Positions 1-64,000 of a stretch of DNA of 64,000 bases are shown here, piece by piece (the first letter of the stretch is position 1; each line of letters starts with the position of its first letter). Source of the DNA: a virus. The stretch is taken from IMG/VR virus record IMGVR_UViG_3300015171_000001, positions 1 to 64,000 of that record; one strand, 5' to 3'. The notes beneath the pieces are model-generated. The model did no database searches. It had not been told where the DNA came from and saw only the letters and a program-made list of their open reading frames with translations. A program made the translations under genes and the position numbers.

Positions 1-387
1 TGTTGCTGATGTTGAATAATCTCCAGATGATGTGTTCTTTGGATTTAGAAACGCTGGATTTTTAGCTCTGATAATGGACTGTGCTTGCCACCACGAACCA
101 CAATAAACAACATTTCCTTTTGGGAATTTGACTTTCCCATCAAGATTTACAATCGAAGATTCGAGAACTTCTACCACAAGCCAAAGTCGATTTTCATCCT
201 TGGCACGCAAAGAAAAATCCCCCTGTCCCCACAACCATCCATGCAAACCATTGCCACTTTTCCAGTCAGGACAACTCACTTCTCCTTCTTTCGGCCAAAT
301 AAACCCGCCACGACTCGTCATGTCAGAATTACATGTCCTCAACACCAATACAATCTTGTCTTCAGTTTTCATTTCTTCAGTTTTCAT
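1..387 (-). CDS. Phage protein, DUF7666-like, truncated at the window edge (not in the ORF track)
   Basis: Manual translation from ATG at 387 is open to position 1: MKTEEMKTEDKIVLVLRTCNSDMTSRGGFIWPKEGEVSCPDWKSGNGLHGWLWGQG...KVKFPKGNVVYCG...TSSGDYSTSAT. The GFxWP/PDW/GLHGWLWG/KVKF pattern followed by the start of S/A/T/G repeats is a recognisable phage family. Confidence 0.8.
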   Translation of the reverse strand, partial: MKTEEMKTEDKIVLVLRTCNSDMTSRGGFIWPKEGEVSCPDWKSGNGLHGWLWGQGDFSLRAKDENRLWLVVEVLESSIVNLDGKVKFPKGNVVYCGSWWQAQSIIRAKNPAFLNPKNTSSGDYSTSAT

Positions 388-425
388 TTTAAAACAATAT
401 CATTATTTTTATAATATGTCAATAA

Positions 426-722
426 TTATTTTCCAAATGTTTTCCTAAAAAACGATTTAACTCCAGAAAATTTTTCTTTATTGAGTGACTCCCCAATCAT
501 ATTATGATGTGTTTTTTTGCAATTTTCCAATAAATCTGGACAAAGCATTTTCATTTTTGTTTCTATTTCCAAAACCAATTTTGTTGGAATAGCCGAGATT
601 GTCTCATTATTTTGAGTGGTGGATAATGCCACCAAGTAACTATTTAAATAAAATAGTTCTAGGATTTCTCTTTTAATAGTTTCATTTTCAACATCATTTT
701 TTTCAATTTTATTTTTTGACAT
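426..722 (-). CDS. Hypothetical protein
   Basis: 98-aa ORF, co-oriented with the adjacent minus-strand gene and divergent from 773. Confidence 0.65.
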   Translation of the reverse strand: MSKNKIEKNDVENETIKREILELFYLNSYLVALSTTQNNETISAIPTKLVLEIETKMKMLCPDLLENCKKTHHNMIGESLNKEKFSGVKSFFRKTFGK

Positions 723-772
723 TAAAAATTATTGCATAATTTATTATTACAGTCTACTATATTTAACATAAT

Positions 773-1273
773 ATGAGCGAAGATTCTAATTTTTTTTTAT
801 TAAAGAGGCAAACAAAACTATCCCCAAACAGAAATTTTGATTATATTTCATTTTTCAAAATACAAGATGATCATATAGTTACGAAAGAAACTCCCGTGGG
901 AAAAAGAGTTATTTGTTCAAATTTACCAGATTATTATAATTTATATTTTTTTAAATATCACATTAAAGGAGAGATATCATATCCACATGGAGGAGTAACA
1001 TTTTATAATGCCAATGATGAAATTTATCAATCTGGCTATTTAGATTGTGTTGCTATACACCCCGCGAATGAATCAATAGAAATATCAAAATTGGATAATG
1101 GACAAATATTTTTTTCAAATATACCAAAACTTATTTATTCCAAGGGGGATTACGATAAAGTATTATCAAAACAAAAGAAAATTAAAAAACTAATTGACAA
1201 ACCTATAAAAACTGTTAAGATTAAAAAGAATGAAAACACAAAACACAGAGGTAGAAAAAAGCAAAAGCTTTGA
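773..1273 (+). CDS. Hypothetical protein with basic C-terminal tail
   Basis: 166-aa ORF preceded by TTGCAT-17-TACTAT (732-760). Confidence 0.7.
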   Translation: MSEDSNFFLLKRQTKLSPNRNFDYISFFKIQDDHIVTKETPVGKRVICSNLPDYYNLYFFKYHIKGEISYPHGGVTFYNANDEIYQSGYLDCVAIHPANESIEISKLDNGQIFFSNIPKLIYSKGDYDKVLSKQKKIKKLIDKPIKTVKIKKNENTKHRGRKKQKL

Positions 1274-1436
1274 AAGATATGTTAAGTTGAACTTTCATAA
1301 TCAAGAAGATGTTGAGATTACTTCAAACATGGTAAATGATTATGGAATTCCAATTGTGACTGAAATGGAAATTTACGAAGAACTTTCTAATATGGAAGGC
1401 TATCGTGAATTTAATCGTTGTTCAAATGAAGAATAA
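1230..1436 (+). CDS. Small hypothetical protein
   Basis: 68-aa ORF within a tightly packed + strand run. Confidence 0.55.
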   Translation: MKTQNTEVEKSKSFERYVKLNFHNQEDVEITSNMVNDYGIPIVTEMEIYEELSNMEGYREFNRCSNEE

Positions 1437-1448
1437 ATAAAATATAAT

Positions 1449-1637
1449 ATGAATAAAGACAATTTTATTGGAGTGGGGTTTGCTGTATTTCGAAGTGGTG
1501 TTAGAGTATCTGAAACTATTTATACAGATAGTAGTCCAGAAGGACAAGCTAAAGAAGAAATTCAAATGTGGAAACGATCAATTTCAAAATATCCAGATGG
1601 ATCTATTATTGAATTGAAACCTGTTAATGTTAGATAA
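1449..1637 (+). CDS. Small hypothetical protein
   Basis: 62-aa ORF with protein-like composition in the same run. Confidence 0.6.
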   Translation: MNKDNFIGVGFAVFRSGVRVSETIYTDSSPEGQAKEEIQMWKRSISKYPDGSIIELKPVNVR

Positions 1638-1647
1638 TTAAAAATTT

Positions 1648-1818
1648 ATGGACAATGCTTATCCTACAAAAACAAAATATTCTTCACAATCTTTTATTAA
1701 AAATAATAAATTTGTAGATAGAGTAAATATTGACAAACTGTCCGAAAATGCTAAAGCTTCATTAAAAGAAATTGATTCACTGTTTTCGGAGAATATTATT
1801 AATGTAAATAAAAAATAA
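1648..1818 (+). CDS. Small hypothetical protein (56 aa, below track cut-off)
   Basis: MDNAYPTKTKYSSQSFIKNNKFVDRVNIDKLSENAKASLKEIDSLFSENIINVNKK*; fills the gap after 1637. Confidence 0.45.
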   Translation: MDNAYPTKTKYSSQSFIKNNKFVDRVNIDKLSENAKASLKEIDSLFSENIINVNKK

Positions 1819-1833
1819 TTTATTCAAAAATAA

Positions 1834-2067
1834 GGTTGTCAACAGTGACTCGATTTTCTAAATAAATTAAAGAAAATTAAAATATTTTGACATTTTTTAA
1901 GACAAAATACCGTAAGTTCTACGGGAATTAACGCTTGTGGAGACATCACCTCTTGGTCTGGAGCAATTCAGAAAAAAGTGATACCGAAGAAACAAGAAGA
2001 TAACAAAGAGTCAACAATTTATTATTTAAAAGTATGAATTTAGATTTTTGTAGGTTTATCAGAACGG
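1834..2067 (+). mobile_element. Non-autonomous IS607-type miniature element carrying the 3' end of tnpB (omegaRNA region)
   Basis: Bounded by GG dinucleotides (GGttgtcaacag... and ...tttgtaggtttatcagaacGG). The interior encodes a start-less TnpB C-terminal signature, NTVSSTGINACGD...KKQE (1906-2037). No transposase or RuvC coding sequence is left. Confidence 0.65.
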
Positions 2068-2129
2068 CAGCTACAGCATTAATTTGTTGTTTTGGAATCC
2101 TTGGATAGCTGAGCATCTATTAAAACTGC

Positions 2130-2552
2130 TTAAATTATTTTTCTCCACTTAGGATTTTTAAGTGGGCATTGTTCTGTAGATAGACTAAGTTTAAATGTTG
2201 AACATTTACATTGTTTACAAAATCCAATTATTGTATTTGATAGTGACCACCAATGTTCACATCCTTTACAAATTTTCAATCTTTCCCAGAAAGTATTTTC
2301 ATCTACAATTGGATACCCACTTTCTCTCCATTTTTTCATAGAATTTTTTAAACTTTGAATAGAGTCTAATGGATTTGGTTTGGGGTATATTTTATTTTGT
2401 AAATTTTTTCTATCATCTATAGATAATTTCGATATAATCTTTTCAACAAAAAAAGATTTTTCTTCTCCTGAAAACAAATTCCAATATTCAAGGAAATTAT
2501 TATCCTTAAATAATTGTATCATTTCTTCTTCTGTCATTGTGGTTAAATCCAT
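2130..2552 (-). CDS. Cys-rich protein (DUF6171-like C-terminal zinc-binding domain)
   Basis: RLKICKGCEHW...CKQCKC...KLSLSTEQCP..KW pattern. Confidence 0.65.
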   Translation of the reverse strand: MDLTTMTEEEMIQLFKDNNFLEYWNLFSGEEKSFFVEKIISKLSIDDRKNLQNKIYPKPNPLDSIQSLKNSMKKWRESGYPIVDENTFWERLKICKGCEHWWSLSNTIIGFCKQCKCSTFKLSLSTEQCPLKNPKWRKII

Positions 2553-2573
2553 ATTAATAAATATACTATTTAT

Positions 2574-2602
2574 TTGACATTTGTCGATATATATAATATA
2601 AT
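2574..2602 (+). promoter_or_regulatory. Sigma70 consensus promoter, probably producing a leaderless mRNA
   Basis: TTGACA(2574-2579)-17 bp-TATAAT(2597-2602), then 6 nt to ATG 2609. Confidence 0.8.
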
Positions 2603-2608
2603 AAGTCT

Positions 2609-3502
2609 ATGTTATTTAGTTTATTCCCGCGAAGAAAAGTTCATTATGTAGACTTAATGAAAGCTATGAGTCACACTCCTTTTTATAAAGAATTATCTTT
2701 TTGGGAAAAAACAACAACTTTTATTGCTAGAAGTTTTATTATATGTTTAATATGTGGATTGACATTTGTCTGTTTTTCATTGGTGGGAATATTAAAAGCA
2801 AATCTTAAAATTTCAATCATGTTAAATGAAGATCTAAAAAATAGAGATGTTCTTATTTCACATGATAAAGAATATATTCAACAAATTTCCGAAGAAAATG
2901 CCAGAATGATTAAAATGCAATGTTCTTCTCCGACAGATGCTGTAGAAATTGCCATGATTATTAATCAAATTTTAGATACTGCAAATGGAGAAAAATTTGT
3001 ATTTTTAGAACAGGTAATTCCTCATGCAATTAGATTACAAGTTCAAAAAGGAATTCCTGCATCTGGAATGATTGCTCAGGCTATTTATGAATCTGGGTAT
3101 GGTCAAAGTGATCTAGCAAAAAAACATTATAATTATTTTGGAATGAAAAATTTAACAGGAAAGGGTAATTTTGTAAATTCTTCAACAACTGATAGTGGTG
3201 TAAAGAAAATTCAACCATTTAGAACATTTGGAAATCCATATGAAGGATTTTTAGGATATTATGAGTTTTTAACTAGTGAAGATAAAAATGGAAGATATGA
3301 TTTGGCTCTCCAACAAAAAAATGGAATAGAATATGTAAAACATTTATTATCTGCGGGTTACTGTCCAGATAGTGATTATCTAGAACATATTACAGAAATT
3401 ATTAAACGACATCATTTGGATTTACTAGAAAGAATTCTTTACAAAAATATACAAAATAATTCTATATTAGATAAATTTGGGCCACAAAAAAGACAGAATT
3501 AA
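2609..3502 (+). CDS. GH73 glucosaminidase/FlgJ-like peptidoglycan hydrolase with N-terminal transmembrane segment
   Basis: AQAIYESGYG.S.LA...NYFGMK and GYCPDSDY motifs; hydrophobic stretch at about aa 39-62. Confidence 0.85.
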   Translation: MLFSLFPRRKVHYVDLMKAMSHTPFYKELSFWEKTTTFIARSFIICLICGLTFVCFSLVGILKANLKISIMLNEDLKNRDVLISHDKEYIQQISEENARMIKMQCSSPTDAVEIAMIINQILDTANGEKFVFLEQVIPHAIRLQVQKGIPASGMIAQAIYESGYGQSDLAKKHYNYFGMKNLTGKGNFVNSSTTDSGVKKIQPFRTFGNPYEGFLGYYEFLTSEDKNGRYDLALQQKNGIEYVKHLLSAGYCPDSDYLEHITEIIKRHHLDLLERILYKNIQNNSILDKFGPQKRQN

Positions 3503-3537
3503 TTTTTTTAATAGTTTTATAACATATTTATCAATAG

Positions 3538-3858
3538 ATGAAAATCAAAATTGATAAAAGTGAGAAAAATATTGATAGTTATGTCTTACCAAAAGAAAAT
3601 TCTTTCTTAGAAAAATTTATCATAAAAAATAAAGAAAAATTACTTATTCAAGTAATTGATTGTATAGAAAATGCCGTTTTAAAAAATAAGGAATATATTA
3701 CAATATTCACCTTCGAAGATAGTAAATTTTTTGTTTCTGTTAAAAAAGAAGATTATCTTGAAAATATTAGAAATGTTTTTTTATATTTTTACACAAATAA
3801 AAATCCAGAAATATGTACTAGAATTTCAAGAATAGAAGATAAGTTAATTAAGAAATAA
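3538..3858 (+). CDS. Hypothetical protein
   Basis: 106-aa ORF preceded by TATTTAT-6-ATG. Confidence 0.7.
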   Translation: MKIKIDKSEKNIDSYVLPKENSFLEKFIIKNKEKLLIQVIDCIENAVLKNKEYITIFTFEDSKFFVSVKKEDYLENIRNVFLYFYTNKNPEICTRISRIEDKLIKK

Positions 3859-3860
3859 AT

Positions 3861-4079
3861 GTGAATTCTAAACTTACTAGAAAACAACAAGCAGAAAAAA
3901 TCATATCCTGCTTAGATAAATATAAAGTGTGTCATGGATGCGAATCTATAACAAGTAAAGAAACATCTGTATGCCCTTTATGTAAGAGTTATAATTTTAA
4001 CCTAGATGTAGAAGCCGTTAGAAAACAGGCTATTGTTTTATCAAATAAAACCCAAACAATAATAACTGACTATGAGTAA
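3861..4079 (+). CDS. Small zinc-ribbon protein
   Basis: CHGC...CPLC; GTG start; overlaps the phoH start. Confidence 0.65.
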   Translation: MNSKLTRKQQAEKIISCLDKYKVCHGCESITSKETSVCPLCKSYNFNLDVEAVRKQAIVLSNKTQTIITDYE

Positions 4080-4905
4080 AAAAATGGCAAAGAAAAAACC
4101 ACAAATTCAAAAAATCACAAATTCAGAGTTTGTTAAAGATAAAAGCCCAACTGTTTTCCAGAGAGATAAATTAAAACATGTATTGAATATTCACGAACGA
4201 ACAGACTATACAGAAAAACAAAAATCGTTTATTGATTTGGTTCTTGATAAAAAAAGTAAAATGATTTTTGTGACTGGAGTATCCGGCACATCAAAAACAC
4301 ATCTTTCGGTATTATGTGGTTTAAAAATGTTATCTGCCAATGAACATGGTGCTGGAAAATATTCAGAACTTTTATATATTAGAAGTGCAGTTGAATCTTC
4401 TGATAATAAATTGGGATATCTTCCAGGAGGTGAAGATGATAAAATGGGACCATATTTAGTGCCGCTAAAAGAAAAATTGGCAGAATTTCTTCCAGGACAC
4501 GATATTCAATTATTAGAAAAAGATCAAAGAATAATTTCTGTCCCATTGGGGTTTGTTCGAGGATTAAATTGGAATGCAAAATATATTATAATTGACGAAT
4601 CACAAAATTGCTCTAAACGAGAATTAATCACACTTATTACTAGAGTGGGAGAATTTAGTAAAATAATTATATTAGGAGATCCATCTCAAAGTGATATTGG
4701 AACTAAGAGTGGATTTACAAATATATACAATATGTTTAACGATGACGAAGCTAAAGAAAATGGCGTATTTACATTTGAATTTACAGAAGAAGATATTGTT
4801 AGAAGTGATTTAGTTAGATTCATTATGAAAAGAATTAAGGATAAATCTACTGATGCAATTAATGATTATGTACCCTCCAAAGATAAAACTTTACTAAAAG
4901 GGTAA
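4072..4905 (+). CDS. phoH: PhoH family ATPase
   Basis: GVSGTSKT Walker A variant, LGYLPG, RGLNW, IIIDESQN, GDPSQSD, DIVRS. Confidence 0.93.
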   Translation: MSKKMAKKKPQIQKITNSEFVKDKSPTVFQRDKLKHVLNIHERTDYTEKQKSFIDLVLDKKSKMIFVTGVSGTSKTHLSVLCGLKMLSANEHGAGKYSELLYIRSAVESSDNKLGYLPGGEDDKMGPYLVPLKEKLAEFLPGHDIQLLEKDQRIISVPLGFVRGLNWNAKYIIIDESQNCSKRELITLITRVGEFSKIIILGDPSQSDIGTKSGFTNIYNMFNDDEAKENGVFTFEFTEEDIVRSDLVRFIMKRIKDKSTDAINDYVPSKDKTLLKG

Positions 4906-4957
4906 ATAATATGAATTTTTTATTATCCCATAGTTATTTATAGTAATATAATTTCAT

Positions 4958-7900
4958 ATGGCAAATAAACGAATTTCTGATTTAAACCCCCTATTAGCTT
5001 CTAGTGCAAGTATAAATGACTTAACAGTAGTGGTTGATGTTTTATCTGACACAACTCCTACTGGAGAAGATAAAAAGATGACTCTTGGAGAGTTATCTAA
5101 TTTCGTATTTGATACTGTTCCCCACGTTTCTTCTTCTAATCAATTAGATATTAATGAGTTACAAAATTATCCATTATCAGCAAGTCATGGTGGAACAGGT
5201 GTAACTTATATTCCCACATTTAGTGTTTTAGTTGGACAAGGAACTAGTTCAATAACATTTGCAACTGGAAACATTGGTAATTTATTAGGTTGGGGATTAA
5301 ATGGACCAACATTTGTTTCTGGAGTTATCAGTAGTTCTGCACAAGTTGATTATAATTATTTACAAAATAAACCACAGGGGGTAATATCATCAAGCGATCA
5401 ATTACCAAATGGGTTATATAGTAGTTCTGCACAGGTAAGTTTTCTTGGATTGTCAGATACCCCTAAAACATATGTTACAAATTCATTTATCAAAGTAAAT
5501 TCTTCTGGAAGTGGATTAGACTTTTTTTCATTACCAATTTCTGTTCAAGATTTACAAAAAGGAAAATCCTATGCTAATGGGGTTTATTATTTTAATGGAG
5601 ATATAAGAGAAAGATTATATGCGAACATTCAACCTCAGACAATTTATAGTGGCGGATTAGCAACATACTATCAAGATTTTTTACATTCTGGAAACGTCTG
5701 TTTAGATAAATTTAATAGAAATTTATATTTTGTTAGAGGAACTTGGCCAAGAAGAAAAGGATTAAATTCTTCTGATTATCATGGATTATCTTGGAGAGAA
5801 GCAAATAATACAATTGATTCTAGAGCAGAAGCTGTATGTTCCACAAGAGAAGATGGCCAAAATTTTCAAGTATTAGCAGATTTTTGGACATCAACAATAG
5901 GAGGTTCTTTACCAAATAGTGTTAAAAATTCTTCTGGTAAATATGTAGTTTCTGAACCATCTGCGGTAGCATTTGATAGTAGTTCAAATAGTATTTTCGT
6001 TGCTTGTAGAAATGATCATTGTCCATCAATAATATATAAAATGAATGCAACTGGGTCTCAATCAAGTATTGAGAATAGTACGCAAGTATGGGTCACATTA
6101 GCGAATGGAGATTTAAAAATTGATTGTGTTGAGGTTGGAGTTATTCCTAAAGGATTTTATTATCAAGGAGACGAATCTTTAAATCCATTAACAGATCCTC
6201 CTCAAAATACGCCTTATTTATTTTTCGGAGTGTCTCCAGACTGGAATACTCCTTATGCGTCTGGATCAACTTTAAAACATGCAGCTATTTATAAAGTTCC
6301 AACAAGTGGAACTGCACCAGGAACATTTTTAACAGATTATCCAGTTGCTTATACTCTTCACAGATTTTGGAGAGCAGGGACTGATGCAACAAATCCAGAC
6401 ATGGGAACTACTGGTGTAAAATCAATAAAATTATATATAGCTAGAGCGGGTCAAGATGGTGGAGAATGGAATCCATATTCAGATACACTTCCTTTTGTAA
6501 GAAAAGATAAAAGTAGATTGTTTGTTGTGCATTCTGGAGCACCAAGTCAACAATTGATTTCTCATATAACTGGAAGTACGACATTTTCTAGAAGAACAAT
6601 AACTTCTGCTAGTTTTTATCCAACAGTTCCACAGACACAACCTTCACAGACATCTCCATTAGTTTCTGGAAGTATGTGGTCTACTGCATCACAAACAGTA
6701 TATCCAATTTTAGTACCACAACCAGGACCAACAATTCCGGCACCACTAGCAAGTTTAATAACATCAACAAATCCATTTTTATTTAACAATAATCAATTTG
6801 GTGGACATGGAATTTTTGAATTATTAATTGGTAATACAGGAAGTATATTAGGAAATCCATACACTGGAAGTTTTAGTTCACAAATAGATTTAAATAGACC
6901 ATGGAAAACGTGGAGACAAGGATATGTTAGTGCTGTTAGTGGAACACTAGCTTTATACTTCTCAAATATATCCGATGACCCAGGGTCTCCTATTGGAGAA
7001 ACAGGTTCTAGTGCTCCAGGTGCTCCAAGAAATAGATCATTTGCAATAAATGATAGATTATTTTTATTAACTGCTCCTTCAGATTTTGTAAATTTTGATA
7101 GTACCTCTTCTTTTTTCACACAATCAAGAGGAATTGTTAAAATTGGTGATGTTTCTTGTGGTGTGAATCCTAATACCCCAAGATACTTTTTAAATGGAAC
7201 TTATACAGATCCTAATGAAGAAGGAAATGTAATGGTTATTCCCGTTTTAGCAAATTCTATTAATAATGAAAATACTGCTATAATGGATGGGGGTCAACAA
7301 GGTTTACAACAAATGACAATTGATCCATATGGTGAAACTGCTTATGTTGCCGATTTCTTTTTCTCAAGATACTATACAACATATTTAACATCTTCATATA
7401 ATAATGGAGCACAGGATACATATCCATACGCATCAACTCCAACTCCTGTGACAATTTATTCTCCAGCAGAAACTATTCCAACAAATAGTTCAGTTCCTTC
7501 TGGATATATAAATTATAATAATGGAAACAATTTAACTCCTAGTGAAATTGATTGGCCTACTGCGCCAATCTATCCAGGTGCTCCTACAGGACCATCAGCG
7601 GCATCTGCTGCTGGTTATACTGCTGAAGGATGGCCAAATGGTCCTACACAGGTAACATACTCAGGTCAAAACAATGCTCCTGTGCCAATTACTGCATCAA
7701 ATAATTATAGTGGTCCATTTGGAGCATATTACTTTACACCAACATATTATCCAAAAGCAACTTTTCCGCCAACACCAAACAATCCAAATCCCGCATTGCC
7801 AGGATATGGACAAGCCGCTTCTGGTAGTTATCCTGCTGGACCAGCACCATTAGATGCATACACAGATAATACATTTAATTCTATATATAGTGAATTTGGA

Positions 7901-8476
7901 ACAATATACGAAGCCAATTTATGGACATATAGTCATGGAACAAATGGACAAAGAATATTTGACAATGCAAATCCACAAATTGCTTATTCTAGACCTTGTG
8001 GATTAACTGGATATAATGAAGGACCAAACAAAGTATATAGATTATTATATACAAATGGCGAAAATAATTTCGTATTAAATAATAATAATTTGGGAATGGG
8101 TATATACATTAATGGATTTAGTAGAACATTTACACAAGATGGTGTGCTTGCTCAAGGACACAATGTATTATCAATAAGTGATAAAGGAGCCGGAATTCAG
8201 GGTGGTTTAGTAGTAACTATGCAACAGCCAACTAATACAAGTGATTATGTTGTTATTGCACAAGGTAGTGATGGAGAATTTTTTGGAAGTGGACAACAAC
8301 ATCATGAAAATCCAATAACCTATACAGGAAGTATTGATTCTTTAGATGCTCAAAGTGACGCATCATTATATTTTGGAAAAAATAGAAGTCAATTCAGATT
8401 AACCTATACAGGATCTTTAAATTTAGATGTTTTATATTTTTCAGTAATCGGCGGAGAACTTGGTCCAATTTTCTAA
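4958..8476 (+). CDS. Tail fibre/receptor-binding-like virion protein, paralog A, with Pro-rich insertions
   Basis: N-terminal KRISDL...VVVDV...KKMTL anchor motif, PLSASHGGTG motif, propeller-like repeats and C-terminal NVLSISD..G fibre domain; colinear paralog of 8499. Confidence 0.7.
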   Translation: MANKRISDLNPLLASSASINDLTVVVDVLSDTTPTGEDKKMTLGELSNFVFDTVPHVSSSNQLDINELQNYPLSASHGGTGVTYIPTFSVLVGQGTSSITFATGNIGNLLGWGLNGPTFVSGVISSSAQVDYNYLQNKPQGVISSSDQLPNGLYSSSAQVSFLGLSDTPKTYVTNSFIKVNSSGSGLDFFSLPISVQDLQKGKSYANGVYYFNGDIRERLYANIQPQTIYSGGLATYYQDFLHSGNVCLDKFNRNLYFVRGTWPRRKGLNSSDYHGLSWREANNTIDSRAEAVCSTREDGQNFQVLADFWTSTIGGSLPNSVKNSSGKYVVSEPSAVAFDSSSNSIFVACRNDHCPSIIYKMNATGSQSSIENSTQVWVTLANGDLKIDCVEVGVIPKGFYYQGDESLNPLTDPPQNTPYLFFGVSPDWNTPYASGSTLKHAAIYKVPTSGTAPGTFLTDYPVAYTLHRFWRAGTDATNPDMGTTGVKSIKLYIARAGQDGGEWNPYSDTLPFVRKDKSRLFVVHSGAPSQQLISHITGSTTFSRRTITSASFYPTVPQTQPSQTSPLVSGSMWSTASQTVYPILVPQPGPTIPAPLASLITSTNPFLFNNNQFGGHGIFELLIGNTGSILGNPYTGSFSSQIDLNRPWKTWRQGYVSAVSGTLALYFSNISDDPGSPIGETGSSAPGAPRNRSFAINDRLFLLTAPSDFVNFDSTSSFFTQSRGIVKIGDVSCGVNPNTPRYFLNGTYTDPNEEGNVMVIPVLANSINNENTAIMDGGQQGLQQMTIDPYGETAYVADFFFSRYYTTYLTSSYNNGAQDTYPYASTPTPVTIYSPAETIPTNSSVPSGYINYNNGNNLTPSEIDWPTAPIYPGAPTGPSAASAAGYTAEGWPNGPTQVTYSGQNNAPVPITASNNYSGPFGAYYFTPTYYPKATFPPTPNNPNPALPGYGQAASGSYPAGPAPLDAYTDNTFNSIYSEFGTIYEANLWTYSHGTNGQRIFDNANPQIAYSRPCGLTGYNEGPNKVYRLLYTNGENNFVLNNNNLGMGIYINGFSRTFTQDGVLAQGHNVLSISDKGAGIQGGLVVTMQQPTNTSDYVVIAQGSDGEFFGSGQQHHENPITYTGSIDSLDAQSDASLYFGKNRSQFRLTYTGSLNLDVLYFSVIGGELGPIF

Positions 8477-8498
8477 TTAAAAATACTTATTAGATAAG

Positions 8499-11459
8499 AT
8501 GGCCAATTCCTACATAAATAATTTAAATGAATTAAGTGCAAGTCAAGCTGCTGTATATGATCTTGCAGTAGTGGTTGATGTTAATAGCAATGCTTCATTA
8601 ACTGGAGAAACGAAGAAAATGACATTCGGAGATCTTTCCGAATTTTTGTTAGCACAACATCCATATGTTAATGAAGAAAATTTAAGTATTAATGATGTTC
8701 CAAAATATCCATTGTCAGCAAGTCATGGTGGAACTGGATTAATATCTTTACCACTGGGAGTTTTAACTGGAAATGGAACAAGTTCATTAATTATTATTAG
8801 TGGGTCAAATGATCAATATTTAGGGTATTTTGGAACAATCAATTTTTATTCTGGATCATATATTACATCGTCTGGGACAAGTTCATACACTGCGTCATTT
8901 ACATCATCAGCAGTGACGTACAGCCTTCAATATTCACATTCTGCACACACATCATCAGCAGATTATAATTTCCCAGATATACAAAATATTCCGACATTTT
9001 TCAGCGAATCTAGTCAATTACCATCATTAATAAGCAGTTCACATCAAGTTAGTTTTAATTTATTGTCAGATGTTCAACACAATTACATATCAGAAAATGT
9101 TGTAGTAGTGAATAATAATGGAACTGGATTAACATATGTTACTTCTTCATTATTTACAAACGACGACACATATAAAAAAGCAAGTGCTGCTGGTGTATAT
9201 TATTTCAATGGGGATATAAGAGAAAAATTATATTCAAATACAAATCCATCGTCTTTATTTTCTGGTACAGATGCATCAATTTATGCACAGAACTTTTTAC
9301 ATTCAACAAATTTATTTCTAAATAAAAATTTAAGACAAATATACTTTACTAGAGGATGTTATCCTAGAAGAAGAGGTGTAGATGTAAATGATTATAAAGG
9401 ATGGACTTGGAGAGAAATGAATAACACAACATCTTCTCAAGCCGAAGCAGTATGTAGATCAAGAGAAGATGGGTATGAATTTATTACATTAGCTAATTTA
9501 TATACATCAAATATCGGAAATAGTTTGACCAATAGTACACAAGATAGTTTTGGAACATTTGTTGTGAGCGAACCTGTTGCTGTTGTATATCACGAACCAA
9601 CAGAAAAGATTTTTGTTGCATGTAGAAATGATCATAACTCTTCAATTATTTATAGAATGGATGCAACTGGGTCACAATCTGATATTGAAAACAGTTGGGA
9701 AGTGTGGGTTGAATTAATTGATGGGACATTAAAAATAGATTGTTTAGAATTAGGAACTATTCCTCAAAGTTTTTATAGTGCAAGTAATCCTTCTGTAAAT
9801 ACAGATTATTTATTTGTGGGTATTTCTCCAGATTGGAATAAAAATACAAATATAGATGTAAATTCAAATGCTGCTATTTTTAAATTTCCTGTAACTGGTT
9901 CTCCAATAGGAAAGTTAAATAATTTTTATCCAAGTGCATATACATTACATCGTTGGTGGGGAAGTTGTTATAACACCGAATTTCCAGATATGGGAAAAAG
10001 TGGAATAAAATCTTTAAAATTATTTGTTGCTAGATTAGATGATGAGGCTTCTGCGTGGGATTCTACAATAGATCCATCATTGGTAGACAAAAGCAATTCT
10101 CGATTGTACACAGTGCATTCTGGTGCGCCTAGTAGGGATGCTATATATACTGCATCAAGTGTTCCTGTTGGAACATATCAAGTAAATTATCCAACTGGTT
10201 CTGCAGTTACGGCAAGTGTATTTTATGATAATAATCAATTTGGTGGACATGGCGTTTTTGAATTATTAATTGGGGAAGTTCCTGATAATAATATCAGCGG
10301 TTCTTTTGATGGAACAAAAGATTTTAATAGACCATATAAAACATGGAGACTTGGAATATTAGAAACTGTTAATGGAAATCAAACTGGATTGAATATTGGT
10401 TATGATGATCCAGGATACCCAACAAATAATACTGGATCATCTGGAATAGGTACTGCAAGAGGAACCAATTTTCAGGTTCATGATAGATTATTCATTTCTA
10501 CATCACCAAATCAAATAGAAGATTTTAATGGAATAACTTATGTTGGACCGTCTGGTTGTAGAGGAACATGTGAAATTACTACGGCAAGTTGCGATCTTTA
10601 TACTGCAAGATATATTTTAAAAAATGGAGATGGTCAAACAGGTCTTGGATTTGTTATGGCAATTCCAGTATTAATGAATAGTGTAAATAATTTTTGTCAA
10701 TCCCCAATAACAATGGGACAACAAGGTTTACAACAAATGACAATTGATCCAGTAGAAGGGAAATTCTATGTTTCGGATTTTTATGCAAGTAATTATTATG
10801 CTACTTTCTCTGGATATACACCGTCACCAGTGTCATCAAGTTATACTGTTAAATTTTCAGAATTTGGAACAATTTATCAAGGAAATTTATGGCAATATTC
10901 TAGAGGAATTAATGGCCAAAGATTATTTGATGATGCCAATCCACAAATTGGATATTCAAAACCTTGTGGACTTACATCTTACAATGAAGGACCAGTTAGT
11001 GCTTCAAGATTAATTTATACAAATGGAGAAAATAATTTTCAATTATCATCTTCATTATTAACTGGCGGAAATACTGTAAATGGATTTAGTAGAACATTTA
11101 CACAAGATAACGTATTGGCACAAGGATTTAATGTATTGTCTATCTCAGATATTGGTCCTACTTATGATGCCGGTATTATTGTAAACTTTTCACAATCTAC
11201 AACCACAAGTGATTATTTGGTTTATGCTTATAATGATCTTGGTGGAAAATTTGGTTCTGGTCAATTACACGATTATGATATTGGATATTATTCTGGATCA
11301 ATTATAACATCATCCATATTACAAAATGCTGCATATTATTTTGGAAAGAACAGAAATCAATTTAGAATAACATACAATGGAGCACAATTTGCTTCTCAAA
11401 GTATGAATGTTTTATATTTTTCGGTATTTGGTGGAAATTATGATAATTTAATTTTTTAA
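8499..11459 (+). CDS. Tail fibre/receptor-binding-like virion protein, paralog B
   Basis: Shares GVYYFNGDIRE, FVACRNDH, NNQFGGHG.FELLIG, GQQGLQQMTIDP, NGFSRTFTQD and YFGKNR with 4958. Confidence 0.7.
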   Translation: MANSYINNLNELSASQAAVYDLAVVVDVNSNASLTGETKKMTFGDLSEFLLAQHPYVNEENLSINDVPKYPLSASHGGTGLISLPLGVLTGNGTSSLIIISGSNDQYLGYFGTINFYSGSYITSSGTSSYTASFTSSAVTYSLQYSHSAHTSSADYNFPDIQNIPTFFSESSQLPSLISSSHQVSFNLLSDVQHNYISENVVVVNNNGTGLTYVTSSLFTNDDTYKKASAAGVYYFNGDIREKLYSNTNPSSLFSGTDASIYAQNFLHSTNLFLNKNLRQIYFTRGCYPRRRGVDVNDYKGWTWREMNNTTSSQAEAVCRSREDGYEFITLANLYTSNIGNSLTNSTQDSFGTFVVSEPVAVVYHEPTEKIFVACRNDHNSSIIYRMDATGSQSDIENSWEVWVELIDGTLKIDCLELGTIPQSFYSASNPSVNTDYLFVGISPDWNKNTNIDVNSNAAIFKFPVTGSPIGKLNNFYPSAYTLHRWWGSCYNTEFPDMGKSGIKSLKLFVARLDDEASAWDSTIDPSLVDKSNSRLYTVHSGAPSRDAIYTASSVPVGTYQVNYPTGSAVTASVFYDNNQFGGHGVFELLIGEVPDNNISGSFDGTKDFNRPYKTWRLGILETVNGNQTGLNIGYDDPGYPTNNTGSSGIGTARGTNFQVHDRLFISTSPNQIEDFNGITYVGPSGCRGTCEITTASCDLYTARYILKNGDGQTGLGFVMAIPVLMNSVNNFCQSPITMGQQGLQQMTIDPVEGKFYVSDFYASNYYATFSGYTPSPVSSSYTVKFSEFGTIYQGNLWQYSRGINGQRLFDDANPQIGYSKPCGLTSYNEGPVSASRLIYTNGENNFQLSSSLLTGGNTVNGFSRTFTQDNVLAQGFNVLSISDIGPTYDAGIIVNFSQSTTTSDYLVYAYNDLGGKFGSGQLHDYDIGYYSGSIITSSILQNAAYYFGKNRNQFRITYNGAQFASQSMNVLYFSVFGGNYDNLIF

Positions 11460-11482
11460 TTTATTGTCGATATTTATAATAT

Positions 11483-11788
11483 ATGAATTCCTATAATTTA
11501 AAATGCGAAGATCTTAATATACAAAATTTTATATTAAATCTAAATGATGATACCACTTTTAATTTGAATATAAATTATGCAAGTGGATCTATAAATGAGC
11601 AGTACAGTGGTAGTTTTGTTAGTTCGGATGATATAAATTATACATTAAATTTTAATACAAATGCAAGTTCAAGTATGAATGATTATTTTTTAAAATTAAC
11701 TATTTCTGGTTCTTCTATTGAGAGTATGAAATATATAAATTCTACAAATATGGCATTTGATTCAAAAATGTATATATTTCATGAATGA
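11483..11788 (+). CDS. Small Asn/Ser-rich protein with three SGS motifs
   Basis: 101-aa ORF; TATTTAT-5-ATG; overlaps the start of the first radical SAM gene. Confidence 0.65.
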   Translation: MNSYNLKCEDLNIQNFILNLNDDTTFNLNINYASGSINEQYSGSFVSSDDINYTLNFNTNASSSMNDYFLKLTISGSSIESMKYINSTNMAFDSKMYIFHE

Positions 11789-12941
11789 GATAAATAAAGA
11801 TATATGTATTCTTCCTTGGCTTTCTTTATTCATTAGAAATGATGGGAATATATATCCATGCGAGATTTTAGCATGGAGATCAAATGATTATCTATTAGGA
11901 AATTTAGAAACAACTACGCTAGAGGAAGCGTTTAATCATCCGGCCATAAAAAAATTAAGAAAAACGGTTTTATTCACAGGAACATGTGAATTATCAAATT
12001 TTCATAAAAATTCTTGTATGTATCTTATAAATCACGAATTATATTCTGATATATATGATAAAATGTATTCTGATACGAGAGAGGATGGTTATTTTGAATT
12101 TAATTTACAAGCTTTATTTTTAAAATTATCTAATTTATGTAATTTAAAATGTGTTTATTGTAATGAACACAGTAGTAGTGTGTGGGAAAAATTTAAAAAC
12201 AAAAATATTAAAAAAATAGATCCAGATGTATATTTGTCAAAGTTATACCCACATTTAAACAATCTTAAAGAGTTGTTTTTTTCTGGAGGAGAACCCATAT
12301 TATATTCATATAATAAAACAATATTAGATTATTTAAAACAAAACAATAAAAATATACAAATAGGAATTGCCACAAATCTGACATATAATTTTGAAAAGTA
12401 TAAATCTTTTTTTGATATTTTAAGTGAGTTTTCTAATAGTAAAGTTTTTTGTAGTATTGATGTTGATCAAGAACAATTTGAATTCATTAGAGAAAATTCT
12501 GATTGGAATTTAGTGAAATATAATTTGGGAAAAATAAAAAATTACAAGAATATAAATGTGTATTTGAATTCGGTTATTTCTACTTTGAGTTCTTTTTATA
12601 TAATGGATTTTCATAAAAGAATGATTTTGGATGGATTATTAGAATGGGATTCAATTCGGTATATTTGTTTAGATAGTCACGAACATCTAAATATTCAAAA
12701 TATGAATTTTAGTAAAAAGAAAGAATTAGAAAATTATCTTTTATTATATTGTGATTTTTTAAAAGAATATGAAAAATCTAATCAAGTAAGAACATATATA
12801 AATAATAAATTTCCTTCGGAAGCAATATTAAAAATAATAGAATTTATGAATCAGATTCCTGCTGACGAAAATTTTATAAACATATTATCAGAAAAAGTTC
12901 CTATAGATATTATTACAAATATTTTTCCTAAATTGTTATGA
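11781..12941 (+). CDS. Radical SAM protein with N-terminal Twitch/SPASM domain
   Basis: CILPW...DGNIYPC; SNLCNLKCVYC (CxxxCxxC); FSGGEP. ATG 11781 preferred over TTG 11757. Confidence 0.9.
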   Translation: MNEINKDICILPWLSLFIRNDGNIYPCEILAWRSNDYLLGNLETTTLEEAFNHPAIKKLRKTVLFTGTCELSNFHKNSCMYLINHELYSDIYDKMYSDTREDGYFEFNLQALFLKLSNLCNLKCVYCNEHSSSVWEKFKNKNIKKIDPDVYLSKLYPHLNNLKELFFSGGEPILYSYNKTILDYLKQNNKNIQIGIATNLTYNFEKYKSFFDILSEFSNSKVFCSIDVDQEQFEFIRENSDWNLVKYNLGKIKNYKNINVYLNSVISTLSSFYIMDFHKRMILDGLLEWDSIRYICLDSHEHLNIQNMNFSKKKELENYLLLYCDFLKEYEKSNQVRTYINNKFPSEAILKIIEFMNQIPADENFINILSEKVPIDIITNIFPKLL

Positions 12942-14089
12942 ATTGCGTTTTGCCATTTTCTCATTTATACCATTTTACAGATGGAAGCACATATCCTTGT
13001 CCAAAATTAGTTTCTAATAAAAATTATATTCTTGGAAAAAATGAAGATTCTGTTGAAACTTTGTTTAATAATGAAATATTAAAAAAAATGAGGTTGCAAT
13101 TTATAAACAAAAATCCACCATCTGTTTGTATTGATCATTGTTTTAATTCTTTAAGTCCAACAAATAAATGTGTAAGAAGTAATACAGAAGAAAACATTGT
13201 TAATTTTTATAATAATGTTAATGAGAGTGGATTTTTAGATACAAAATTTTACACAATAAAGAATATACCAGAATCAAATATATGTAATTTAAAATGTGTA
13301 TATTGTGATGGTAATCATTCATCAAGACATAATAAAAACGAAATAATATTTTCTTTTCAAGATGATGGATTTCGAGAAAAATTTTTATACAATATAGAAA
13401 ATATAAAAGAATGTTGGTTTTCAAGTGGAGAAAGTTTTTTGCAACCAAATTATTTTTGGGCATTGATGGAATTAAAAAAAAGAAATTTAGAAAATGTAAA
13501 AGTATCTATAATAACAAATGGGACAATACTAAATGAGAAAACAAAATTGTTTTTAAGTGTTTTAAATTCTTTTAAAGATCCACATATATTATTTAGTGTA
13601 GATTCAATAGAAAAAAGATTTGAAATCATAAGACAAGGATCGAACTGGAATGATGTCTTAGAAAATATAAAATATATACGAGACAATTATAAAAACATAC
13701 GAATGATTTTTCAACCAGTAATATCAATATTAAACATATTACATTTAAAAGAATTACATTATTTTTTAATGACAGAAAATTTAATTAAAAGTATTGGAGA
13801 TGTTAGATTATATCATCTTAATGGTCCTTCATTTTTAAATATAAAAAATATTAAAAATAAAAAAATTATAAGACTGGCTTTTAATGATTAAATTAAATAT
13901 TTGAATACACATGATAATATGTATGATTATTTTTTTAATACAAAAAGTTTGATTAATAAATTAGATGACATTTATAATTTTATTAATACTTCAGAACAAA
14001 ATCAAAATGATATTATTAATTTAAAAAATTTTATTATTAATATTAACAATGAAGAATTGACAAAAGAAATAGAACTTTTATTAATATGA
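12938..14089 (+). pseudogene. Radical SAM Twitch/SPASM protein interrupted by one in-frame TAA (13889-13891) near its C-terminus
   Basis: CVLPF...DGSTYPC; SNICNLKCVYC; SSGES. ORFs 12938-13891 and 13901-14089 share a frame, joined by TAA-ATT-AAA-TAT. Confidence 0.65.
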
Positions 14090-14925
14090 AAAACGATCTT
14101 ATAAAATTTTATAATAATGATTCTACGCAAAATTTCATTAATAATATAAATAATTTAAATAGAGGACAAAAAAAAGATCCACTATCAACGCTCATATCTT
14201 TTAATTTCTATAAAGAAACTGTTCACACATTTAAACTATATGCCGAATTATTTAAATCTTTTTCAGAAGATGAAATTTTAAAATTTTTACCAGAAACAAC
14301 TCAATTCGAAAAATATTTTCCTTATTGGAACAATACTAGAAATTCCAGTTTATGTTTTGGAATAAAATTGAATAATGATTTAGAGCCGATTTATTATACA
14401 CACATAAAGTTTGATCCAAATAAGAGAATATTTGACAAATTCTCAAAATTTAAAAATCCAAAAATGTTAGATATTACTTATAATTACGAAGAGGTGGAAA
14501 CGGGAATATCTTTTGAATATTATAAACAAACTTGCACAGAAAAAAGATATTGGTATTTTTATGATGATGAAAACAAAAATAAGATTTGTAAAAAATTTGA
14601 TATGTCTAATGAATATATAAATCACATAGAATACACAGAATATGATGATAATACTTCTAAAATAATAATGGTGTATGACTATCCTCAAGATTGGGGAGGT
14701 ACTAATATAGGGACCCCTACAAATTATGTATATGAACAATTAAAAAAACATAATCATGAATTAATTGATAATTGCGTTGATTTTTTCAAAAATGAATTTG
14801 ATATTCTGCCAAAATATTTTGGCTCATATAACAATTCGGAAATAATTAGTATTTATTGGAGTTTGACTAAAAAATGGAACGCCATGAATAAACCATATTT
14901 AAAAAATCACATTATTAATATATAG
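14086..14925 (+). CDS. Hypothetical protein within the modification island
   Basis: 279-aa ORF coupled to the upstream radical SAM gene by an ATGA-type 4-nt overlap; no confident family. Confidence 0.75.
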   Translation: MKNDLIKFYNNDSTQNFINNINNLNRGQKKDPLSTLISFNFYKETVHTFKLYAELFKSFSEDEILKFLPETTQFEKYFPYWNNTRNSSLCFGIKLNNDLEPIYYTHIKFDPNKRIFDKFSKFKNPKMLDITYNYEEVETGISFEYYKQTCTEKRYWYFYDDENKNKICKKFDMSNEYINHIEYTEYDDNTSKIIMVYDYPQDWGGTNIGTPTNYVYEQLKKHNHELIDNCVDFFKNEFDILPKYFGSYNNSEIISIYWSLTKKWNAMNKPYLKNHIINI

Positions 14926-15655
14926 TTAAACATTCAACAAAATTTTTGATGATAAAATCATTTCCCCACAATTTACCTAAATTAGCTATATATTTCTTAT
15001 CTTTAATATCTTGGTATGTTTTTTTTGCTCCACAAACATCTTTAATATCAGAATCTTCATAAGAAGTTAATTGAGCTTCATAATTTACACTTCGCTCATA
15101 ATTGGAATGATCTATAAATTCTAATTTATTGTGATCTAAAAGTCTACATTTCAATCCATATTTCAAAGATCTTAATTTTAAATCAGAATCAATGTAACAT
15201 CTAGTTACTAAATTGCTTCTATTTTCGTCATATCCCCCCAAGGCAATGAAATTATTTCTGTGGAGGGTGATTCTACCACAACTCCCATTTGTTCTCAATT
15301 TCGTCATTAATATTTCATTTTCTCTCAAATTGATCAAATTCTCTAAAAAATAATCATTTATTATATTATCAACATCTAAATTTACCACAATTTCGTTTCT
15401 TGATAATTTATGACATACATTTTTTGAGTGTGCTTCTTTATAATATATCTTATTTTTTGAATAAAAATATGAAAAATTATCATTGATCTTGCAATTGTCA
15501 AATACCCAAGTATCTAATCCATCTGTCGATGAATAATCCAAAAGAACAATTTCATAATTTAATTTCCACTTATTCAAAATATCCAGATTCTTAAAATAAG
15601 TTTCTTTAAAATGGTGTAATCTATTTTTACAAGTTATACAAAATGAATATGTCAT
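14915..15655 (-). CDS. GT-A glycosyltransferase (GT2/GT7-like)
   Basis: SFCITCKNR, EIVLLDYSSTDG, NLDVD (DxD), GGYDE; ATG 15655 preferred. Confidence 0.85.
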   Translation of the reverse strand: MTYSFCITCKNRLHHFKETYFKNLDILNKWKLNYEIVLLDYSSTDGLDTWVFDNCKINDNFSYFYSKNKIYYKEAHSKNVCHKLSRNEIVVNLDVDNIINDYFLENLINLRENEILMTKLRTNGSCGRITLHRNNFIALGGYDENRSNLVTRCYIDSDLKLRSLKYGLKCRLLDHNKLEFIDHSNYERSVNYEAQLTSYEDSDIKDVCGAKKTYQDIKDKKYIANLGKLWGNDFIIKNFVECLTIY

Positions 15656-15709
15656 TATAAATAAAATATCAAACAATTTTTATAATAATAAAATTAATAT
15701 ATATTTTCA

Positions 15710-16624
15710 ATGATCCATTTTTTATCCGAACATTATGTATGTAATTATACAGAAGAAAAAAACAACGAATATTCAAAATATTGTTTGGGAAAGACTACCC
15801 ATTCTGGATATTATTATTGGATTTTAAAAAATTTGGGAATAAAAAATATAAATTTATGTCTGGACTTATGTGAAATAAAGGAAGGTGATATTGTATTTTT
15901 TTATCACGAAAATTATGTTAATTCTCCAGAATATAAATTTAAGGATTTAGAATATATAAAAAATATAACAAAAATCCAAATTATGGGTGATACAGACAAA
16001 AATATTTGGGCAGATATTTATGCTATAAATGATTTAACATATGTTAATCAAAACGAAAATATATATTTTTTAAATTTTCCTTTGCCATCTAATATAAGAA
16101 AAATGAAAGCAAATTTCCCACCAATTACTTTTGGGACATGTTCTACTAGCTGGGGATTAGATACAAAATTTAAAAAGAAGAAATATATAGAAAAATTCAA
16201 AGAATTAAATATGAATATGATTTATGAATTTGAAACAAATTATATGAGAGAAAATATAGATGTATTTTTTTACTTAAGAAATAAACAATTGCATTTACAT
16301 TTTGATGATATGGGTGAACCAAAACATCCAGTTAGAGGATATAAACACGCTAATAGGCTATATCAATCATTTTACATGAATGTTCCTGCTATATTAAATC
16401 CAGAGTCTGCATTGATTAGTGTAAAGAAATCGGAATATGATTTCTTAGAATGTAATACTATTGACGATTTTATTGATAAATCCATTTTTCTTAAAAATAA
16501 TGAATTTTTCTTTAAAAATATGGTAGACAATTGTATAGCAAGATCCGAAGAACATTCTCATCAGGCAATAAAAAGTCAATTTGAAAAAATATTAAATACA
16601 ATATGTGCAGCTTTTCATTTATAA
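15710..16624 (+). CDS. Putative GT-B type glycosyltransferase
   Basis: C-terminal KHANRLYQSFYMNVPAILNPES resembles the GT-B donor-binding motif; context supports it. Confidence 0.5.
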   Translation: MIHFLSEHYVCNYTEEKNNEYSKYCLGKTTHSGYYYWILKNLGIKNINLCLDLCEIKEGDIVFFYHENYVNSPEYKFKDLEYIKNITKIQIMGDTDKNIWADIYAINDLTYVNQNENIYFLNFPLPSNIRKMKANFPPITFGTCSTSWGLDTKFKKKKYIEKFKELNMNMIYEFETNYMRENIDVFFYLRNKQLHLHFDDMGEPKHPVRGYKHANRLYQSFYMNVPAILNPESALISVKKSEYDFLECNTIDDFIDKSIFLKNNEFFFKNMVDNCIARSEEHSHQAIKSQFEKILNTICAAFHL

Positions 16625-17904
16625 ATTCAAAAATTGATATTGATCGTTTATATGAGGCCAATTCTATTCAAAAATTAAGAGGGCCAGATAATACAACTAT
16701 TTCATATTTTAAAAATTACACATTCTTACATAATTTATTAAGCATTACTGGAAACAATGTTAACCAACCATTAACAAATAATTCTGAAGATGTCATTTTA
16801 TTGTTTAATGGAGAAATTTATAATTATGATGCAAAATTTTCTGGAGATTCTGCTTATTTATTAAATTTATATGATGAAGATCCAAATAATTTTTATGAAA
16901 GTTTAGATGGAGAATTTGCTTTTGTTATATGTGATTTAAAAAGAAATCAATTAGTTGTTTCGAGAGATATATTTGGAACAAAGCCATTGCATATAGGAAG
17001 AAATGAAAATGTATTTGGAATATCATCTTATCCATCTTTTTTAAATAAATTAGGAATTGTTGATGTTAATATAATATCTCCAAATAAGATATATTATTAT
17101 TCTTTTTCAGATTTTAAAATCATTAATGAAAAAATAATAAAACGATTTGATTTGAATCAATATAAAAATTCTTATGATGATTGGATTTGTTCATTTGAAA
17201 ATTCCATTAAAAAAAGAACAAACACAGATAAAAATATATTCATGACTCTCAGTAGTGGATATGACAGTGGAGTTATTTTTCACGAACTTAATAGACAAAA
17301 TATAAATTTTGATACATTTTATATTCCAATAAATGAAGATTTGGATATTTTAAAAGAAAGATTACAATTTTTCAAATCTTACAAAAATTTTAATGAAATA
17401 TTTATAAATAATATAGAATTTTTTGAAAAAAATGTCGAGAATTTTGTTTATAACTTTTTTAATCAAACTGTTTTTACCGATAACGCTTCTAAAGGAATGT
17501 ATCAAATTTGTTTGGAGGCAAGGAAAAGAAATAATAAGATTTTAATTTCTGGTCAAGGATCTGATGAAATATTTTCAGATTATGGAATTTTGGGATATGA
17601 TAGATATAATTATTCAACATTAAAAGGAATTTTTCCAGAAAATTTATCCGAAGTTTTTCCTTGGAATAATTTTTTTGGTGGTAAACAACAAGCTTATTTA
17701 TTAAAAGAAGAGAGTGTTTCAGGAGCATGTGGCATAGAATCTAGATATCCATTCTTAGATAAATTAGTTGTTCAAGAATTTTTGAATTTAAGTGTGAAAT
17801 TAAAAAATAGAAGATATAAATCTCCACTAGATTATTATTTTAATAAATATAAATTTCCATATTTACTGAATGATAAAAAAGGATTCTCTCCATATGCAAA
17901 ATAA
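16603..17904 (+). CDS. Asparagine synthetase B-like glutamine amidotransferase
   Basis: N-terminal Cys2, RGPD, FNGEIYN, LDGEFAF, RDIFGTKPL, LSSGYDSG, SGQGSDEIF, RYPFLD. Confidence 0.9.
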   Translation: MCSFSFINSKIDIDRLYEANSIQKLRGPDNTTISYFKNYTFLHNLLSITGNNVNQPLTNNSEDVILLFNGEIYNYDAKFSGDSAYLLNLYDEDPNNFYESLDGEFAFVICDLKRNQLVVSRDIFGTKPLHIGRNENVFGISSYPSFLNKLGIVDVNIISPNKIYYYSFSDFKIINEKIIKRFDLNQYKNSYDDWICSFENSIKKRTNTDKNIFMTLSSGYDSGVIFHELNRQNINFDTFYIPINEDLDILKERLQFFKSYKNFNEIFINNIEFFEKNVENFVYNFFNQTVFTDNASKGMYQICLEARKRNNKILISGQGSDEIFSDYGILGYDRYNYSTLKGIFPENLSEVFPWNNFFGGKQQAYLLKEESVSGACGIESRYPFLDKLVVQEFLNLSVKLKNRRYKSPLDYYFNKYKFPYLLNDKKGFSPYAK

Positions 17905-18703
17905 ATCTCTAGTTTGTTTATTAGATAAATCATATTCAGAACAATTCTCAATTTTTATTTATTCTTTATTAAAAAATAATCCTTGGTTTAATTATGATAT
18001 AAACGTTTTTTATTGGGAAGATGATCTAATAAATGATATTGATAAATTTAAAAATATATATAAAAAAATAATTTTTAATAAAATAAACGAGACATTGTAT
18101 GAAGATTGTTTAATAACTAAAAAATGGAGAATTTGGAATTACAATCCATTTTATAGATTTGAAATATTTTCATTAAAAAATTATTCCAAAATTGTCTATA
18201 TGGATTTAGATATGTTAATTTTAGGAGACATTTCATTTCTGTTCAATAATGATATTGATTTTGCTGGGTGTCCAATATTATTTGGGACTGGTATGGAATT
18301 TATAGGAAAAACAAATAAAAACAGATTTAATGGAGGATTACTTATTATCTCCGAAAAGTATCTAGGTAATAAAATACGAGACGATTTAATTAGTATGTGT
18401 GAGATGAAAAGTTATTCTGGAAATCAAACCCCATTAAATTTTTATTTTCAAAACAATGTTACTTTTATAGATCCTATTTATAATTTTTCTTTAGATTTAA
18501 ATTTTGATATTAATTTCGAAGATATTAAAGTGTTGCATTTTATAGGAAATATAAAGCCATTTTTTTCAAATCCAAATAAATTTTTAATAACAGAAAATTT
18601 TGAAGAATATATATATTCAAAAGCATCTATTAAAAATTGCTTTAATGCTTTATTAATTTACGATCAATATAAAAAAGAGTTTTATGATAAACACATTCAT
18701 TAA
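17894..18703 (+). CDS. GT8 family glycosyltransferase
   Basis: IVYMDLDML, FNGGLLII, NQTPLN, YNF, LHFIGNIKP; ATG 17894 preferred. Confidence 0.85.
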   Translation: MQNKSLVCLLDKSYSEQFSIFIYSLLKNNPWFNYDINVFYWEDDLINDIDKFKNIYKKIIFNKINETLYEDCLITKKWRIWNYNPFYRFEIFSLKNYSKIVYMDLDMLILGDISFLFNNDIDFAGCPILFGTGMEFIGKTNKNRFNGGLLIISEKYLGNKIRDDLISMCEMKSYSGNQTPLNFYFQNNVTFIDPIYNFSLDLNFDINFEDIKVLHFIGNIKPFFSNPNKFLITENFEEYIYSKASIKNCFNALLIYDQYKKEFYDKHIH

Positions 18704-19496
18704 AGATAATTTAAATTTCCATAATAAATTATTTATAAATTCTGTTCTATCAAATGCGGGATCTTGTTGTGTGTGGACTTATAATGTAGAAAATTTAAAA
18801 AAACAAACTCCATTTGGAGTAAAAATTAAAAATGCAGAAGAAATAATTCCAAAAATAATTATGGAAGAAATTTATAACATTTTTCCAAATTTATTCATAA
18901 AATATTTTAAATTTGCCTATTTGTATGATTATGGTGGATGTTTTTGTGACCCAACAATTGTAATTACAAATAAAAAATTAATAAAAGAAATAGACTCTCA
19001 TGAAAATTTGATATTTTGTGATAAAGAGTATTGTGATTTTCTAACGAGTGGCAATTTAGATAAAGAAGCTTTTGATAAATTTATAAAAGTTGGTAAAAAT
19101 AAAATAGAATTTTCTAGAGATATGTTTTTATATATAGAAAATTTTATTTTTAAGGAAAATAAAAATCCTAGATTATTTTTTCCAGAAATGAATATAACAT
19201 ATATTAATAAAAAAATAGAAACTTGTAATCAATTTTATAAGAAATTATATTATTCTGCTAATGAATATAAATTTCAAATTGGTGATGACAATCAATTAAC
19301 TATAGAATGTAAAGAAGATTGGAAGAATTTTCCTATTAGTGATATGAATAAAATTAGGGAAAAATTAAAAATCATTATGGATAATCTATATTATATAGAT
19401 TTATCAAATTTTAATTTAACTAATTTACATACATTACCAACAATAATAATGTTGTTAATAAAAAGAATACAAAATTCTGAATTTAATATATTATAA
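18684..19496 (+). CDS. Divergent GT32-like (DxD) protein
   Basis: FAYLYDYGGCFCDPT resembles RxxxLYxxGGxYxDxD but is degenerate. Confidence 0.5.
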   Translation: MINTFIKDNLNFHNKLFINSVLSNAGSCCVWTYNVENLKKQTPFGVKIKNAEEIIPKIIMEEIYNIFPNLFIKYFKFAYLYDYGGCFCDPTIVITNKKLIKEIDSHENLIFCDKEYCDFLTSGNLDKEAFDKFIKVGKNKIEFSRDMFLYIENFIFKENKNPRLFFPEMNITYINKKIETCNQFYKKLYYSANEYKFQIGDDNQLTIECKEDWKNFPISDMNKIREKLKIIMDNLYYIDLSNFNLTNLHTLPTIIMLLIKRIQNSEFNIL

Positions 19497-19498
19497 CA

Positions 19499-20761
19499 TT
19501 ACTCAAGTAAATACTCATTTATTAGTCCATCAATTTTATTACAAATATTTATTGGAAAATTATTATCAAAACAACTTTGTTTTAAAAAAGTTCTTATCTC
19601 TATTTTTTTTTCTATTGTTAGAGAATTAATCGTAAATATTGGAATTTTTTCTAAAAGAGGTGGTTCCTTTTTTCTAACACAATGACTCGGAATATCTTTT
19701 ATTTCACTAAAAATTTCATTTATGGAAGCACCAATTACTTCATTATTATCAAATAATAATTTTATATTATTTTCAATACAAAAATCTCCATTTTTTAATA
19801 AAATATTTATTATTTCTGAATCTGTATATTTTTTTATACTAGTCAAAGGAATTTCATGAATTCCTTGAATGTATCCACCAATTGCACCATCTGTTCTATT
19901 AAAACAAATTTCTATTCCATTTTTAATACAATATTTTATTATATCTGGAATTTCTAAAATATTTTGTAACATAGGACAAATGGCAAGTCCAAATAAAACT
20001 TTCTTTTCTAGAAAATGATTTATATTAGACATTACATTTTTATAATTTCCATTTTTTCTTATTTTTTCATATGTTGTTTCATTTATAGAATCCATTGAAA
20101 TTGTCAATTTTAAATTTTTCAATTTCTTAAAATAATTTTCCATTTTTTCATTTAAAATAGAACCATTTGTTGTGATTGAAATATTAACATCAGGATTTAT
20201 TTTAATAATTTCGTCAAGAATTTTATAATTCAGATCATATAAAAATGGCTCTCCTCCATAAAATTTCACAATTTTTAAATATGGAATGAATTCAATAAGT
20301 TGTTCTATAAATGAATCATTGTATATATTTTTTATTTTGGGAAGACATTCTCTATTTTTTCTTATAGATGATGAATTTTCTCCACCACACATAATACATT
20401 CATAATTACATATATTGGACAATTCAAAAGTAATGTCCATTGGATATTTATTATCTTCTTCTTTATAATTTTTATAATCATCAAATACTTTTAACATTAC
20501 ATTTTCATAATTTCCCTTTTTAATAGGATTTATACAAGAATTCATACAAACATCTGGAAATTTATGATTCGCCATATCTAATCTCATCTGTTTTATGCCA
20601 TTCCCAACCCAAATTTCTTTAATTGATTGTTCTGGCCATTTACCTATAGAATATGATTTTGTTTTACAACAAACAGAAACTTTTCCATTTTTATCAAAAT
20701 ATAAAGTGTGGTGCGGTGCTAAACAAGGAAATTTCCTATTTAAAATATCTTTGATGTCCAT
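19499..20761 (-). CDS. Radical SAM protein with N-terminal Twitch/SPASM domain
   Basis: CLAPHHTL...VSVCC; SNICNYECIMC; FYGGEPF; TTNGS. ATG 20761 avoids overlap with 20825 and has TAGTTAT 4 nt upstream. Confidence 0.9.
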   Translation of the reverse strand: MDIKDILNRKFPCLAPHHTLYFDKNGKVSVCCKTKSYSIGKWPEQSIKEIWVGNGIKQMRLDMANHKFPDVCMNSCINPIKKGNYENVMLKVFDDYKNYKEEDNKYPMDITFELSNICNYECIMCGGENSSSIRKNRECLPKIKNIYNDSFIEQLIEFIPYLKIVKFYGGEPFLYDLNYKILDEIIKINPDVNISITTNGSILNEKMENYFKKLKNLKLTISMDSINETTYEKIRKNGNYKNVMSNINHFLEKKVLFGLAICPMLQNILEIPDIIKYCIKNGIEICFNRTDGAIGGYIQGIHEIPLTSIKKYTDSEIINILLKNGDFCIENNIKLLFDNNEVIGASINEIFSEIKDIPSHCVRKKEPPLLEKIPIFTINSLTIEKKIEIRTFLKQSCFDNNFPINICNKIDGLINEYLLE

Positions 20762-20824
20762 ATTGATAACTATAAAATATTTTTTAAGATAATATATTTT
20801 AATATTTTTTTCATATTTAATAAT

Positions 20825-21346
20825 ATGGCTAAATCGATTGTTTATAAAAATGTAGATGGTACACTTGAGATTCTTCGTGGATGTATTTCTAAAAAATCCC
20901 ATGAGGGCGAAATTGAATATTTAACTAGAATCGCAAAAACAACTTATGGTAATAGAAAATTTAATATTGTGGATATTCCTCATTCAAATTTAATTTCTAA
21001 TAAAAAATATCCTTATGATTTAAATTTCAGAAAGGCTTGGACCGTGGAAAATAATAAATTAATAGTAAATTTAGATAAAGCAAAACAAATCTGGAAAGAT
21101 ATTATAAGAGATTATGCCAATAAAGCTATTTTAAAATTAAATGAAGAAATTCAATTATATTTAGAGCAAGCCGATTTGGAATCTATAAAAGAATTGGGGG
21201 AAGTAAAACAAATATTAAAAAATGTTCACACTACTGTTGATGAAATTGATTTTAAATCATTGGATCATTTGAAAAGCTACTGGCCAACAATTTTATTTCC
21301 TGCACCCGATTTTGTATTAAATATTCCCATGGAACAGTTCAATTAA
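20825..21346 (+). CDS. Tail-fibre-associated (assembly chaperone-like) protein
   Basis: IVYKN.DG N-terminus, FRKAW...VNLDKAKQIWK..IR, KQILKN and LKSYWP match a family commonly found beside phage fibre genes. Confidence 0.55.
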   Translation: MAKSIVYKNVDGTLEILRGCISKKSHEGEIEYLTRIAKTTYGNRKFNIVDIPHSNLISNKKYPYDLNFRKAWTVENNKLIVNLDKAKQIWKDIIRDYANKAILKLNEEIQLYLEQADLESIKELGEVKQILKNVHTTVDEIDFKSLDHLKSYWPTILFPAPDFVLNIPMEQFN

Positions 21347-22155
21347 TGAATAGTCCAATAAAATATGATAATATAATAAATTTTCTGTGGATTGATGGAG
21401 AACTTTCCTTATTGGAAAAAATGTGTGTTAATTCATTTTTAATGAATTCTTATGTGGTTAAATTATGGACATATAATAAAAATTTAGAAATATCTTCTTG
21501 GATATTTAATTCTAAAGAATCTCATTTTTCAGTGTGTGATGCAAATAAAATAATTCCATCTAAAAATGTATTTAAATATTTGGGCAATGGAGATTGTAGA
21601 AAGAATAGTTTTGGAGGATTTAGTGATATTTTTAGATATGAATTATTATATCAAAATGGAGGATGGTATTGCGACATAGATATGATGTGCATAAATCCAT
21701 TTGCAGATTTTCATAATCAGGAGTATGTTTTTCGATCCCACCACATGACAGAAATTTGTGGAAATATTATAAAATGTCCAAAAGGATCTGATATAATGAA
21801 TGATTGTAGATATGAATCAAAAAAATTAATTACTTGTGAAAATAATGATTGGCATTTGCCTTTAAAAATATTACAGAGAAATTTTCACAAATATTCTTTG
21901 GAAAAATATATAGCAGAAAAAAAATATTATGGTAATGACGATTCCGAAAATTTAATAATATCTAATAGAGCATATAATGATATATTTTTAAGTACTATAA
22001 AAAAAATATATAAAATTCCATATGAATATGCATTTCATTGGATGAACGAAGCAAATAAAAATGGATTATATGGAAATAAACCGGTTGATTGGAATACTCC
22101 TTTTCCTAGAACAGTATACAAAGAATGTTTAAAAAAATATGAAATCAATAAATAA
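21346..22155 (+). CDS. GT32 family glycosyltransferase
   Basis: FLWIDGELS.LE..C..SF; FSDIFRYELLYQNGGWYCDID. Confidence 0.85.
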   Translation: MNSPIKYDNIINFLWIDGELSLLEKMCVNSFLMNSYVVKLWTYNKNLEISSWIFNSKESHFSVCDANKIIPSKNVFKYLGNGDCRKNSFGGFSDIFRYELLYQNGGWYCDIDMMCINPFADFHNQEYVFRSHHMTEICGNIIKCPKGSDIMNDCRYESKKLITCENNDWHLPLKILQRNFHKYSLEKYIAEKKYYGNDDSENLIISNRAYNDIFLSTIKKIYKIPYEYAFHWMNEANKNGLYGNKPVDWNTPFPRTVYKECLKKYEINK

Positions 22156-23029
22156 TTATTATGAGTTATTTAAAACTAACACAATTCCAAAAACAATATG
22201 CTCTTCTCCAAATTCATATTTAAATTTTTATCACTGTGATTCAGAAGAAAATTTTAATACAGATCCTCACCCAAATTATATAAATAAAAACTTTGGATAT
22301 ACATTTAATAACTTTGGATATAGATGTGACAATTTTTCTAATGAAAATGAATATAAAATATTAACTATTGGATGTAGTATTTCTTTTGGTGTGGGATTGC
22401 CAATAGAAGAAACATATGCAAATATATTATGTAACAAACTAAGTATAAAATATGGAAAGAAAATTTCAAATTATAATTTATCTGCCAATGGAGCAGGGTC
22501 TGATTATATATCAAGAATTCTTTTACAAACCATAGATATTTTACAACCAAATTTTGTTATTATTTTATTTCCAGAATTTTCTAGACTAGAACATTATTGC
22601 GAGAATTCAAGATATGAAAATGTAAGTGCATCTGGAATATTAAATGGTTATAGTGAATCCGTAAAACATATTTATGCTGAACTTATTACAAACAATTCAC
22701 ATATGTTTTTCAATTTTGTGAAAAATTTTTATTTAATAAATGAAACATTGAAAAATAGAAAAATAGATTTTTATTGGAATAATTGGAGTTCGGATTTTTT
22801 AAATGGATTGTCTGATAAAAATTATATTAATGAATTAACGCAATACATTTCATTAACTAATACAGATATTTCTCAAGAATTTATAAAAGATTTTTTAACT
22901 AAAATGTATAGTGAATCGTGGGAAAATAAAATATATAAGGCTAGAGATTGGATACATACTGGAAAAAATTTTCACGAATACTTTGCTAATTATTTATATG
23001 AAAAAATTGTTAAAAAGAATATTTTTTGA
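22139..23029 (+). CDS. SGNH/GDSL-like esterase or acyltransferase
   Basis: GCSISFGVG (block I), NLSANGAGSD (block II), RDWIHTG (DxxH). Confidence 0.7.
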   Translation: MKSINNYYELFKTNTIPKTICSSPNSYLNFYHCDSEENFNTDPHPNYINKNFGYTFNNFGYRCDNFSNENEYKILTIGCSISFGVGLPIEETYANILCNKLSIKYGKKISNYNLSANGAGSDYISRILLQTIDILQPNFVIILFPEFSRLEHYCENSRYENVSASGILNGYSESVKHIYAELITNNSHMFFNFVKNFYLINETLKNRKIDFYWNNWSSDFLNGLSDKNYINELTQYISLTNTDISQEFIKDFLTKMYSESWENKIYKARDWIHTGKNFHEYFANYLYEKIVKKNIF

Positions 23030-23099
23030 TAAAATTAAAAAGGTTATATTATACTATAAATTGAAGAAACTTTCTAAAAAAGATCCATTTATTTATTAG
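22998..23099 (+). CDS. 33-aa basic peptide ending KKDPFIY
   Basis: ATG 22998: MKKLLKRIFFDKIKKVILYYKLKKLSKKDPFIY*. Confidence 0.55.
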   Translation: MKKLLKRIFFDKIKKVILYYKLKKLSKKDPFIY

Positions 23100-24583
23100 T
23101 ATATTCGAATATTATACTTTTCTGAAAATTGTTTACAATCTTCTTCATTATTTATAATAGGTTGCCCTTTTATATTTAATGATGTGTTTAATAACATTGG
23201 ACAACCAGTTCTACTATTCCATTCACTTAATAATTGATAGTAAAAATAATTTTGTTTTTCATTTACTGTTTGTATTCTACATGTTCCATCAACATGTGTT
23301 ATTTCACTATATTTCTTAGGATCTCTTGTTTTAAAAACATATTGCATATTTGGAGAAAATACTCGTTCTTCTCTTTCACAAAAAAAGTATTTTTTAGCAT
23401 AAGATTCTAATATAGAAACAGCAAATGGTCTAAACTCTTCCCTTTGTTTTATATTATTTACTTCATTTTTAATTCCAATTTTTCTTGGATCTGCTAATAA
23501 TGATCGATTACCTAAAGCTCTAGGACCAAATTCAGATTTTCCTTGTGCTAACCCAATTATTTCTCCACGTTCTAATTTAGACACCATTTCTGGTATTTTA
23601 TCAACATTTGATTCCAAATTATATCCTAAATATGGCGCGGGTTTATTTATATGTTGAGTTAATACTGCTCCCATAGAAAGTCCACCATCTCCACAATTAA
23701 ATGGGATATAAACATTATTAAACAATCTAGAACTTAATATTTTTGTATTTGCTACACAATTCAATGCACATCCACCAGTCAATATTAGATTTTTTGAGTT
23801 GTTTAATGATTTTGCAAAGATACAAAATTTTTCTAAATAATCTTCATATAAAATTTGAATGGCATTTGCGGTTCTAAATGGATTTTCATTAAACCTTGAT
23901 ATTTCTTCTTCTGAGAATCCTTTGTGTAAATTTCTTACTTTAAATGATTCAATATTTTTATCTATAATGAAGTCTTCCAATCCTTCATAATATAAAGAGT
24001 TTTCAAATGAAGACATACCCATTACAATATATTCTTCTTCATTTGGTTTCTTCCCCAATGCTTTTGTTATTGCCGAATATAATAATCCTAATGAATTTGG
24101 ATAATATGTCTTGTGTAGACATGTTAATTTGTTATCTATACCTTTCCATATAGAAATACATTCGTCGTCACCTATAGCATCTACAACTAAAATGGTGGCG
24201 TCTTTAAACTCGGATGTAAAAAAACCCTGTCTTGCATGAGCCAAATGATGTGAACAATATTCTATATTATAATAAAAATCGCCAGTATCAAAACAACTTA
24301 TAATAGATTCAAACTGTTTTTTTGGAGAGATTTCAAATACTTTTTTCCATTGGCCACTTTTTATTTCTCTATATTTTTTACTAATCGGATTTTCTGCAAT
24401 AATTATATTTTCGGGAACACCAAACTGAAAAGCATAGTCAATTAAATCTTTCCCAATAGATGTATCATTTTTTATCTTACTAAATCTTTCATTCTCACTT
24501 GCAAATAAAATTTCTTTTTTATCAGTATCAAATACACATAAAGATGCATTATGATTTTGATTATTAATTCCCCATTTAAGCAT
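23096..24583 (-). CDS. Carbamoyltransferase (NodU/CmcH family)
   Basis: HNAS, ERFSKIKND, HHLAHA, VVDAIGD, GGCALNCVAN, EFGPRALGNRS, RPFA, HVDGTCRIQTV, LLNTSLN. Confidence 0.93.
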   Translation of the reverse strand: MLKWGINNQNHNASLCVFDTDKKEILFASENERFSKIKNDTSIGKDLIDYAFQFGVPENIIIAENPISKKYREIKSGQWKKVFEISPKKQFESIISCFDTGDFYYNIEYCSHHLAHARQGFFTSEFKDATILVVDAIGDDECISIWKGIDNKLTCLHKTYYPNSLGLLYSAITKALGKKPNEEEYIVMGMSSFENSLYYEGLEDFIIDKNIESFKVRNLHKGFSEEEISRFNENPFRTANAIQILYEDYLEKFCIFAKSLNNSKNLILTGGCALNCVANTKILSSRLFNNVYIPFNCGDGGLSMGAVLTQHINKPAPYLGYNLESNVDKIPEMVSKLERGEIIGLAQGKSEFGPRALGNRSLLADPRKIGIKNEVNNIKQREEFRPFAVSILESYAKKYFFCEREERVFSPNMQYVFKTRDPKKYSEITHVDGTCRIQTVNEKQNYFYYQLLSEWNSRTGCPMLLNTSLNIKGQPIINNEEDCKQFSEKYNIRIY

Positions 24584-25358
24584 TTAAATATTCCTGTTGA
24601 GTTTTAATAAAAATAGGATTTTGTTTTCTATTACCATCTCCGCTCCAAATAATACCGTCTTCAGTAAATTTATCATCTTTAAAAATTGAAGATAGTTTAT
24701 GTAATGTTAATGCTGCGTGGTATTTGTTATAAACATTATAAAAGTCTAGTTGATCGCCTACTGTATAAACTCCATTTGATACAATTTCATCTCTTAGTGC
24801 TTGAAAAAATCTTAATGAATTATGTGTGGCTTTTATTCCAATTAACCCACAAGCATATGTTGTAAATTTTCTCCAATCTATAGGATGATCTATAATAGGA
24901 TATTTATAAATAGAAATATCATTTTGAGAAATTATGTCAACTAAAGGCGCGAGGTCTTTCACGACCAAATTATCAACATCTATATATAATATATTCTGCT
25001 CTTGTTTTGATTTTAATAATTGAGTTATTATTTCTGGAAACATTTGGTATCTTAAATTATTACAAAATGCAAATTCATCTGACATAAATCTTCCACTTAG
25101 TTGACCACATTCATATCTAGTTAATTTGTTTTCAGTAGAATCTAATTTAATATCAATAAATTTTGGTAATATAAAAATTTTAGAGTCGGCATATAATTTA
25201 GTATAAAAACTATTAACTTCTGTTTTATCACAATTTACAAAATATGTTAATACACTAGAAACACAATGACTTGAATTTTTTGCTAGACTTTTTACAAATG
25301 ATTTAAAATATGGTAAATATTTTTGATTGGTGACGCAGACAATGTTTAATTTGTTCAT
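24576..25358 (-). CDS. GT-A glycosyltransferase (GT8/GT77-like)
   Basis: ILYIDVDNLV (DxD), CGLI, GDQ. Confidence 0.7.
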   Translation of the reverse strand: MNKLNIVCVTNQKYLPYFKSFVKSLAKNSSHCVSSVLTYFVNCDKTEVNSFYTKLYADSKIFILPKFIDIKLDSTENKLTRYECGQLSGRFMSDEFAFCNNLRYQMFPEIITQLLKSKQEQNILYIDVDNLVVKDLAPLVDIISQNDISIYKYPIIDHPIDWRKFTTYACGLIGIKATHNSLRFFQALRDEIVSNGVYTVGDQLDFYNVYNKYHAALTLHKLSSIFKDDKFTEDGIIWSGDGNRKQNPIFIKTQQEYLNA

Positions 25359-25433
25359 TTGAGATAAATAGATTATGAAATATAAAAAATATTAAGTCTA
25401 TATTTTTTATAAAAATTTGATATATATCTTATT

Positions 25434-26054
25434 ATGCTCCTAAATCTTAAAAATTATTTCCACGTCGAAAAGTCTGTTTTTTCTAAAGAATTTTGTGAAA
25501 AAATAATATCTGTTTCTGAAAAAAATTGGGAAAGGGATAAAATTGAAAAAGATTTTGAATATAGAAAATCTAAAGTAGTTTTCTTACAGAATATAAATGA
25601 CCCAGAAATTCAATTCATAAAAAATACAATTTTTCCCGTCGTGGAACAAATTAAAAAACAAAAATGGAAAACTTTTAAATTATATAACCTTCAACCTATG
25701 CAATATACTGTTTATAAAGCACCTCACGGAAATTATTCGTGGCATTCTGATACAAGTGATAGAAATCAACCAACTATGAAAAATAGATTATTATCATTCT
25801 CGATTCAATTAACAGATCCCCAATCAAATTATGAAGGAGGAGAATTTGAAATTATAGAAGAACTTTCTCAGAATTGGTCGTGTTGTAAAATAAACTCGCT
25901 CTTCAATTTTGATAAGAAAAAAACTATTACAGCAGAAGACTTTCCGCAAGGATCAATTTTGGTCTTTCCGTCTCTATTAGGACATAGAGTAACTACAATC
26001 ACCGAGGGAACTCGGCGATCATTGGTTGGATGGACAGAGGGAACTTTTATTTAA
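25434..26054 (+). CDS. 2OG-Fe(II) oxygenase (prolyl 4-hydroxylase-like)
   Basis: WHSD, YEGGEF, FPS..GHRV, GTRRSLVGW. Confidence 0.9.
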   Translation: MLLNLKNYFHVEKSVFSKEFCEKIISVSEKNWERDKIEKDFEYRKSKVVFLQNINDPEIQFIKNTIFPVVEQIKKQKWKTFKLYNLQPMQYTVYKAPHGNYSWHSDTSDRNQPTMKNRLLSFSIQLTDPQSNYEGGEFEIIEELSQNWSCCKINSLFNFDKKKTITAEDFPQGSILVFPSLLGHRVTTITEGTRRSLVGWTEGTFI

Positions 26055-26249
26055 ATTTATAATTTCCTTGCCACAATTAATACAAGTTCTAAATAATTTT
26101 TCATTTTTATTATGTTTTAATTGTTTTGCGTGACAACAAACAACACATTTTGATTTATTTTTTGTGGCATAATAATATCCATTATTTGAATAATATGCAA
26201 TCTCCTTATTACAATCTGGACAATTTCTTTTATATAAGCTTTCTACCAT
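26019..26249 (-). pseudogene. Zinc-ribbon repeat fragment, possibly a homing endonuclease N-terminal remnant
   Basis: RNCPDCNKEI...CVVC followed by a second RTCINCGKEI repeat that runs into the 3' end of the convergent gene. Confidence 0.4.
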
Positions 26250-26340
26250 ATGATTAGTTTACAACAATAAACAAAAATCCTCAAGATAATAATTAACAAA
26301 TGTTTATTATAATTATTAAGTCATTATAATTTAAAATAAA

Positions 26341-26369
26341 TTTACAATTTTATAAATCTATCGCATAAT
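26341..26369 (+). promoter_or_regulatory. Sigma70-like promoter, near-leaderless
   Basis: TTTACA-17-CATAAT, then 5 nt to ATG 26375. Confidence 0.6.
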
Positions 26370-26374
26370 TAATC

Positions 26375-27052
26375 ATGATTGATTATAAAAAGTGTGAAAA
26401 TTGGACAGAAAAGGATTTGGAAAAGAATTACAATGATTTTATTACTTTTGTAAAAAAAGTTCTTCCTGATTCGGAAAGAACCATTAAGTTATTGAGGTTA
26501 TATGATAAATTTGCTGATAGAATTGCGACTGCTCCTGCAAGTGGCAAAGCAAACTTTCACATGGCTATTCCAGGAGGATATGTATGTCATATTATGAATG
26601 TGTGTAGATCTGTAACAGGTGTTAAAAAACTATATGAAGCAATTGGGGGAACTATTGACTTTTTAGACACAGAGATGTATTTCGCATGTCTCAATCATGA
26701 CCTAGGAAAAATTGGAGATGAAAATGGTGATTATTATATTCCAGAAGATTCACAATGGAAAAGAGACCAAGGAACTTTATATAAAATAAATGGACAGATC
26801 CAGAATATGCATGTTACGGATCGATCCCTGTTCCAATTACAAAAACACGGAATTGAAACTACACAAAAAGAATGGCTTGCTATTAAACTTTCAGATGGTT
26901 TGTATGAAGAAGAAAATAAATATTATTTAATTAGTAATACCCACGAAAAAACATTAAAAACAAATTTACCACATATTGTTCATACGGCAGATTTTCTTTC
27001 TTTTAAGATGGAAAAAGATGCGTGGAATAAAACCTTGCCAGATATAACTTAA
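26375..27052 (+). CDS. HD-domain phosphohydrolase (YhaM-like)
   Basis: APAS...FH...GGYVCH, LNHDLGKIG, VHTAD. Confidence 0.85.
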   Translation: MIDYKKCENWTEKDLEKNYNDFITFVKKVLPDSERTIKLLRLYDKFADRIATAPASGKANFHMAIPGGYVCHIMNVCRSVTGVKKLYEAIGGTIDFLDTEMYFACLNHDLGKIGDENGDYYIPEDSQWKRDQGTLYKINGQIQNMHVTDRSLFQLQKHGIETTQKEWLAIKLSDGLYEEENKYYLISNTHEKTLKTNLPHIVHTADFLSFKMEKDAWNKTLPDIT

Positions 27053-28467
27053 AGTTTAATTAAGTTAGTCCCCAATGCCCAAAAATATTGATTAGCACCA
27101 AAAATATTACCATAAAAAGCACTTATTGTTTCAACTGATGCTGAATTTATTGTAGATCCTGTTGATTGAGCAAATCCGGTTCCTGAAGGAAGCACATATG
27201 CTGGTGCAATAGATGTACTCGAACTCATAATTAACATATAGGTTTGTCCGATAACTGGATTTGCAAATACAGGATTGTATGTACTTCCAGTCAAAATAAT
27301 ATATTGAACTAATCCATTTGCCCAATTGATGGCAGAACTGCTTGCTTGAAATATAGTAGCTCCTTGAGAATTTAATGTATAACTTGCTGTATTAGAATTT
27401 GATGCATAAGAAGAAGTGCCTAACAATGAACCAGTAATTGATCCTGTATAAGATCCAGTGAAAGAACCTGTATGACTTCCAGACATTAATCCATTTAAAC
27501 TTCCTGTATAAGAACCTGTGAAACTTCCAGAAGTGTTTCCACAATATAAACTACCTGTAATAGAAACACTTCCTGTAAATATTTGAGTATTTCCCAAACT
27601 ATTACCAAAAATATTAGATCCGGTACTAAATTCGGTAGATGCAGTTATAAAATTTGTATAAATAATAGAGATAGAAGCAGTTCCAATAACATTTAAATTT
27701 CCTGTTATTGTTTGATTTCCTGTAAAGGAATTTGCTCCCAAAGTAGCACCATTTGTTGTGTAGGATGCTGTTGATGCATTCTGTGCAAATCCAGCATAAG
27801 AAGAGGATGTTACAGTAGCACCACCAACAATATACGAGGCGGTAGATGCGTTTGCTGCATTATTTGAGAAGGAGGCAGTTCCTAAGAAAGATCCAGTAAA
27901 GCTTCCAGTGAATGATCCGCTATTTAAACCTAACGCATTTAGAGCATATGAAGCCGTTGTAGAAAATGATGAACTTACTGAATTTAAATTATAACTAGAA
28001 GTTTGTGATAATGTAGAACTGGAAGCATAACTTGAAGAATTTGAAAAAGTTGCATAACTAGATGTTCCTAATAAACTACCCGAAAAACTTCCAGTGAATG
28101 ATCCACTATTTAAACCTACTGCATTTAGAGCATATGAAGCCGTAGTTGCATTACCAGCCACTAAGGAAAAACTTGAAGTTCCTAATAACGAACCTGTAAA
28201 ACTTCCTGTATGAGAGCCAGTAGTTATTCCATTAAAACTGCCAGTATGTGATCCCGTGAAAGAACCTGTGAAAGAGCCAGTAGTTATTCCAGAAATATAA
28301 GATGCTGTTGAGGCATAAGATGCGGATGGTACTATAGCTCCTACAGCAAGATAAGAAGCGGTAGAAGTATATGATGCACTCACACAATTAGATGCGGTCG
28401 CAAATAAAGTACCTCCTACAGTTAAATTTCCAGTTAATGTTGTGGAATCAGTTAAAATAATCGACAT
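27049..28467 (-). CDS. Ser/Thr/Gly-rich repeat fibre-like virion protein
   Basis: Many (T/S)ASY and GSFTGS/GSHTGS repeats plus GANSFTGNQTITG; duplicated DNA blocks near 27914-27957 and 28100-28143. Confidence 0.75.
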   Translation of the reverse strand: MSIILTDSTTLTGNLTVGGTLFATASNCVSASYTSTASYLAVGAIVPSASYASTASYISGITTGSFTGSFTGSHTGSFNGITTGSHTGSFTGSLLGTSSFSLVAGNATTASYALNAVGLNSGSFTGSFSGSLLGTSSYATFSNSSSYASSSTLSQTSSYNLNSVSSSFSTTASYALNALGLNSGSFTGSFTGSFLGTASFSNNAANASTASYIVGGATVTSSSYAGFAQNASTASYTTNGATLGANSFTGNQTITGNLNVIGTASISIIYTNFITASTEFSTGSNIFGNSLGNTQIFTGSVSITGSLYCGNTSGSFTGSYTGSLNGLMSGSHTGSFTGSYTGSITGSLLGTSSYASNSNTASYTLNSQGATIFQASSSAINWANGLVQYIILTGSTYNPVFANPVIGQTYMLIMSSSTSIAPAYVLPSGTGFAQSTGSTINSASVETISAFYGNIFGANQYFWALGTNLIKL

Positions 28468-28509
28468 ATCAATAAATAGTTGTCAATTTCAAATTAAATT
28501 ATATTTTTG

Positions 28510-28538
28510 TTGACATTTTATAAAAAATATGATATAAA
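28510..28538 (+). promoter_or_regulatory. Sigma70-like promoter
   Basis: TTGACA-17-TATAAA upstream of ATG 28548. Confidence 0.65.
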
Positions 28539-28547
28539 TAAAGTATT

Positions 28548-28679
28548 ATGAAAATTTCAAAATATATAATCGAATTGCCTATTACATCAAATCAGTATAT
28601 TTTTTCTGATTGGATTAAGAATTTCAGAACAGATTGGACAGATTCAATTGGATCAAATTTGGTAGAGGGAAGTGATTGA
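28548..28679 (+). CDS. Small hypothetical protein (43 aa)
   Basis: MKISKYIIELPITSNQYIFSDW...EGSD*, directly downstream of the promoter. Confidence 0.4.
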   Translation: MKISKYIIELPITSNQYIFSDWIKNFRTDWTDSIGSNLVEGSD

Positions 28680-28702
28680 AAAATAATATATAATTATAAA
28701 AT

Positions 28703-28873
28703 ATGAATACAAATAAACTTTTATTAATATTGATTCTTGGTTCATTTGCAATGACAATGTTTCTTCTCCATATGCAATCGGAAGAAAATATACAAATGGC
28801 AAAACAAGGATTAGAACAAAGAGTTATTGGTTCGGGATTTAATACAAATATAATCTGGGTAAAAAAAGATTAA
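28703..28873 (+). CDS. Small membrane protein (56 aa)
   Basis: MNTNKLLLILILGSFAMTMFLL...; TAATG overlap with 28873. Confidence 0.6.
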   Translation: MNTNKLLLILILGSFAMTMFLLHMQSEENIQMAKQGLEQRVIGSGFNTNIIWVKKD

Positions 28874-29193
28874 TGAAAGTTTCTGAAATTAGTTTTTCAA
28901 AAATACACAATCCTCATAAACAAATGATGATTGATTGGATTTCTAAAAATACAGTATTAAAAGAACAAATTAACTCTTCTGAAACAAATGGAATGCTTCT
29001 TCTAATTAAAAATGAAGAGGCAGAAAGAATTCCATTAAAAAGATTAATGAAACATGGATTAGAAAGTTTTGTGATTATTCATAAAAAATCTTTATCAATA
29101 GACAATATTATAAAAATGGATTCTGTAGAACAACCGGATGGATTTTATGAATTGAATGAATATTGGAACATTATAATGATAACCGAAGTATGA
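28873..29193 (+). CDS. Hypothetical protein
   Basis: 106-aa ORF, translationally coupled on both sides. Confidence 0.65.
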   Translation: MKVSEISFSKIHNPHKQMMIDWISKNTVLKEQINSSETNGMLLLIKNEEAERIPLKRLMKHGLESFVIIHKKSLSIDNIIKMDSVEQPDGFYELNEYWNIIMITEV

Positions 29194-29615
29194 AAAAAAC
29201 TTTAAAAGATATATTGCTCCTAATTTTTTCAGAAGATTTGATTATTACTAAAAAAAATATAGTAGAATCATTTAAAATTTCTAATAAATCACCTCTGGAT
29301 TATTCAAGAAATTGCCCAATATGTCTTGCTATAAAAGATAAAGTAAATAATATTTTGGATATTGTAAATTTTCCAGAAAATAATGTTAATTTAGATGTTC
29401 AAATTGATAAAAATTTTTTTGATTTTTACACATATTCGTCCAACCAAATTAATAAAAACTTGGAAGAAAAAATGCAGTTAAGCGTTCCAAATCATTTATT
29501 TTCTTGGATAACTATATTCGACAGAGAATTTTTAAAAATATTGGGGAATAAAGAAGAAGAAAATAATTTTATTGACTCTTTTAAAGATACTAAATTTTCT
29601 ATAAAACTTATTTAA
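29190..29615 (+). CDS. Hypothetical protein
   Basis: ATGA overlap at 29190; CPIC motif. Confidence 0.65.
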   Translation: MKKTLKDILLLIFSEDLIITKKNIVESFKISNKSPLDYSRNCPICLAIKDKVNNILDIVNFPENNVNLDVQIDKNFFDFYTYSSNQINKNLEEKMQLSVPNHLFSWITIFDREFLKILGNKEEENNFIDSFKDTKFSIKLI

Positions 29616-29638
29616 ATTGAACTTTTGTGTTGAGATAT

Positions 29639-30961
29639 CTAAACAGTACAAATCTTAAACATATTATATAATAATACATTGGATTTAATACTATTTAAAC
29701 TAAAAACTTTAAATAATTTTGTGTTTAAAGAAATTCGGTATCTGATTTCCGACTTTTTTAAGATTTGGCTAAATTCCTTCCAAGATTCGACAACACTTCC
29801 GAGAACGATATTCTTCCGACGACACCACTCTCGAATTAATTGTTGATCAAACTTCGGATAAAATTTATCCTTCTTTTTTTGAATGTAACATTCAAATCCT
29901 CTTCTTCCAATTTCTATTGAAGCAGAAATTGGATCAAATTCTTCATAATTAATATTTCCTATTAAACTACTATAACACGGATTAATTTCTACTAATTTTA
30001 AATTGTAAATATTGCACCATTTTGTTAAATTATTTAAAAATAATCCTTTTAACCATTTACTCTGACATAATCTATTTAATTCTTTGCAAGGTAAATTTTT
30101 ATTAAAACTTAGAGATTCTACAGAAATATTTCCAACATGAAAAGATTTACATTTTGTGATTATGTCTTTTATAATCTGGTAATATTCATGTTTTAATTTA
30201 TTATGTAAATATTTTGATTTTTTGTGTGAAGAACTTTCTTCACTTTTTATAGTTAATTTGGAAAGATCATAACAAAATTTGTGAATAATTTTTTGGTTAT
30301 TATTTTTATCAAATTCTAAAATAGAACAACCGATATAATTTGGATTTAAATCTATTCCAAGAATCCTGTTAGATTTTGTTTTAAATTGTTCGTGTAATTT
30401 TAATATTGTTTCATCATAACCAACACAAATATGAGTTTTAGAAATCATAATAGAATAAGATAACAAATTTTGTTGACTCAATTCATTTATTTTATTAAGT
30501 AATTTATTATAATTTTTGCTTAAATTTGGTAGTTTTAAATTAATATGTTCTTTTCTATTTAATTTAAATATTATTTGATTATTTTTAAGTTCAAATTTAA
30601 AATATCTATTTCCTCGAACTTTAAGTTCTCCTTGTAAATTTAGTGGAGATAATTTATTTTCTCGAAATTGTTCTTTAGTTATTTTATTCTTACATCTTTG
30701 TAAAAAATTAAACTTTCCTCCAAATATAATTTTCTTATCTTTATGTTTAGAAAACATAAATTTTGCATCACAAATTGCATAAAGTTGTATTCTTTTGGAT
30801 AATAAATTAATATTTTTAAGATTAGAAACAAATTTTTCTATTTCTTTTTGGCTTAAGTTTTCCTGAAATCTATTAAACGCAAAATGAATAGCATTATTAT
30901 ATTGTTTCAATAATAGACTAAAATCATAATCTGAAGAATATGGAATTTTAATGGTTTGCAC
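29639..30961 (-). CDS. tnpB: TnpB RNA-guided nuclease (variant without Zn finger)
   Basis: RuvC-I LGIDLNP, RuvC-II SVESL, NPCYSS..G, RuvC-III DPISASIEIGRR; GTG start overlapping tnpA. Confidence 0.85.
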   Translation of the reverse strand: MQTIKIPYSSDYDFSLLLKQYNNAIHFAFNRFQENLSQKEIEKFVSNLKNINLLSKRIQLYAICDAKFMFSKHKDKKIIFGGKFNFLQRCKNKITKEQFRENKLSPLNLQGELKVRGNRYFKFELKNNQIIFKLNRKEHINLKLPNLSKNYNKLLNKINELSQQNLLSYSIMISKTHICVGYDETILKLHEQFKTKSNRILGIDLNPNYIGCSILEFDKNNNQKIIHKFCYDLSKLTIKSEESSSHKKSKYLHNKLKHEYYQIIKDIITKCKSFHVGNISVESLSFNKNLPCKELNRLCQSKWLKGLFLNNLTKWCNIYNLKLVEINPCYSSLIGNINYEEFDPISASIEIGRRGFECYIQKKKDKFYPKFDQQLIREWCRRKNIVLGSVVESWKEFSQILKKSEIRYRISLNTKLFKVFSLNSIKSNVLLYNMFKICTV

Positions 30962-31553
30962 TTAATAATTCTTTTTTAATTTTATTTAATTTTCTTCTTT
31001 GAGAATACATTTTAGTAGAAAAATGATGGATAATACTGACTAAATCTTCCACCATTTCTTGTTCATTGGTTTTATTTTGAATTGTATTATTAATAACTAA
31101 AATTTTTGTGCCAAAATACTTAAAAATATTTTCTAATAATTCAAATCCAAATCTTACCAATCTATCTTTATTTTCAACAATAATTAATTCAATTTTTCCA
31201 TTAATAACATCTTGTAATAAGTTATTAAAATTGTTTCTATCAAAATTCATTCCGCTTTTTATGTCTTCGTACTGAACATCTATTTTTATATTATTAGAAA
31301 TACACCAATTATAAATTCTATTTGTTTGTTCCTTTAATTGAGCTTTTCTATCTCCCGAAGAAACTCTGGAATAAGAAATATTTATTTTTTCCTTTTTTTC
31401 TTTTTTTAATCCGATAATTTTATAAACATCATCATCATTATAGATGTAATGATTATTATTAATTTTATTAAATTTAATAAGGCCAGATTTAATATAATTG
31501 TGCAAAGTTTGATGGGTTATTCCAAGAATTTTCTTTACTTCTTTTGCTTTCAT
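30948..31553 (-). CDS. tnpA: IS607 serine transposase (MerR-type HTH + serine recombinase)
   Basis: KKILGITHQTLHNY HTH; YSRVSS; DIKSGMNFDR; KDRLVRFGFEL; EDLVSIIHHFS. Confidence 0.93.
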   Translation of the reverse strand: MKAKEVKKILGITHQTLHNYIKSGLIKFNKINNNHYIYNDDDVYKIIGLKKEKKEKINISYSRVSSGDRKAQLKEQTNRIYNWCISNNIKIDVQYEDIKSGMNFDRNNFNNLLQDVINGKIELIIVENKDRLVRFGFELLENIFKYFGTKILVINNTIQNKTNEQEMVEDLVSIIHHFSTKMYSQRRKLNKIKKELLSANH

Positions 31554-31628
31554 TATTAATAAGTATAAATAACTTTATTAAAAAATCAATTATTTTTAAT
31601 ACTTTTATATAATAATGAAACTTTTGTC

Positions 31629-31657
31629 TTGACATTTATAAAAAATGTGGATATAAT
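31629..31657 (+). promoter_or_regulatory. Sigma70 consensus promoter, leaderless
   Basis: TTGACA-17-TATAAT, then 6 nt to ATG 31664. Confidence 0.8.
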
Positions 31658-31663
31658 TAATAA

Positions 31664-31888
31664 ATGAGCGAAAATTTATACATAATTGATTGGAAGGAGT
31701 TCCCAAAAAAGTCATCTGTCCAAAAATTGACAAATAATAGAACTGGAAAGACTTATATCAGATCAACTTCTTTAGATGAAGCTTCTATTGAATTTAATAG
31801 AGTCTTTCCATATAGAAAGTTGCTTACTATTGTAAAGGAAGAAAAAGAAATTTTGCCAGAAATTCCAGATACATTAGAATCTGAATGA
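31664..31888 (+). CDS. Hypothetical protein
   Basis: 74-aa ORF downstream of the consensus promoter. Confidence 0.65.
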   Translation: MSENLYIIDWKEFPKKSSVQKLTNNRTGKTYIRSTSLDEASIEFNRVFPYRKLLTIVKEEKEILPEIPDTLESE

Positions 31889-31972
31889 GTTGTATTTATC
31901 AATATATCCGTATTATTTGATAATATTGGCATACTTTGTGCTTAATATTAATTGATAATAAAGGAGATAAAT

Positions 31973-32164
31973 ATGACTATAGAAAAAACATTCGTAATTA
32001 ATTCATCAGATGATTCTATGGATAAATTAAAATCGTACTTCGCAGAAGGATTCGTTGTGGCTAAAAAAGAATTTTTGGGAGTAGATGTGTATGGTAGAAT
32101 TAATAAATTGGTGACTATTAAAAAAAATAGTTCCGTAAATTATAAATTTTTGAGCGAAGCTTGA
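31973..32164 (+). CDS. Small hypothetical protein
   Basis: AAGGAG Shine-Dalgarno 6 nt before ATG 31973 (MTIEKTFVINSS...). Confidence 0.6.
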   Translation: MTIEKTFVINSSDDSMDKLKSYFAEGFVVAKKEFLGVDVYGRINKLVTIKKNSSVNYKFLSEA

Positions 32165-32172
32165 TTATTTGT

Positions 32173-32232
32173 TTGACAATTTTTAGTAAATAGAATATAG
32201 TTATTATTACGATAGTTGATCTTTGATAGAAA
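32173..32232 (+). promoter_or_regulatory. Promoter plus boxA-like leader of the first tRNA unit
   Basis: TTGACA-17-TATAGT (32173-32201), then GTTGATCTTTGATAGAAA just before the tRNA. Confidence 0.7.
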
Positions 32233-32236
32233 ATAT

Positions 32237-32331
32237 GGGTTCGTAGTGTAATTGGTAAGCACAAACAGATTTATATCCTGTGCGCCCCTGAATAGGGCTT
32301 AGCCTCGGTTCAATTCCGAGCGAACCTACCA
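32237..32331 (+). tRNA. tRNA-Ile(UAU) with long variable arm
   Basis: Acceptor GGGTTCG/CGAACCT-A-CCA; D arm GTGT/GCAC; anticodon arm ACAGA-TT-TAT-AT-CCTGT; V arm GCCC/GGGC; T arm CTCGG-TTCAATT-CCGAG. Confidence 0.85.
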
Positions 32332-32349
32332 TCCATAGTGGAAAAGATT

Positions 32350-32410
32350 TTGCTAGTTTGTTAAAATTGATATATAATTATCAATATGTTAGGTTGATCT
32401 TTGATAGAAA
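32350..32410 (+). promoter_or_regulatory. Second promoter plus identical boxA-like leader
   Basis: TTGCTA-17-TATAAT (32350-32378); GTTGATCTTTGATAGAAA at 32393-32410. Confidence 0.65.
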
Positions 32411-32416
32411 TTACAT

Positions 32417-32493
32417 CGCGGGAAAGACAAAAAGTTGAGTCGCTTCGCTCATAACGAAGAAATAGGGTCTTGGTGCAATTCCCCCTCCCGCAA
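32417..32493 (+). tRNA. tRNA-fMet-like (CAU), atypical
   Basis: Acceptor CGCGGGA/TCCCGCA with C1:A72 mismatch; anticodon arm CTTCG-CT-CAT-AA-CGAAG; T stem forms only with a TCTT bulge; 3' end reads TCA, not CCA. Confidence 0.7.
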
Positions 32494-32498
32494 TCATA

Positions 32499-32584
32499 AA
32501 GATACACACAGCAATCCAAAAAATATGGAAAGATAGAAGAAATTCTATCAAAACTCATGAAGGAGTCTAAACTGATGTATCTTG
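32499..32584 (+). ncRNA. Candidate cloverleaf-like structured RNA (ACAGCAA motif)
   Basis: Closing stem AAGATACA/TGTATCTT encloses three hairpins, one of them GATAGAA-GAAA-TTCTATC; lies between tRNAs. Confidence 0.55.
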
Positions 32585-32591
32585 TTTTTAT

Positions 32592-32664
32592 GCGATTGGT
32601 AGTTTAATTAGAATATCTATCTACCAGATAGAAGAATGTGGCTCTAATCCACACCAACGCTCCA
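32592..32664 (+). tRNA. tRNA-Gly-like with ACC anticodon (atypical or pseudo)
   Basis: GCG(A)TTGG/CCAACGC-T-CCA; anticodon arm TCTAT-CT-ACC-AG-ATAGA; T arm TGTGG-CTCTAAT-CCACA; D loop lacks GG. Confidence 0.65.
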
Positions 32665-32674
32665 GTTTTTCGCA

Positions 32675-32782
32675 GGACATTATACATGACGAGATATGAA
32701 AATAGGTGTAATGTCCCAGATAGGAGAGGTCAACGCTTAACATATTTTCTTGTTCTCGTTAAGTTTGTCATTGACCTCTCCT
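32675..32782 (+). ncRNA. Candidate two-hairpin kissing-loop/pseudoknot RNA
   Basis: 11-bp stem 32675-32685/32706-32716 and perfect 12-bp stem 32722-32733/32771-32782, with mutually complementary loops. Confidence 0.5.
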
Positions 32783-32799
32783 TTAAAATAACATATAAT
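32771..32799 (+). promoter_or_regulatory. Sigma70-like promoter, leaderless
   Basis: TTGACC-17-TATAAT, then 6 nt to ATG 32806. Confidence 0.7.
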
Positions 32800-32805
32800 A
32801 TTAAA

Positions 32806-33066
32806 ATGAAATTAAAAGAAGCTGATGATAAGTTGTCCATGTATTTAATGCAACAAGAATGGTTACACAACCAAATTTCCAAATTATCAAATAAAATGGA
32901 AAAAACAAAAACATTAAATAGTTCTGATAGAAAGAAATTTAAGGAACTTTATGCCAGATTGCATTCTTTCAATAAAGAAATTGATAGTTTTATGTTAGAG
33001 AATTTTCAAACATCAAATATTAATGAAGTTAAAAAAGAAATAAAGAACATTTCAAGAGATATTTAG
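32806..33066 (+). CDS. Hypothetical coiled-coil protein
   Basis: Start moved from 32638 to ATG 32806 (MKLKEADDK) because the upstream part overlaps RNA genes. Confidence 0.65.
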   Translation: MKLKEADDKLSMYLMQQEWLHNQISKLSNKMEKTKTLNSSDRKKFKELYARLHSFNKEIDSFMLENFQTSNINEVKKEIKNISRDI

Positions 33067-33076
33067 ATTTGTTAAT

Positions 33077-33367
33077 ATGGCCACTCAGGAATTCAATTTT
33101 ATCATCTCTAACCAAAATTTAGAGTCGAATAAGGATTTGATATCATTTTTGTTTAATGATGATCCTATAGAGTTTTTAGAGCCAACAATGACCATGTGGG
33201 ATATTTTAGTTAAATGTGAGATATTTCAAAGCAAGTCACAAGCAAGAAAAGATCCAAAATGGACATCTTCTACTATTCCAGAAGGATTTAATATATTTGC
33301 TCTTGGAAAATTAAAGCATAAAATATATATTTGGAATCCAATTAATTATGAAAATTTTATGTATTAG
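33077..33367 (+). CDS. Small S4-like RNA-binding protein
   Basis: WDILVKCEIFQSKSQARK resembles the S4 motif of the TyrRS C-terminal domain. Confidence 0.5.
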   Translation: MATQEFNFIISNQNLESNKDLISFLFNDDPIEFLEPTMTMWDILVKCEIFQSKSQARKDPKWTSSTIPEGFNIFALGKLKHKIYIWNPINYENFMY

Positions 33368-34142
33368 TGATATTCATCTTAGGCGAGAAATGTTTAGTAA
33401 TAAACTTCAAAAGATTTACAATCCCGATTTAACGATATTTTTAGGAGATTATTTTGATAATTGGCCAGAGACACATAAGCAAACAGAAAAGACTGCCATC
33501 GAATTAGCATGGTCATTACAGCAACCCAACAGAATTCATTTAATTGGCAATCACGATGCTTTTTATGCTTCTGGTGGAAAATATGCATTTGAGTGTAGTG
33601 GATTTACTCATCAAAAATTAGAAATTATAAATGATTATATCTCTCAAAAAATGTGGCAAGAACAATTTAAATTGGTTCATATAATAGATAATATTATATT
33701 TTCACATGCAGGATTATCAGAAGCAATTTGGTTTTGTCCATTTGTTAAAGATATTAAAAAATATATTTATGACAAAGAAGAACTTGCTATGAAATCTCTT
33801 TTGACTGGAGAAGAAGTCCCTCAATTATATGCAAGTTATCTTCGCGGAGATTATCGACGAAAATTAGGACATGCTGGTTGTACATGGATGGATTGGAAAG
33901 AATTTTCTTTGGTTGAAGATTATATACAAATTGTTGGTCATAGCAAAGGAACTGATGTAAAATTAAATATGAAAAACAAAAATACTTTTAATTTCTGTTT
34001 AGATACGAAAAATAACCACGTATTAACCATTGATACAGATAAAAAAGAATTTTTAGTGCATGATAACCACGAATATTTAAAAAATCCTAGAAATAAATCT
34101 TTAAAAGACTGTGTCACTGGAAGAAATATATTTTCTCTATAA
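33348..34142 (+). CDS. Calcineurin-like metallophosphoesterase
   Basis: SDIH, LGDYFD, IGNHD, FSHAG, VGHS. Confidence 0.9.
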   Translation: MKILCISDIHLRREMFSNKLQKIYNPDLTIFLGDYFDNWPETHKQTEKTAIELAWSLQQPNRIHLIGNHDAFYASGGKYAFECSGFTHQKLEIINDYISQKMWQEQFKLVHIIDNIIFSHAGLSEAIWFCPFVKDIKKYIYDKEELAMKSLLTGEEVPQLYASYLRGDYRRKLGHAGCTWMDWKEFSLVEDYIQIVGHSKGTDVKLNMKNKNTFNFCLDTKNNHVLTIDTDKKEFLVHDNHEYLKNPRNKSLKDCVTGRNIFSL

Positions 34143-34172
34143 AAATGAATATAATTAAATTCTTAATCAATC

Positions 34173-34352
34173 ATGAAAAAAACAAATTGTAAAGAAGATT
34201 ATAATTTATCTAACAGAGAAAAATCGCAATCTCCAAGAAAAGTTTATTTGTGGTGTGATTGTGATATGAATATGGTGGCACCATATCAAAAATGTTCGGT
34301 TTGTGGAAACAGAGTAGGAAAATTCAGACTCAAGCGAGATTCTAATTCTTAA
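34173..34352 (+). CDS. Small zinc-ribbon protein (59 aa)
   Basis: MKKTNCKEDY...WCDCD...KCSVCG...DSNS*. Confidence 0.55.
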   Translation: MKKTNCKEDYNLSNREKSQSPRKVYLWCDCDMNMVAPYQKCSVCGNRVGKFRLKRDSNS

Positions 34353-34393
34353 TTAATATTTACATTCCCCAGATAAAATTCCAATAAAAATTC

Positions 34394-34422
34394 TTTACAT
34401 TTTATAAAAATCGTGATATATT
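34394..34422 (+). promoter_or_regulatory. Sigma70-like promoter, leaderless
   Basis: TTTACA-17-TATATT, then 6 nt to ATG 34429; spacer sequence similar to those at 28510 and 31629. Confidence 0.6.
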
Positions 34423-34428
34423 AATTAA

Positions 34429-34878
34429 ATGATTAAATCTTTGTTTAAATATATGTTCAATATTGTTGAGGATCAAATCGATCCTACATATGAAATAACT
34501 ATTCCCACAAATAAGTGTTTTTATAAAGTAACTTTTATAGATGACTCGTTGTTTGAAAATTGGATAGAGCCCACCATAGATGAAAATTATATTTATTCTG
34601 GACTACATCACGCAAATAATATGCTCCTTTCAGATGAACAATTTTATAAAGTGTCTGGTACTTCTGTAAATTACCCAAAAAGTTCAATTAAAAATATATT
34701 TTTACACACATTGCCATTAAATGTACAAATGACAGTTAAAAAGTCCGATCTATACATTTATATAGATGGAAAAAAGAAGCCACTTTCTAACTTTGATAAG
34801 AAGGAAATTCCAATAAATATTCCATCAGATATAGTAAATTCAATTTCTTTTTGTATAAACCACATTGGAAATAGTTAA
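34429..34878 (+). CDS. Hypothetical protein
   Basis: 149-aa ORF downstream of the promoter. Confidence 0.65.
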   Translation: MIKSLFKYMFNIVEDQIDPTYEITIPTNKCFYKVTFIDDSLFENWIEPTIDENYIYSGLHHANNMLLSDEQFYKVSGTSVNYPKSSIKNIFLHTLPLNVQMTVKKSDLYIYIDGKKKPLSNFDKKEIPINIPSDIVNSISFCINHIGNS

Positions 34879-35771
34879 ATTAGAATTCTATTCATTATCT
34901 CTTCTACATTTCCATTTTTATAAAAATATTGACTTTTATAAACTGCGGTCAAAACTTTAGTAATTTGTTCTTCTGTTGATTTATTATCTATTTTATTTGA
35001 TAAAATAATACCTTCTCCAATAGATATTGTTGGGACTCCTAATATTAAACTCTGATATAGACTTGTGGAATTAATGCCATATACCAATTTTGCTTTACTG
35101 GCTAATTTCATAAAAGCATCATTAGATTCTTTATAAGACAAATTAATATCCATTACAAATTTATTTTTAGATAACTTCTTATACTTTTTATAATTTTTAA
35201 AATCTCGTGGATGTATTTTATATATTATTTTTTCATTTTCAAATTTTTCCTCGCAGTGTTTTATAAAGTCTGTCATTTTTAAAAATGGTGAATGTAATTT
35301 GATACTACAGTCCCATTCCATTTGTGTGGGAATTAGAATATAATCTTGAGGGGAAATAATATAATCTTTCACATATTCTTTTTGAAAATATTTAAATTCA
35401 TTAATATCTGTTTGAGATACCCACGATATATCTTTACAGAGAGAAGATTTTCCAATGATGCCCTGTGGGTCAATCTGAACAGTTTCGTCCTGTGGCAAGA
35501 ATCCTGATTCAAAATAGAGGGTCTTCTTACTTAATTGCTCACAAGCAAAACGACAATTGATTATTTCTTCTCTAGATCCATTATACACAATACAGATGTC
35601 GTATGAAGTTATCAATTTTTTCCACTGATTTGTTGTTAATTTATTTCCACAACAAAAATCTACCGAATAGTTTTTATCTATGAAGTATTTTACATGGGGC
35701 AGGGTTTTATAATATTTGCTTCCATATAATGAAGTTATTTCATCTAACCAATGACAGTACAAAATTTTCAT
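34875..35771 (-). CDS. KpsS/KpsC-like (Capsule_synth) glycosyltransferase
   Basis: VYNG, FESGFLP...IDPQG, PTQMEWD, YKIHP, INSTSLYQSLILGVP. Confidence 0.75.
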   Translation of the reverse strand: MKILYCHWLDEITSLYGSKYYKTLPHVKYFIDKNYSVDFCCGNKLTTNQWKKLITSYDICIVYNGSREEIINCRFACEQLSKKTLYFESGFLPQDETVQIDPQGIIGKSSLCKDISWVSQTDINEFKYFQKEYVKDYIISPQDYILIPTQMEWDCSIKLHSPFLKMTDFIKHCEEKFENEKIIYKIHPRDFKNYKKYKKLSKNKFVMDINLSYKESNDAFMKLASKAKLVYGINSTSLYQSLILGVPTISIGEGIILSNKIDNKSTEEQITKVLTAVYKSQYFYKNGNVEEIMNRILI

Positions 35772-35924
35772 TAAAATATTAAAATAAATTTATTTTTTAT
35801 TAAATTTCAAATATATATTGAATAGAAATTAAATCAACAGGGTTTAATTTCCATTTATGCCAACAAGAGTTGGGTAAATTTTAATATAAATTGTGTGCCA
35901 TATTGGACATAATAGGAGATAGAA

Positions 35925-36434
35925 ATGAGTACAAAGACAATAGTAAGTCATCCAAGAAATGACTTTAAATATAATGCAGTTCCATATAAATCATTCGATT
36001 CAATATTTGAATCATTTGATAAAATATTCGAGACTGCTTTTCGAGATTCTTTTCCAGAGTTTGAAAAGAGTTTTGGTTTTAGTTCAATAACAAATCAAGC
36101 TTATCCAAAAGTAGATATTATTGATTATCCAGAAAAAGTAGTAATCAAATCAGAAATTCATGGAATTGATAAGAAGGATATTAAAGTAACTTTAGAAAAA
36201 GGTTATTTAACCATATCTGGAAATAAACAAGATTCAGTTAAATCTGATGAAAAAGATGACGGAAAATATATTAGACGAGAAATTAAAAAGTCTTCTTTTT
36301 CCAGATCATTTACATTAGATGATCGTTTTGATGAATCTTCTATAAAAGCCGATCATAAAGATGGTATTCTATCGATAACCGTAAAGAAAAAGGTTATTTT
36401 AGAAGATCCTGTAAAAGTGATTAACATAGAATAA
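35925..36434 (+). CDS. Small heat shock protein (Hsp20)
   Basis: YPKVDI, LTISG, SFSRSFTL, IKADHKDGILSI; AGGAG Shine-Dalgarno. Confidence 0.93.
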   Translation: MSTKTIVSHPRNDFKYNAVPYKSFDSIFESFDKIFETAFRDSFPEFEKSFGFSSITNQAYPKVDIIDYPEKVVIKSEIHGIDKKDIKVTLEKGYLTISGNKQDSVKSDEKDDGKYIRREIKKSSFSRSFTLDDRFDESSIKADHKDGILSITVKKKVILEDPVKVINIE

Positions 36435-36444
36435 TCAAAATATT

Positions 36445-36479
36445 AAAGGCACAGTTGAAATATACTGTGCCTTTGTTTT
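36445..36479 (+). terminator. Rho-independent terminator
   Basis: AAAGGCACAGT-8 nt-ACTGTGCCTTT followed by GTTTT. Confidence 0.85.
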
Positions 36480-36503
36480 ATTTAGTAATTAATAGTTATA
36501 TAG

Positions 36504-37475
36504 ATGAATCAAAACAAATTTTTTATATATATTGTACTTTTTAGTGCTTTATTTATAGCATCTTGTGCGGCATTCTTTTCAATAAGAGGAATGGTTTTAT
36601 TATTTGCTAGTGCATATGTGGGAATTATGGGGAGTTCTCTTGAACTGGGTAAGGTGGTAACAATATCATTTTTATATAGATATTGGAATAAAATAAATAA
36701 TTTACTCAAAGTATATTTGTTTGTGGCGGTGTTATTCTTGATGGGTATAACATCATTGGGAATTTTTGGATTTATGTCCAGCTTATTTAGTACAAGTGCT
36801 GATAGTTTTGGGATATATACTCAAAAAATTGAATTAGTTCAGAATCAAAAGAATTATCTTGATATAGAATTAAAACAAAAACAAAAAAGAATAGATGATC
36901 TAAATAATATAAGAAACGAGCAAGAAAAAAGAATATCTTCTATTACGAATAATGCGACAAATAATAATTTAACAAGTATTCGTAAATTACAAGAACAAAA
37001 TATTCAAGAAGGAACTAATACAGAAACTCAAATTAAACAAATAAATTCAGAGGTAGATGTAATAAACAATAAAGAAATAGATTTAGATACTCAAATAGCA
37101 AAATTAAAATCAGATTCTACAAATACTAAAGATATTCAGACATTCAAATTTATAGCCGACGCCTTTAATATTCCACTAAATACAGCAGTAAAGTGGTTTA
37201 TTATTTTAATTATAATTGTGTTTGATCCATTAGCCGCAGGATTAATATTAGCATATAATATTGCATCTTTTGGAAAAATTAATAGAGATTTGGAAACTAA
37301 TGAAATAAATTCGACACAAAAAATAACTAATACATCACCTAATATTCAAGAAACAATAATTCCCAAAATTATTAAAGAAGCCCCGATTCCAGAAGAAAGA
37401 AATAATTTTTTAGAAGATTTGAAACAAGTCGAACAAATTATTGACGAGACAAATAAAAAAAAAGTAGTGAAATAA
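36504..37475 (+). CDS. Multi-pass membrane protein with coiled coil; possible -1 frameshift extension to 37669
   Basis: Three N-terminal hydrophobic helices (LELGKVV motif), a coiled coil and a C-terminal TM (IIVFDPLA); A9 run just before the stop. Confidence 0.8.
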   Translation: MNQNKFFIYIVLFSALFIASCAAFFSIRGMVLLFASAYVGIMGSSLELGKVVTISFLYRYWNKINNLLKVYLFVAVLFLMGITSLGIFGFMSSLFSTSADSFGIYTQKIELVQNQKNYLDIELKQKQKRIDDLNNIRNEQEKRISSITNNATNNNLTSIRKLQEQNIQEGTNTETQIKQINSEVDVINNKEIDLDTQIAKLKSDSTNTKDIQTFKFIADAFNIPLNTAVKWFIILIIIVFDPLAAGLILAYNIASFGKINRDLETNEINSTQKITNTSPNIQETIIPKIIKEAPIPEERNNFLEDLKQVEQIIDETNKKKVVK

Positions 37476-37738
37476 TAGAAGAAATTCCTAAGTATGCCTT
37501 GACTGCTTCTATGATCAATAACATTATAGTAGAAAATGTTTATGGGGAAACTCCTAACTATGTTGATAATAAAAAAGTTATATTGAATGATTATGATCAA
37601 TCTCAAATAGAACTGGATAAAAAAAGAGGAAATCTCAGACCTTATGAACAGTGGAATGCTGGTCGATAAAAATATTTAATACACAAAAATGTTTAATATA
37701 ATTTTTTTTTAATATGTAACTAATATATTATTACTACA

Positions 37739-38368
37739 ATGGAATATAAATTAGTATCAAAAACAAAGTTGATTAGAACAAATACTCAAGTTCTAAATGA
37801 AGAAGAAGGAAAACAAATAACCTCTAAATTATTAGAAGCATTAACACAATTTCACGAAAACAAAATACCTTTATTAGCACTATCTGCTCCAATGATTGGA
37901 ATTTGTAAGAGAGTTATTGTCACAATGTGCAACGGCTCAGAACCTAAAGTTTTTATAAATCCAGAAATTATAGAAAAAAGTCAAGATTTGGTTTTTTATG
38001 TTGAGCATAATCCATGTGTATCTTCTAAACATTATAAAACTATTAGAAGTAGATCAATTACAGTAAAAGATTCTTCAACAAATTATGTTAGAATATTTTC
38101 TAATGAAGTGGAATTAAAAGAAGAAAAAATGTATTCTGATCTTGGATTGAGAGAGTGTGTTTTATTACAGGAACAAATTGAATTATTAAATAATGTATTA
38201 CTATGTAATAATTCCGACATTAAAGTAAATAAATTTGTTAAAAAAGAACCTATTCAAAAATATGGTAGGAATGATAAGGTTTATATAGAAAAGGATGGGG
38301 AATCTCAATTTATAAAATATAAACTCGCAATAGAGTTAATTAATAAAGAAAATTGGAAATTAATTTGA
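37739..38368 (+). CDS. Peptide deformylase homologue, predicted inactive
   Basis: ALSAPMIG, FINPEI and YVEHNPCVS are present; HExxH is replaced by EQIEL; C-terminal KYGRND. Confidence 0.75.
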   Translation: MEYKLVSKTKLIRTNTQVLNEEEGKQITSKLLEALTQFHENKIPLLALSAPMIGICKRVIVTMCNGSEPKVFINPEIIEKSQDLVFYVEHNPCVSSKHYKTIRSRSITVKDSSTNYVRIFSNEVELKEEKMYSDLGLRECVLLQEQIELLNNVLLCNNSDIKVNKFVKKEPIQKYGRNDKVYIEKDGESQFIKYKLAIELINKENWKLI

Positions 38369-38401
38369 TTTTTCATTAAATTTTTTTATATATAGATAAT
38401 T

Positions 38402-38551
38402 ATGACGAAAAAGACTATCAAGGAATTAATTAATATTATTGAATACTGTTTAGAGAAAAACAAAGTATCTAATTTAGAAGAAGCATTAGAAATTTTATAT
38501 GACGCTTTAGAAGAGTGTGATTATGGATCTGATGATTATGAAGATCAGTAA
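38402..38551 (+). CDS. Small acidic protein (49 aa)
   Basis: MTKKTIKELINIIEYCLE...DDYEDQ*; fills the gap. Confidence 0.55.
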   Translation: MTKKTIKELINIIEYCLEKNKVSNLEEALEILYDALEECDYGSDDYEDQ

Positions 38552-38554
38552 TAT

Positions 38555-38827
38555 ATGACAATTTATATTTTATTTGCAGTTTCCATTATTATTAACATAC
38601 TACTAATATATGGGATTATAAATTTATATAAAAAACTAAATAATTGTGAAGAATTAGTAGACTATAATGAAAAATGGTCACAATATTTCATATTAGAAAT
38701 TGAAAAACTTTATAATTCATTAAAGTTAATAGACGACAAAAATCTTTTTGAAAAAGATGATGAAGTTGGTTTTATCTTCTCAGAAATCTTAAAGATTACT
38801 GAAGAATTCAAAGAAAAAATCAAATAA
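38555..38827 (+). CDS. Membrane-anchored coiled-coil protein
   Basis: N-terminal hydrophobic helix; FEKDDEVGFIF motif. Confidence 0.7.
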   Translation: MTIYILFAVSIIINILLIYGIINLYKKLNNCEELVDYNEKWSQYFILEIEKLYNSLKLIDDKNLFEKDDEVGFIFSEILKITEEFKEKIK

Positions 38828-38839
38828 AAATAAGTAAAA

Positions 38840-39646
38840 ATGTCCAAAGGATATAGAGTACCATCAGAAAACGTGTCTTCAGAAAAAATGTATTTTAAAG
38901 AAGAAAATCAAATAGCAATTCTAGAATATATTAAAGAACAGGATATTAAAGTTAGAGAACATTTATATGAAAACAAAATAAAAAGACCTTTTGAAAAATT
39001 GGCGGAGAATGTTTTTAATACATTTAAATTTCAATATTTTGAGGTAGGTCCTCTTGATGCTCAGCGCGAATGCATCACACATTTGATGGAAAATATTCAT
39101 AAATTTACTGAATTTAAAAATGATGACGAAAAATATCAATTTGATGAAGATCTTAAATTATATTGCATAGATCCAAAAACAAAACAAAGAACTAAAAATC
39201 AAGCATTTTCATATTTTTCAGTAGTTGCAAAACATTTTTATATTGGTAGAAATAATAATAATTACAAAAACAATCAGCGACATGTGGATTTTAATGATTG
39301 CCCAATGAATCAAAAAGAATTTGTTGTTGATTCTGAGAATTCTTCTAAAAAAACTTATTTAAAAGAATTTATTCCATTGATGATTAATTTCTGGGAAAAA
39401 AATATTAATAATTTATTCTCAAAAGAGAGAGATATTATTATTGCTAATTCAATTATTCACTTATTTAGAAGAACCGCTCATATAGAAGAATTTAATAAAA
39501 AAGCAATTTATTTATATATTAGAGAAATGACAAATTGTAAAACCCAACATATTACTAAAGTTGTTAATAAAATGATGAGTTGCCAGAAAAACTTATCTAG
39601 AGAATTTAAGAATACTGGACTTGTTACTCAAGAAATGTCCAATTAA
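38840..39646 (+). CDS. Putative phage sigma factor (T4 gp55-like, late transcription)
   Basis: MYF...AILEY; FEKLAENVFNTFKF; AFSYFSVVAKHFYI resembles sigma region 2 (gp55 PFAYFTQI); C-terminal helical/HTH-like segment. Confidence 0.6.
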   Translation: MSKGYRVPSENVSSEKMYFKEENQIAILEYIKEQDIKVREHLYENKIKRPFEKLAENVFNTFKFQYFEVGPLDAQRECITHLMENIHKFTEFKNDDEKYQFDEDLKLYCIDPKTKQRTKNQAFSYFSVVAKHFYIGRNNNNYKNNQRHVDFNDCPMNQKEFVVDSENSSKKTYLKEFIPLMINFWEKNINNLFSKERDIIIANSIIHLFRRTAHIEEFNKKAIYLYIREMTNCKTQHITKVVNKMMSCQKNLSREFKNTGLVTQEMSN

Positions 39647-39670
39647 ATAAGTTTTAAACTATTTATATCT

Positions 39671-40081
39671 ATGGATTTAAAAGAAATAGAGATATTTGGT
39701 GGAAAAAATGCTTCTCAATTGGCCGAAGAGATTTACAGAAATTCTTTGGACAAAAGAAATCAAATAGATGTTATAATTTCCGAGTTACGAAGTCTAGTAA
39801 AAGGACTAAATGACGCTGTAATGATTGTACCATTAATAAAAGATCAACTAGATGTTGGTGTTAAAAATGATGAACAATTATTAAAATTATTTGCTATTAT
39901 TCAAAGAATAAATGCTAATAATGAAAATGCTAATTCATCTGATGGTGGCGGAATGTTAATAAGTGATGAAGAAAAAGCAGCTATTATGAAAGAAATAGAA
40001 GAGTCTCAAAAAATCAATAAGAAAATTGATAAGAAAATTCAAGAAGGGGAATCAAGTGTCTTACATAAAAGTAAACAATAA
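39671..40081 (+). CDS. Conserved hypothetical phage protein
   Basis: 136-aa helical ORF; TATTTAT-4-ATG. Confidence 0.75.
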   Translation: MDLKEIEIFGGKNASQLAEEIYRNSLDKRNQIDVIISELRSLVKGLNDAVMIVPLIKDQLDVGVKNDEQLLKLFAIIQRINANNENANSSDGGGMLISDEEKAAIMKEIEESQKINKKIDKKIQEGESSVLHKSKQ

Positions 40082-41441
40082 ATGTCAACCAATTAAAAGA
40101 CAAACTGGTGGTTTACTAGATAGATCCTATAAATCTACCGAAGCCGATTCTAATTTTTATGAGTTGGAACCTGCTATTGTTATAGACATTATTTTAGACA
40201 GTCACCATCCAGCTTTCACGCAAACAATTTATGATATTAATGATTTTCCATTAAGATCTGATGGAACATCACACACCACAAACGACCCAGATTATTCTTG
40301 GATAGGTAAAGCGAAGATTAGATTATTTTATAGTGATCAAGGAAAAGAAGTTTCTAAAATGGTGTGGGCAACTCCATTAGAAAACAATATTAAAGAATAT
40401 CCTTTAATTAATGAAGTAGTTATTGTTGCAAAATATTTTGAAAAATATTATTATACAAGAAAACTAAATTTCAAAAATACAATTAATTCCAATGCAGATT
40501 TTCTTTTTGAAAAAAGAGCAAGTTTAAATAATACTTCTGCTGGTGTTGGAAAAGGAGTCTCTAGTCAAATAAATGTTAATCCAATTTCAACAAATTCTAA
40601 TGGAGTTTTAGGAAAATATTTTCAATTTAATAATAAAATAAGACCATTACAATCTTATGAGGGCGATTCTATAATAGAAAGTAGATTTGGATCTTCCATT
40701 AGATTTGGTGCATATATTGACAATCCAAGCATTGATTCCGATTTTGGAAATCCCTCTATATTGATTAGAAATGTTCAACGACCATTAGTAGGAAATGAAA
40801 CAATAATTAATACGCCATTAACAGAAGATGTAAATAAAGATGGATCTTCCATTCAAATTACTTCTGGAAAAAGTATAAGTAATTGGATAACAACTGTTGG
40901 AATGTCTACATCATTTACAAAATTGAATAGTAGTGATTTAACTAATAACCAGATTATTATTAATACAGACAGATTAATATTATCCTCTAGAGAAAACGAA
41001 ATATTTAACTTTTCTAAAAAAAGATATGCTATCGTAACTGATGATGAATTTACGGTAGATTCTAATAAAGGAATGACTCATTATACTAACGAAACTTTTG
41101 ATTTGTTTGCAAAAAAAACAATAACAATCAATTCAAATGAGGAAACAATAATAAATTCAAATCAAATATATTTAGGAGACACAAATAAAACACAGCCTGC
41201 TATATTAGGAAACAATTGTATAGATATATTGAATGAATTAATAAATTGGTTAAAAATGCATACGCATTGGTATAAACATTCCCATAAAAATGCTGGTGAA
41301 GCAGAGCCAGATGTGACACAGCAACCAGTTGAACTACAGCAATTAATAGAAATTCAATCAAAATTAACATCTATGTTAAGTGACCGCGTATTTATTGTAG
41401 ATAAAAATTTATTACCACAAGTGTATGTACAAGATAGATAA
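40056..41441 (+). CDS. Baseplate hub/central spike protein (gp5/gpV-like)
   Basis: OB-fold-like N-terminus (YPLINEVV), EGDSIIESRFGSSIRF, beta-helix-like repeats and C-terminal HTHWYKHSH metal-binding tip; just upstream of gp25. GTG 40056 preferred; start uncertain. Confidence 0.65.
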   Translation: MSYIKVNNKCQPIKRQTGGLLDRSYKSTEADSNFYELEPAIVIDIILDSHHPAFTQTIYDINDFPLRSDGTSHTTNDPDYSWIGKAKIRLFYSDQGKEVSKMVWATPLENNIKEYPLINEVVIVAKYFEKYYYTRKLNFKNTINSNADFLFEKRASLNNTSAGVGKGVSSQINVNPISTNSNGVLGKYFQFNNKIRPLQSYEGDSIIESRFGSSIRFGAYIDNPSIDSDFGNPSILIRNVQRPLVGNETIINTPLTEDVNKDGSSIQITSGKSISNWITTVGMSTSFTKLNSSDLTNNQIIINTDRLILSSRENEIFNFSKKRYAIVTDDEFTVDSNKGMTHYTNETFDLFAKKTITINSNEETIINSNQIYLGDTNKTQPAILGNNCIDILNELINWLKMHTHWYKHSHKNAGEAEPDVTQQPVELQQLIEIQSKLTSMLSDRVFIVDKNLLPQVYVQDR

Positions 41442-41444
41442 AAT

Positions 41445-41852
41445 ATGAAAATAGAAGAATTAAAAATTATAATCGAGGAATGTGTTAGAAAAGTTATTAA
41501 GGAAGAACTATCAAATAAAGGTATTTTAGCGGAAACAAAAAAATCACCAATTTCTCCTATTAATAAAATTATTCCAAAAGAAAAACTTTTGGGATTGTCG
41601 GGATTGCCTATTAACAAAATAAAATTAAAAACAGGAAATGTTTTATTAGACAACGTATTGGCAGAAACTACTGGAGGAATTCCACAACAAGATGGGTCAT
41701 CTGTGATGCAGATGCTTCCTATGCAATCAATGTTAAATGAATCTAATGAATCTGAAATAAAGGAAAATGCTCCAGAAGTATACAAAGCAATGACAAGAGA
41801 TTACTCATCTATGTTGAAAAAGATGGAACAAATAAAGCCTTCTAAAAAATAA
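41445..41852 (+). CDS. Hypothetical virion-associated protein
   Basis: N-terminal MKIEELKIIIEECVRKVIKEE motif shared with 63248 and 63849. Confidence 0.7.
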   Translation: MKIEELKIIIEECVRKVIKEELSNKGILAETKKSPISPINKIIPKEKLLGLSGLPINKIKLKTGNVLLDNVLAETTGGIPQQDGSSVMQMLPMQSMLNESNESEIKENAPEVYKAMTRDYSSMLKKMEQIKPSKK

Positions 41853-41896
41853 ATTGATAACTTGATTGAGATTAGGATATTTTTATATTTATATAG

Positions 41897-42289
41897 ATGC
41901 TGCCTCAAAATCAAATACCAATTGGAATAATTTTTCCTATAAGATTAGGTAATAGTGGATATTTTGAACAATCATTTGATACAATAACTCAAATTACAAC
42001 AAATTTAATTAATTTTTTTTCTACTAAAAAAGGAGAACGTCCATTAAATCCAGAATTTGGGACAGATTTATTTTCTAATTTAATGGAAGAAGATACAGAT
42101 TCTTTAAAAATAATAGCTCAAAATATAATACAATCTGAACTGAGTTTATATTTTTCAACATTACAATTTGTTTCTGCAACTATAAGCAATGTATCTGATT
42201 CAGATAGAAATGTTCAACGCATATCGATTACTGTGCAAGAAACATTGAGTACAGAATTTATAAACATAGAGGTGATTTCAAATATATGA
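41897..42289 (+). CDS. Baseplate wedge protein gp25/GPW-like
   Basis: NLINFFSTKKGERPLNPEFGTDL. Confidence 0.88.
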   Translation: MLPQNQIPIGIIFPIRLGNSGYFEQSFDTITQITTNLINFFSTKKGERPLNPEFGTDLFSNLMEEDTDSLKIIAQNIIQSELSLYFSTLQFVSATISNVSDSDRNVQRISITVQETLSTEFINIEVISNI

Positions 42290-44190
42290 TAACATCCACA
42301 AACAAATCTTTTACGCCAAATTCAAAGAATGTTAGTTATCTTAATAAAGATTTTGATTCTCTGAAAAATGCGTTAATTACATTTGCACAAACATATTATC
42401 CAAATACATATAAGGATTTTAATTCCGCTTCTCCAGGAATGATGTTTATTGAATTGGCGGCGTATGTGGGTGATGTATTGTCATTTTATATTGATTATCA
42501 GTTTAAAGAATCTCTGATGGAATATGCGGAGGAAAGAAAAAATTTAATAACACTTGCTAGATTTTTAGGTTATAAAACAAAAGTCACATCTCCATCCGTT
42601 ACAACATTAGATGTTTTTCAAGTTATACCAGCATTACAAAACGATGATGGAACATACAGTCCAGATTATAAATACGCATTATCCATTCAAGAGGGGATGT
42701 CAGTAAAAGGATCTTCTGGAATATCTTTTAGAACTTTATCATCAATTGATTTTTCTATAAATACAAATACAGATCCTACAGAAATTTCTATATATAATAG
42801 AGATCAATCAGGAAATCCTCAATTATTTTTATTAAAAAAATCTGTTGGGGCAACATCAGGAACGATTGTTACAAGAAATTATAACATTGGAGATTCTCAA
42901 CAATTTTATAGAATCAATTTACCAGAGAATAATATTATAGAAATAACTGGTGTTGTGGATAGCAATAATAATAATTGGTACGAAGTTGATTGTTTGGCAC
43001 AAGAATTAGTTTTTGAAAGTATTCCAAATAATGAAATTTATCAGACCACATTTTCTACATATAAAAACACAGTTCCATATATTATAAGTGCATTAAAAAC
43101 ATCTAATAGATTTATTACTGGTGTGTATGATGACAACACAACATATTTGGAATTTGGTGCTGGAACAAATACATCTGCTGATGAGTTAATAATTCCTAGT
43201 ATAAATACTGTAGGAAAGGGATTGACACAACAAATAAGAGACAATGTTTCTTATGATCCTTCTAATTTTCTAAAAACAAAAACTTATGGTGCTGCTCCAT
43301 CAAATACAACATTAACAATAACATATGTAATTGGAGGTGGTATTGAGTCAAATATTAATACGGGAGACTTAAATTCCGTAACAAATATAACATATCTAAA
43401 TGATATAAATGATTTTTCTTCAAACGAGCAACAATTAGTTAATGTTGTTAGAAATTCGTTATCTATAATAAATTCAAGTCCTGCTGTTGGTGGTGCTGGT
43501 CCAGAAACAACTGATGAAATTAGACAAAATGGACTAGGTAATTTCTTTTCACAAAATAGAATAGTTACAAAAGACGATTATATTATTAGAATTTATGGTA
43601 TGCCTCAAAAATTTGGAGCCATTGCAAAAACATATCTTATTCAAGATCAATCTATTGATATGAATAATGTATTATATAAAGAGAATAATAATCAATTTGC
43701 TATAAATCTATACACTCTTTGTTATGATAATAACAAAAATTTAACACAACCAAATGATGCTGTTCTATATAATTTAAAAAATTATTTGGATAGATATAGA
43801 ATGATAACAGATTCAATAAACATTTACTCAGGATTTATAATTAATATTGGAGTAAAATTTCAAATATTAACTTATAAAAACTATAATAAACAACAAGTTT
43901 TGTCAAATTGCATAGTTGCTGTTCAAAATTTCTTTAATATTGATTTGTGGAATTTCAATGATGTTATAAATTTAAACAGTTTGCAATTGGAAATAGCTAA
44001 AGTAGCTGGTGTTCAAAGCGTTTCTAATTTACAAATATACAACCTAACATCAAATGATGGTGATGGATACTCTTCAAATGCATATGATTTTAATAAAGCT
44101 ACTGTGGATAATATAGTATATCCTTCTTTAGATCCTTGCATTTTTGAATTAAAATATCCCAACACAGACATTATTGGAAGCGCAAATTAA
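42286..44190 (+). CDS. Baseplate wedge subunit (T4 gp6/baseplate J-like)
   Basis: KDFDSLK..L, DFNSASPGMMFIELAAYVGDVLSFY, FGAG, GGAGPETTDEIR, QNRIVTKDDY. Confidence 0.88.
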   Translation: MITSTNKSFTPNSKNVSYLNKDFDSLKNALITFAQTYYPNTYKDFNSASPGMMFIELAAYVGDVLSFYIDYQFKESLMEYAEERKNLITLARFLGYKTKVTSPSVTTLDVFQVIPALQNDDGTYSPDYKYALSIQEGMSVKGSSGISFRTLSSIDFSINTNTDPTEISIYNRDQSGNPQLFLLKKSVGATSGTIVTRNYNIGDSQQFYRINLPENNIIEITGVVDSNNNNWYEVDCLAQELVFESIPNNEIYQTTFSTYKNTVPYIISALKTSNRFITGVYDDNTTYLEFGAGTNTSADELIIPSINTVGKGLTQQIRDNVSYDPSNFLKTKTYGAAPSNTTLTITYVIGGGIESNINTGDLNSVTNITYLNDINDFSSNEQQLVNVVRNSLSIINSSPAVGGAGPETTDEIRQNGLGNFFSQNRIVTKDDYIIRIYGMPQKFGAIAKTYLIQDQSIDMNNVLYKENNNQFAINLYTLCYDNNKNLTQPNDAVLYNLKNYLDRYRMITDSINIYSGFIINIGVKFQILTYKNYNKQQVLSNCIVAVQNFFNIDLWNFNDVINLNSLQLEIAKVAGVQSVSNLQIYNLTSNDGDGYSSNAYDFNKATVDNIVYPSLDPCIFELKYPNTDIIGSAN

Positions 44191-44210
44191 TTTGACACAT
44201 ATTTATTTGC

Positions 44211-45371
44211 ATGGCAGTTATTAGACTTTTTCCAACACAAGATACATATATTACAAATAATACCTTATTATTAAATAATAATTTTGGTATAGATGAGGTA
44301 TTGTTATTACAAAAGTCTTCAATATTCAATCCTAGACAATATAGATTGTCTCAAACACAATCTTTTCAAGAAGAAGTTGATTCTCGAATTTTAATACAAT
44401 TTGATTTAAATAAAGTTTCATCTCAAGTTTCGGGAGGAGTTATTCAAAATCCAAAATGTTTTTTAAATCTAAAAACATTAAATGCAGTTGAACTTCCTTT
44501 AAATTATAATATCGATATATTTCCCGTCTCACAGAGTTGGAATATGGGGACGGGGAGAAGTGCTGTAAATGTACAAAACGGAGCAAGTTGGAAGTATAAA
44601 GACAATTATAGCGGGTCCTATTGGATAAGTGGATCACAACCATTTGATAAATCTGGCGGCGGAACTTATTATGTCGGAAGTGTTTTCAATCACTTAAATA
44701 TTAACACATCTTCATTTTTATATAATTTTTGCAATTATTCATCTTCATTACAAATATCTCAATCTTTTTCATATCAAGATTCTGATATTAATGTTGATGT
44801 GACTGATATAGTTAGAAGTTGGGTGTGTGGACAAATTCCAAATAATGGATTTCTCATAACATATCCAACCGCAAGTGATGGTATAGATTATGGATCATTA
44901 CAATTTTATTCTAAAGACACAAACACAATATATTCTCCTTATTTAGAAATAAAGTGGGATGATTCTATTTATAATACAGGATCTTTAAATTCAGCCTCTT
45001 TAAATAAAGTAGTTTATGCCAATAATTTAGGAAAACAATATAAACAAAACTCTTATTCAAGAATAAACGTATTTGCAAGAGAATTATATCCATTAAAAAC
45101 ATTTAATAAATTTTTCTTTGGATATATTGATTTAACATATTTACCAAAAACCAGTTATTATTCTATTTTAGATGCTGAGAGCAGAGAAATTATTATTGAT
45201 TTTGATGATAATTTTACAAAAATAAGTTGTGATTCGTGTGGAAATTATTTTATGTTAAATATGTGTGGACTTCCTCAAGAAAGATTTTTCAAAATATCAT
45301 TTAAAATTATAGAATCTGATGGAAGTATAAATTTTTATGAAGATCCAAATTATTTTAAAGTCGTTAGATAA
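44211..45371 (+). CDS. DNRLRE-domain virion protein
   Basis: PTQDTYI, SRILIQFDL, VDVTDIVRSW, PNNGFLI, FYSKDT...PYLEIKW. Confidence 0.7.
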   Translation: MAVIRLFPTQDTYITNNTLLLNNNFGIDEVLLLQKSSIFNPRQYRLSQTQSFQEEVDSRILIQFDLNKVSSQVSGGVIQNPKCFLNLKTLNAVELPLNYNIDIFPVSQSWNMGTGRSAVNVQNGASWKYKDNYSGSYWISGSQPFDKSGGGTYYVGSVFNHLNINTSSFLYNFCNYSSSLQISQSFSYQDSDINVDVTDIVRSWVCGQIPNNGFLITYPTASDGIDYGSLQFYSKDTNTIYSPYLEIKWDDSIYNTGSLNSASLNKVVYANNLGKQYKQNSYSRINVFARELYPLKTFNKFFFGYIDLTYLPKTSYYSILDAESREIIIDFDDNFTKISCDSCGNYFMLNMCGLPQERFFKISFKIIESDGSINFYEDPNYFKVVR

Positions 45372-45871
45372 TGAAAAATTTTACAGATTATTTACAAGTT
45401 TTTGACAGTATAGAACTTCAAAATATTTTATCGAGTGGTTCTAGTGGATCTTATTTTACACCAGTGACAAATTCATTAGGTAAGATTTTATTAAATTATT
45501 CTCAATCTAGTGTCACGGGAAGTTGTATTTTTATTCCATTAATAAATTATACATACGATGAAACAAAAGCAATGTCTTTATATGGAATAACATCGAGTAT
45601 AACAAATATAACCTCGCAATCTATAAATAGTTCATCTGTAAGTACATCTGTAGATTTTAGATCTCTTTATTTACAAACATTAAATCAAAAAACAAATTTG
45701 GAAACTCAATTAAACACAATTGTCAGTCAAAGTATTGACACGAGTGCTTTGTCAGATGTGTCGGCAGCAAAATCAGTAATTGAGAATCTTAGAATACAAT
45801 TAAGTCAGGGTGTTTCTTCTTCAGATTTTTCTGATATATTTCCTTATTTACCAATCACGAATAATAGATAA
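45371..45871 (+). CDS. Hypothetical structural protein
   Basis: TAATG-coupled within the baseplate operon; Ser-rich. Confidence 0.7.
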   Translation: MKNFTDYLQVFDSIELQNILSSGSSGSYFTPVTNSLGKILLNYSQSSVTGSCIFIPLINYTYDETKAMSLYGITSSITNITSQSINSSSVSTSVDFRSLYLQTLNQKTNLETQLNTIVSQSIDTSALSDVSAAKSVIENLRIQLSQGVSSSDFSDIFPYLPITNNR

Positions 45872-48800
45872 TGAGTTTTATTAATCAAATAGGCAGTGGT
45901 AGTTTATATTCATTTTTAGACGAATCTGATTTAGATTTTATCCAAAATGGACAGTATGTACCAGAATTTGGCACGTATGAAAATGATGTTTTAGAGTGCT
46001 CTATTTTTGATTACAACAATAATTTATTATCTTGGAGTGTTGATTATCCATCTAACAATTTTACAGAAATAAATACAATCTACAATGGAACAGATGGTGT
46101 TAATTATCCTTTAAATTATAAATTATTTAAAGGATATTTTCAAAATAGCGATGGAAATTTGTTAATAAATCCAGTGTTTTTCTTACAACAAAATAATCTT
46201 CCACAAGGGGATTATAAAATAAAGTTTTTTCCGACAAAAAACTTTTTGGGGAGTGATGTATCTAATGAAAAATTAAAAGTTATTTCTATAAATAATAATG
46301 GAACACAAGTAAATTGCGTCCCTAATACATCATATAATGCTACTTCTTCTGAAGAAATAAATTTCAATAAACAATATAACGATTTTATTCAAAATAAAAT
46401 ATATGTTAAATATATTTCTCAAGAAATTATAAATCAAATAAATTCTCCTGAATTAAATCAAAATTATCAATCTGTTAAAAAATCAAACCAAAACATATTT
46501 AATGAGATTTCTCTAAATTACGCTTTTATAAATGATTCTGCCTATTATAATTTCATATTCAATGTTTATTCAATAATTTCAAATTACTATCAGTATTTTA
46601 TTTTATCAAATTATGATTCTGTATTCTTTTATGATGAAATAAAAAATGTATTTTATAATTATATAATTTCTACAATTAATTCCTCATTAAATCAAATAAG
46701 ATCTACATTAACTCCATATTTTCAAAAAAATCACGATCAATATGTAAATTTCTTTTTTAATATTTTTGCACCAACTATTGATTTTGATTCTATTTTTGAA
46801 AATTATTCTTCTAACTTTTTTGGAATATTTAAATATTCTTTAAATTTTGGAAATGATAATATCTACCCATATTTAAATTTCACAACAATTCCGCAGGATA
46901 ATAATCACACAATTATTTCTTTCTTAATAGAACCTTCTATTTTAAATGATATTTCTATTGGAGATTATTGTTGGATAATAAATAATGTAGCACTCCCTAT
47001 TGAGCAAGAATATTTAATTTATGGTTCTTCTCCAGATACATTAAATTATTTACAGGGACCAAATCTCCAATTAAAAACACAAATTTTTGGAAGTTCTACT
47101 AAACAATTAAGTTATTCCCAATTAACAAAAAATCAATCTTCTTTACAAAAGATAAATTCTTATTTTTCACAATCTCTTCAAATTGGAAAAATTAATGTAG
47201 ATTATAGATATTTTGAGAATTTTATTAATTTTTCTAGTGCTCAACAAAGATTAAATAATTATAATTATAAATTAACAACAATTTCTCAATTATCAGAAGA
47301 ACAAAATACTTTATTAATAGAGGCAAATAATAATTTAGACATATATTATCAATCAGAATCTATTGATTTAAATACTAAAACCCAAACTGTACTAAATAGT
47401 TTCGATGGTTATGAGAATTTTTTATATCAAAATCCAAATTGGTATGATATACATAGTTCTCAAGTTGGGGCTGGGGCGAATTCTTATACATCAGCATCAT
47501 TATATGATTCATTTAATAATAATAATTTATTAGTGAGTACTCCTGAATTCATAAGGAGCAATTCAGATAATCAAGATTATTTAACGTTTGTTCAAATGAT
47601 CGGACAATTTTTTGATCAAATTTGGTTACATATTAAAGAAATGCCTTCATTAAAATATCCAGAAAATAATGATGATTTGGGAATTTCAAAAGAACTTATT
47701 TGGAACATACTTTCGTCATTTGGGTTTGAATTAGATTCTGGATTTAATGATACTGATTTATTGTTAAGTATTTTGGGACAAGATGGAGATGGAAATACTA
47801 TAGAGACGACTCCAAGTCAAGATAGAACAAAAACAATTTGGAGAAGAATATTAGCATGTCTCCCATATATGTTAAAAACAAAAGGTTCTCAGGAATGTAT
47901 TAAATACTTACTGTCTTGTTATGGAATCCCAGATGGACTTTTTAGAATTAGAGAATTTTCTGGATTGAGAAATTCATATATTCAAACAAATGATTCCAAT
48001 TTTATATTTGATTCTGGAGATTTTTCATTGAGATTTATTTCTGGAAGTGAATATTTGAGTCTTCCATTTTATTCTGGGTCACAAACAGTAGAAATGAAAT
48101 TTGCATTTGATACTTCAAAAAATTATATTTCTGGGTCACAATATCAATTATTTTCAGGAGATGACACTTGGGCATGTGGGTTAATTAGAGATGTTGGAAC
48201 ATATTGGGGAAGAGGATATTTTACTATTCAATATTCTGGAAGTTATTTATCTGCTATAACTGATAAAGTTCCGGTTTTTAATGGAGATACATTTTCATTT
48301 GTATTTAGAAAATATGATAAAAATATTTATTTTGATCCAACACAAACAACCAGTTCAATTGATTTAATACCATTGCAATATGAAATTATTGTCACAAATA
48401 ATCAAGAGGACTCAATAAATTTTGATCAAAGAGCTTCTGTTATTTTGAGCAGTTCTTATAATACTACATTTAAAAGTGCATCAATATTATATTTTGGAAA
48501 TTATAATTCACCGGCATCTTTTTATGGAAATGTAGAACAAATAAAAGTGTGGAAAAGATTTATTCCAGACGACAGAATTGCTTCTCATGTAATGTTTAAT
48601 GATTCTTATGATAGTGATGATTATACAACAAATGTGTCTGATTTATTAGTAAATTTAAATTTTATCAATCCTACAAATTTATATACATCAAGCAACGTAT
48701 CATATATTCAAAACGAATCCTATAATCAAAATTTTGTAACATATATTACTGCTTCTAATTTTCCAGATTTAGATATAAATTCACAATCATTGTCAGATTG

Positions 48801-49986
48801 TAAATGTGATACAATTGATACTATAATCTCCGCATCATTTCCATGGCAATTTTCGGAAAAGATTGTAACAAATTATGCATCTGTTCCAAGTTTTGGTTCT
48901 CCAATCTATTCAAATTCAAAAATAAGATTGGGTTCACAAAGTTTAGTGGCACCATTGTCTCCTACAGAACGAGCTACAGAAAGATCAATAACATTATATC
49001 AAAATGATACAAATAAAGTGGGAGTATATTTCTCTCCAATAGATTTGGTAAATGATGATATTTTAAAATTCTTCGGAAATTTAGACTTATCAGATATTAT
49101 AGGAACTCCTGCAAATGTTTATGACAGACAATATACTCAATTAAAATCTTTTATATTGTCTTATTTTAAATATGGATCGTTGAGTTTTGATAATATTTTT
49201 TATATAAATGTCGTAAAATCTTATTTTGATAAAAGCATATTCAAACAAATTGAGAAATTAGTTCCCGCAAAATCCAAATTAATCACTGGTCTTTTAATTG
49301 AGCCACATATTTTGGAAAGACCAAAAATAAAATATAGTCCTCCAATTGTTTTATTAGAAAACAATTTTGCATCTAGTTTAAATGTAAAACCTGCCCCAAA
49401 ATCTTCATTATTTCCAAGATTGTCAGATACAGTATCATTTAATTTTGGGGTAAAAGAAAATGCAATGAACATATCTGGACTAATATCACAAACAGGAAAT
49501 TCTTCATTTGAAAATAATTACTTTACATATATTGAGGATGATCCGTTATTATTTAAAACATATACACAAAATGGATTACTAATTTCTTTAGAAAAAACAG
49601 ATGTGTATTACACAACAAAATATTATAAATTGGAATTATTTAATAAAAAATTTAGTAAAGCCTCTGATAATGGAGACGGAACATTTTCGACATCTTCTAA
49701 AAATATTAAAAAATTAAATTTAATACCCATTTCTTCAATAGATTCATTTAATTCTACTCCATTAACATTTTCCGACTCAATTATATACAAAGGATCAAAT
49801 ACAAATCACTCTAGATATAGAAGAAGAATATTTAAAAGTATAAGTAGGCAAGACTCAACTACCACAATAGATCCAACAAGTGGAATCGAAAATGGTTCTT
49901 TGCCAATAGTCTCCACACAAGTAGATAGTGGAACGCTTTCGGTAGGAAATCAAAATTCTGGAGTTATTTTAAATACAAATAGCTAA
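45871..49986 (+). CDS. Large baseplate/tail protein with gpI-like segment and LamG-like domain
   Basis: LPYMLKTKGSQECIKYLLSCYG (P2 gpI-like KG motif); FYGNVEQIKVW (LamG-like); operon context. Confidence 0.65.
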   Translation: MSFINQIGSGSLYSFLDESDLDFIQNGQYVPEFGTYENDVLECSIFDYNNNLLSWSVDYPSNNFTEINTIYNGTDGVNYPLNYKLFKGYFQNSDGNLLINPVFFLQQNNLPQGDYKIKFFPTKNFLGSDVSNEKLKVISINNNGTQVNCVPNTSYNATSSEEINFNKQYNDFIQNKIYVKYISQEIINQINSPELNQNYQSVKKSNQNIFNEISLNYAFINDSAYYNFIFNVYSIISNYYQYFILSNYDSVFFYDEIKNVFYNYIISTINSSLNQIRSTLTPYFQKNHDQYVNFFFNIFAPTIDFDSIFENYSSNFFGIFKYSLNFGNDNIYPYLNFTTIPQDNNHTIISFLIEPSILNDISIGDYCWIINNVALPIEQEYLIYGSSPDTLNYLQGPNLQLKTQIFGSSTKQLSYSQLTKNQSSLQKINSYFSQSLQIGKINVDYRYFENFINFSSAQQRLNNYNYKLTTISQLSEEQNTLLIEANNNLDIYYQSESIDLNTKTQTVLNSFDGYENFLYQNPNWYDIHSSQVGAGANSYTSASLYDSFNNNNLLVSTPEFIRSNSDNQDYLTFVQMIGQFFDQIWLHIKEMPSLKYPENNDDLGISKELIWNILSSFGFELDSGFNDTDLLLSILGQDGDGNTIETTPSQDRTKTIWRRILACLPYMLKTKGSQECIKYLLSCYGIPDGLFRIREFSGLRNSYIQTNDSNFIFDSGDFSLRFISGSEYLSLPFYSGSQTVEMKFAFDTSKNYISGSQYQLFSGDDTWACGLIRDVGTYWGRGYFTIQYSGSYLSAITDKVPVFNGDTFSFVFRKYDKNIYFDPTQTTSSIDLIPLQYEIIVTNNQEDSINFDQRASVILSSSYNTTFKSASILYFGNYNSPASFYGNVEQIKVWKRFIPDDRIASHVMFNDSYDSDDYTTNVSDLLVNLNFINPTNLYTSSNVSYIQNESYNQNFVTYITASNFPDLDINSQSLSDCKCDTIDTIISASFPWQFSEKIVTNYASVPSFGSPIYSNSKIRLGSQSLVAPLSPTERATERSITLYQNDTNKVGVYFSPIDLVNDDILKFFGNLDLSDIIGTPANVYDRQYTQLKSFILSYFKYGSLSFDNIFYINVVKSYFDKSIFKQIEKLVPAKSKLITGLLIEPHILERPKIKYSPPIVLLENNFASSLNVKPAPKSSLFPRLSDTVSFNFGVKENAMNISGLISQTGNSSFENNYFTYIEDDPLLFKTYTQNGLLISLEKTDVYYTTKYYKLELFNKKFSKASDNGDGTFSTSSKNIKKLNLIPISSIDSFNSTPLTFSDSIIYKGSNTNHSRYRRRIFKSISRQDSTTTIDPTSGIENGSLPIVSTQVDSGTLSVGNQNSGVILNTNS

Positions 49987-50031
49987 TTTTTATAAAATTT
50001 AATAGTTATGTATAATCATTAAGAAAAAATT

Positions 50032-50682
50032 ATGGCATTTTTAGACAATCAAACAATAAGCGTAAACGCAATTTTAACAAAAAAAGGCAGAGAACTGCTT
50101 GCCTCTCAAGGTGCGTTGAATATCACATCATTTGCTTTGGCAGACGATGAGATTGATTATTCATTATATGACCCAAATCATCCAAATGGATCTTCTTACT
50201 ACGATGTTGCCATAAGAAACACTCCTATTCAAGAGCCATTCTCAGATGAGACTCAAGTTCTAAAATTTAAATTGGTGACTTTACCTTCTGGCGTAACTAG
50301 CATCCCAATAATAACATTAGATAGAAGTTCTATTATTGTAAATATTAATAATTATAGTGGACAATTCACAATTACGCCTTCCACAAATCCTTCTTATAAT
50401 ACAACGCTCGGATATACTGCGATATTATCAAATAAAAATGCCGGAACAATTGTTGGACAAAATTTACCAAATACCAATGCAACAGTTCCTAGTTTTATTG
50501 GAGATGCCGAATCTACTACAGCACAGGTTGCTATTGGATTAAGTTTTATTTTCATACCTAATACGTCTATTACAACAAATATTACCACACGATTAACCAT
50601 AATTGGGAATGAAAGTGGGGGAAATGTATCTATTCCAATTACTGTATATAATAATACACTACCATCTTCATTACTAAACTAA
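50032..50682 (+). CDS. Baseplate/tail-collar structural protein
   Basis: AILTKKGRELLA...NITSFALADDEIDY. Confidence 0.65.
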   Translation: MAFLDNQTISVNAILTKKGRELLASQGALNITSFALADDEIDYSLYDPNHPNGSSYYDVAIRNTPIQEPFSDETQVLKFKLVTLPSGVTSIPIITLDRSSIIVNINNYSGQFTITPSTNPSYNTTLGYTAILSNKNAGTIVGQNLPNTNATVPSFIGDAESTTAQVAIGLSFIFIPNTSITTNITTRLTIIGNESGGNVSIPITVYNNTLPSSLLN

Positions 50683-50683
50683 T

Positions 50684-51769
50684 ATGAGTACAAGCTTTAT
50701 TTTCAAAGATTTTCAATCCACAGATGTAGTTACTGGGAGAATACAAAGTGTGTCCAATCCATTGTGGACATCTGGAGATTTTGAATTAAATAATTTTTAT
50801 ACTTCTAGTATACAAACAATTATTACTGGCGCAAATGCATTAGAACCATTATCTGGTTTATATTATTTAAATGTATATGATTCCGATCCAAATATAGATC
50901 CAACAGCAGAGATTCAATTTTCTATTTCTTATGGGAATCAAGTCGGTTCTGGTAGTTTTTCTTCTGTAAATTCGGCATCAATTTATCCCACACAAACAAT
51001 TTATACACAGTATAAAAACATCATATTATCTCCAAATGAAAGTCAATTTACATTTGCAACCGCCAGTTTTAATAATGGAATTGCATCTCAAGATATTTAT
51101 GTGATAAGTATTTCTGGAAATAGATATAAAGAAAATTTTGATGCTGGTCAGTTCCAATTTGCTTTATATGGAAATAATGGAATTTCATATTTCATCGACG
51201 ATTCCTCTCAATCTACTCAAAATGGAGTATCTACAAATAATGTATTTAATATTGTTTCTGGAACATTAGACGATGGAATTTATCTACAAAATGGAAGTTC
51301 TAGCTTATATGCCGGATTGGTGTATCCAACAATTGGAACTATTATTTTATATCCAAAGGCTTTGGGTGATATTGTTGGATCAAATTTATATCCAAATACA
51401 AGTTCAAATGCAACACAATTAAATCAATATAGATTATTTTCAGCAATTTCGAATGTATTTTCAACAAATTCCGGCTCATTTATCGCAAGATCAACCGAAT
51501 ATATTCCATCTGAACAATATTTTATAAGAGCGGGAAATCAAGAATTTAATTATAGCAATAATCCAACATTTGTGTTGTCAAATCAAACAAATCAATCATT
51601 AAATGGGCAATTATTGTTTACTAGTTTTTATACAGATCCACATACATATGTGACTACTGTTGGATTATATGATGCAAATAATGACTTGGTTGCAGTCGCT
51701 AAATTAAGTCAGCCTATTGAAAAAACTTTTGAGAATGAATTATTAATAAAGGTAAAATTAAACTTTTGA
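50684..51769 (+). CDS. Baseplate/tail-collar structural protein
   Basis: C-terminal EFNYSNNP...YVTTVGLYD.NNDLVAVAKLSQP, shared with 52302. Confidence 0.65.
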   Translation: MSTSFIFKDFQSTDVVTGRIQSVSNPLWTSGDFELNNFYTSSIQTIITGANALEPLSGLYYLNVYDSDPNIDPTAEIQFSISYGNQVGSGSFSSVNSASIYPTQTIYTQYKNIILSPNESQFTFATASFNNGIASQDIYVISISGNRYKENFDAGQFQFALYGNNGISYFIDDSSQSTQNGVSTNNVFNIVSGTLDDGIYLQNGSSSLYAGLVYPTIGTIILYPKALGDIVGSNLYPNTSSNATQLNQYRLFSAISNVFSTNSGSFIARSTEYIPSEQYFIRAGNQEFNYSNNPTFVLSNQTNQSLNGQLLFTSFYTDPHTYVTTVGLYDANNDLVAVAKLSQPIEKTFENELLIKVKLNF

Positions 51770-51775
51770 TGAAAA

Positions 51776-52165
51776 ATGTCTTTATATCCTACTCCGACTC
51801 CCGATCCATTTTTAATTTTAACATCAACTGTGCCATTACAGCCTGATTATATTCCAGTACCTGCATATTTCACTTATCCAACACCAACAGCAAGTCCTAC
51901 ATCACCACCAGATTGTGGTCCATTTACTAATTCTTTATATCCATCATTCTCATACTTAATAAGTTCATCAACAGTAACATTTATTAATACGACAATATCC
52001 AATACGAAAATATCTGGATATAATTGGGATTTTGCAGATGGATTCACTGGCTATGTAAAAAATCCCACGCATAAATATGCAACTCCAGGAACTTATAATG
52101 TAAATCTAACAGAAATGACAATTACTGGATTAACAGCATCCTTTACTCAATCTTTGACTATATAA
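51776..52165 (+). CDS. PKD-domain protein with Pro/Thr linker
   Basis: VTFINT...YNWDFADG...NPTHKYATPGTYNVNLT. Confidence 0.8.
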   Translation: MSLYPTPTPDPFLILTSTVPLQPDYIPVPAYFTYPTPTASPTSPPDCGPFTNSLYPSFSYLISSSTVTFINTTISNTKISGYNWDFADGFTGYVKNPTHKYATPGTYNVNLTEMTITGLTASFTQSLTI

Positions 52166-52170
52166 ATTAT

Positions 52171-52302
52171 ATGATTAAGCCTATAAAGCAATCCAATATA
52201 ACTGTAAATCAATTTAAAGTATTTAAAAATTGGCACATTTATACAATTCCAAATACGTTATATACCGGATCATTATTAGTTAATACAACCAATAGTAATT
52301 AA
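52171..52302 (+). CDS. 43-aa ORF, probably the detached N-terminus of the next gene
   Basis: MIKPIKQSNITVNQFKVFKNWHIYTIPNTLYTGSLLVNTTNSN*; TAATG overlap with 52302. Confidence 0.55.
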   Translation: MIKPIKQSNITVNQFKVFKNWHIYTIPNTLYTGSLLVNTTNSN

Positions 52303-55300
52303 TGTCTCCGAATATACCACAATTTGTTTATATAGATTCTAGAGATGTAACACAAGATGTAAAAATTCTTGAGGGGATTTCTGGTTCTGGAACATTTTTT
52401 GAAACAATAGATAAGAGATATAATTCATTAAAGAATCCAATTAATTGGGACAACTCTTATAAACGGATTATTTATAGTACATACAAACATATGTTTTATG
52501 AATATATAAATCAACCCGATTATCTATTTGGAGTTGAAAGAGATAATGATGGGCCTGATGGACAATTTGAAGTAAGAAATATAAATGATAGAATTACTGT
52601 TTTAAAACTTCCTCAACCATTATTTGGAGAAACTATTGTCCCAAATACTGTTAAAATAAATGATAGATCAAATTTAAGTACAGAATTAAATATTACAGAT
52701 GATGGATATAGTAATTTAATATTTTCGACACAAAGTATTATTACTACAGGATCTTTTGTTGGAAATAATTTTAACAATATTGAGGAAATTAATGCCGAAA
52801 TAAATCCAGAAATTTATTTAGACCCGCAATATAGAAAATATGATCCAGTGAATGAAAGATATGGATATGCCGTTTCTTCTTGGGATAATTACTTATTAGT
52901 TGGGTCTCCTATGGACACAAATAGTTTTTGTAGTTCTAAAACAGGAAAGGCCGATTTATTAAAATTTGATATAATTGAACAACAATATAGATACATAAAA
53001 ACATTTTATAATATCTATACACAAAATGGATTTGCAACAGAAGAATCTAGTGATGGATCTGAATTATTCATAAATGAATTTGGAGAATTTTTAACAGAAA
53101 ACACATCATCTGTAAATGATAGATTTGGCCAATCAGTATCAATAAATGAATCATTTTCAGCTATTGGATCTTTAGAAAATTGTGGGTGTAATTTTAATGA
53201 TCAATGCGGAGCGGTATTCATTTATGATAAATATAAAGGAGGGGCTGATAATTGGGGATTAATTAATTTATATGTTGGAGAATCAATTGGGGATCAATTT
53301 GGATATTCAGTATCTATTACTGATGATTGGTTGGCGGTGGGTGCTCCATATTTTAGTGGGTCTGGGGCAGTGTATATTTTCAAAAAGGAAATTATTGGAC
53401 AAACAATACCAACAAGTTCTATAACAAGAACATTTCAAAATGAACTTTATAGTATAATAAATTGTCCACCAACACTAATCGACGAAATTACTGATGAAGA
53501 TTTAATAGACGAATTACAATATACAGGTCCATCAGGATCTATTAATGATAACAGTTATCAATTTTATCAAAGAATTCCATCTCCAAATAATTTATCAAAT
53601 GATTGTTTTGGAGGAAGTTTGCAATTAAGTGGAAGTATTTTAGTTGTTGGAAATTGTAAAATTAATCCAACTGGAGATGTCAAACTTTTCCATTTAAATC
53701 AACTAGGAACCGGCTCATATTATGGAACCGGATCATGGGATTTATTTCAATCCATAACAGGATCAATTACACAAACAGGAAATGTTAATTTCTTTAGTTC
53801 ATCAATTGTTCCAGTAACACACTCGCTACAATATTTTGGAAATGCGGTTTGTCTAAATAATAATTTATTATTCATAGGTTCTCCTAGTGACAAATGGTAT
53901 TATGAATATCAAGGAGCAACAACATTATATAAATCTGGCGCAGTTTATATTTATCAATATAATTTATCATCCTCGTATAATTTTGTTGATAAAATATTTG
54001 CAAATGAAATAGATTCAAGAACAGATGAATTTGGTTGTTCAATAGATTCTAAAAATAATTTAGTGGCAATTGGAGCGTTAATAGGAGATCAAATAATTTC
54101 GGCATCATATGTGCCAACATCTTCTGGAACAGGATCTTTTATTATACAACACTACCAAGATTATGCTCAAAGTATAGACGATATTAACCATGTTAATGGA
54201 AAGGCATATTTTTATGAAATACAGACTTTTCTTGGAAATTATTCAGAATTAATTCCACTACAAAATGTTAAAGAAAATAAATTATATGCTGCTCCAAAAC
54301 GACAATATGGGTGGAGCGTAGCTGTTTCGGATAATGGTTATGCTTTTATCGGAGATCCTTTATTTTCCTATCAAAATCCAACAAGTTCTGCTTTTTATGA
54401 TCAAAACATATTAAGAAATAATTATCCATATTTTTATTCTGGGTCTGTATTCGCATATAATCTAAACTCATTAACCGGATCAATAAATTCCAATATTTTA
54501 GGAAATGTTTTTTATAAAAATGGAATTATAACCATAACAGCAACTGGATCGAATATAAATAATACAATAAATCCCGCACAAAGTAGATTTGGATTTGATA
54601 TTGAATATGTTTCTCAGCACACTATAAATGAATACGAAATTATTTGTCCCGTAGAAATTGGAGAATTTAATGTATCTACAAATCCATCATCAGTTATTAG
54701 ATCTAGAATTTTATTTGACGTAAATAACGATGGGGTATTTGATGAAAAAGATTTAGATTTAATTTTAAGATTCATAAATAAATTAATTCAATATAATTCA
54801 CAAACATTAAATAATTCTAGTTTTGAAGATGAAAATGGATTTATATTGGAACAATCAGAAGATTGGTGGAATCCATCGGTATTAATTACGGAAAATATCG
54901 ATGTTATATATGTTAATTCTATTTTACAATCCTTGCCTTCACAAGAAGATTTTATTATTGATTCGGAGATTAATCAATCCACATATGATTATTTGATATT
55001 TTTATTTAATTCTGGATATTTGGATTTAAATGGAGACAATACGGTTAATTCTAAAGATATGGCTATATTGATTAATTATTTTTATTCCAATTTTGATTTT
55101 AAAGGAATTAGAAATAATATAGGATCTTTAAAAAATGCGACTACTATTATTACCAATTTAAATCAATATACTGGTAAAAATAATGGGATTTATATAGATG
55201 GGAATTTTTTAAATTATGCAGAATCGGCATCTATAGACAAAACCGGAAGTTATTTGGCTCCATATGTTACGACAGTTGGCTTATATTCAAACTACGAATT

Positions 55301-55382
55301 GGTTGCAGTGGCTAAATTGGCCAAGCCTTATAAAATAACTTCGGAATTTCCAATAAATTTTCGTATTACTTTTGATTTTTAA
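52302..55382 (+). CDS. Virion protein with FG-GAP beta-propeller and dockerin-like Ca-binding motifs
   Basis: Repeats such as DQFGYSVSITDDWLAVGAPY; DVNNDGVFDEKD and DLNGDNTVNSKD; C-terminal YVTTVGLY...LVAVAKL. Confidence 0.75.
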   Translation: MSPNIPQFVYIDSRDVTQDVKILEGISGSGTFFETIDKRYNSLKNPINWDNSYKRIIYSTYKHMFYEYINQPDYLFGVERDNDGPDGQFEVRNINDRITVLKLPQPLFGETIVPNTVKINDRSNLSTELNITDDGYSNLIFSTQSIITTGSFVGNNFNNIEEINAEINPEIYLDPQYRKYDPVNERYGYAVSSWDNYLLVGSPMDTNSFCSSKTGKADLLKFDIIEQQYRYIKTFYNIYTQNGFATEESSDGSELFINEFGEFLTENTSSVNDRFGQSVSINESFSAIGSLENCGCNFNDQCGAVFIYDKYKGGADNWGLINLYVGESIGDQFGYSVSITDDWLAVGAPYFSGSGAVYIFKKEIIGQTIPTSSITRTFQNELYSIINCPPTLIDEITDEDLIDELQYTGPSGSINDNSYQFYQRIPSPNNLSNDCFGGSLQLSGSILVVGNCKINPTGDVKLFHLNQLGTGSYYGTGSWDLFQSITGSITQTGNVNFFSSSIVPVTHSLQYFGNAVCLNNNLLFIGSPSDKWYYEYQGATTLYKSGAVYIYQYNLSSSYNFVDKIFANEIDSRTDEFGCSIDSKNNLVAIGALIGDQIISASYVPTSSGTGSFIIQHYQDYAQSIDDINHVNGKAYFYEIQTFLGNYSELIPLQNVKENKLYAAPKRQYGWSVAVSDNGYAFIGDPLFSYQNPTSSAFYDQNILRNNYPYFYSGSVFAYNLNSLTGSINSNILGNVFYKNGIITITATGSNINNTINPAQSRFGFDIEYVSQHTINEYEIICPVEIGEFNVSTNPSSVIRSRILFDVNNDGVFDEKDLDLILRFINKLIQYNSQTLNNSSFEDENGFILEQSEDWWNPSVLITENIDVIYVNSILQSLPSQEDFIIDSEINQSTYDYLIFLFNSGYLDLNGDNTVNSKDMAILINYFYSNFDFKGIRNNIGSLKNATTIITNLNQYTGKNNGIYIDGNFLNYAESASIDKTGSYLAPYVTTVGLYSNYELVAVAKLAKPYKITSEFPINFRITFDF

Positions 55383-55406
55383 TTTTATATTTATATTTAT
55401 TATATT

Positions 55407-55631
55407 ATGGCAGACAATACCTTTAACAGACCTTCATTAACAACTAATCTCGTTGCAAGATATAATAATCTTGGGGGGAAATATGATCCAATGGCCGTAC
55501 ACTTTTTCCAAAGTGTTTTTGCACAAGGATTTACATTAAATGAGACGACAACTGAATTTACATTTCAGGCATCAACATATGCTCCAACAGGGAACGAAAT
55601 TACACCATATTATGTAGGTGTAAATGCATAA
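55407..55631 (+). CDS. Small hypothetical protein
   Basis: 74-aa ORF; TATTTAT-6-ATG; TAATG-coupled to the RuvC-like gene. Confidence 0.65.
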   Translation: MADNTFNRPSLTTNLVARYNNLGGKYDPMAVHFFQSVFAQGFTLNETTTEFTFQASTYAPTGNEITPYYVGVNA

Positions 55632-56146
55632 TGATATTTTTAGGACTAGATTTATCCACTACAACATGTGGATGGGCGTTTACTGAAAACAATTCTTTAA
55701 ATAATAAAAATATATTGGATTGTGGATTTTTAGATATATCCAAATTTTCTTCACATAAAGAAAAAGCAGAATTTATAATTTCTGAATTAGATAAAAAAAG
55801 TATTGTTTTTGATGAAATAAATTTAGAAGCTGCATTGGGTGGTTGGTCTGGTGGGGGTGGTAATATGCAAACAGTTATAAAATTAGCAAGATGGAATGCT
55901 GTATTTGAATATATTCTTTCCGAAAATTATAATATAAAAATAAATTTATCTAATGCTGTTACAATGCGAAAACAAATTTTAGGAAAATGTTTTATAAAAG
56001 GGGTTAAACCAAAAGATTTTGTTAAAGAACACCTTGAAAAAATGTACGATTTAAATAAATGGCTTATTTTAAATAAAAAAGGAAATGAAGACAAAAGAAT
56101 GTCAGACATCAGAGACGCTATAATTTGTTCGTTGTATCGACCATGA
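55631..56146 (+). CDS. RuvC-like Holliday junction resolvase
   Basis: FLGLDLSTTTCGW, NLE, DIRDAI. Confidence 0.82.
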   Translation: MIFLGLDLSTTTCGWAFTENNSLNNKNILDCGFLDISKFSSHKEKAEFIISELDKKSIVFDEINLEAALGGWSGGGGNMQTVIKLARWNAVFEYILSENYNIKINLSNAVTMRKQILGKCFIKGVKPKDFVKEHLEKMYDLNKWLILNKKGNEDKRMSDIRDAIICSLYRP

Positions 56147-56192
56147 CTTAATATAAGTTTATTTTATTTGGAACCTCGTCTATTATTTATAG

Positions 56193-57143
56193 GTGGATAT
56201 TGTTTTAGAACAAAAATTAATAGATCTTCTTAATAGAACATTAAATCAATCCCCGATTGTTAAAAATACAAAAAACGGGAGACAATTTATTTATTATTCT
56301 CCATTTATTTCACACAGAAAAAGAAAATTGGAAGTAAATTTTCCCACAATGAAATGGCATTGTTGGATATCAAATAAAGGCGGATTTAGTATAAAAAGTC
56401 TTATTTTTAAAATAAATCCACCAGAATGCATTTTAAGAGAATTACAATCTTTATTAAAAGATGAACCAATAAAATTCCACAGTGAATTTTCAAAAACAGA
56501 AGTTATTTTAAAACTCCCAGACGAATATATTCCTTTAATAAAAAAATCAAACACAATAGAATATAAACATGCTATAAATTATTGCAAAAAAAGAGGACTA
56601 TCAATATTAGATATTTTTAGATATAAAATTGGTTATTGTATAGAAGGAAAATATAAAAATAGAATAATAATTCCTTCATATGATTCAAATTTCAATATAA
56701 AATTTTTTGTCGGCAGAAGTTGGTATTCAAATTCAACTTTACCATACTTAAACTCGCCATTTTCAAAAAATATTATAGGATTTGAATCTTTAATTAATTG
56801 GAAGTATCCAATTGTGTTAGTGGAAGGCAGCTTTGATGCAATTTCTGTAAAAATAAATGCTATTCCGCTTTTTGGAAAAGTTTTGTCTGAAAATTTAATA
56901 CTCAAAATTATAGATGAGGGAGTAAAAGAAATACATGTTTGTTTAGATAATGATGCTCTTTCCAGTAATTTGAGAATATGTGAAAAATTCTTAAAATATG
57001 GAATCAAAGTAAAATTCATAAATTTGCTAGAAAAAGACCCTTCTGCAATAGGTTACAAAAAAATCACAGAAATAATACAAAATACAGATTATATTGATGA
57101 ATTTTCATTGTTAAAATTTAAAATTAAATATGGAATAAAATAA
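56193..57143 (+). CDS. DnaG-like DNA primase (TOPRIM)
   Basis: YCKKRG, NRIIIP, FVGR, YLNSP, LVEGSFDA, CLDND, KDP. Confidence 0.87.
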   Translation: MDIVLEQKLIDLLNRTLNQSPIVKNTKNGRQFIYYSPFISHRKRKLEVNFPTMKWHCWISNKGGFSIKSLIFKINPPECILRELQSLLKDEPIKFHSEFSKTEVILKLPDEYIPLIKKSNTIEYKHAINYCKKRGLSILDIFRYKIGYCIEGKYKNRIIIPSYDSNFNIKFFVGRSWYSNSTLPYLNSPFSKNIIGFESLINWKYPIVLVEGSFDAISVKINAIPLFGKVLSENLILKIIDEGVKEIHVCLDNDALSSNLRICEKFLKYGIKVKFINLLEKDPSAIGYKKITEIIQNTDYIDEFSLLKFKIKYGIK

Positions 57144-57144
57144 A

Positions 57145-60100
57145 ATGGACTATAAAATAACAAAATTAGAGACACAAATTTCAAAGGTCAAAAGAATATT
57201 TCATATAGGAGATATTCATCTTAGACTATTAAAAAGACATGATGAATACAATGTCGTGTTCAATAAAATGTTCTCAAAATTTTCAGAAATTGGTTTGGAA
57301 GATAGTATAATATGTATTTTAGGAGATTTGGTTCATTCAAAAGTAGAATTAAGTCCAGAATTAATTAGAGAATGTTCTAAATTTTTAAAAAAATGTGCGG
57401 AACTATGTCCAACAATATTAATTGCTGGAAACCACGATGCCAATTTAAACAATAAAAATAGATTAGATTCATTAACTCCCATTGTGGACAGTTTAAATCT
57501 TAAAGATCTATTTTATTTAAAAGACACCGGATTATATCAATTTGCCGATTGTCTTTTTTCTAATTTTAGCGTATTCGATCATAATAATGTCGAGAAATAC
57601 ATTAAAATGACCAAAGTTCCAAAATCTATTAAGCGAAATGCCTCTCATTTAATTGGGTTATTTCATGGTCCCTTACATAATTCCATAACAGACGTTGGAT
57701 ATAGGGTGGATAATAAATCGTTGTGCCTAGACCTATTTGACGGACTGCATACTGTATTGTGTGCAGATATTCATAAAAGACAGACATTACAAACACGAGA
57801 TGATTTAAATGACAAACCAATTGTTATTTATCCAGGGAGTTTAATTCAACAAAATTATGGTGAAACATTGGAAAATCACGGATTTTGTTCATGGGATTTG
57901 ACTAATCAAACACATAAATTTTATGATATTGATAATGATTATGGATTCTGTACATTAGAAATAATGAATGGGAAATTAATATCTCCATTATCAACTCTCA
58001 CTAAAAACACCAGACTCCGATTAAAATGCACAGATACTTTGCCATCAGAAGTTAAAAAAATACTCGAAAAAATACAAGAAAAATTTAACATCGAAGAAGT
58101 TTGTTATTTAAAGGATTCTACAATAGAAAAATCTAGAAATAATTTAAATGAATTAAAATTAGAAGATGTTCATAATGTTGAATATCAGAATTCTTTAATA
58201 AAACAATTCTTAATTCAAGATTCAATTGATGTTGATGTTTTAGAAGAAGTTTGTAATATAAATAAAGAAATTAATTTGTCGATAATTAAAAATGACAAGG
58301 CACAAAACATAAAATGGATTCCAAAGAAATTTGAATTTTCTAATATATTTTCTTATGGAGAAAATAATGTTCTTGATTTTTCAAAAATGAAAGATCTCAT
58401 AGGACTCTTTTCAAAAAATGCGTCAGGAAAATCGAGCCTTTTCCACATATTATCTTTTTGTTTATTTGACAAATGTTCGGAAACTTCCAGAACAGCAAAA
58501 ATGATGAATACTCAAAAAGATACATTTAAATGTAAATTTAATTTTTTATTAAATGGAGAAGACTATTTTATCGAAAGAATTGGGAAAAAAGACAAAAAAG
58601 GAAATGTTAAGGTTGATGTTTCTTTTTATAAAATAAAAAATGGGAATAAATTGGAATTAAATGGAGAAGGCAGATATTCAACGAATGACGTTATTCGAGA
58701 TTATGTTGGTACATTTGATGATTTTATATTGACTTCATTATCATTGCAGGGAGGGAAATCACTATCTTTTATTGAGTTAGGACAAACAGAAAAGAAAGAT
58801 TTATTAATCAAATTTATGGGAATTGATGTGTTTGATAATTTAGAAACATGTGCCTCAAAAAAATTACAAGAAATTATATTGGACCTAAAAAAAGATAATA
58901 TTGAACAATTGAATCAAGACTCTTCGGATTATTCAAAAAATTTAGAGTTTTTATTAGAAAATACTGTTGAAATAAAAGAGAAACTATCGATTGAAAATGA
59001 TCAATTAAATAACATAACAACTTTGATTGAAAATGAGAATAAAAAATTAATCCCATTGCAATATGTTCCAAAAAAGTCTTTAGAACAATATAAAAAAGAT
59101 TTGGTTATTAAAAAAGAAAACGAAATTTCAACACTTTCTTCTATATCGGAAAATAAAAATATTGAAAAACAACTGTCTATAGAAATAGAAAAGCTGACAA
59201 TTTATAAAGAAAAATTTGAAGAAACTAATTTGTTAAATAATGTTACGGAGTACCAAAATATATCAAAAGAATTGGAGATTAAAACACATTGTTTTGAAAA
59301 AGAAAAGGTTATAATTAACTCTAAAATAGAAAAGTTAAAAAATCTAGAATCTCATAAATATGACCCATCTTGTCAATATTGTATCGACAATGTATTTGTA
59401 AAAGATGCTATTAAAACAAGAGAAGAACTAATCACAGATAAATTAAGGATGTCTGAATTAATTAATAAACTTTCCGAATTAAAAAATAAAAAAGAATCCT
59501 TTGGGGATATATTAGAACAATATGAAAAATATAAAAAGTTATTGGAAGAAATTAATAACAAAAATAAAAAACAATATCTAATATCAAATACATTGTTAAA
59601 ATTACAAAATGAATTACAATCTATTTCTTCAAGTGTTTTAAACATAGAATCCGAAATAAATCAATATATCCAGAGTGAAGATAATATAAAACACAATCTA
59701 ATTATCGAAAAAAATATTGTTGATCTAAAAAATAAAAGGAATGTAATCAAGTCTACTCAAACAGAATTAAATAGTTTGTTATATAAAAATGCGACAAAAC
59801 AATCTAGCATAGAAGATAAAATTGTTTATTTAAAAAATAGAATATTGGAAATTGGTTCTTTGGAAAAAAAGAAAGATTGTTACGAACTGTACATTTCTTC
59901 TATTTCTAGAAATGGAATTCCCAATATGTTAATTGAGAGAAGTGTTCCTAAAATTCAAGACGAAGTAAATAATATATTAAGACAAATTGTCGATTTTACT
60001 CTAGAAATTTTCATAGAAGATAAAGATGTTTATAGTAATATTGTTTATGAAGATAAAAAATCTTCTTTAGAATTAGGAAGTGGAATGGAGAAATTTATAT

Positions 60101-60351
60101 CATCTCTTACATTGCGATGTGCTATATCTAATATTTGTCACTTGCCAAAATCAAACTTCCTTGTTATAGACGAAGGATTTGGTCAATTGGATAGTGATCA
60201 TTTCCAATCAATTGTTACATTTTTTAATTTTTTAAAAACACAATATGAATTTATTATTATAATAAGTCATTTGGAAGCTATGAGGGAATTGGTAGATTGT
60301 CAATTGGAAATTAAAAAAGAAGGTTCTTTCTCTAAAATTGAATATCTCTGA
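57145..60351 (+). CDS. Fused Mre11/SbcD nuclease - Rad50/SbcC ATPase (gp47-gp46-like)
   Basis: GDIH, LGDLVH, AGNHD, ADIH, YPGS; then KNASGKSS Walker A, CQYC zinc hook, GSGME signature, VIDEGFG Walker B, IISH. Confidence 0.92.
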   Translation: MDYKITKLETQISKVKRIFHIGDIHLRLLKRHDEYNVVFNKMFSKFSEIGLEDSIICILGDLVHSKVELSPELIRECSKFLKKCAELCPTILIAGNHDANLNNKNRLDSLTPIVDSLNLKDLFYLKDTGLYQFADCLFSNFSVFDHNNVEKYIKMTKVPKSIKRNASHLIGLFHGPLHNSITDVGYRVDNKSLCLDLFDGLHTVLCADIHKRQTLQTRDDLNDKPIVIYPGSLIQQNYGETLENHGFCSWDLTNQTHKFYDIDNDYGFCTLEIMNGKLISPLSTLTKNTRLRLKCTDTLPSEVKKILEKIQEKFNIEEVCYLKDSTIEKSRNNLNELKLEDVHNVEYQNSLIKQFLIQDSIDVDVLEEVCNINKEINLSIIKNDKAQNIKWIPKKFEFSNIFSYGENNVLDFSKMKDLIGLFSKNASGKSSLFHILSFCLFDKCSETSRTAKMMNTQKDTFKCKFNFLLNGEDYFIERIGKKDKKGNVKVDVSFYKIKNGNKLELNGEGRYSTNDVIRDYVGTFDDFILTSLSLQGGKSLSFIELGQTEKKDLLIKFMGIDVFDNLETCASKKLQEIILDLKKDNIEQLNQDSSDYSKNLEFLLENTVEIKEKLSIENDQLNNITTLIENENKKLIPLQYVPKKSLEQYKKDLVIKKENEISTLSSISENKNIEKQLSIEIEKLTIYKEKFEETNLLNNVTEYQNISKELEIKTHCFEKEKVIINSKIEKLKNLESHKYDPSCQYCIDNVFVKDAIKTREELITDKLRMSELINKLSELKNKKESFGDILEQYEKYKKLLEEINNKNKKQYLISNTLLKLQNELQSISSSVLNIESEINQYIQSEDNIKHNLIIEKNIVDLKNKRNVIKSTQTELNSLLYKNATKQSSIEDKIVYLKNRILEIGSLEKKKDCYELYISSISRNGIPNMLIERSVPKIQDEVNNILRQIVDFTLEIFIEDKDVYSNIVYEDKKSSLELGSGMEKFISSLTLRCAISNICHLPKSNFLVIDEGFGQLDSDHFQSIVTFFNFLKTQYEFIIIISHLEAMRELVDCQLEIKKEGSFSKIEYL

Positions 60352-60368
60352 TATACTTATAGAGTATA

Positions 60369-63200
60369 ATGCCTACTGATTTAAGAACTATAACTGCCGA
60401 TATTGTTGATACCGGAACAAATTCCAATTATTTTATTGTTGGAGAATTATCTAACACACTTACTTCTGGAAAAAATGCACTGACATTAAACGGATCTAAT
60501 TTATTATTACCTACTAGTAATATTTATTTTCAGGTATATGATTCCTCTGGAAATTTGTTATATACAGAAATCGCCAGGGGGAGTTCGAATATAAATTATA
60601 GGGAAGGGGTATCTATAATTATTTCTATTTGGGTAGATGATTCTACTGCAATTGGTACTGGAAAATTAATAATTGTTGGGCAAGACACAAATTCTAAAAT
60701 AGTAAAATGGACAAAAAATGTAAATATTAATCCATACCAAATAAATTCCTCAAAAATAAGATTTTATAATACTCCATCGATAGAAGTTGACCCATATCTA
60801 TCAGAAATTATAGTTTTTGATTCATTTTCAGACAATTTTAATTCTGGAACATCTAATACAAAGGCAATTGTTCCAAAACAAAATTTTCCATATTTTTCCT
60901 TCGATTACTTAAGAAACACAATAGATTATAGAGTGTATAATACATCAGGAAATCCATTCGATTCCTTCATGGAAGGTAATGTGATGAATTTCACAAATAT
61001 TAATGGAACTACAGCATCATTCTCTTCTAATGTATTGGAAGTCATTTCTGACTCGGAATTGAAAATAGAATTTCCATATCTAGAAAATAATATAGTAAAA
61101 AGTATAAGTTCATCAAATTGGAATATTTCTTATATACCATACGAAGAATTAAATTCACCACAATTTGTGGAAAAAGAATTGTCGGGGTCTATATTCACAT
61201 ATAAACAATCAGTAGCATATGTGTATTTCAAAAATATAAATACATTCACCGGAAATGTATATAGATTTAAATTATATAGAAAAGGATTAAATTCTAATTT
61301 TGATAGTGAATGTATAGCAGATGACTTAATTACTACAAAAGAAATATTAATAGATGATACTACACCAAATAGATCTTTAGAAAATATCGGGTATTTTTAT
61401 GAAACAGACCATATACAAAAATATTGGTTTACTAGTAGTAATGTATCATATTCATATACTACATTCCCTCTTATTGATAGCATGTTTATTGAAAATTCAT
61501 ACACAGGATCATCTAATATTTTTTCAAGACCATATATTTTATCAAAAGATGATACCACAACAGATTTCAGAAACTCTACATATATTCCTTATGATGCAAC
61601 GCAATCTTCTGCTTTATCTGGAAGTGCATATGATAGTAATTTTTTGAGAATATTTAATGGTGTCGAGTATGTCTTAACAGCAAATATTATTGCAACAAAT
61701 TCGGGAAGTTTTTCTACAGATAATGGAATTTTAGATTTTTATCTAACTGGATCTTTATTAAATAATTCCGTATCTAATCAATATGATGGTTATGGTGTAA
61801 AATTAATGTCAGTAATAGTCCCGAGTGGAACAGGAACAAAATACTTATATCAAGTAAGTAGTTCATTTACATTAAATGAAGATGTAAATTGTGCGCTGGT
61901 TTTATCTCCATATAATGCAAGCTTTTATGTTTCTAAAATATCAATACAACCAAAAGAAAGTTTTTCTTTTTCTCCTCAAATATTTTATATAAAAGTTCCA
62001 TTTCCTATAGATACAAGAAATTCTAGATATGTAATTTCTGCTGAATTGTTTGATGTGAATAGTGACCACGTTCCTATAACATTAGAAACTACTCAAAATT
62101 TTGACCCTCTTGGGGAATCATTATTTATGCCATCGGCAAGTATATCAGAATCTCCTAATTATGTAGTAAATGCAACAAATGCTAGTTTTCAAAGTTTAAC
62201 AGTATATCCAGGATTAACAAATTTATCTAATTTAATTGTTCAAAATATTACTGCAAATGGACAAGTCACATTTAATAATCAAGTCTATATTCCAGGAGGA
62301 AATGCATTATTTACATCAAGTTGGGCCAATAATTCTATAAATTCAATTTCTTCATCATATAGTAGTGTTTCATCTTACACATTAAATTCAATTTCTTCAT
62401 CATATGCATCAAGTTCTACTTTTTCAAATACCGCATCATTTTTATTAGGAACAATTGCATCTGCATCATATGCCACAACGTCTTCTTATTCTAATAATAC
62501 AATTTCATCATCATTTGCATCTAATTCAAATTTTTCAAATACAGCATCTTATGCTTTAAATTCTGGCATTAGCATAATTGCTAGGTCATTCACTTCATCT
62601 GTTACTTATATACCAACTACAGGGACGCGTTATGCTATTATAGAGGGCGTTGGTGGTGGTGGTGGGTCAGCAGGATCTCCTTCTACAAATTCAACAACAA
62701 TAGTAGTCGGTGGTGGTGCTGGAGGAGGTGCTTATTTTAGAAAAGTAGCAACCTCTGCAGAATTAATTTCTGGAGCAGTTATAGTTATTGGAAATGCTGG
62801 ATCGCCAGGTTCTAGTGGAGGCGGTGTGGGTGGTAATGGAGGAAATACAGTTATTACATACAGTTCTGTCACTCTTACAGCGGGAGGTGGGCAAGGTGGT
62901 AGTTATAACAGCATTTCGGTAAACTGGGCTGCAATAGCAGGAAGTCAAGGAGGAGTTGCTACTGGCGGAGATGATAATTTTTCTGGAGGAGTTGGTGGAA
63001 CTGGTGCTGGATATGGAAATCAAGATTCTGGATACGGTGGAAATGGAGGAAGTAGTTTCTTTAGTGGTGGTTCTACAAGCGCAGAACCTGGAAATGGGTA
63101 TGGATCTGGTGCTGGTGGATTATTTATTGGGGTTAGTGGTGCAGCCACTCCTGGACTTATTGGGGGCATTGGTTATGTACGAATTACCGAATTCTTATAA
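60369..63200 (+). CDS. Tail-fibre-like virion protein with Ser-rich repeats and Gly-rich C-terminal domain
   Basis: SISSSYA/TASYA repeats, then FTSSVTYIPTTGT..AIIEGVGGGGG...GYGSGAGG...GYVRITEF. Confidence 0.75.
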   Translation: MPTDLRTITADIVDTGTNSNYFIVGELSNTLTSGKNALTLNGSNLLLPTSNIYFQVYDSSGNLLYTEIARGSSNINYREGVSIIISIWVDDSTAIGTGKLIIVGQDTNSKIVKWTKNVNINPYQINSSKIRFYNTPSIEVDPYLSEIIVFDSFSDNFNSGTSNTKAIVPKQNFPYFSFDYLRNTIDYRVYNTSGNPFDSFMEGNVMNFTNINGTTASFSSNVLEVISDSELKIEFPYLENNIVKSISSSNWNISYIPYEELNSPQFVEKELSGSIFTYKQSVAYVYFKNINTFTGNVYRFKLYRKGLNSNFDSECIADDLITTKEILIDDTTPNRSLENIGYFYETDHIQKYWFTSSNVSYSYTTFPLIDSMFIENSYTGSSNIFSRPYILSKDDTTTDFRNSTYIPYDATQSSALSGSAYDSNFLRIFNGVEYVLTANIIATNSGSFSTDNGILDFYLTGSLLNNSVSNQYDGYGVKLMSVIVPSGTGTKYLYQVSSSFTLNEDVNCALVLSPYNASFYVSKISIQPKESFSFSPQIFYIKVPFPIDTRNSRYVISAELFDVNSDHVPITLETTQNFDPLGESLFMPSASISESPNYVVNATNASFQSLTVYPGLTNLSNLIVQNITANGQVTFNNQVYIPGGNALFTSSWANNSINSISSSYSSVSSYTLNSISSSYASSSTFSNTASFLLGTIASASYATTSSYSNNTISSSFASNSNFSNTASYALNSGISIIARSFTSSVTYIPTTGTRYAIIEGVGGGGGSAGSPSTNSTTIVVGGGAGGGAYFRKVATSAELISGAVIVIGNAGSPGSSGGGVGGNGGNTVITYSSVTLTAGGGQGGSYNSISVNWAAIAGSQGGVATGGDDNFSGGVGGTGAGYGNQDSGYGGNGGSSFFSGGSTSAEPGNGYGSGAGGLFIGVSGAATPGLIGGIGYVRITEFL

Positions 63201-63247
63201 TAAAAAGTGGAATGTAATATATCAATAGTTAATTATATTTATAATAT

Positions 63248-63847
63248 ATGAAAATCAAAATTTCAGAATTAAAATCAATAATACGTGAATGTATTAATGA
63301 GGAAAAACAAGTTTTATACGAAGCAATGACATATGATCAATTAGTACATGCGACTAAATCCAATTGGCCTACTAGATTTGAAAATACAAAAAATGTAATA
63401 ACAGTTCCTCCAAAATTAGTTGTTTTAAAAAGTGGAAATGTTGATTTGCAATTCAATTATAGATCAACAACATCAAAAAGTGGAAATTCTCACTTGGGGC
63501 AAATTATTTTCTTTCCAAATAAAATGAGTGCAATAAATAAATTTGGTAATTGGTGGAAGAAAATAAAAGATCAATTTAATAGATTTATTGGAAAGTCTGT
63601 TCCTCCAAATGTATTAAATAATGATGATTTGAGAAAAATGAATTGTAAATGCACTTGTGATTGCGAAGATTTTTTATATAGAATGGAAGTTGCCAATCAT
63701 AAGAAAGATGCTTCTGATATTAAATATAGCAATGGAAAAGATCCTATAATAAGAAACCCCCAAATGAGACCAGGATTATGTAAACATCTATTGGGAACTT
63801 TAAAATATCTTATAAACAAAAAACCATTAGAATCTGAAATAGATTAA
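63248..63847 (+). CDS. SWIM-type zinc finger protein
   Basis: CTCDCEDF...GLCKHL. Confidence 0.7.
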   Translation: MKIKISELKSIIRECINEEKQVLYEAMTYDQLVHATKSNWPTRFENTKNVITVPPKLVVLKSGNVDLQFNYRSTTSKSGNSHLGQIIFFPNKMSAINKFGNWWKKIKDQFNRFIGKSVPPNVLNNDDLRKMNCKCTCDCEDFLYRMEVANHKKDASDIKYSNGKDPIIRNPQMRPGLCKHLLGTLKYLINKKPLESEID

Positions 63848-63848
63848 T

Positions 63849-64000
63849 ATGAAACTTTCAAAATTAAAAACATTAATAAAAGAATGTATATTGGAAATTA
63901 AAGATTCCCAAAGTAATGTGGAATTATTTAAGAAAAAATATAATATATCTGATAATGACGAAATTTATGATTTATTTAAAAGATTTAATAAAAATCTTCC
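63849..64000 (+). CDS. Hypothetical protein, truncated at the window edge
   Basis: MKLSKLKTLIKECILEIKD..., open to the end of the window. Confidence 0.65.
   Translation, partial: MKLSKLKTLIKECILEIKDSQSNVELFKKKYNISDNDEIYDLFKRFNKNL

What the first reader, a model, noticed from the sequence alone, without database searches (positions are those of the whole stretch)
4958..63200. Candidate virion-protein decoration system: an [S/T]-[G/A]-S motif in peripheral virion proteins, next to a glycosylation/radical SAM island
Seen: SGS/TGS/SAS/TAS recurs densely in the fibre and outer-baseplate proteins (4958, 8499, 11483, 27049, 44211, 45371, 45871, 50684, 52302, 60369). By hand I count about 15 in 52302, 8 in 45871 and 3 in the 101-aa 11483 protein. 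I found none in the 1068-aa Mre11-Rad50 fusion, primase, PhoH, spike or gp25, and only one in gp6. The motif occurs inside unrelated folds (FG-GAP, LamG, DNRLRE, PKD), so it is not just one repeat family. Inference: it is an acceptor sequon for O-glycosylation or another Ser modification written by the enzymes at 11.8-26 kb, giving a modified virion surface.
Basis: partly seen in the sequence, partly recalled or inferred. Interest (0 to 1): 0.85.

Follow-up and report, generated by a model that had tools for sequence, protein, structure and literature searches.

The report
Ser/Thr-Gly-Ser tag on virion proteins
The outer particle proteins of this uncultured AT-rich T4-like phage and its relatives carry the tripeptide Ser/Thr-Gly/Ala-Ser three to eight times too often; the excess is real, but it follows a conserved pair of sugar-transferase genes found in relatives, not the enzyme island next door, and no chemistry yet shows that anything is attached.

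Summary
Observation confirmed. [ST][GA]S is 3-8x over-represented in about 15-20 virion proteins. In the window without the repeat fibre it is 83 observed vs 19.5 expected; genome-wide 350 vs 111. The excess survives local and dipeptide-preserving shuffles, is order-specific ([ST][GA]T, N[GA]S about 1x) and has mixed codons. About 40% of copies lie in fibre repeats ((T-G-S-F)n, [ST]ASYA); the remainder is still 2.9x enriched.

The trait is shared by Flavobacterium phage immuto, Microcystis phage Mel-JY01, Rhodothermus phage RM378 and 80 IMG/VR relatives. It is absent from T4, T5, phage K and P-SSM2.

The island is real (three N-twitch radical SAMs, GT2, GT8, DXD-GT, AsnB-like, carbamoyltransferase, 2OG oxygenase) and conserved in one sister contig. 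No other motif-positive relative has it, so it is not the determinant.

A clade-specific adjacent pair of GT4-type glycosyltransferases tracks the motif better: pair present and motif-positive in 4 of 4 complete genomes; the one clade member lacking the second GT (LR756508) has no excess. This contig lacks the pair but is truncated where synteny predicts it.

Best reading (about 0.4): acceptor tag for that pair, with the island a possible glycan-tailoring add-on. Structural-only reading: about 0.33.

This scan reported the same motif on other phage DNA (about 97 genomes).

The parts
4958..8476 (+). 1172-aa fibre-like protein, paralog of 8499; 16 motifs vs 4.1 expected
   Evidence: C-terminus 59% identical to the ORF preceding the island in sister contig L189. 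No Pfam or PHROG family.
8499..11459 (+). 986-aa fibre-like paralog; 16 motifs vs 3.4 expected
11483..11788 (+). 101-aa protein at the head of the island; 3 motifs vs 0.19 expected. Conserved at the same place in L189 (40% identity).
   Evidence: TATTTATA-type word directly upstream
11757..12941 (+). N-terminal-twitch radical SAM protein 1
   Evidence: NF033640 at 196 bits (cut-off 170); Pfam Radical_SAM + SPASM
12938..13891 (+). N-terminal-twitch radical SAM protein 2
   Evidence: NF033640 at 181 bits; 67% identical homolog P0095 in L189
14915..15676 (-). GT2-family glycosyltransferase
   Evidence: PF00535, E=1.8e-6
16603..17904 (+). AsnB-like glutamine amidotransferase
   Evidence: PF00733, PF13537; TIGR01536 below cut-off
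17870..18703 (+). GT8-family glycosyltransferase
   Evidence: PF01501, E=5.7e-21; nearest solved structures are GlyE 5gvv, the Skp1 alpha-GalT and glycogenin
19499..20902 (-). N-terminal-twitch radical SAM protein 3
   Evidence: NF033640 at 172 bits
21346..22155 (+). DXD-motif glycosyltransferase (Gly_transf_sug)
   Evidence: PF04488, E=1.8e-8
23096..24583 (-). NodU-type carbamoyltransferase
   Evidence: PF16861 E=4.8e-52, PF02543
25434..26054 (+). 2OG-Fe(II) oxygenase (P4H-like)
   Evidence: PF13640, E=6.8e-13
27049..28467 (-). 472-aa fibre with (T-G-S-F/H/Y)n period-4 tandems and TASYA repeats; 40 motifs vs 8 expected. Paralog of the 1397-aa fibre at genome 97589.
29639..31553 (-). IS607-like pair (serine recombinase plus probable TnpB). 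A homologous pair abuts the island in L189.
44211..45371 (+). 386-aa outer-baseplate protein downstream of gp6; 5 motifs vs 0.6 expected. Orthologs in immuto and Mel-JY01 are also enriched, but only 1 of 12 motif columns is shared.
45371..45871 (+). 166-aa protein; 3 motifs vs 0.58 expected (weak)
45871..49986 (+). 1371-aa baseplate/fibre protein; 9 motifs vs 2.2 expected
50684..51769 (+). 361-aa protein conserved across the clade; 4 motifs vs 1.2 expected (weak)
52302..55382 (+). 1026-aa FG-GAP/dockerin protein; 15 mostly isolated motifs vs 1.8 expected
60369..63200 (+). 943-aa tail fibre (C-terminus matches phrog_863); 10 motifs vs 5.5 expected. Marginal, and no excess once the ASY repeats are removed.

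Best explanation
[ST]-G-S (with [ST]-A-S as a local extension) is a clade-wide tag on the outward-facing parts of virion proteins: capsid and sheath insertions, adaptor, outer baseplate and fibres. It is kept by selection acting through a trans-acting factor rather than by the needs of any one fold.

The best candidate factor is an adjacent pair of soluble GT-B/GT4-type glycosyltransferases. GTa is about 480 aa. GTb is about 436 aa and has an intact E-x7-E catalytic signature. The pair is specific to this clade and would O-glycosylate the tag's serine in the cytoplasm during assembly.

The pair is not on this truncated contig. By synteny it is predicted about 5-7 kb past the contig's right end.

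The 11.7-26 kb island is not the writer. It is a lineage-specific, probably mobile sugar-tailoring cassette that sits next to a fibre gene. It may elaborate the glycan, or it may act on another target.

Shown here: the enrichment, its specificity and its distribution; the absence of the island in motif-positive relatives; and the association with the GT pair. Inferred: that the pair acts on proteins, that Ser is the acceptor, that this genome has the pair, and any role of the island.
For: 1. The enrichment is order-specific, virion-restricted and seen at the protein level. The non-repeat residue is still 2.9x enriched in about 15 proteins with no detectable mutual similarity.

2. It is a clade trait. 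Genome-wide ratios are 2.0-2.2 in immuto, Mel-JY01 and RM378, with 7-12 enriched ORFs each. The 80 IMG/VR loci give 1526 vs 550. T4 is 0.78, T5 1.07, phage K 1.43 and P-SSM2 1.23, with none or one enriched ORF.

3. Sites turn over while density is kept: 1 of 12, 2 of 28 and 3 of 27 motif columns are shared between orthologs. In 24 MCP orthologs all 117 copies lie in the variable insertion, and five columns are semi-conserved.

4. The fold does not need the motif. LR756508's MCP insertion aligns well but has D, R, A or P at those columns, which also implies that these positions are solvent-exposed.

5. The GT pair. GTa occurs in only 7 of 50,697 phage records, and all 7 are clade members. GTa and GTb are adjacent in 80 of 80 IMG/VR loci. 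GTb keeps KGEGFGRPLLEF in 73 of 77 copies. The pair is present in all four complete motif-positive genomes: immuto, Mel-JY01, G003, and RM378 with a divergent GTb. LR756508 has GTa only and shows no excess: 204 vs 152 across 621 ORFs, none enriched.

6. The contig is truncated. Its right-end genes are the ones found within 10 kb of the pair in relatives, and they are syntenic with Mel-JY01 just upstream of that phage's pair.

7. A DNA-sugar role for the pair is less likely. No thymidylate-synthase/hydroxymethylase homolog occurs in Mel-JY01, RM378 or G003, and no TET/JBP hit in any.

8. Phage-encoded virion glycosylation has precedent in mycobacteriophages (Freeman et al. 2023, as cited in PMC11256854).
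Against: No chemical evidence exists for any modification.

The association between pair and motif rests on about two evolutionary events: the origin of the clade and the loss of GTb in LR756508. It is therefore heavily confounded by phylogeny.

RM378's GTb is only a weak profile match (hhalign P=1.3e-4, probability 54%), and it lacks the second Glu of the E-x7-E signature.

The pair is not on this contig; its presence in this genome is an inference from synteny.

The pair sits among replication and nuclease genes, and no late-type promoter word precedes it.

Neither GT matches GtfA/GtfB or any known protein O-GT by sequence. The only PDB hit for GTa is chlorovirus B736L at E=0.0016.

Forty per cent of the copies lie in clearly structural tandem repeats, and T-A-S is near-invariant inside a widespread fibre module.

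Related tripeptides show a graded excess in the IMG/VR set (SGS 3.6 > TGS 2.5 > SGT 2.1 > TGT 1.5 > SGN 1.3). That looks more like a structural propensity than an all-or-none sequon.
Confidence: 0.4

Rival explanations
1. Structural motif only. Hydroxyl-tiny-hydroxyl is a building element of the beta-rich decoration and fibre modules that this clade uses: the exposed Ser/Thr face of amphipathic strands, Gly-Ser hairpin turns, and (T-G-S-F)n and [ST]ASYA fibre repeats. Nothing is attached. The link with the GT pair is shared ancestry.
For: 140 of 350 copies are in tandem or fibre repeats. T-A-S is at least 90% conserved in 75 copies of a widespread fibre module whose mean column identity is 23%.

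The flanks are hydrophobic at -1 and +3 and depleted of charge.

In the MCP model the motifs sit in a strand, at strand ends or in a turn of an all-beta insertion (that region has pLDDT 55-79).

SGT, TGT and SGN show a graded excess.

LR756508's sheath is about 165 aa shorter, so it partly lacks the motif-rich module.
Against: T4, T5, phage K and P-SSM2 have large beta-rich fibres, sheaths and baseplates with no excess.

The same MCP insertion fold exists without the motif, and without the Gly, in LR756508.

The motif is present in about 15 proteins with no detectable mutual similarity, and it is missing from all of them at once in LR756508. That points to a common external cause.

Position 3 is strictly Ser in this genome ([ST][GA]T 1.1x).
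Confidence: 0.33
2. One reading: the island's own enzymes (GT2, GT8, DXD-GT and/or the radical SAMs) recognise [ST][GA]S and write the modification.
For: The island is real and lies among fibre genes. The arrangement fibre, 11483 homolog, then island is conserved in sister contig L189. The GT8 is closest to GT8s that build protein-linked glycans: GlyE, the Skp1 GalT and glycogenin.
Against: The whole island is absent from immuto, Mel-JY01 and RM378, and no homolog lies in the 80 IMG/VR loci (+-10 kb around the adaptor gene). All of these are motif-positive.

No close viral relatives of the rSAM were found beyond L189.

The rSAMs fall far below the cut-offs of every peptide-maturase equivalog.

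An IS607-like element flanks the island in both genomes, which suggests recent and mobile acquisition.
Confidence: 0.06
3. The motif is a surface-chemistry or adhesion feature read by no enzyme: uncharged, hydroxyl-rich patches selected for binding host or environmental polysaccharide, or for colloidal behaviour in water. Both the GT pair and the island act on other targets, such as host envelope glycans, DNA or a small molecule.
For: Motif-positive virion proteins are also richer in Ser, Thr and Gly and poorer in charge than their LR756508 orthologs: expected counts are 3.5 vs 1.05 for the sheath and charged residues are depleted around the motif.

Phage glycan clusters are common without any known virion role. 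P-SSM2 has GT2 genes and no motif excess.
Against: Composition alone does not explain the ordered, directional tripeptide, as the local and dipeptide-preserving shuffles show. No reader or ligand is known.
Confidence: 0.12

Closest known systems
Mycobacteriophage virion glycosylation by phage-encoded glycosyltransferases (Freeman et al. 2023, Cell Host Microbe; known here only through its citation in PMC11256854)
   Same: Phage-encoded GTs are proposed or shown to attach glycans to capsid and tail proteins in the cytoplasm, giving a glycan coat on a tailed phage.
   Different: No chemistry exists here. The host phyla and phage lineage differ. Here a short ordered tripeptide is scattered over about 15-20 virion proteins. 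Whether the mycobacteriophage sites follow a motif could not be checked, because the paper is not held. The candidate GTs showed no detected homology to characterised protein GTs.
GtfA/GtfB O-GlcNAc system of streptococcal and staphylococcal serine-rich-repeat adhesins, with GT8/GT2 'Gly' elongating enzymes such as GlyE (PDB 5GVV; PMC10709319)
   Same: Two adjacent paralogous GT-B genes. Ser-small-Ser acceptor repeats. Follow-on GT8 and GT2 enzymes; the island's GT8 has GlyE as its best solved match.
   Different: GTa and GTb do not match GtfA or GtfB by sequence. Both partners may be catalytic: GTb keeps E-x7-E. The substrates are folded virion proteins, not one secreted adhesin. There is no accessory Sec system. 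The GtfA/B biology is recalled from memory, not tested here.
Chlorovirus capsid glycosylation enzymes (e.g. NY-2A B736L, PDB 3oy2; PMC4691112)
   Same: Virus-encoded soluble GT-B enzyme implicated in the capsid glycan. It is the only solved structure that GTa matches.
   Different: The match is weak (E=0.0016). The chlorovirus glycans are N-linked at atypical sites on one capsid protein of a eukaryotic virus.
Flavobacterium phage vB_FspM_immuto (Immutovirus) and Microcystis phage Mel-JY01
   Same: Nearest cultured relatives (MCP 52% and 51% identical). They share the baseplate, head and tail gene set and the motif excess.
   Different: They carry GTa/GTb plus their own sugar cluster and lack the whole island of this window.

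Membership tests
NCBIfam NF033640, N-terminal twitch-domain radical SAM | Full-length match above the curated cut-off of 170 bits, with the twitch/SPASM-like Cys domain N-terminal to the radical SAM core | tested here: met
   196, 181 and 172 bits for 11757, 12938 and 19499(-). The Pfam SPASM hit lies at residues 3-69 or 60-123, ahead of the Radical_SAM hit.
RiPP/peptide-modifying SPASM radical SAM maturases (sactisynthases, ranthipeptide, cyclophane, anaerobic sulfatase maturase) | Score above the equivalog cut-off of a peptide-maturase model | tested here: not met
   Best scores are 18-54 bits against cut-offs of 300-720 bits.
CAZy GT8 / Pfam PF01501 | Domain match above the gathering score | tested here: met
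   17870-18703: 75.7 bits vs 24.3.
Phage virion glycosylation system (mycobacteriophage type) | Phage-encoded glycosyltransferase genes | tested here: met
   GT2, GT8 and a DXD-GT in the window; GTa/GTb in relatives.
Phage virion glycosylation system (mycobacteriophage type) | Glycan covalently attached to capsid or tail proteins | not testable with these tools
   Needs mass spectrometry or glycan staining of virions.
   The island is absent from three complete motif-positive genomes, and no homolog lies in 80 motif-positive IMG/VR loci (+-10 kb around the adaptor gene).
GtfA/GtfB-type two-component protein O-glycosyltransferase | Two adjacent paralogous GT-B genes in the same genome as the Ser-rich substrates | tested here: inconclusive
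   Adjacent in 80 of 80 relatives and present in 4 of 4 complete motif-positive genomes. Not found on this truncated contig.
GtfA/GtfB-type two-component protein O-glycosyltransferase | Sequence homology to GtfA/GtfB | tested here: not met
   phmmer against all PDB chains: GTa hits only B736L, and GTb hits nothing.
Phage DNA hypermodification (glycosylated hydroxymethyl-pyrimidine) cluster | Hydroxymethylase (thymidylate-synthase family) or TET/JBP dioxygenase that makes the acceptor base | tested here: not met
   PF00303 occurs only in immuto and is absent from this contig, Mel-JY01, RM378 and G003. PF12851 is absent from all, but the control set was silent, so that result is weak. The window's oxygenase is PF13640, not Tet_JBP.

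The most novel reading that the evidence does not exclude
A large clade of aquatic T4-like phages, with hosts in Bacteroidota, Cyanobacteria and Rhodothermota, coats its virions through a sequon-based O-glycosylation system. A conserved GTa/GTb pair starts sugar chains on [ST]-G-S tags scattered over all outward-facing virion proteins. Lineage-variable, mobile tailoring cassettes then diversify the glycan, much as O-antigen loci do. This window's island, with three N-twitch radical SAMs, GT8, GT2, carbamoyltransferase and amidotransferase, would be one such cassette.
Probability: 0.3. Interest if true: 0.85.

Novelty: new variant of a known kind. Interest (0 to 1): 0.6.

Why it matters
If the tag is a glycosylation site, it would be the first short sequon for phage virion glycosylation. 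It would be usable to predict glycan-coated phages from sequence alone. It would also imply that a very abundant group of aquatic phages, with hundreds to thousands of IMG/VR contigs, carries a sugar coat affecting adsorption, grazing, aggregation and immune or defence recognition.

It would give a first substrate context for an uncharacterised radical SAM family (NF033640).

Two cultured members exist (immuto on Flavobacterium sp. LMO8, and Mel-JY01 on Microcystis), so the question can be tested directly with virion mass spectrometry.

If the motif is purely structural, it is still a useful clade-specific signature of exposed decoration modules, and a warning against reading short Ser-rich motifs as sequons.

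Tried and rejected
- **DNA-word explanation:** rejected, because codons inside the motif are mixed.
- **Pure composition or local low complexity:** rejected by block and dipeptide-preserving shuffles.
- **One repeat family:** rejected. Only four paralog pairs were found by BLAST, and the residual excess remains after masking the repeats.
- **Generic property of phage fibres:** rejected by T4, T5, phage K and P-SSM2.
- **GTa alone as the correlate:** rejected. LR756508 has GTa and no motif excess.
- **Phyletic-profile search for a writer:** no family is shared by immuto, Mel-JY01 and RM378 yet absent from LR756508 at phmmer 1e-4. GTb escaped this search because RM378's copy is too divergent.
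- **Pfam on clade-conserved unknown ORFs:** no modifying enzyme found.
- **MCP fold:** poor overall (mean pLDDT 44); only the insertion was usable.
- **Fold of the 89445 module:** the globular half is confident, but the repeat half that bears the motifs was not modelled. Burial or exposure could not be measured, because the tool returns no coordinates.
- **Sheath-insertion profile search:** only about 13 broad-coverage homologs, too few to fold.
- **Extending the contig or finding close relatives of its end gene:** nothing found.
- **Viral relatives of the island rSAM in IMG/VR:** none by pattern scan.
- **Two papers on phage GT clusters that glycosylate DNA:** they mention no radical SAM, carbamoyltransferase or AsnB-like enzymes.
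TATTTA[TA] does not precede the GT pair in immuto, Mel-JY01 or RM378, and the word is too common to be informative.
- **Freeman et al. 2023:** could not be read.
Full report
**What the window is.** The window is the first 64 kb of a 157,280-bp IMG/VR contig with 27.8% GC. CheckV rates it about 67% complete, it has no terminal repeats, and genes run off its ends. It encodes a T4-like myovirus: gp25 and gp6 homologs at 41.9-44.2 kb, and major head protein, adaptor, sheath and tube further on. No deposited phage matches at the DNA level. By MCP identity the nearest relatives are Flavobacterium phage immuto (52%), Microcystis phage Mel-JY01 (51%), the uncultured 484-kb phage LR756508 (51%) and Rhodothermus phage RM378 (37%).

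The excess is weaker in 45371, 50684, 51776 and 60369.
- The excess survives shuffling within 10- or 20-residue blocks. In the large proteins it also survives dipeptide-preserving shuffles.
- Even without the repeat fibre 27049, TGS, SGS, TAS and SAS are four of the seven most over-represented tripeptides. The class is directional: [ST][GA]S 4.25x (z=14.8), against 1.1x for [ST][GA]T and 0.8x for N[GA]S and [ST][GA]N.
- Codons are mixed, so this is not a DNA word.
- Genome-wide there are 350 copies against 111 expected. Thirteen ORFs are individually significant, including the adaptor and sheath; the MCP shows 5 vs 1.5.

**Not one repeat family, but partly repeats.** Of the 350 copies, 95 are period-4 (x-G-S-x)n tandems, mostly T-G-S-F/Y/H in fibres 27049 and 97589. 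Another 45 are [ST]-A-S-Y/F fibre repeats. With both classes masked, the remainder is still 2.9x enriched (184 vs 63) across about 15 proteins. BLAST shows only four paralog pairs among the carriers. In the decoration-like protein at 89445, T-A-S is at least 90% conserved across 75 diverse copies of a widespread module made of fibre repeats plus a small beta-sandwich. Some copies are therefore plainly structural.

**A clade trait, not a general fibre property.**
- immuto, Mel-JY01 and RM378 show genome-wide ratios of 2.0-2.2, with 7-12 enriched ORFs each.
- Eighty IMG/VR relatives anchored on the adaptor gene (27-46% GC) give 1526 vs 550, with a median per-locus ratio of 2.9.
- T4 (0.78), T5 (1.07), Staphylococcus phage K (1.43) and P-SSM2 (1.23) show nothing in their sheaths, baseplates or fibres.
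- SGS and TGS form the clade-wide core. SAS/TAS and the aromatic residue at +1 are strong mainly in this genome and in immuto.

**Behaviour in evolution.** Between orthologs at 35-50% identity, motif positions are rarely shared (1 of 12, 2 of 28, 3 of 27 columns), yet the density is kept. In 24 MCP orthologs each protein has 4-7 copies. All 117 lie in the variable insertion (mean column identity 0.43, against 0.86 for the core), and five columns are semi-conserved. In the MCP model that insertion is the most confident part and is all-beta. The motifs sit in a strand, at strand ends or in a turn (low confidence overall).

**The island is real but is not the determinant.**
- The 11.7-26 kb stretch encodes three NF033640 N-terminal-twitch radical SAM paralogs, GT2, GT8, a DXD-GT, an AsnB-like amidotransferase, a NodU-like carbamoyltransferase, a P4H-like 2OG oxygenase and six unknown ORFs.
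- A sister contig (L189, Logan) has the same cassette at 46-73% identity. There too it follows a 4958/8499-type fibre and an 11483 homolog, and it ends at an IS607-like recombinase/TnpB pair like the one at 29.6-31.6 kb here.
- No island ORF has a homolog in immuto, Mel-JY01 or RM378, nor in the 80 IMG/VR loci, which cover only +-10 kb around the adaptor gene. All of these are motif-positive.

**A better-correlated candidate.**
- immuto and Mel-JY01 each carry a multi-GT cluster. Three proteins of those clusters are orthologous between the two phages.
- Two of these are GT-B/GT4-type enzymes: GTa (480 aa) and GTb (436 aa).
- GTa occurs in only seven of 50,697 phage records, exactly immuto (four records), Mel-JY01, LR756508 and RM378. 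GTb occurs only in immuto and Mel-JY01.
- In IMG/VR the two genes are adjacent in 80 of 80 loci, and a GT2 accompanies them in 66.
- GTb keeps a canonical E-x7-E block in 73 of 77 copies.
- The complete 369-kb relative G003 is motif-positive (ratio 3.06) and has both genes.
- RM378 has, directly after GTa, a 425-aa ORF that aligns end to end with GTb (hhalign P=1.3e-4).
- LR756508 has GTa only, and the ORF that follows it is unrelated to GTb. It shows no excess: 204 vs 152 over 621 ORFs, none enriched; sheath 1 vs 1.05; adaptor 0; MCP 1.
- Its MCP insertion aligns with the others but has D, R, A or P at the motif columns. The fold therefore does not need the motif, and those positions are probably exposed.

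| Genome | GTa | GTb | Motif excess |
|---|---|---|---|
| immuto | yes | yes | yes |
| Mel-JY01 | yes (split into two ORFs) | yes | yes |
| G003 (complete, 369 kb) | yes | yes | yes |
| RM378 | yes | divergent candidate | yes |
| LR756508 | yes | no | no |
| T4, T5, phage K, P-SSM2 | no | no | no |
| This contig (truncated) | not found | not found | yes |

This amounts to about two evolutionary events, so the association is suggestive, not proven.

**This genome and the pair.** Neither GT is on the contig. However, the only genes of this genome found within 10 kb of the pair in relatives are those at its right end (151-156 kb), plus 36504. That block is syntenic with Mel-JY01 73-77.5 kb, and Mel-JY01's pair starts at 83.4 kb. 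The pair is therefore predicted just past the truncation. This is an inference.

**What the pair might do.** It lies among replication and nuclease genes, so DNA glycosylation is a rival reading. But thymidylate-synthase/hydroxymethylase homologs are missing from Mel-JY01, RM378 and G003, and no TET/JBP hit was found (the latter had a silent control). GTa's only solved match is chlorovirus B736L (E=0.0016; PMC4691112), and GTb has none. The island's GT8 is nearest to GlyE (5GVV; PMC10709319), the Skp1 alpha-GalT and glycogenin. These are weak leads towards protein-linked glycans.

**Weighing.** For a trans-acting cause:
- ordered specificity of the tripeptide;
- restriction to virion proteins;
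- exposed, fold-dispensable positions;
- presence together in many proteins with no detectable mutual similarity, and absence from all of them in the one clade member lacking GTb.

For a purely structural cause:
- the large share of copies in repeats;
- T-A-S near-invariant in a widespread module;
- hydrophobic flanks;
- a graded excess of SGT, TGT and SGN.

I put an acceptor tag for the GT pair at about 0.40, a structural-only motif at about 0.33, an enzyme-free surface feature at about 0.12, and the island as writer at about 0.06. The rest is unassigned.

**Relation to earlier notes.** This scan has flagged the same tripeptide in about 97 other phage genomes, and earlier follow-ups also name a conserved GT pair. 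I had found GTa and GTb independently before reading those notes. The notes prompted the specific test of GTb in LR756508 and RM378. A lead about a late promoter in front of the pair was not borne out here.

Noticed in passing
window 29639-31553 (-) and L189 16920-18040: An IS607-like pair (MerR-HTH serine recombinase plus a 440-aa probable TnpB) lies 3.6 kb from the island here. In the sister contig a homologous pair (39-45% identity) directly abuts the island, which suggests the cassette moves with, or next to, a mobile element.
   Followed up: partly
G003 (IMG/VR relative) 211641-218478; loci L158, L159: GTa and GTb of this complete 369-kb relative are 880- and 886-aa ORFs. Each carries an in-frame insertion of about 380-390 aa at equivalent positions (near residues 308 and 293). 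The insertions look intein-like.
   Followed up: no
Mel-JY01 83441-84932 (L022 3441-4932): GTa is split into two ORFs of 190 and 302 aa in this cultured phage. This could be a frameshift, a sequencing error or a genuine split.
   Followed up: no
window 11757-12941, 12938-13891, 19499-20902(-): Three paralogous radical SAM proteins have the twitch/SPASM-like domain at the N-terminus (NF033640). I know of no characterised member of this family. They sit among sugar-tailoring genes rather than next to a precursor peptide.
   Followed up: partly
window 52302-55382: The 1026-aa virion-module protein combines FG-GAP repeats with a dockerin-type Ca-binding repeat. Its last 70 residues resemble the C-terminus of 50684.
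   Followed up: partly
genome 114697-115950 (L003 10697-11950): A 417-aa ORF rich in Ser, Thr and Gly (2.3 motifs expected) has none. It is a useful internal negative control, but its function was not determined.
   Followed up: no
P-SSM2 (NC_006883) 18953-20746: This is the only motif-enriched ORF in that outgroup cyanophage (20 vs 5.3 expected). It may be a fibre with similar repeats.
   Followed up: no
window 26375-38840: In immuto the HD-phosphohydrolase homolog lies directly upstream of the baseplate block. Here about 11.8 kb intervenes, holding fibre 27049, the IS607-like pair, a phosphatase and a deformylase. Like the island, this stretch is an accessory, non-syntenic region.
   Followed up: partly
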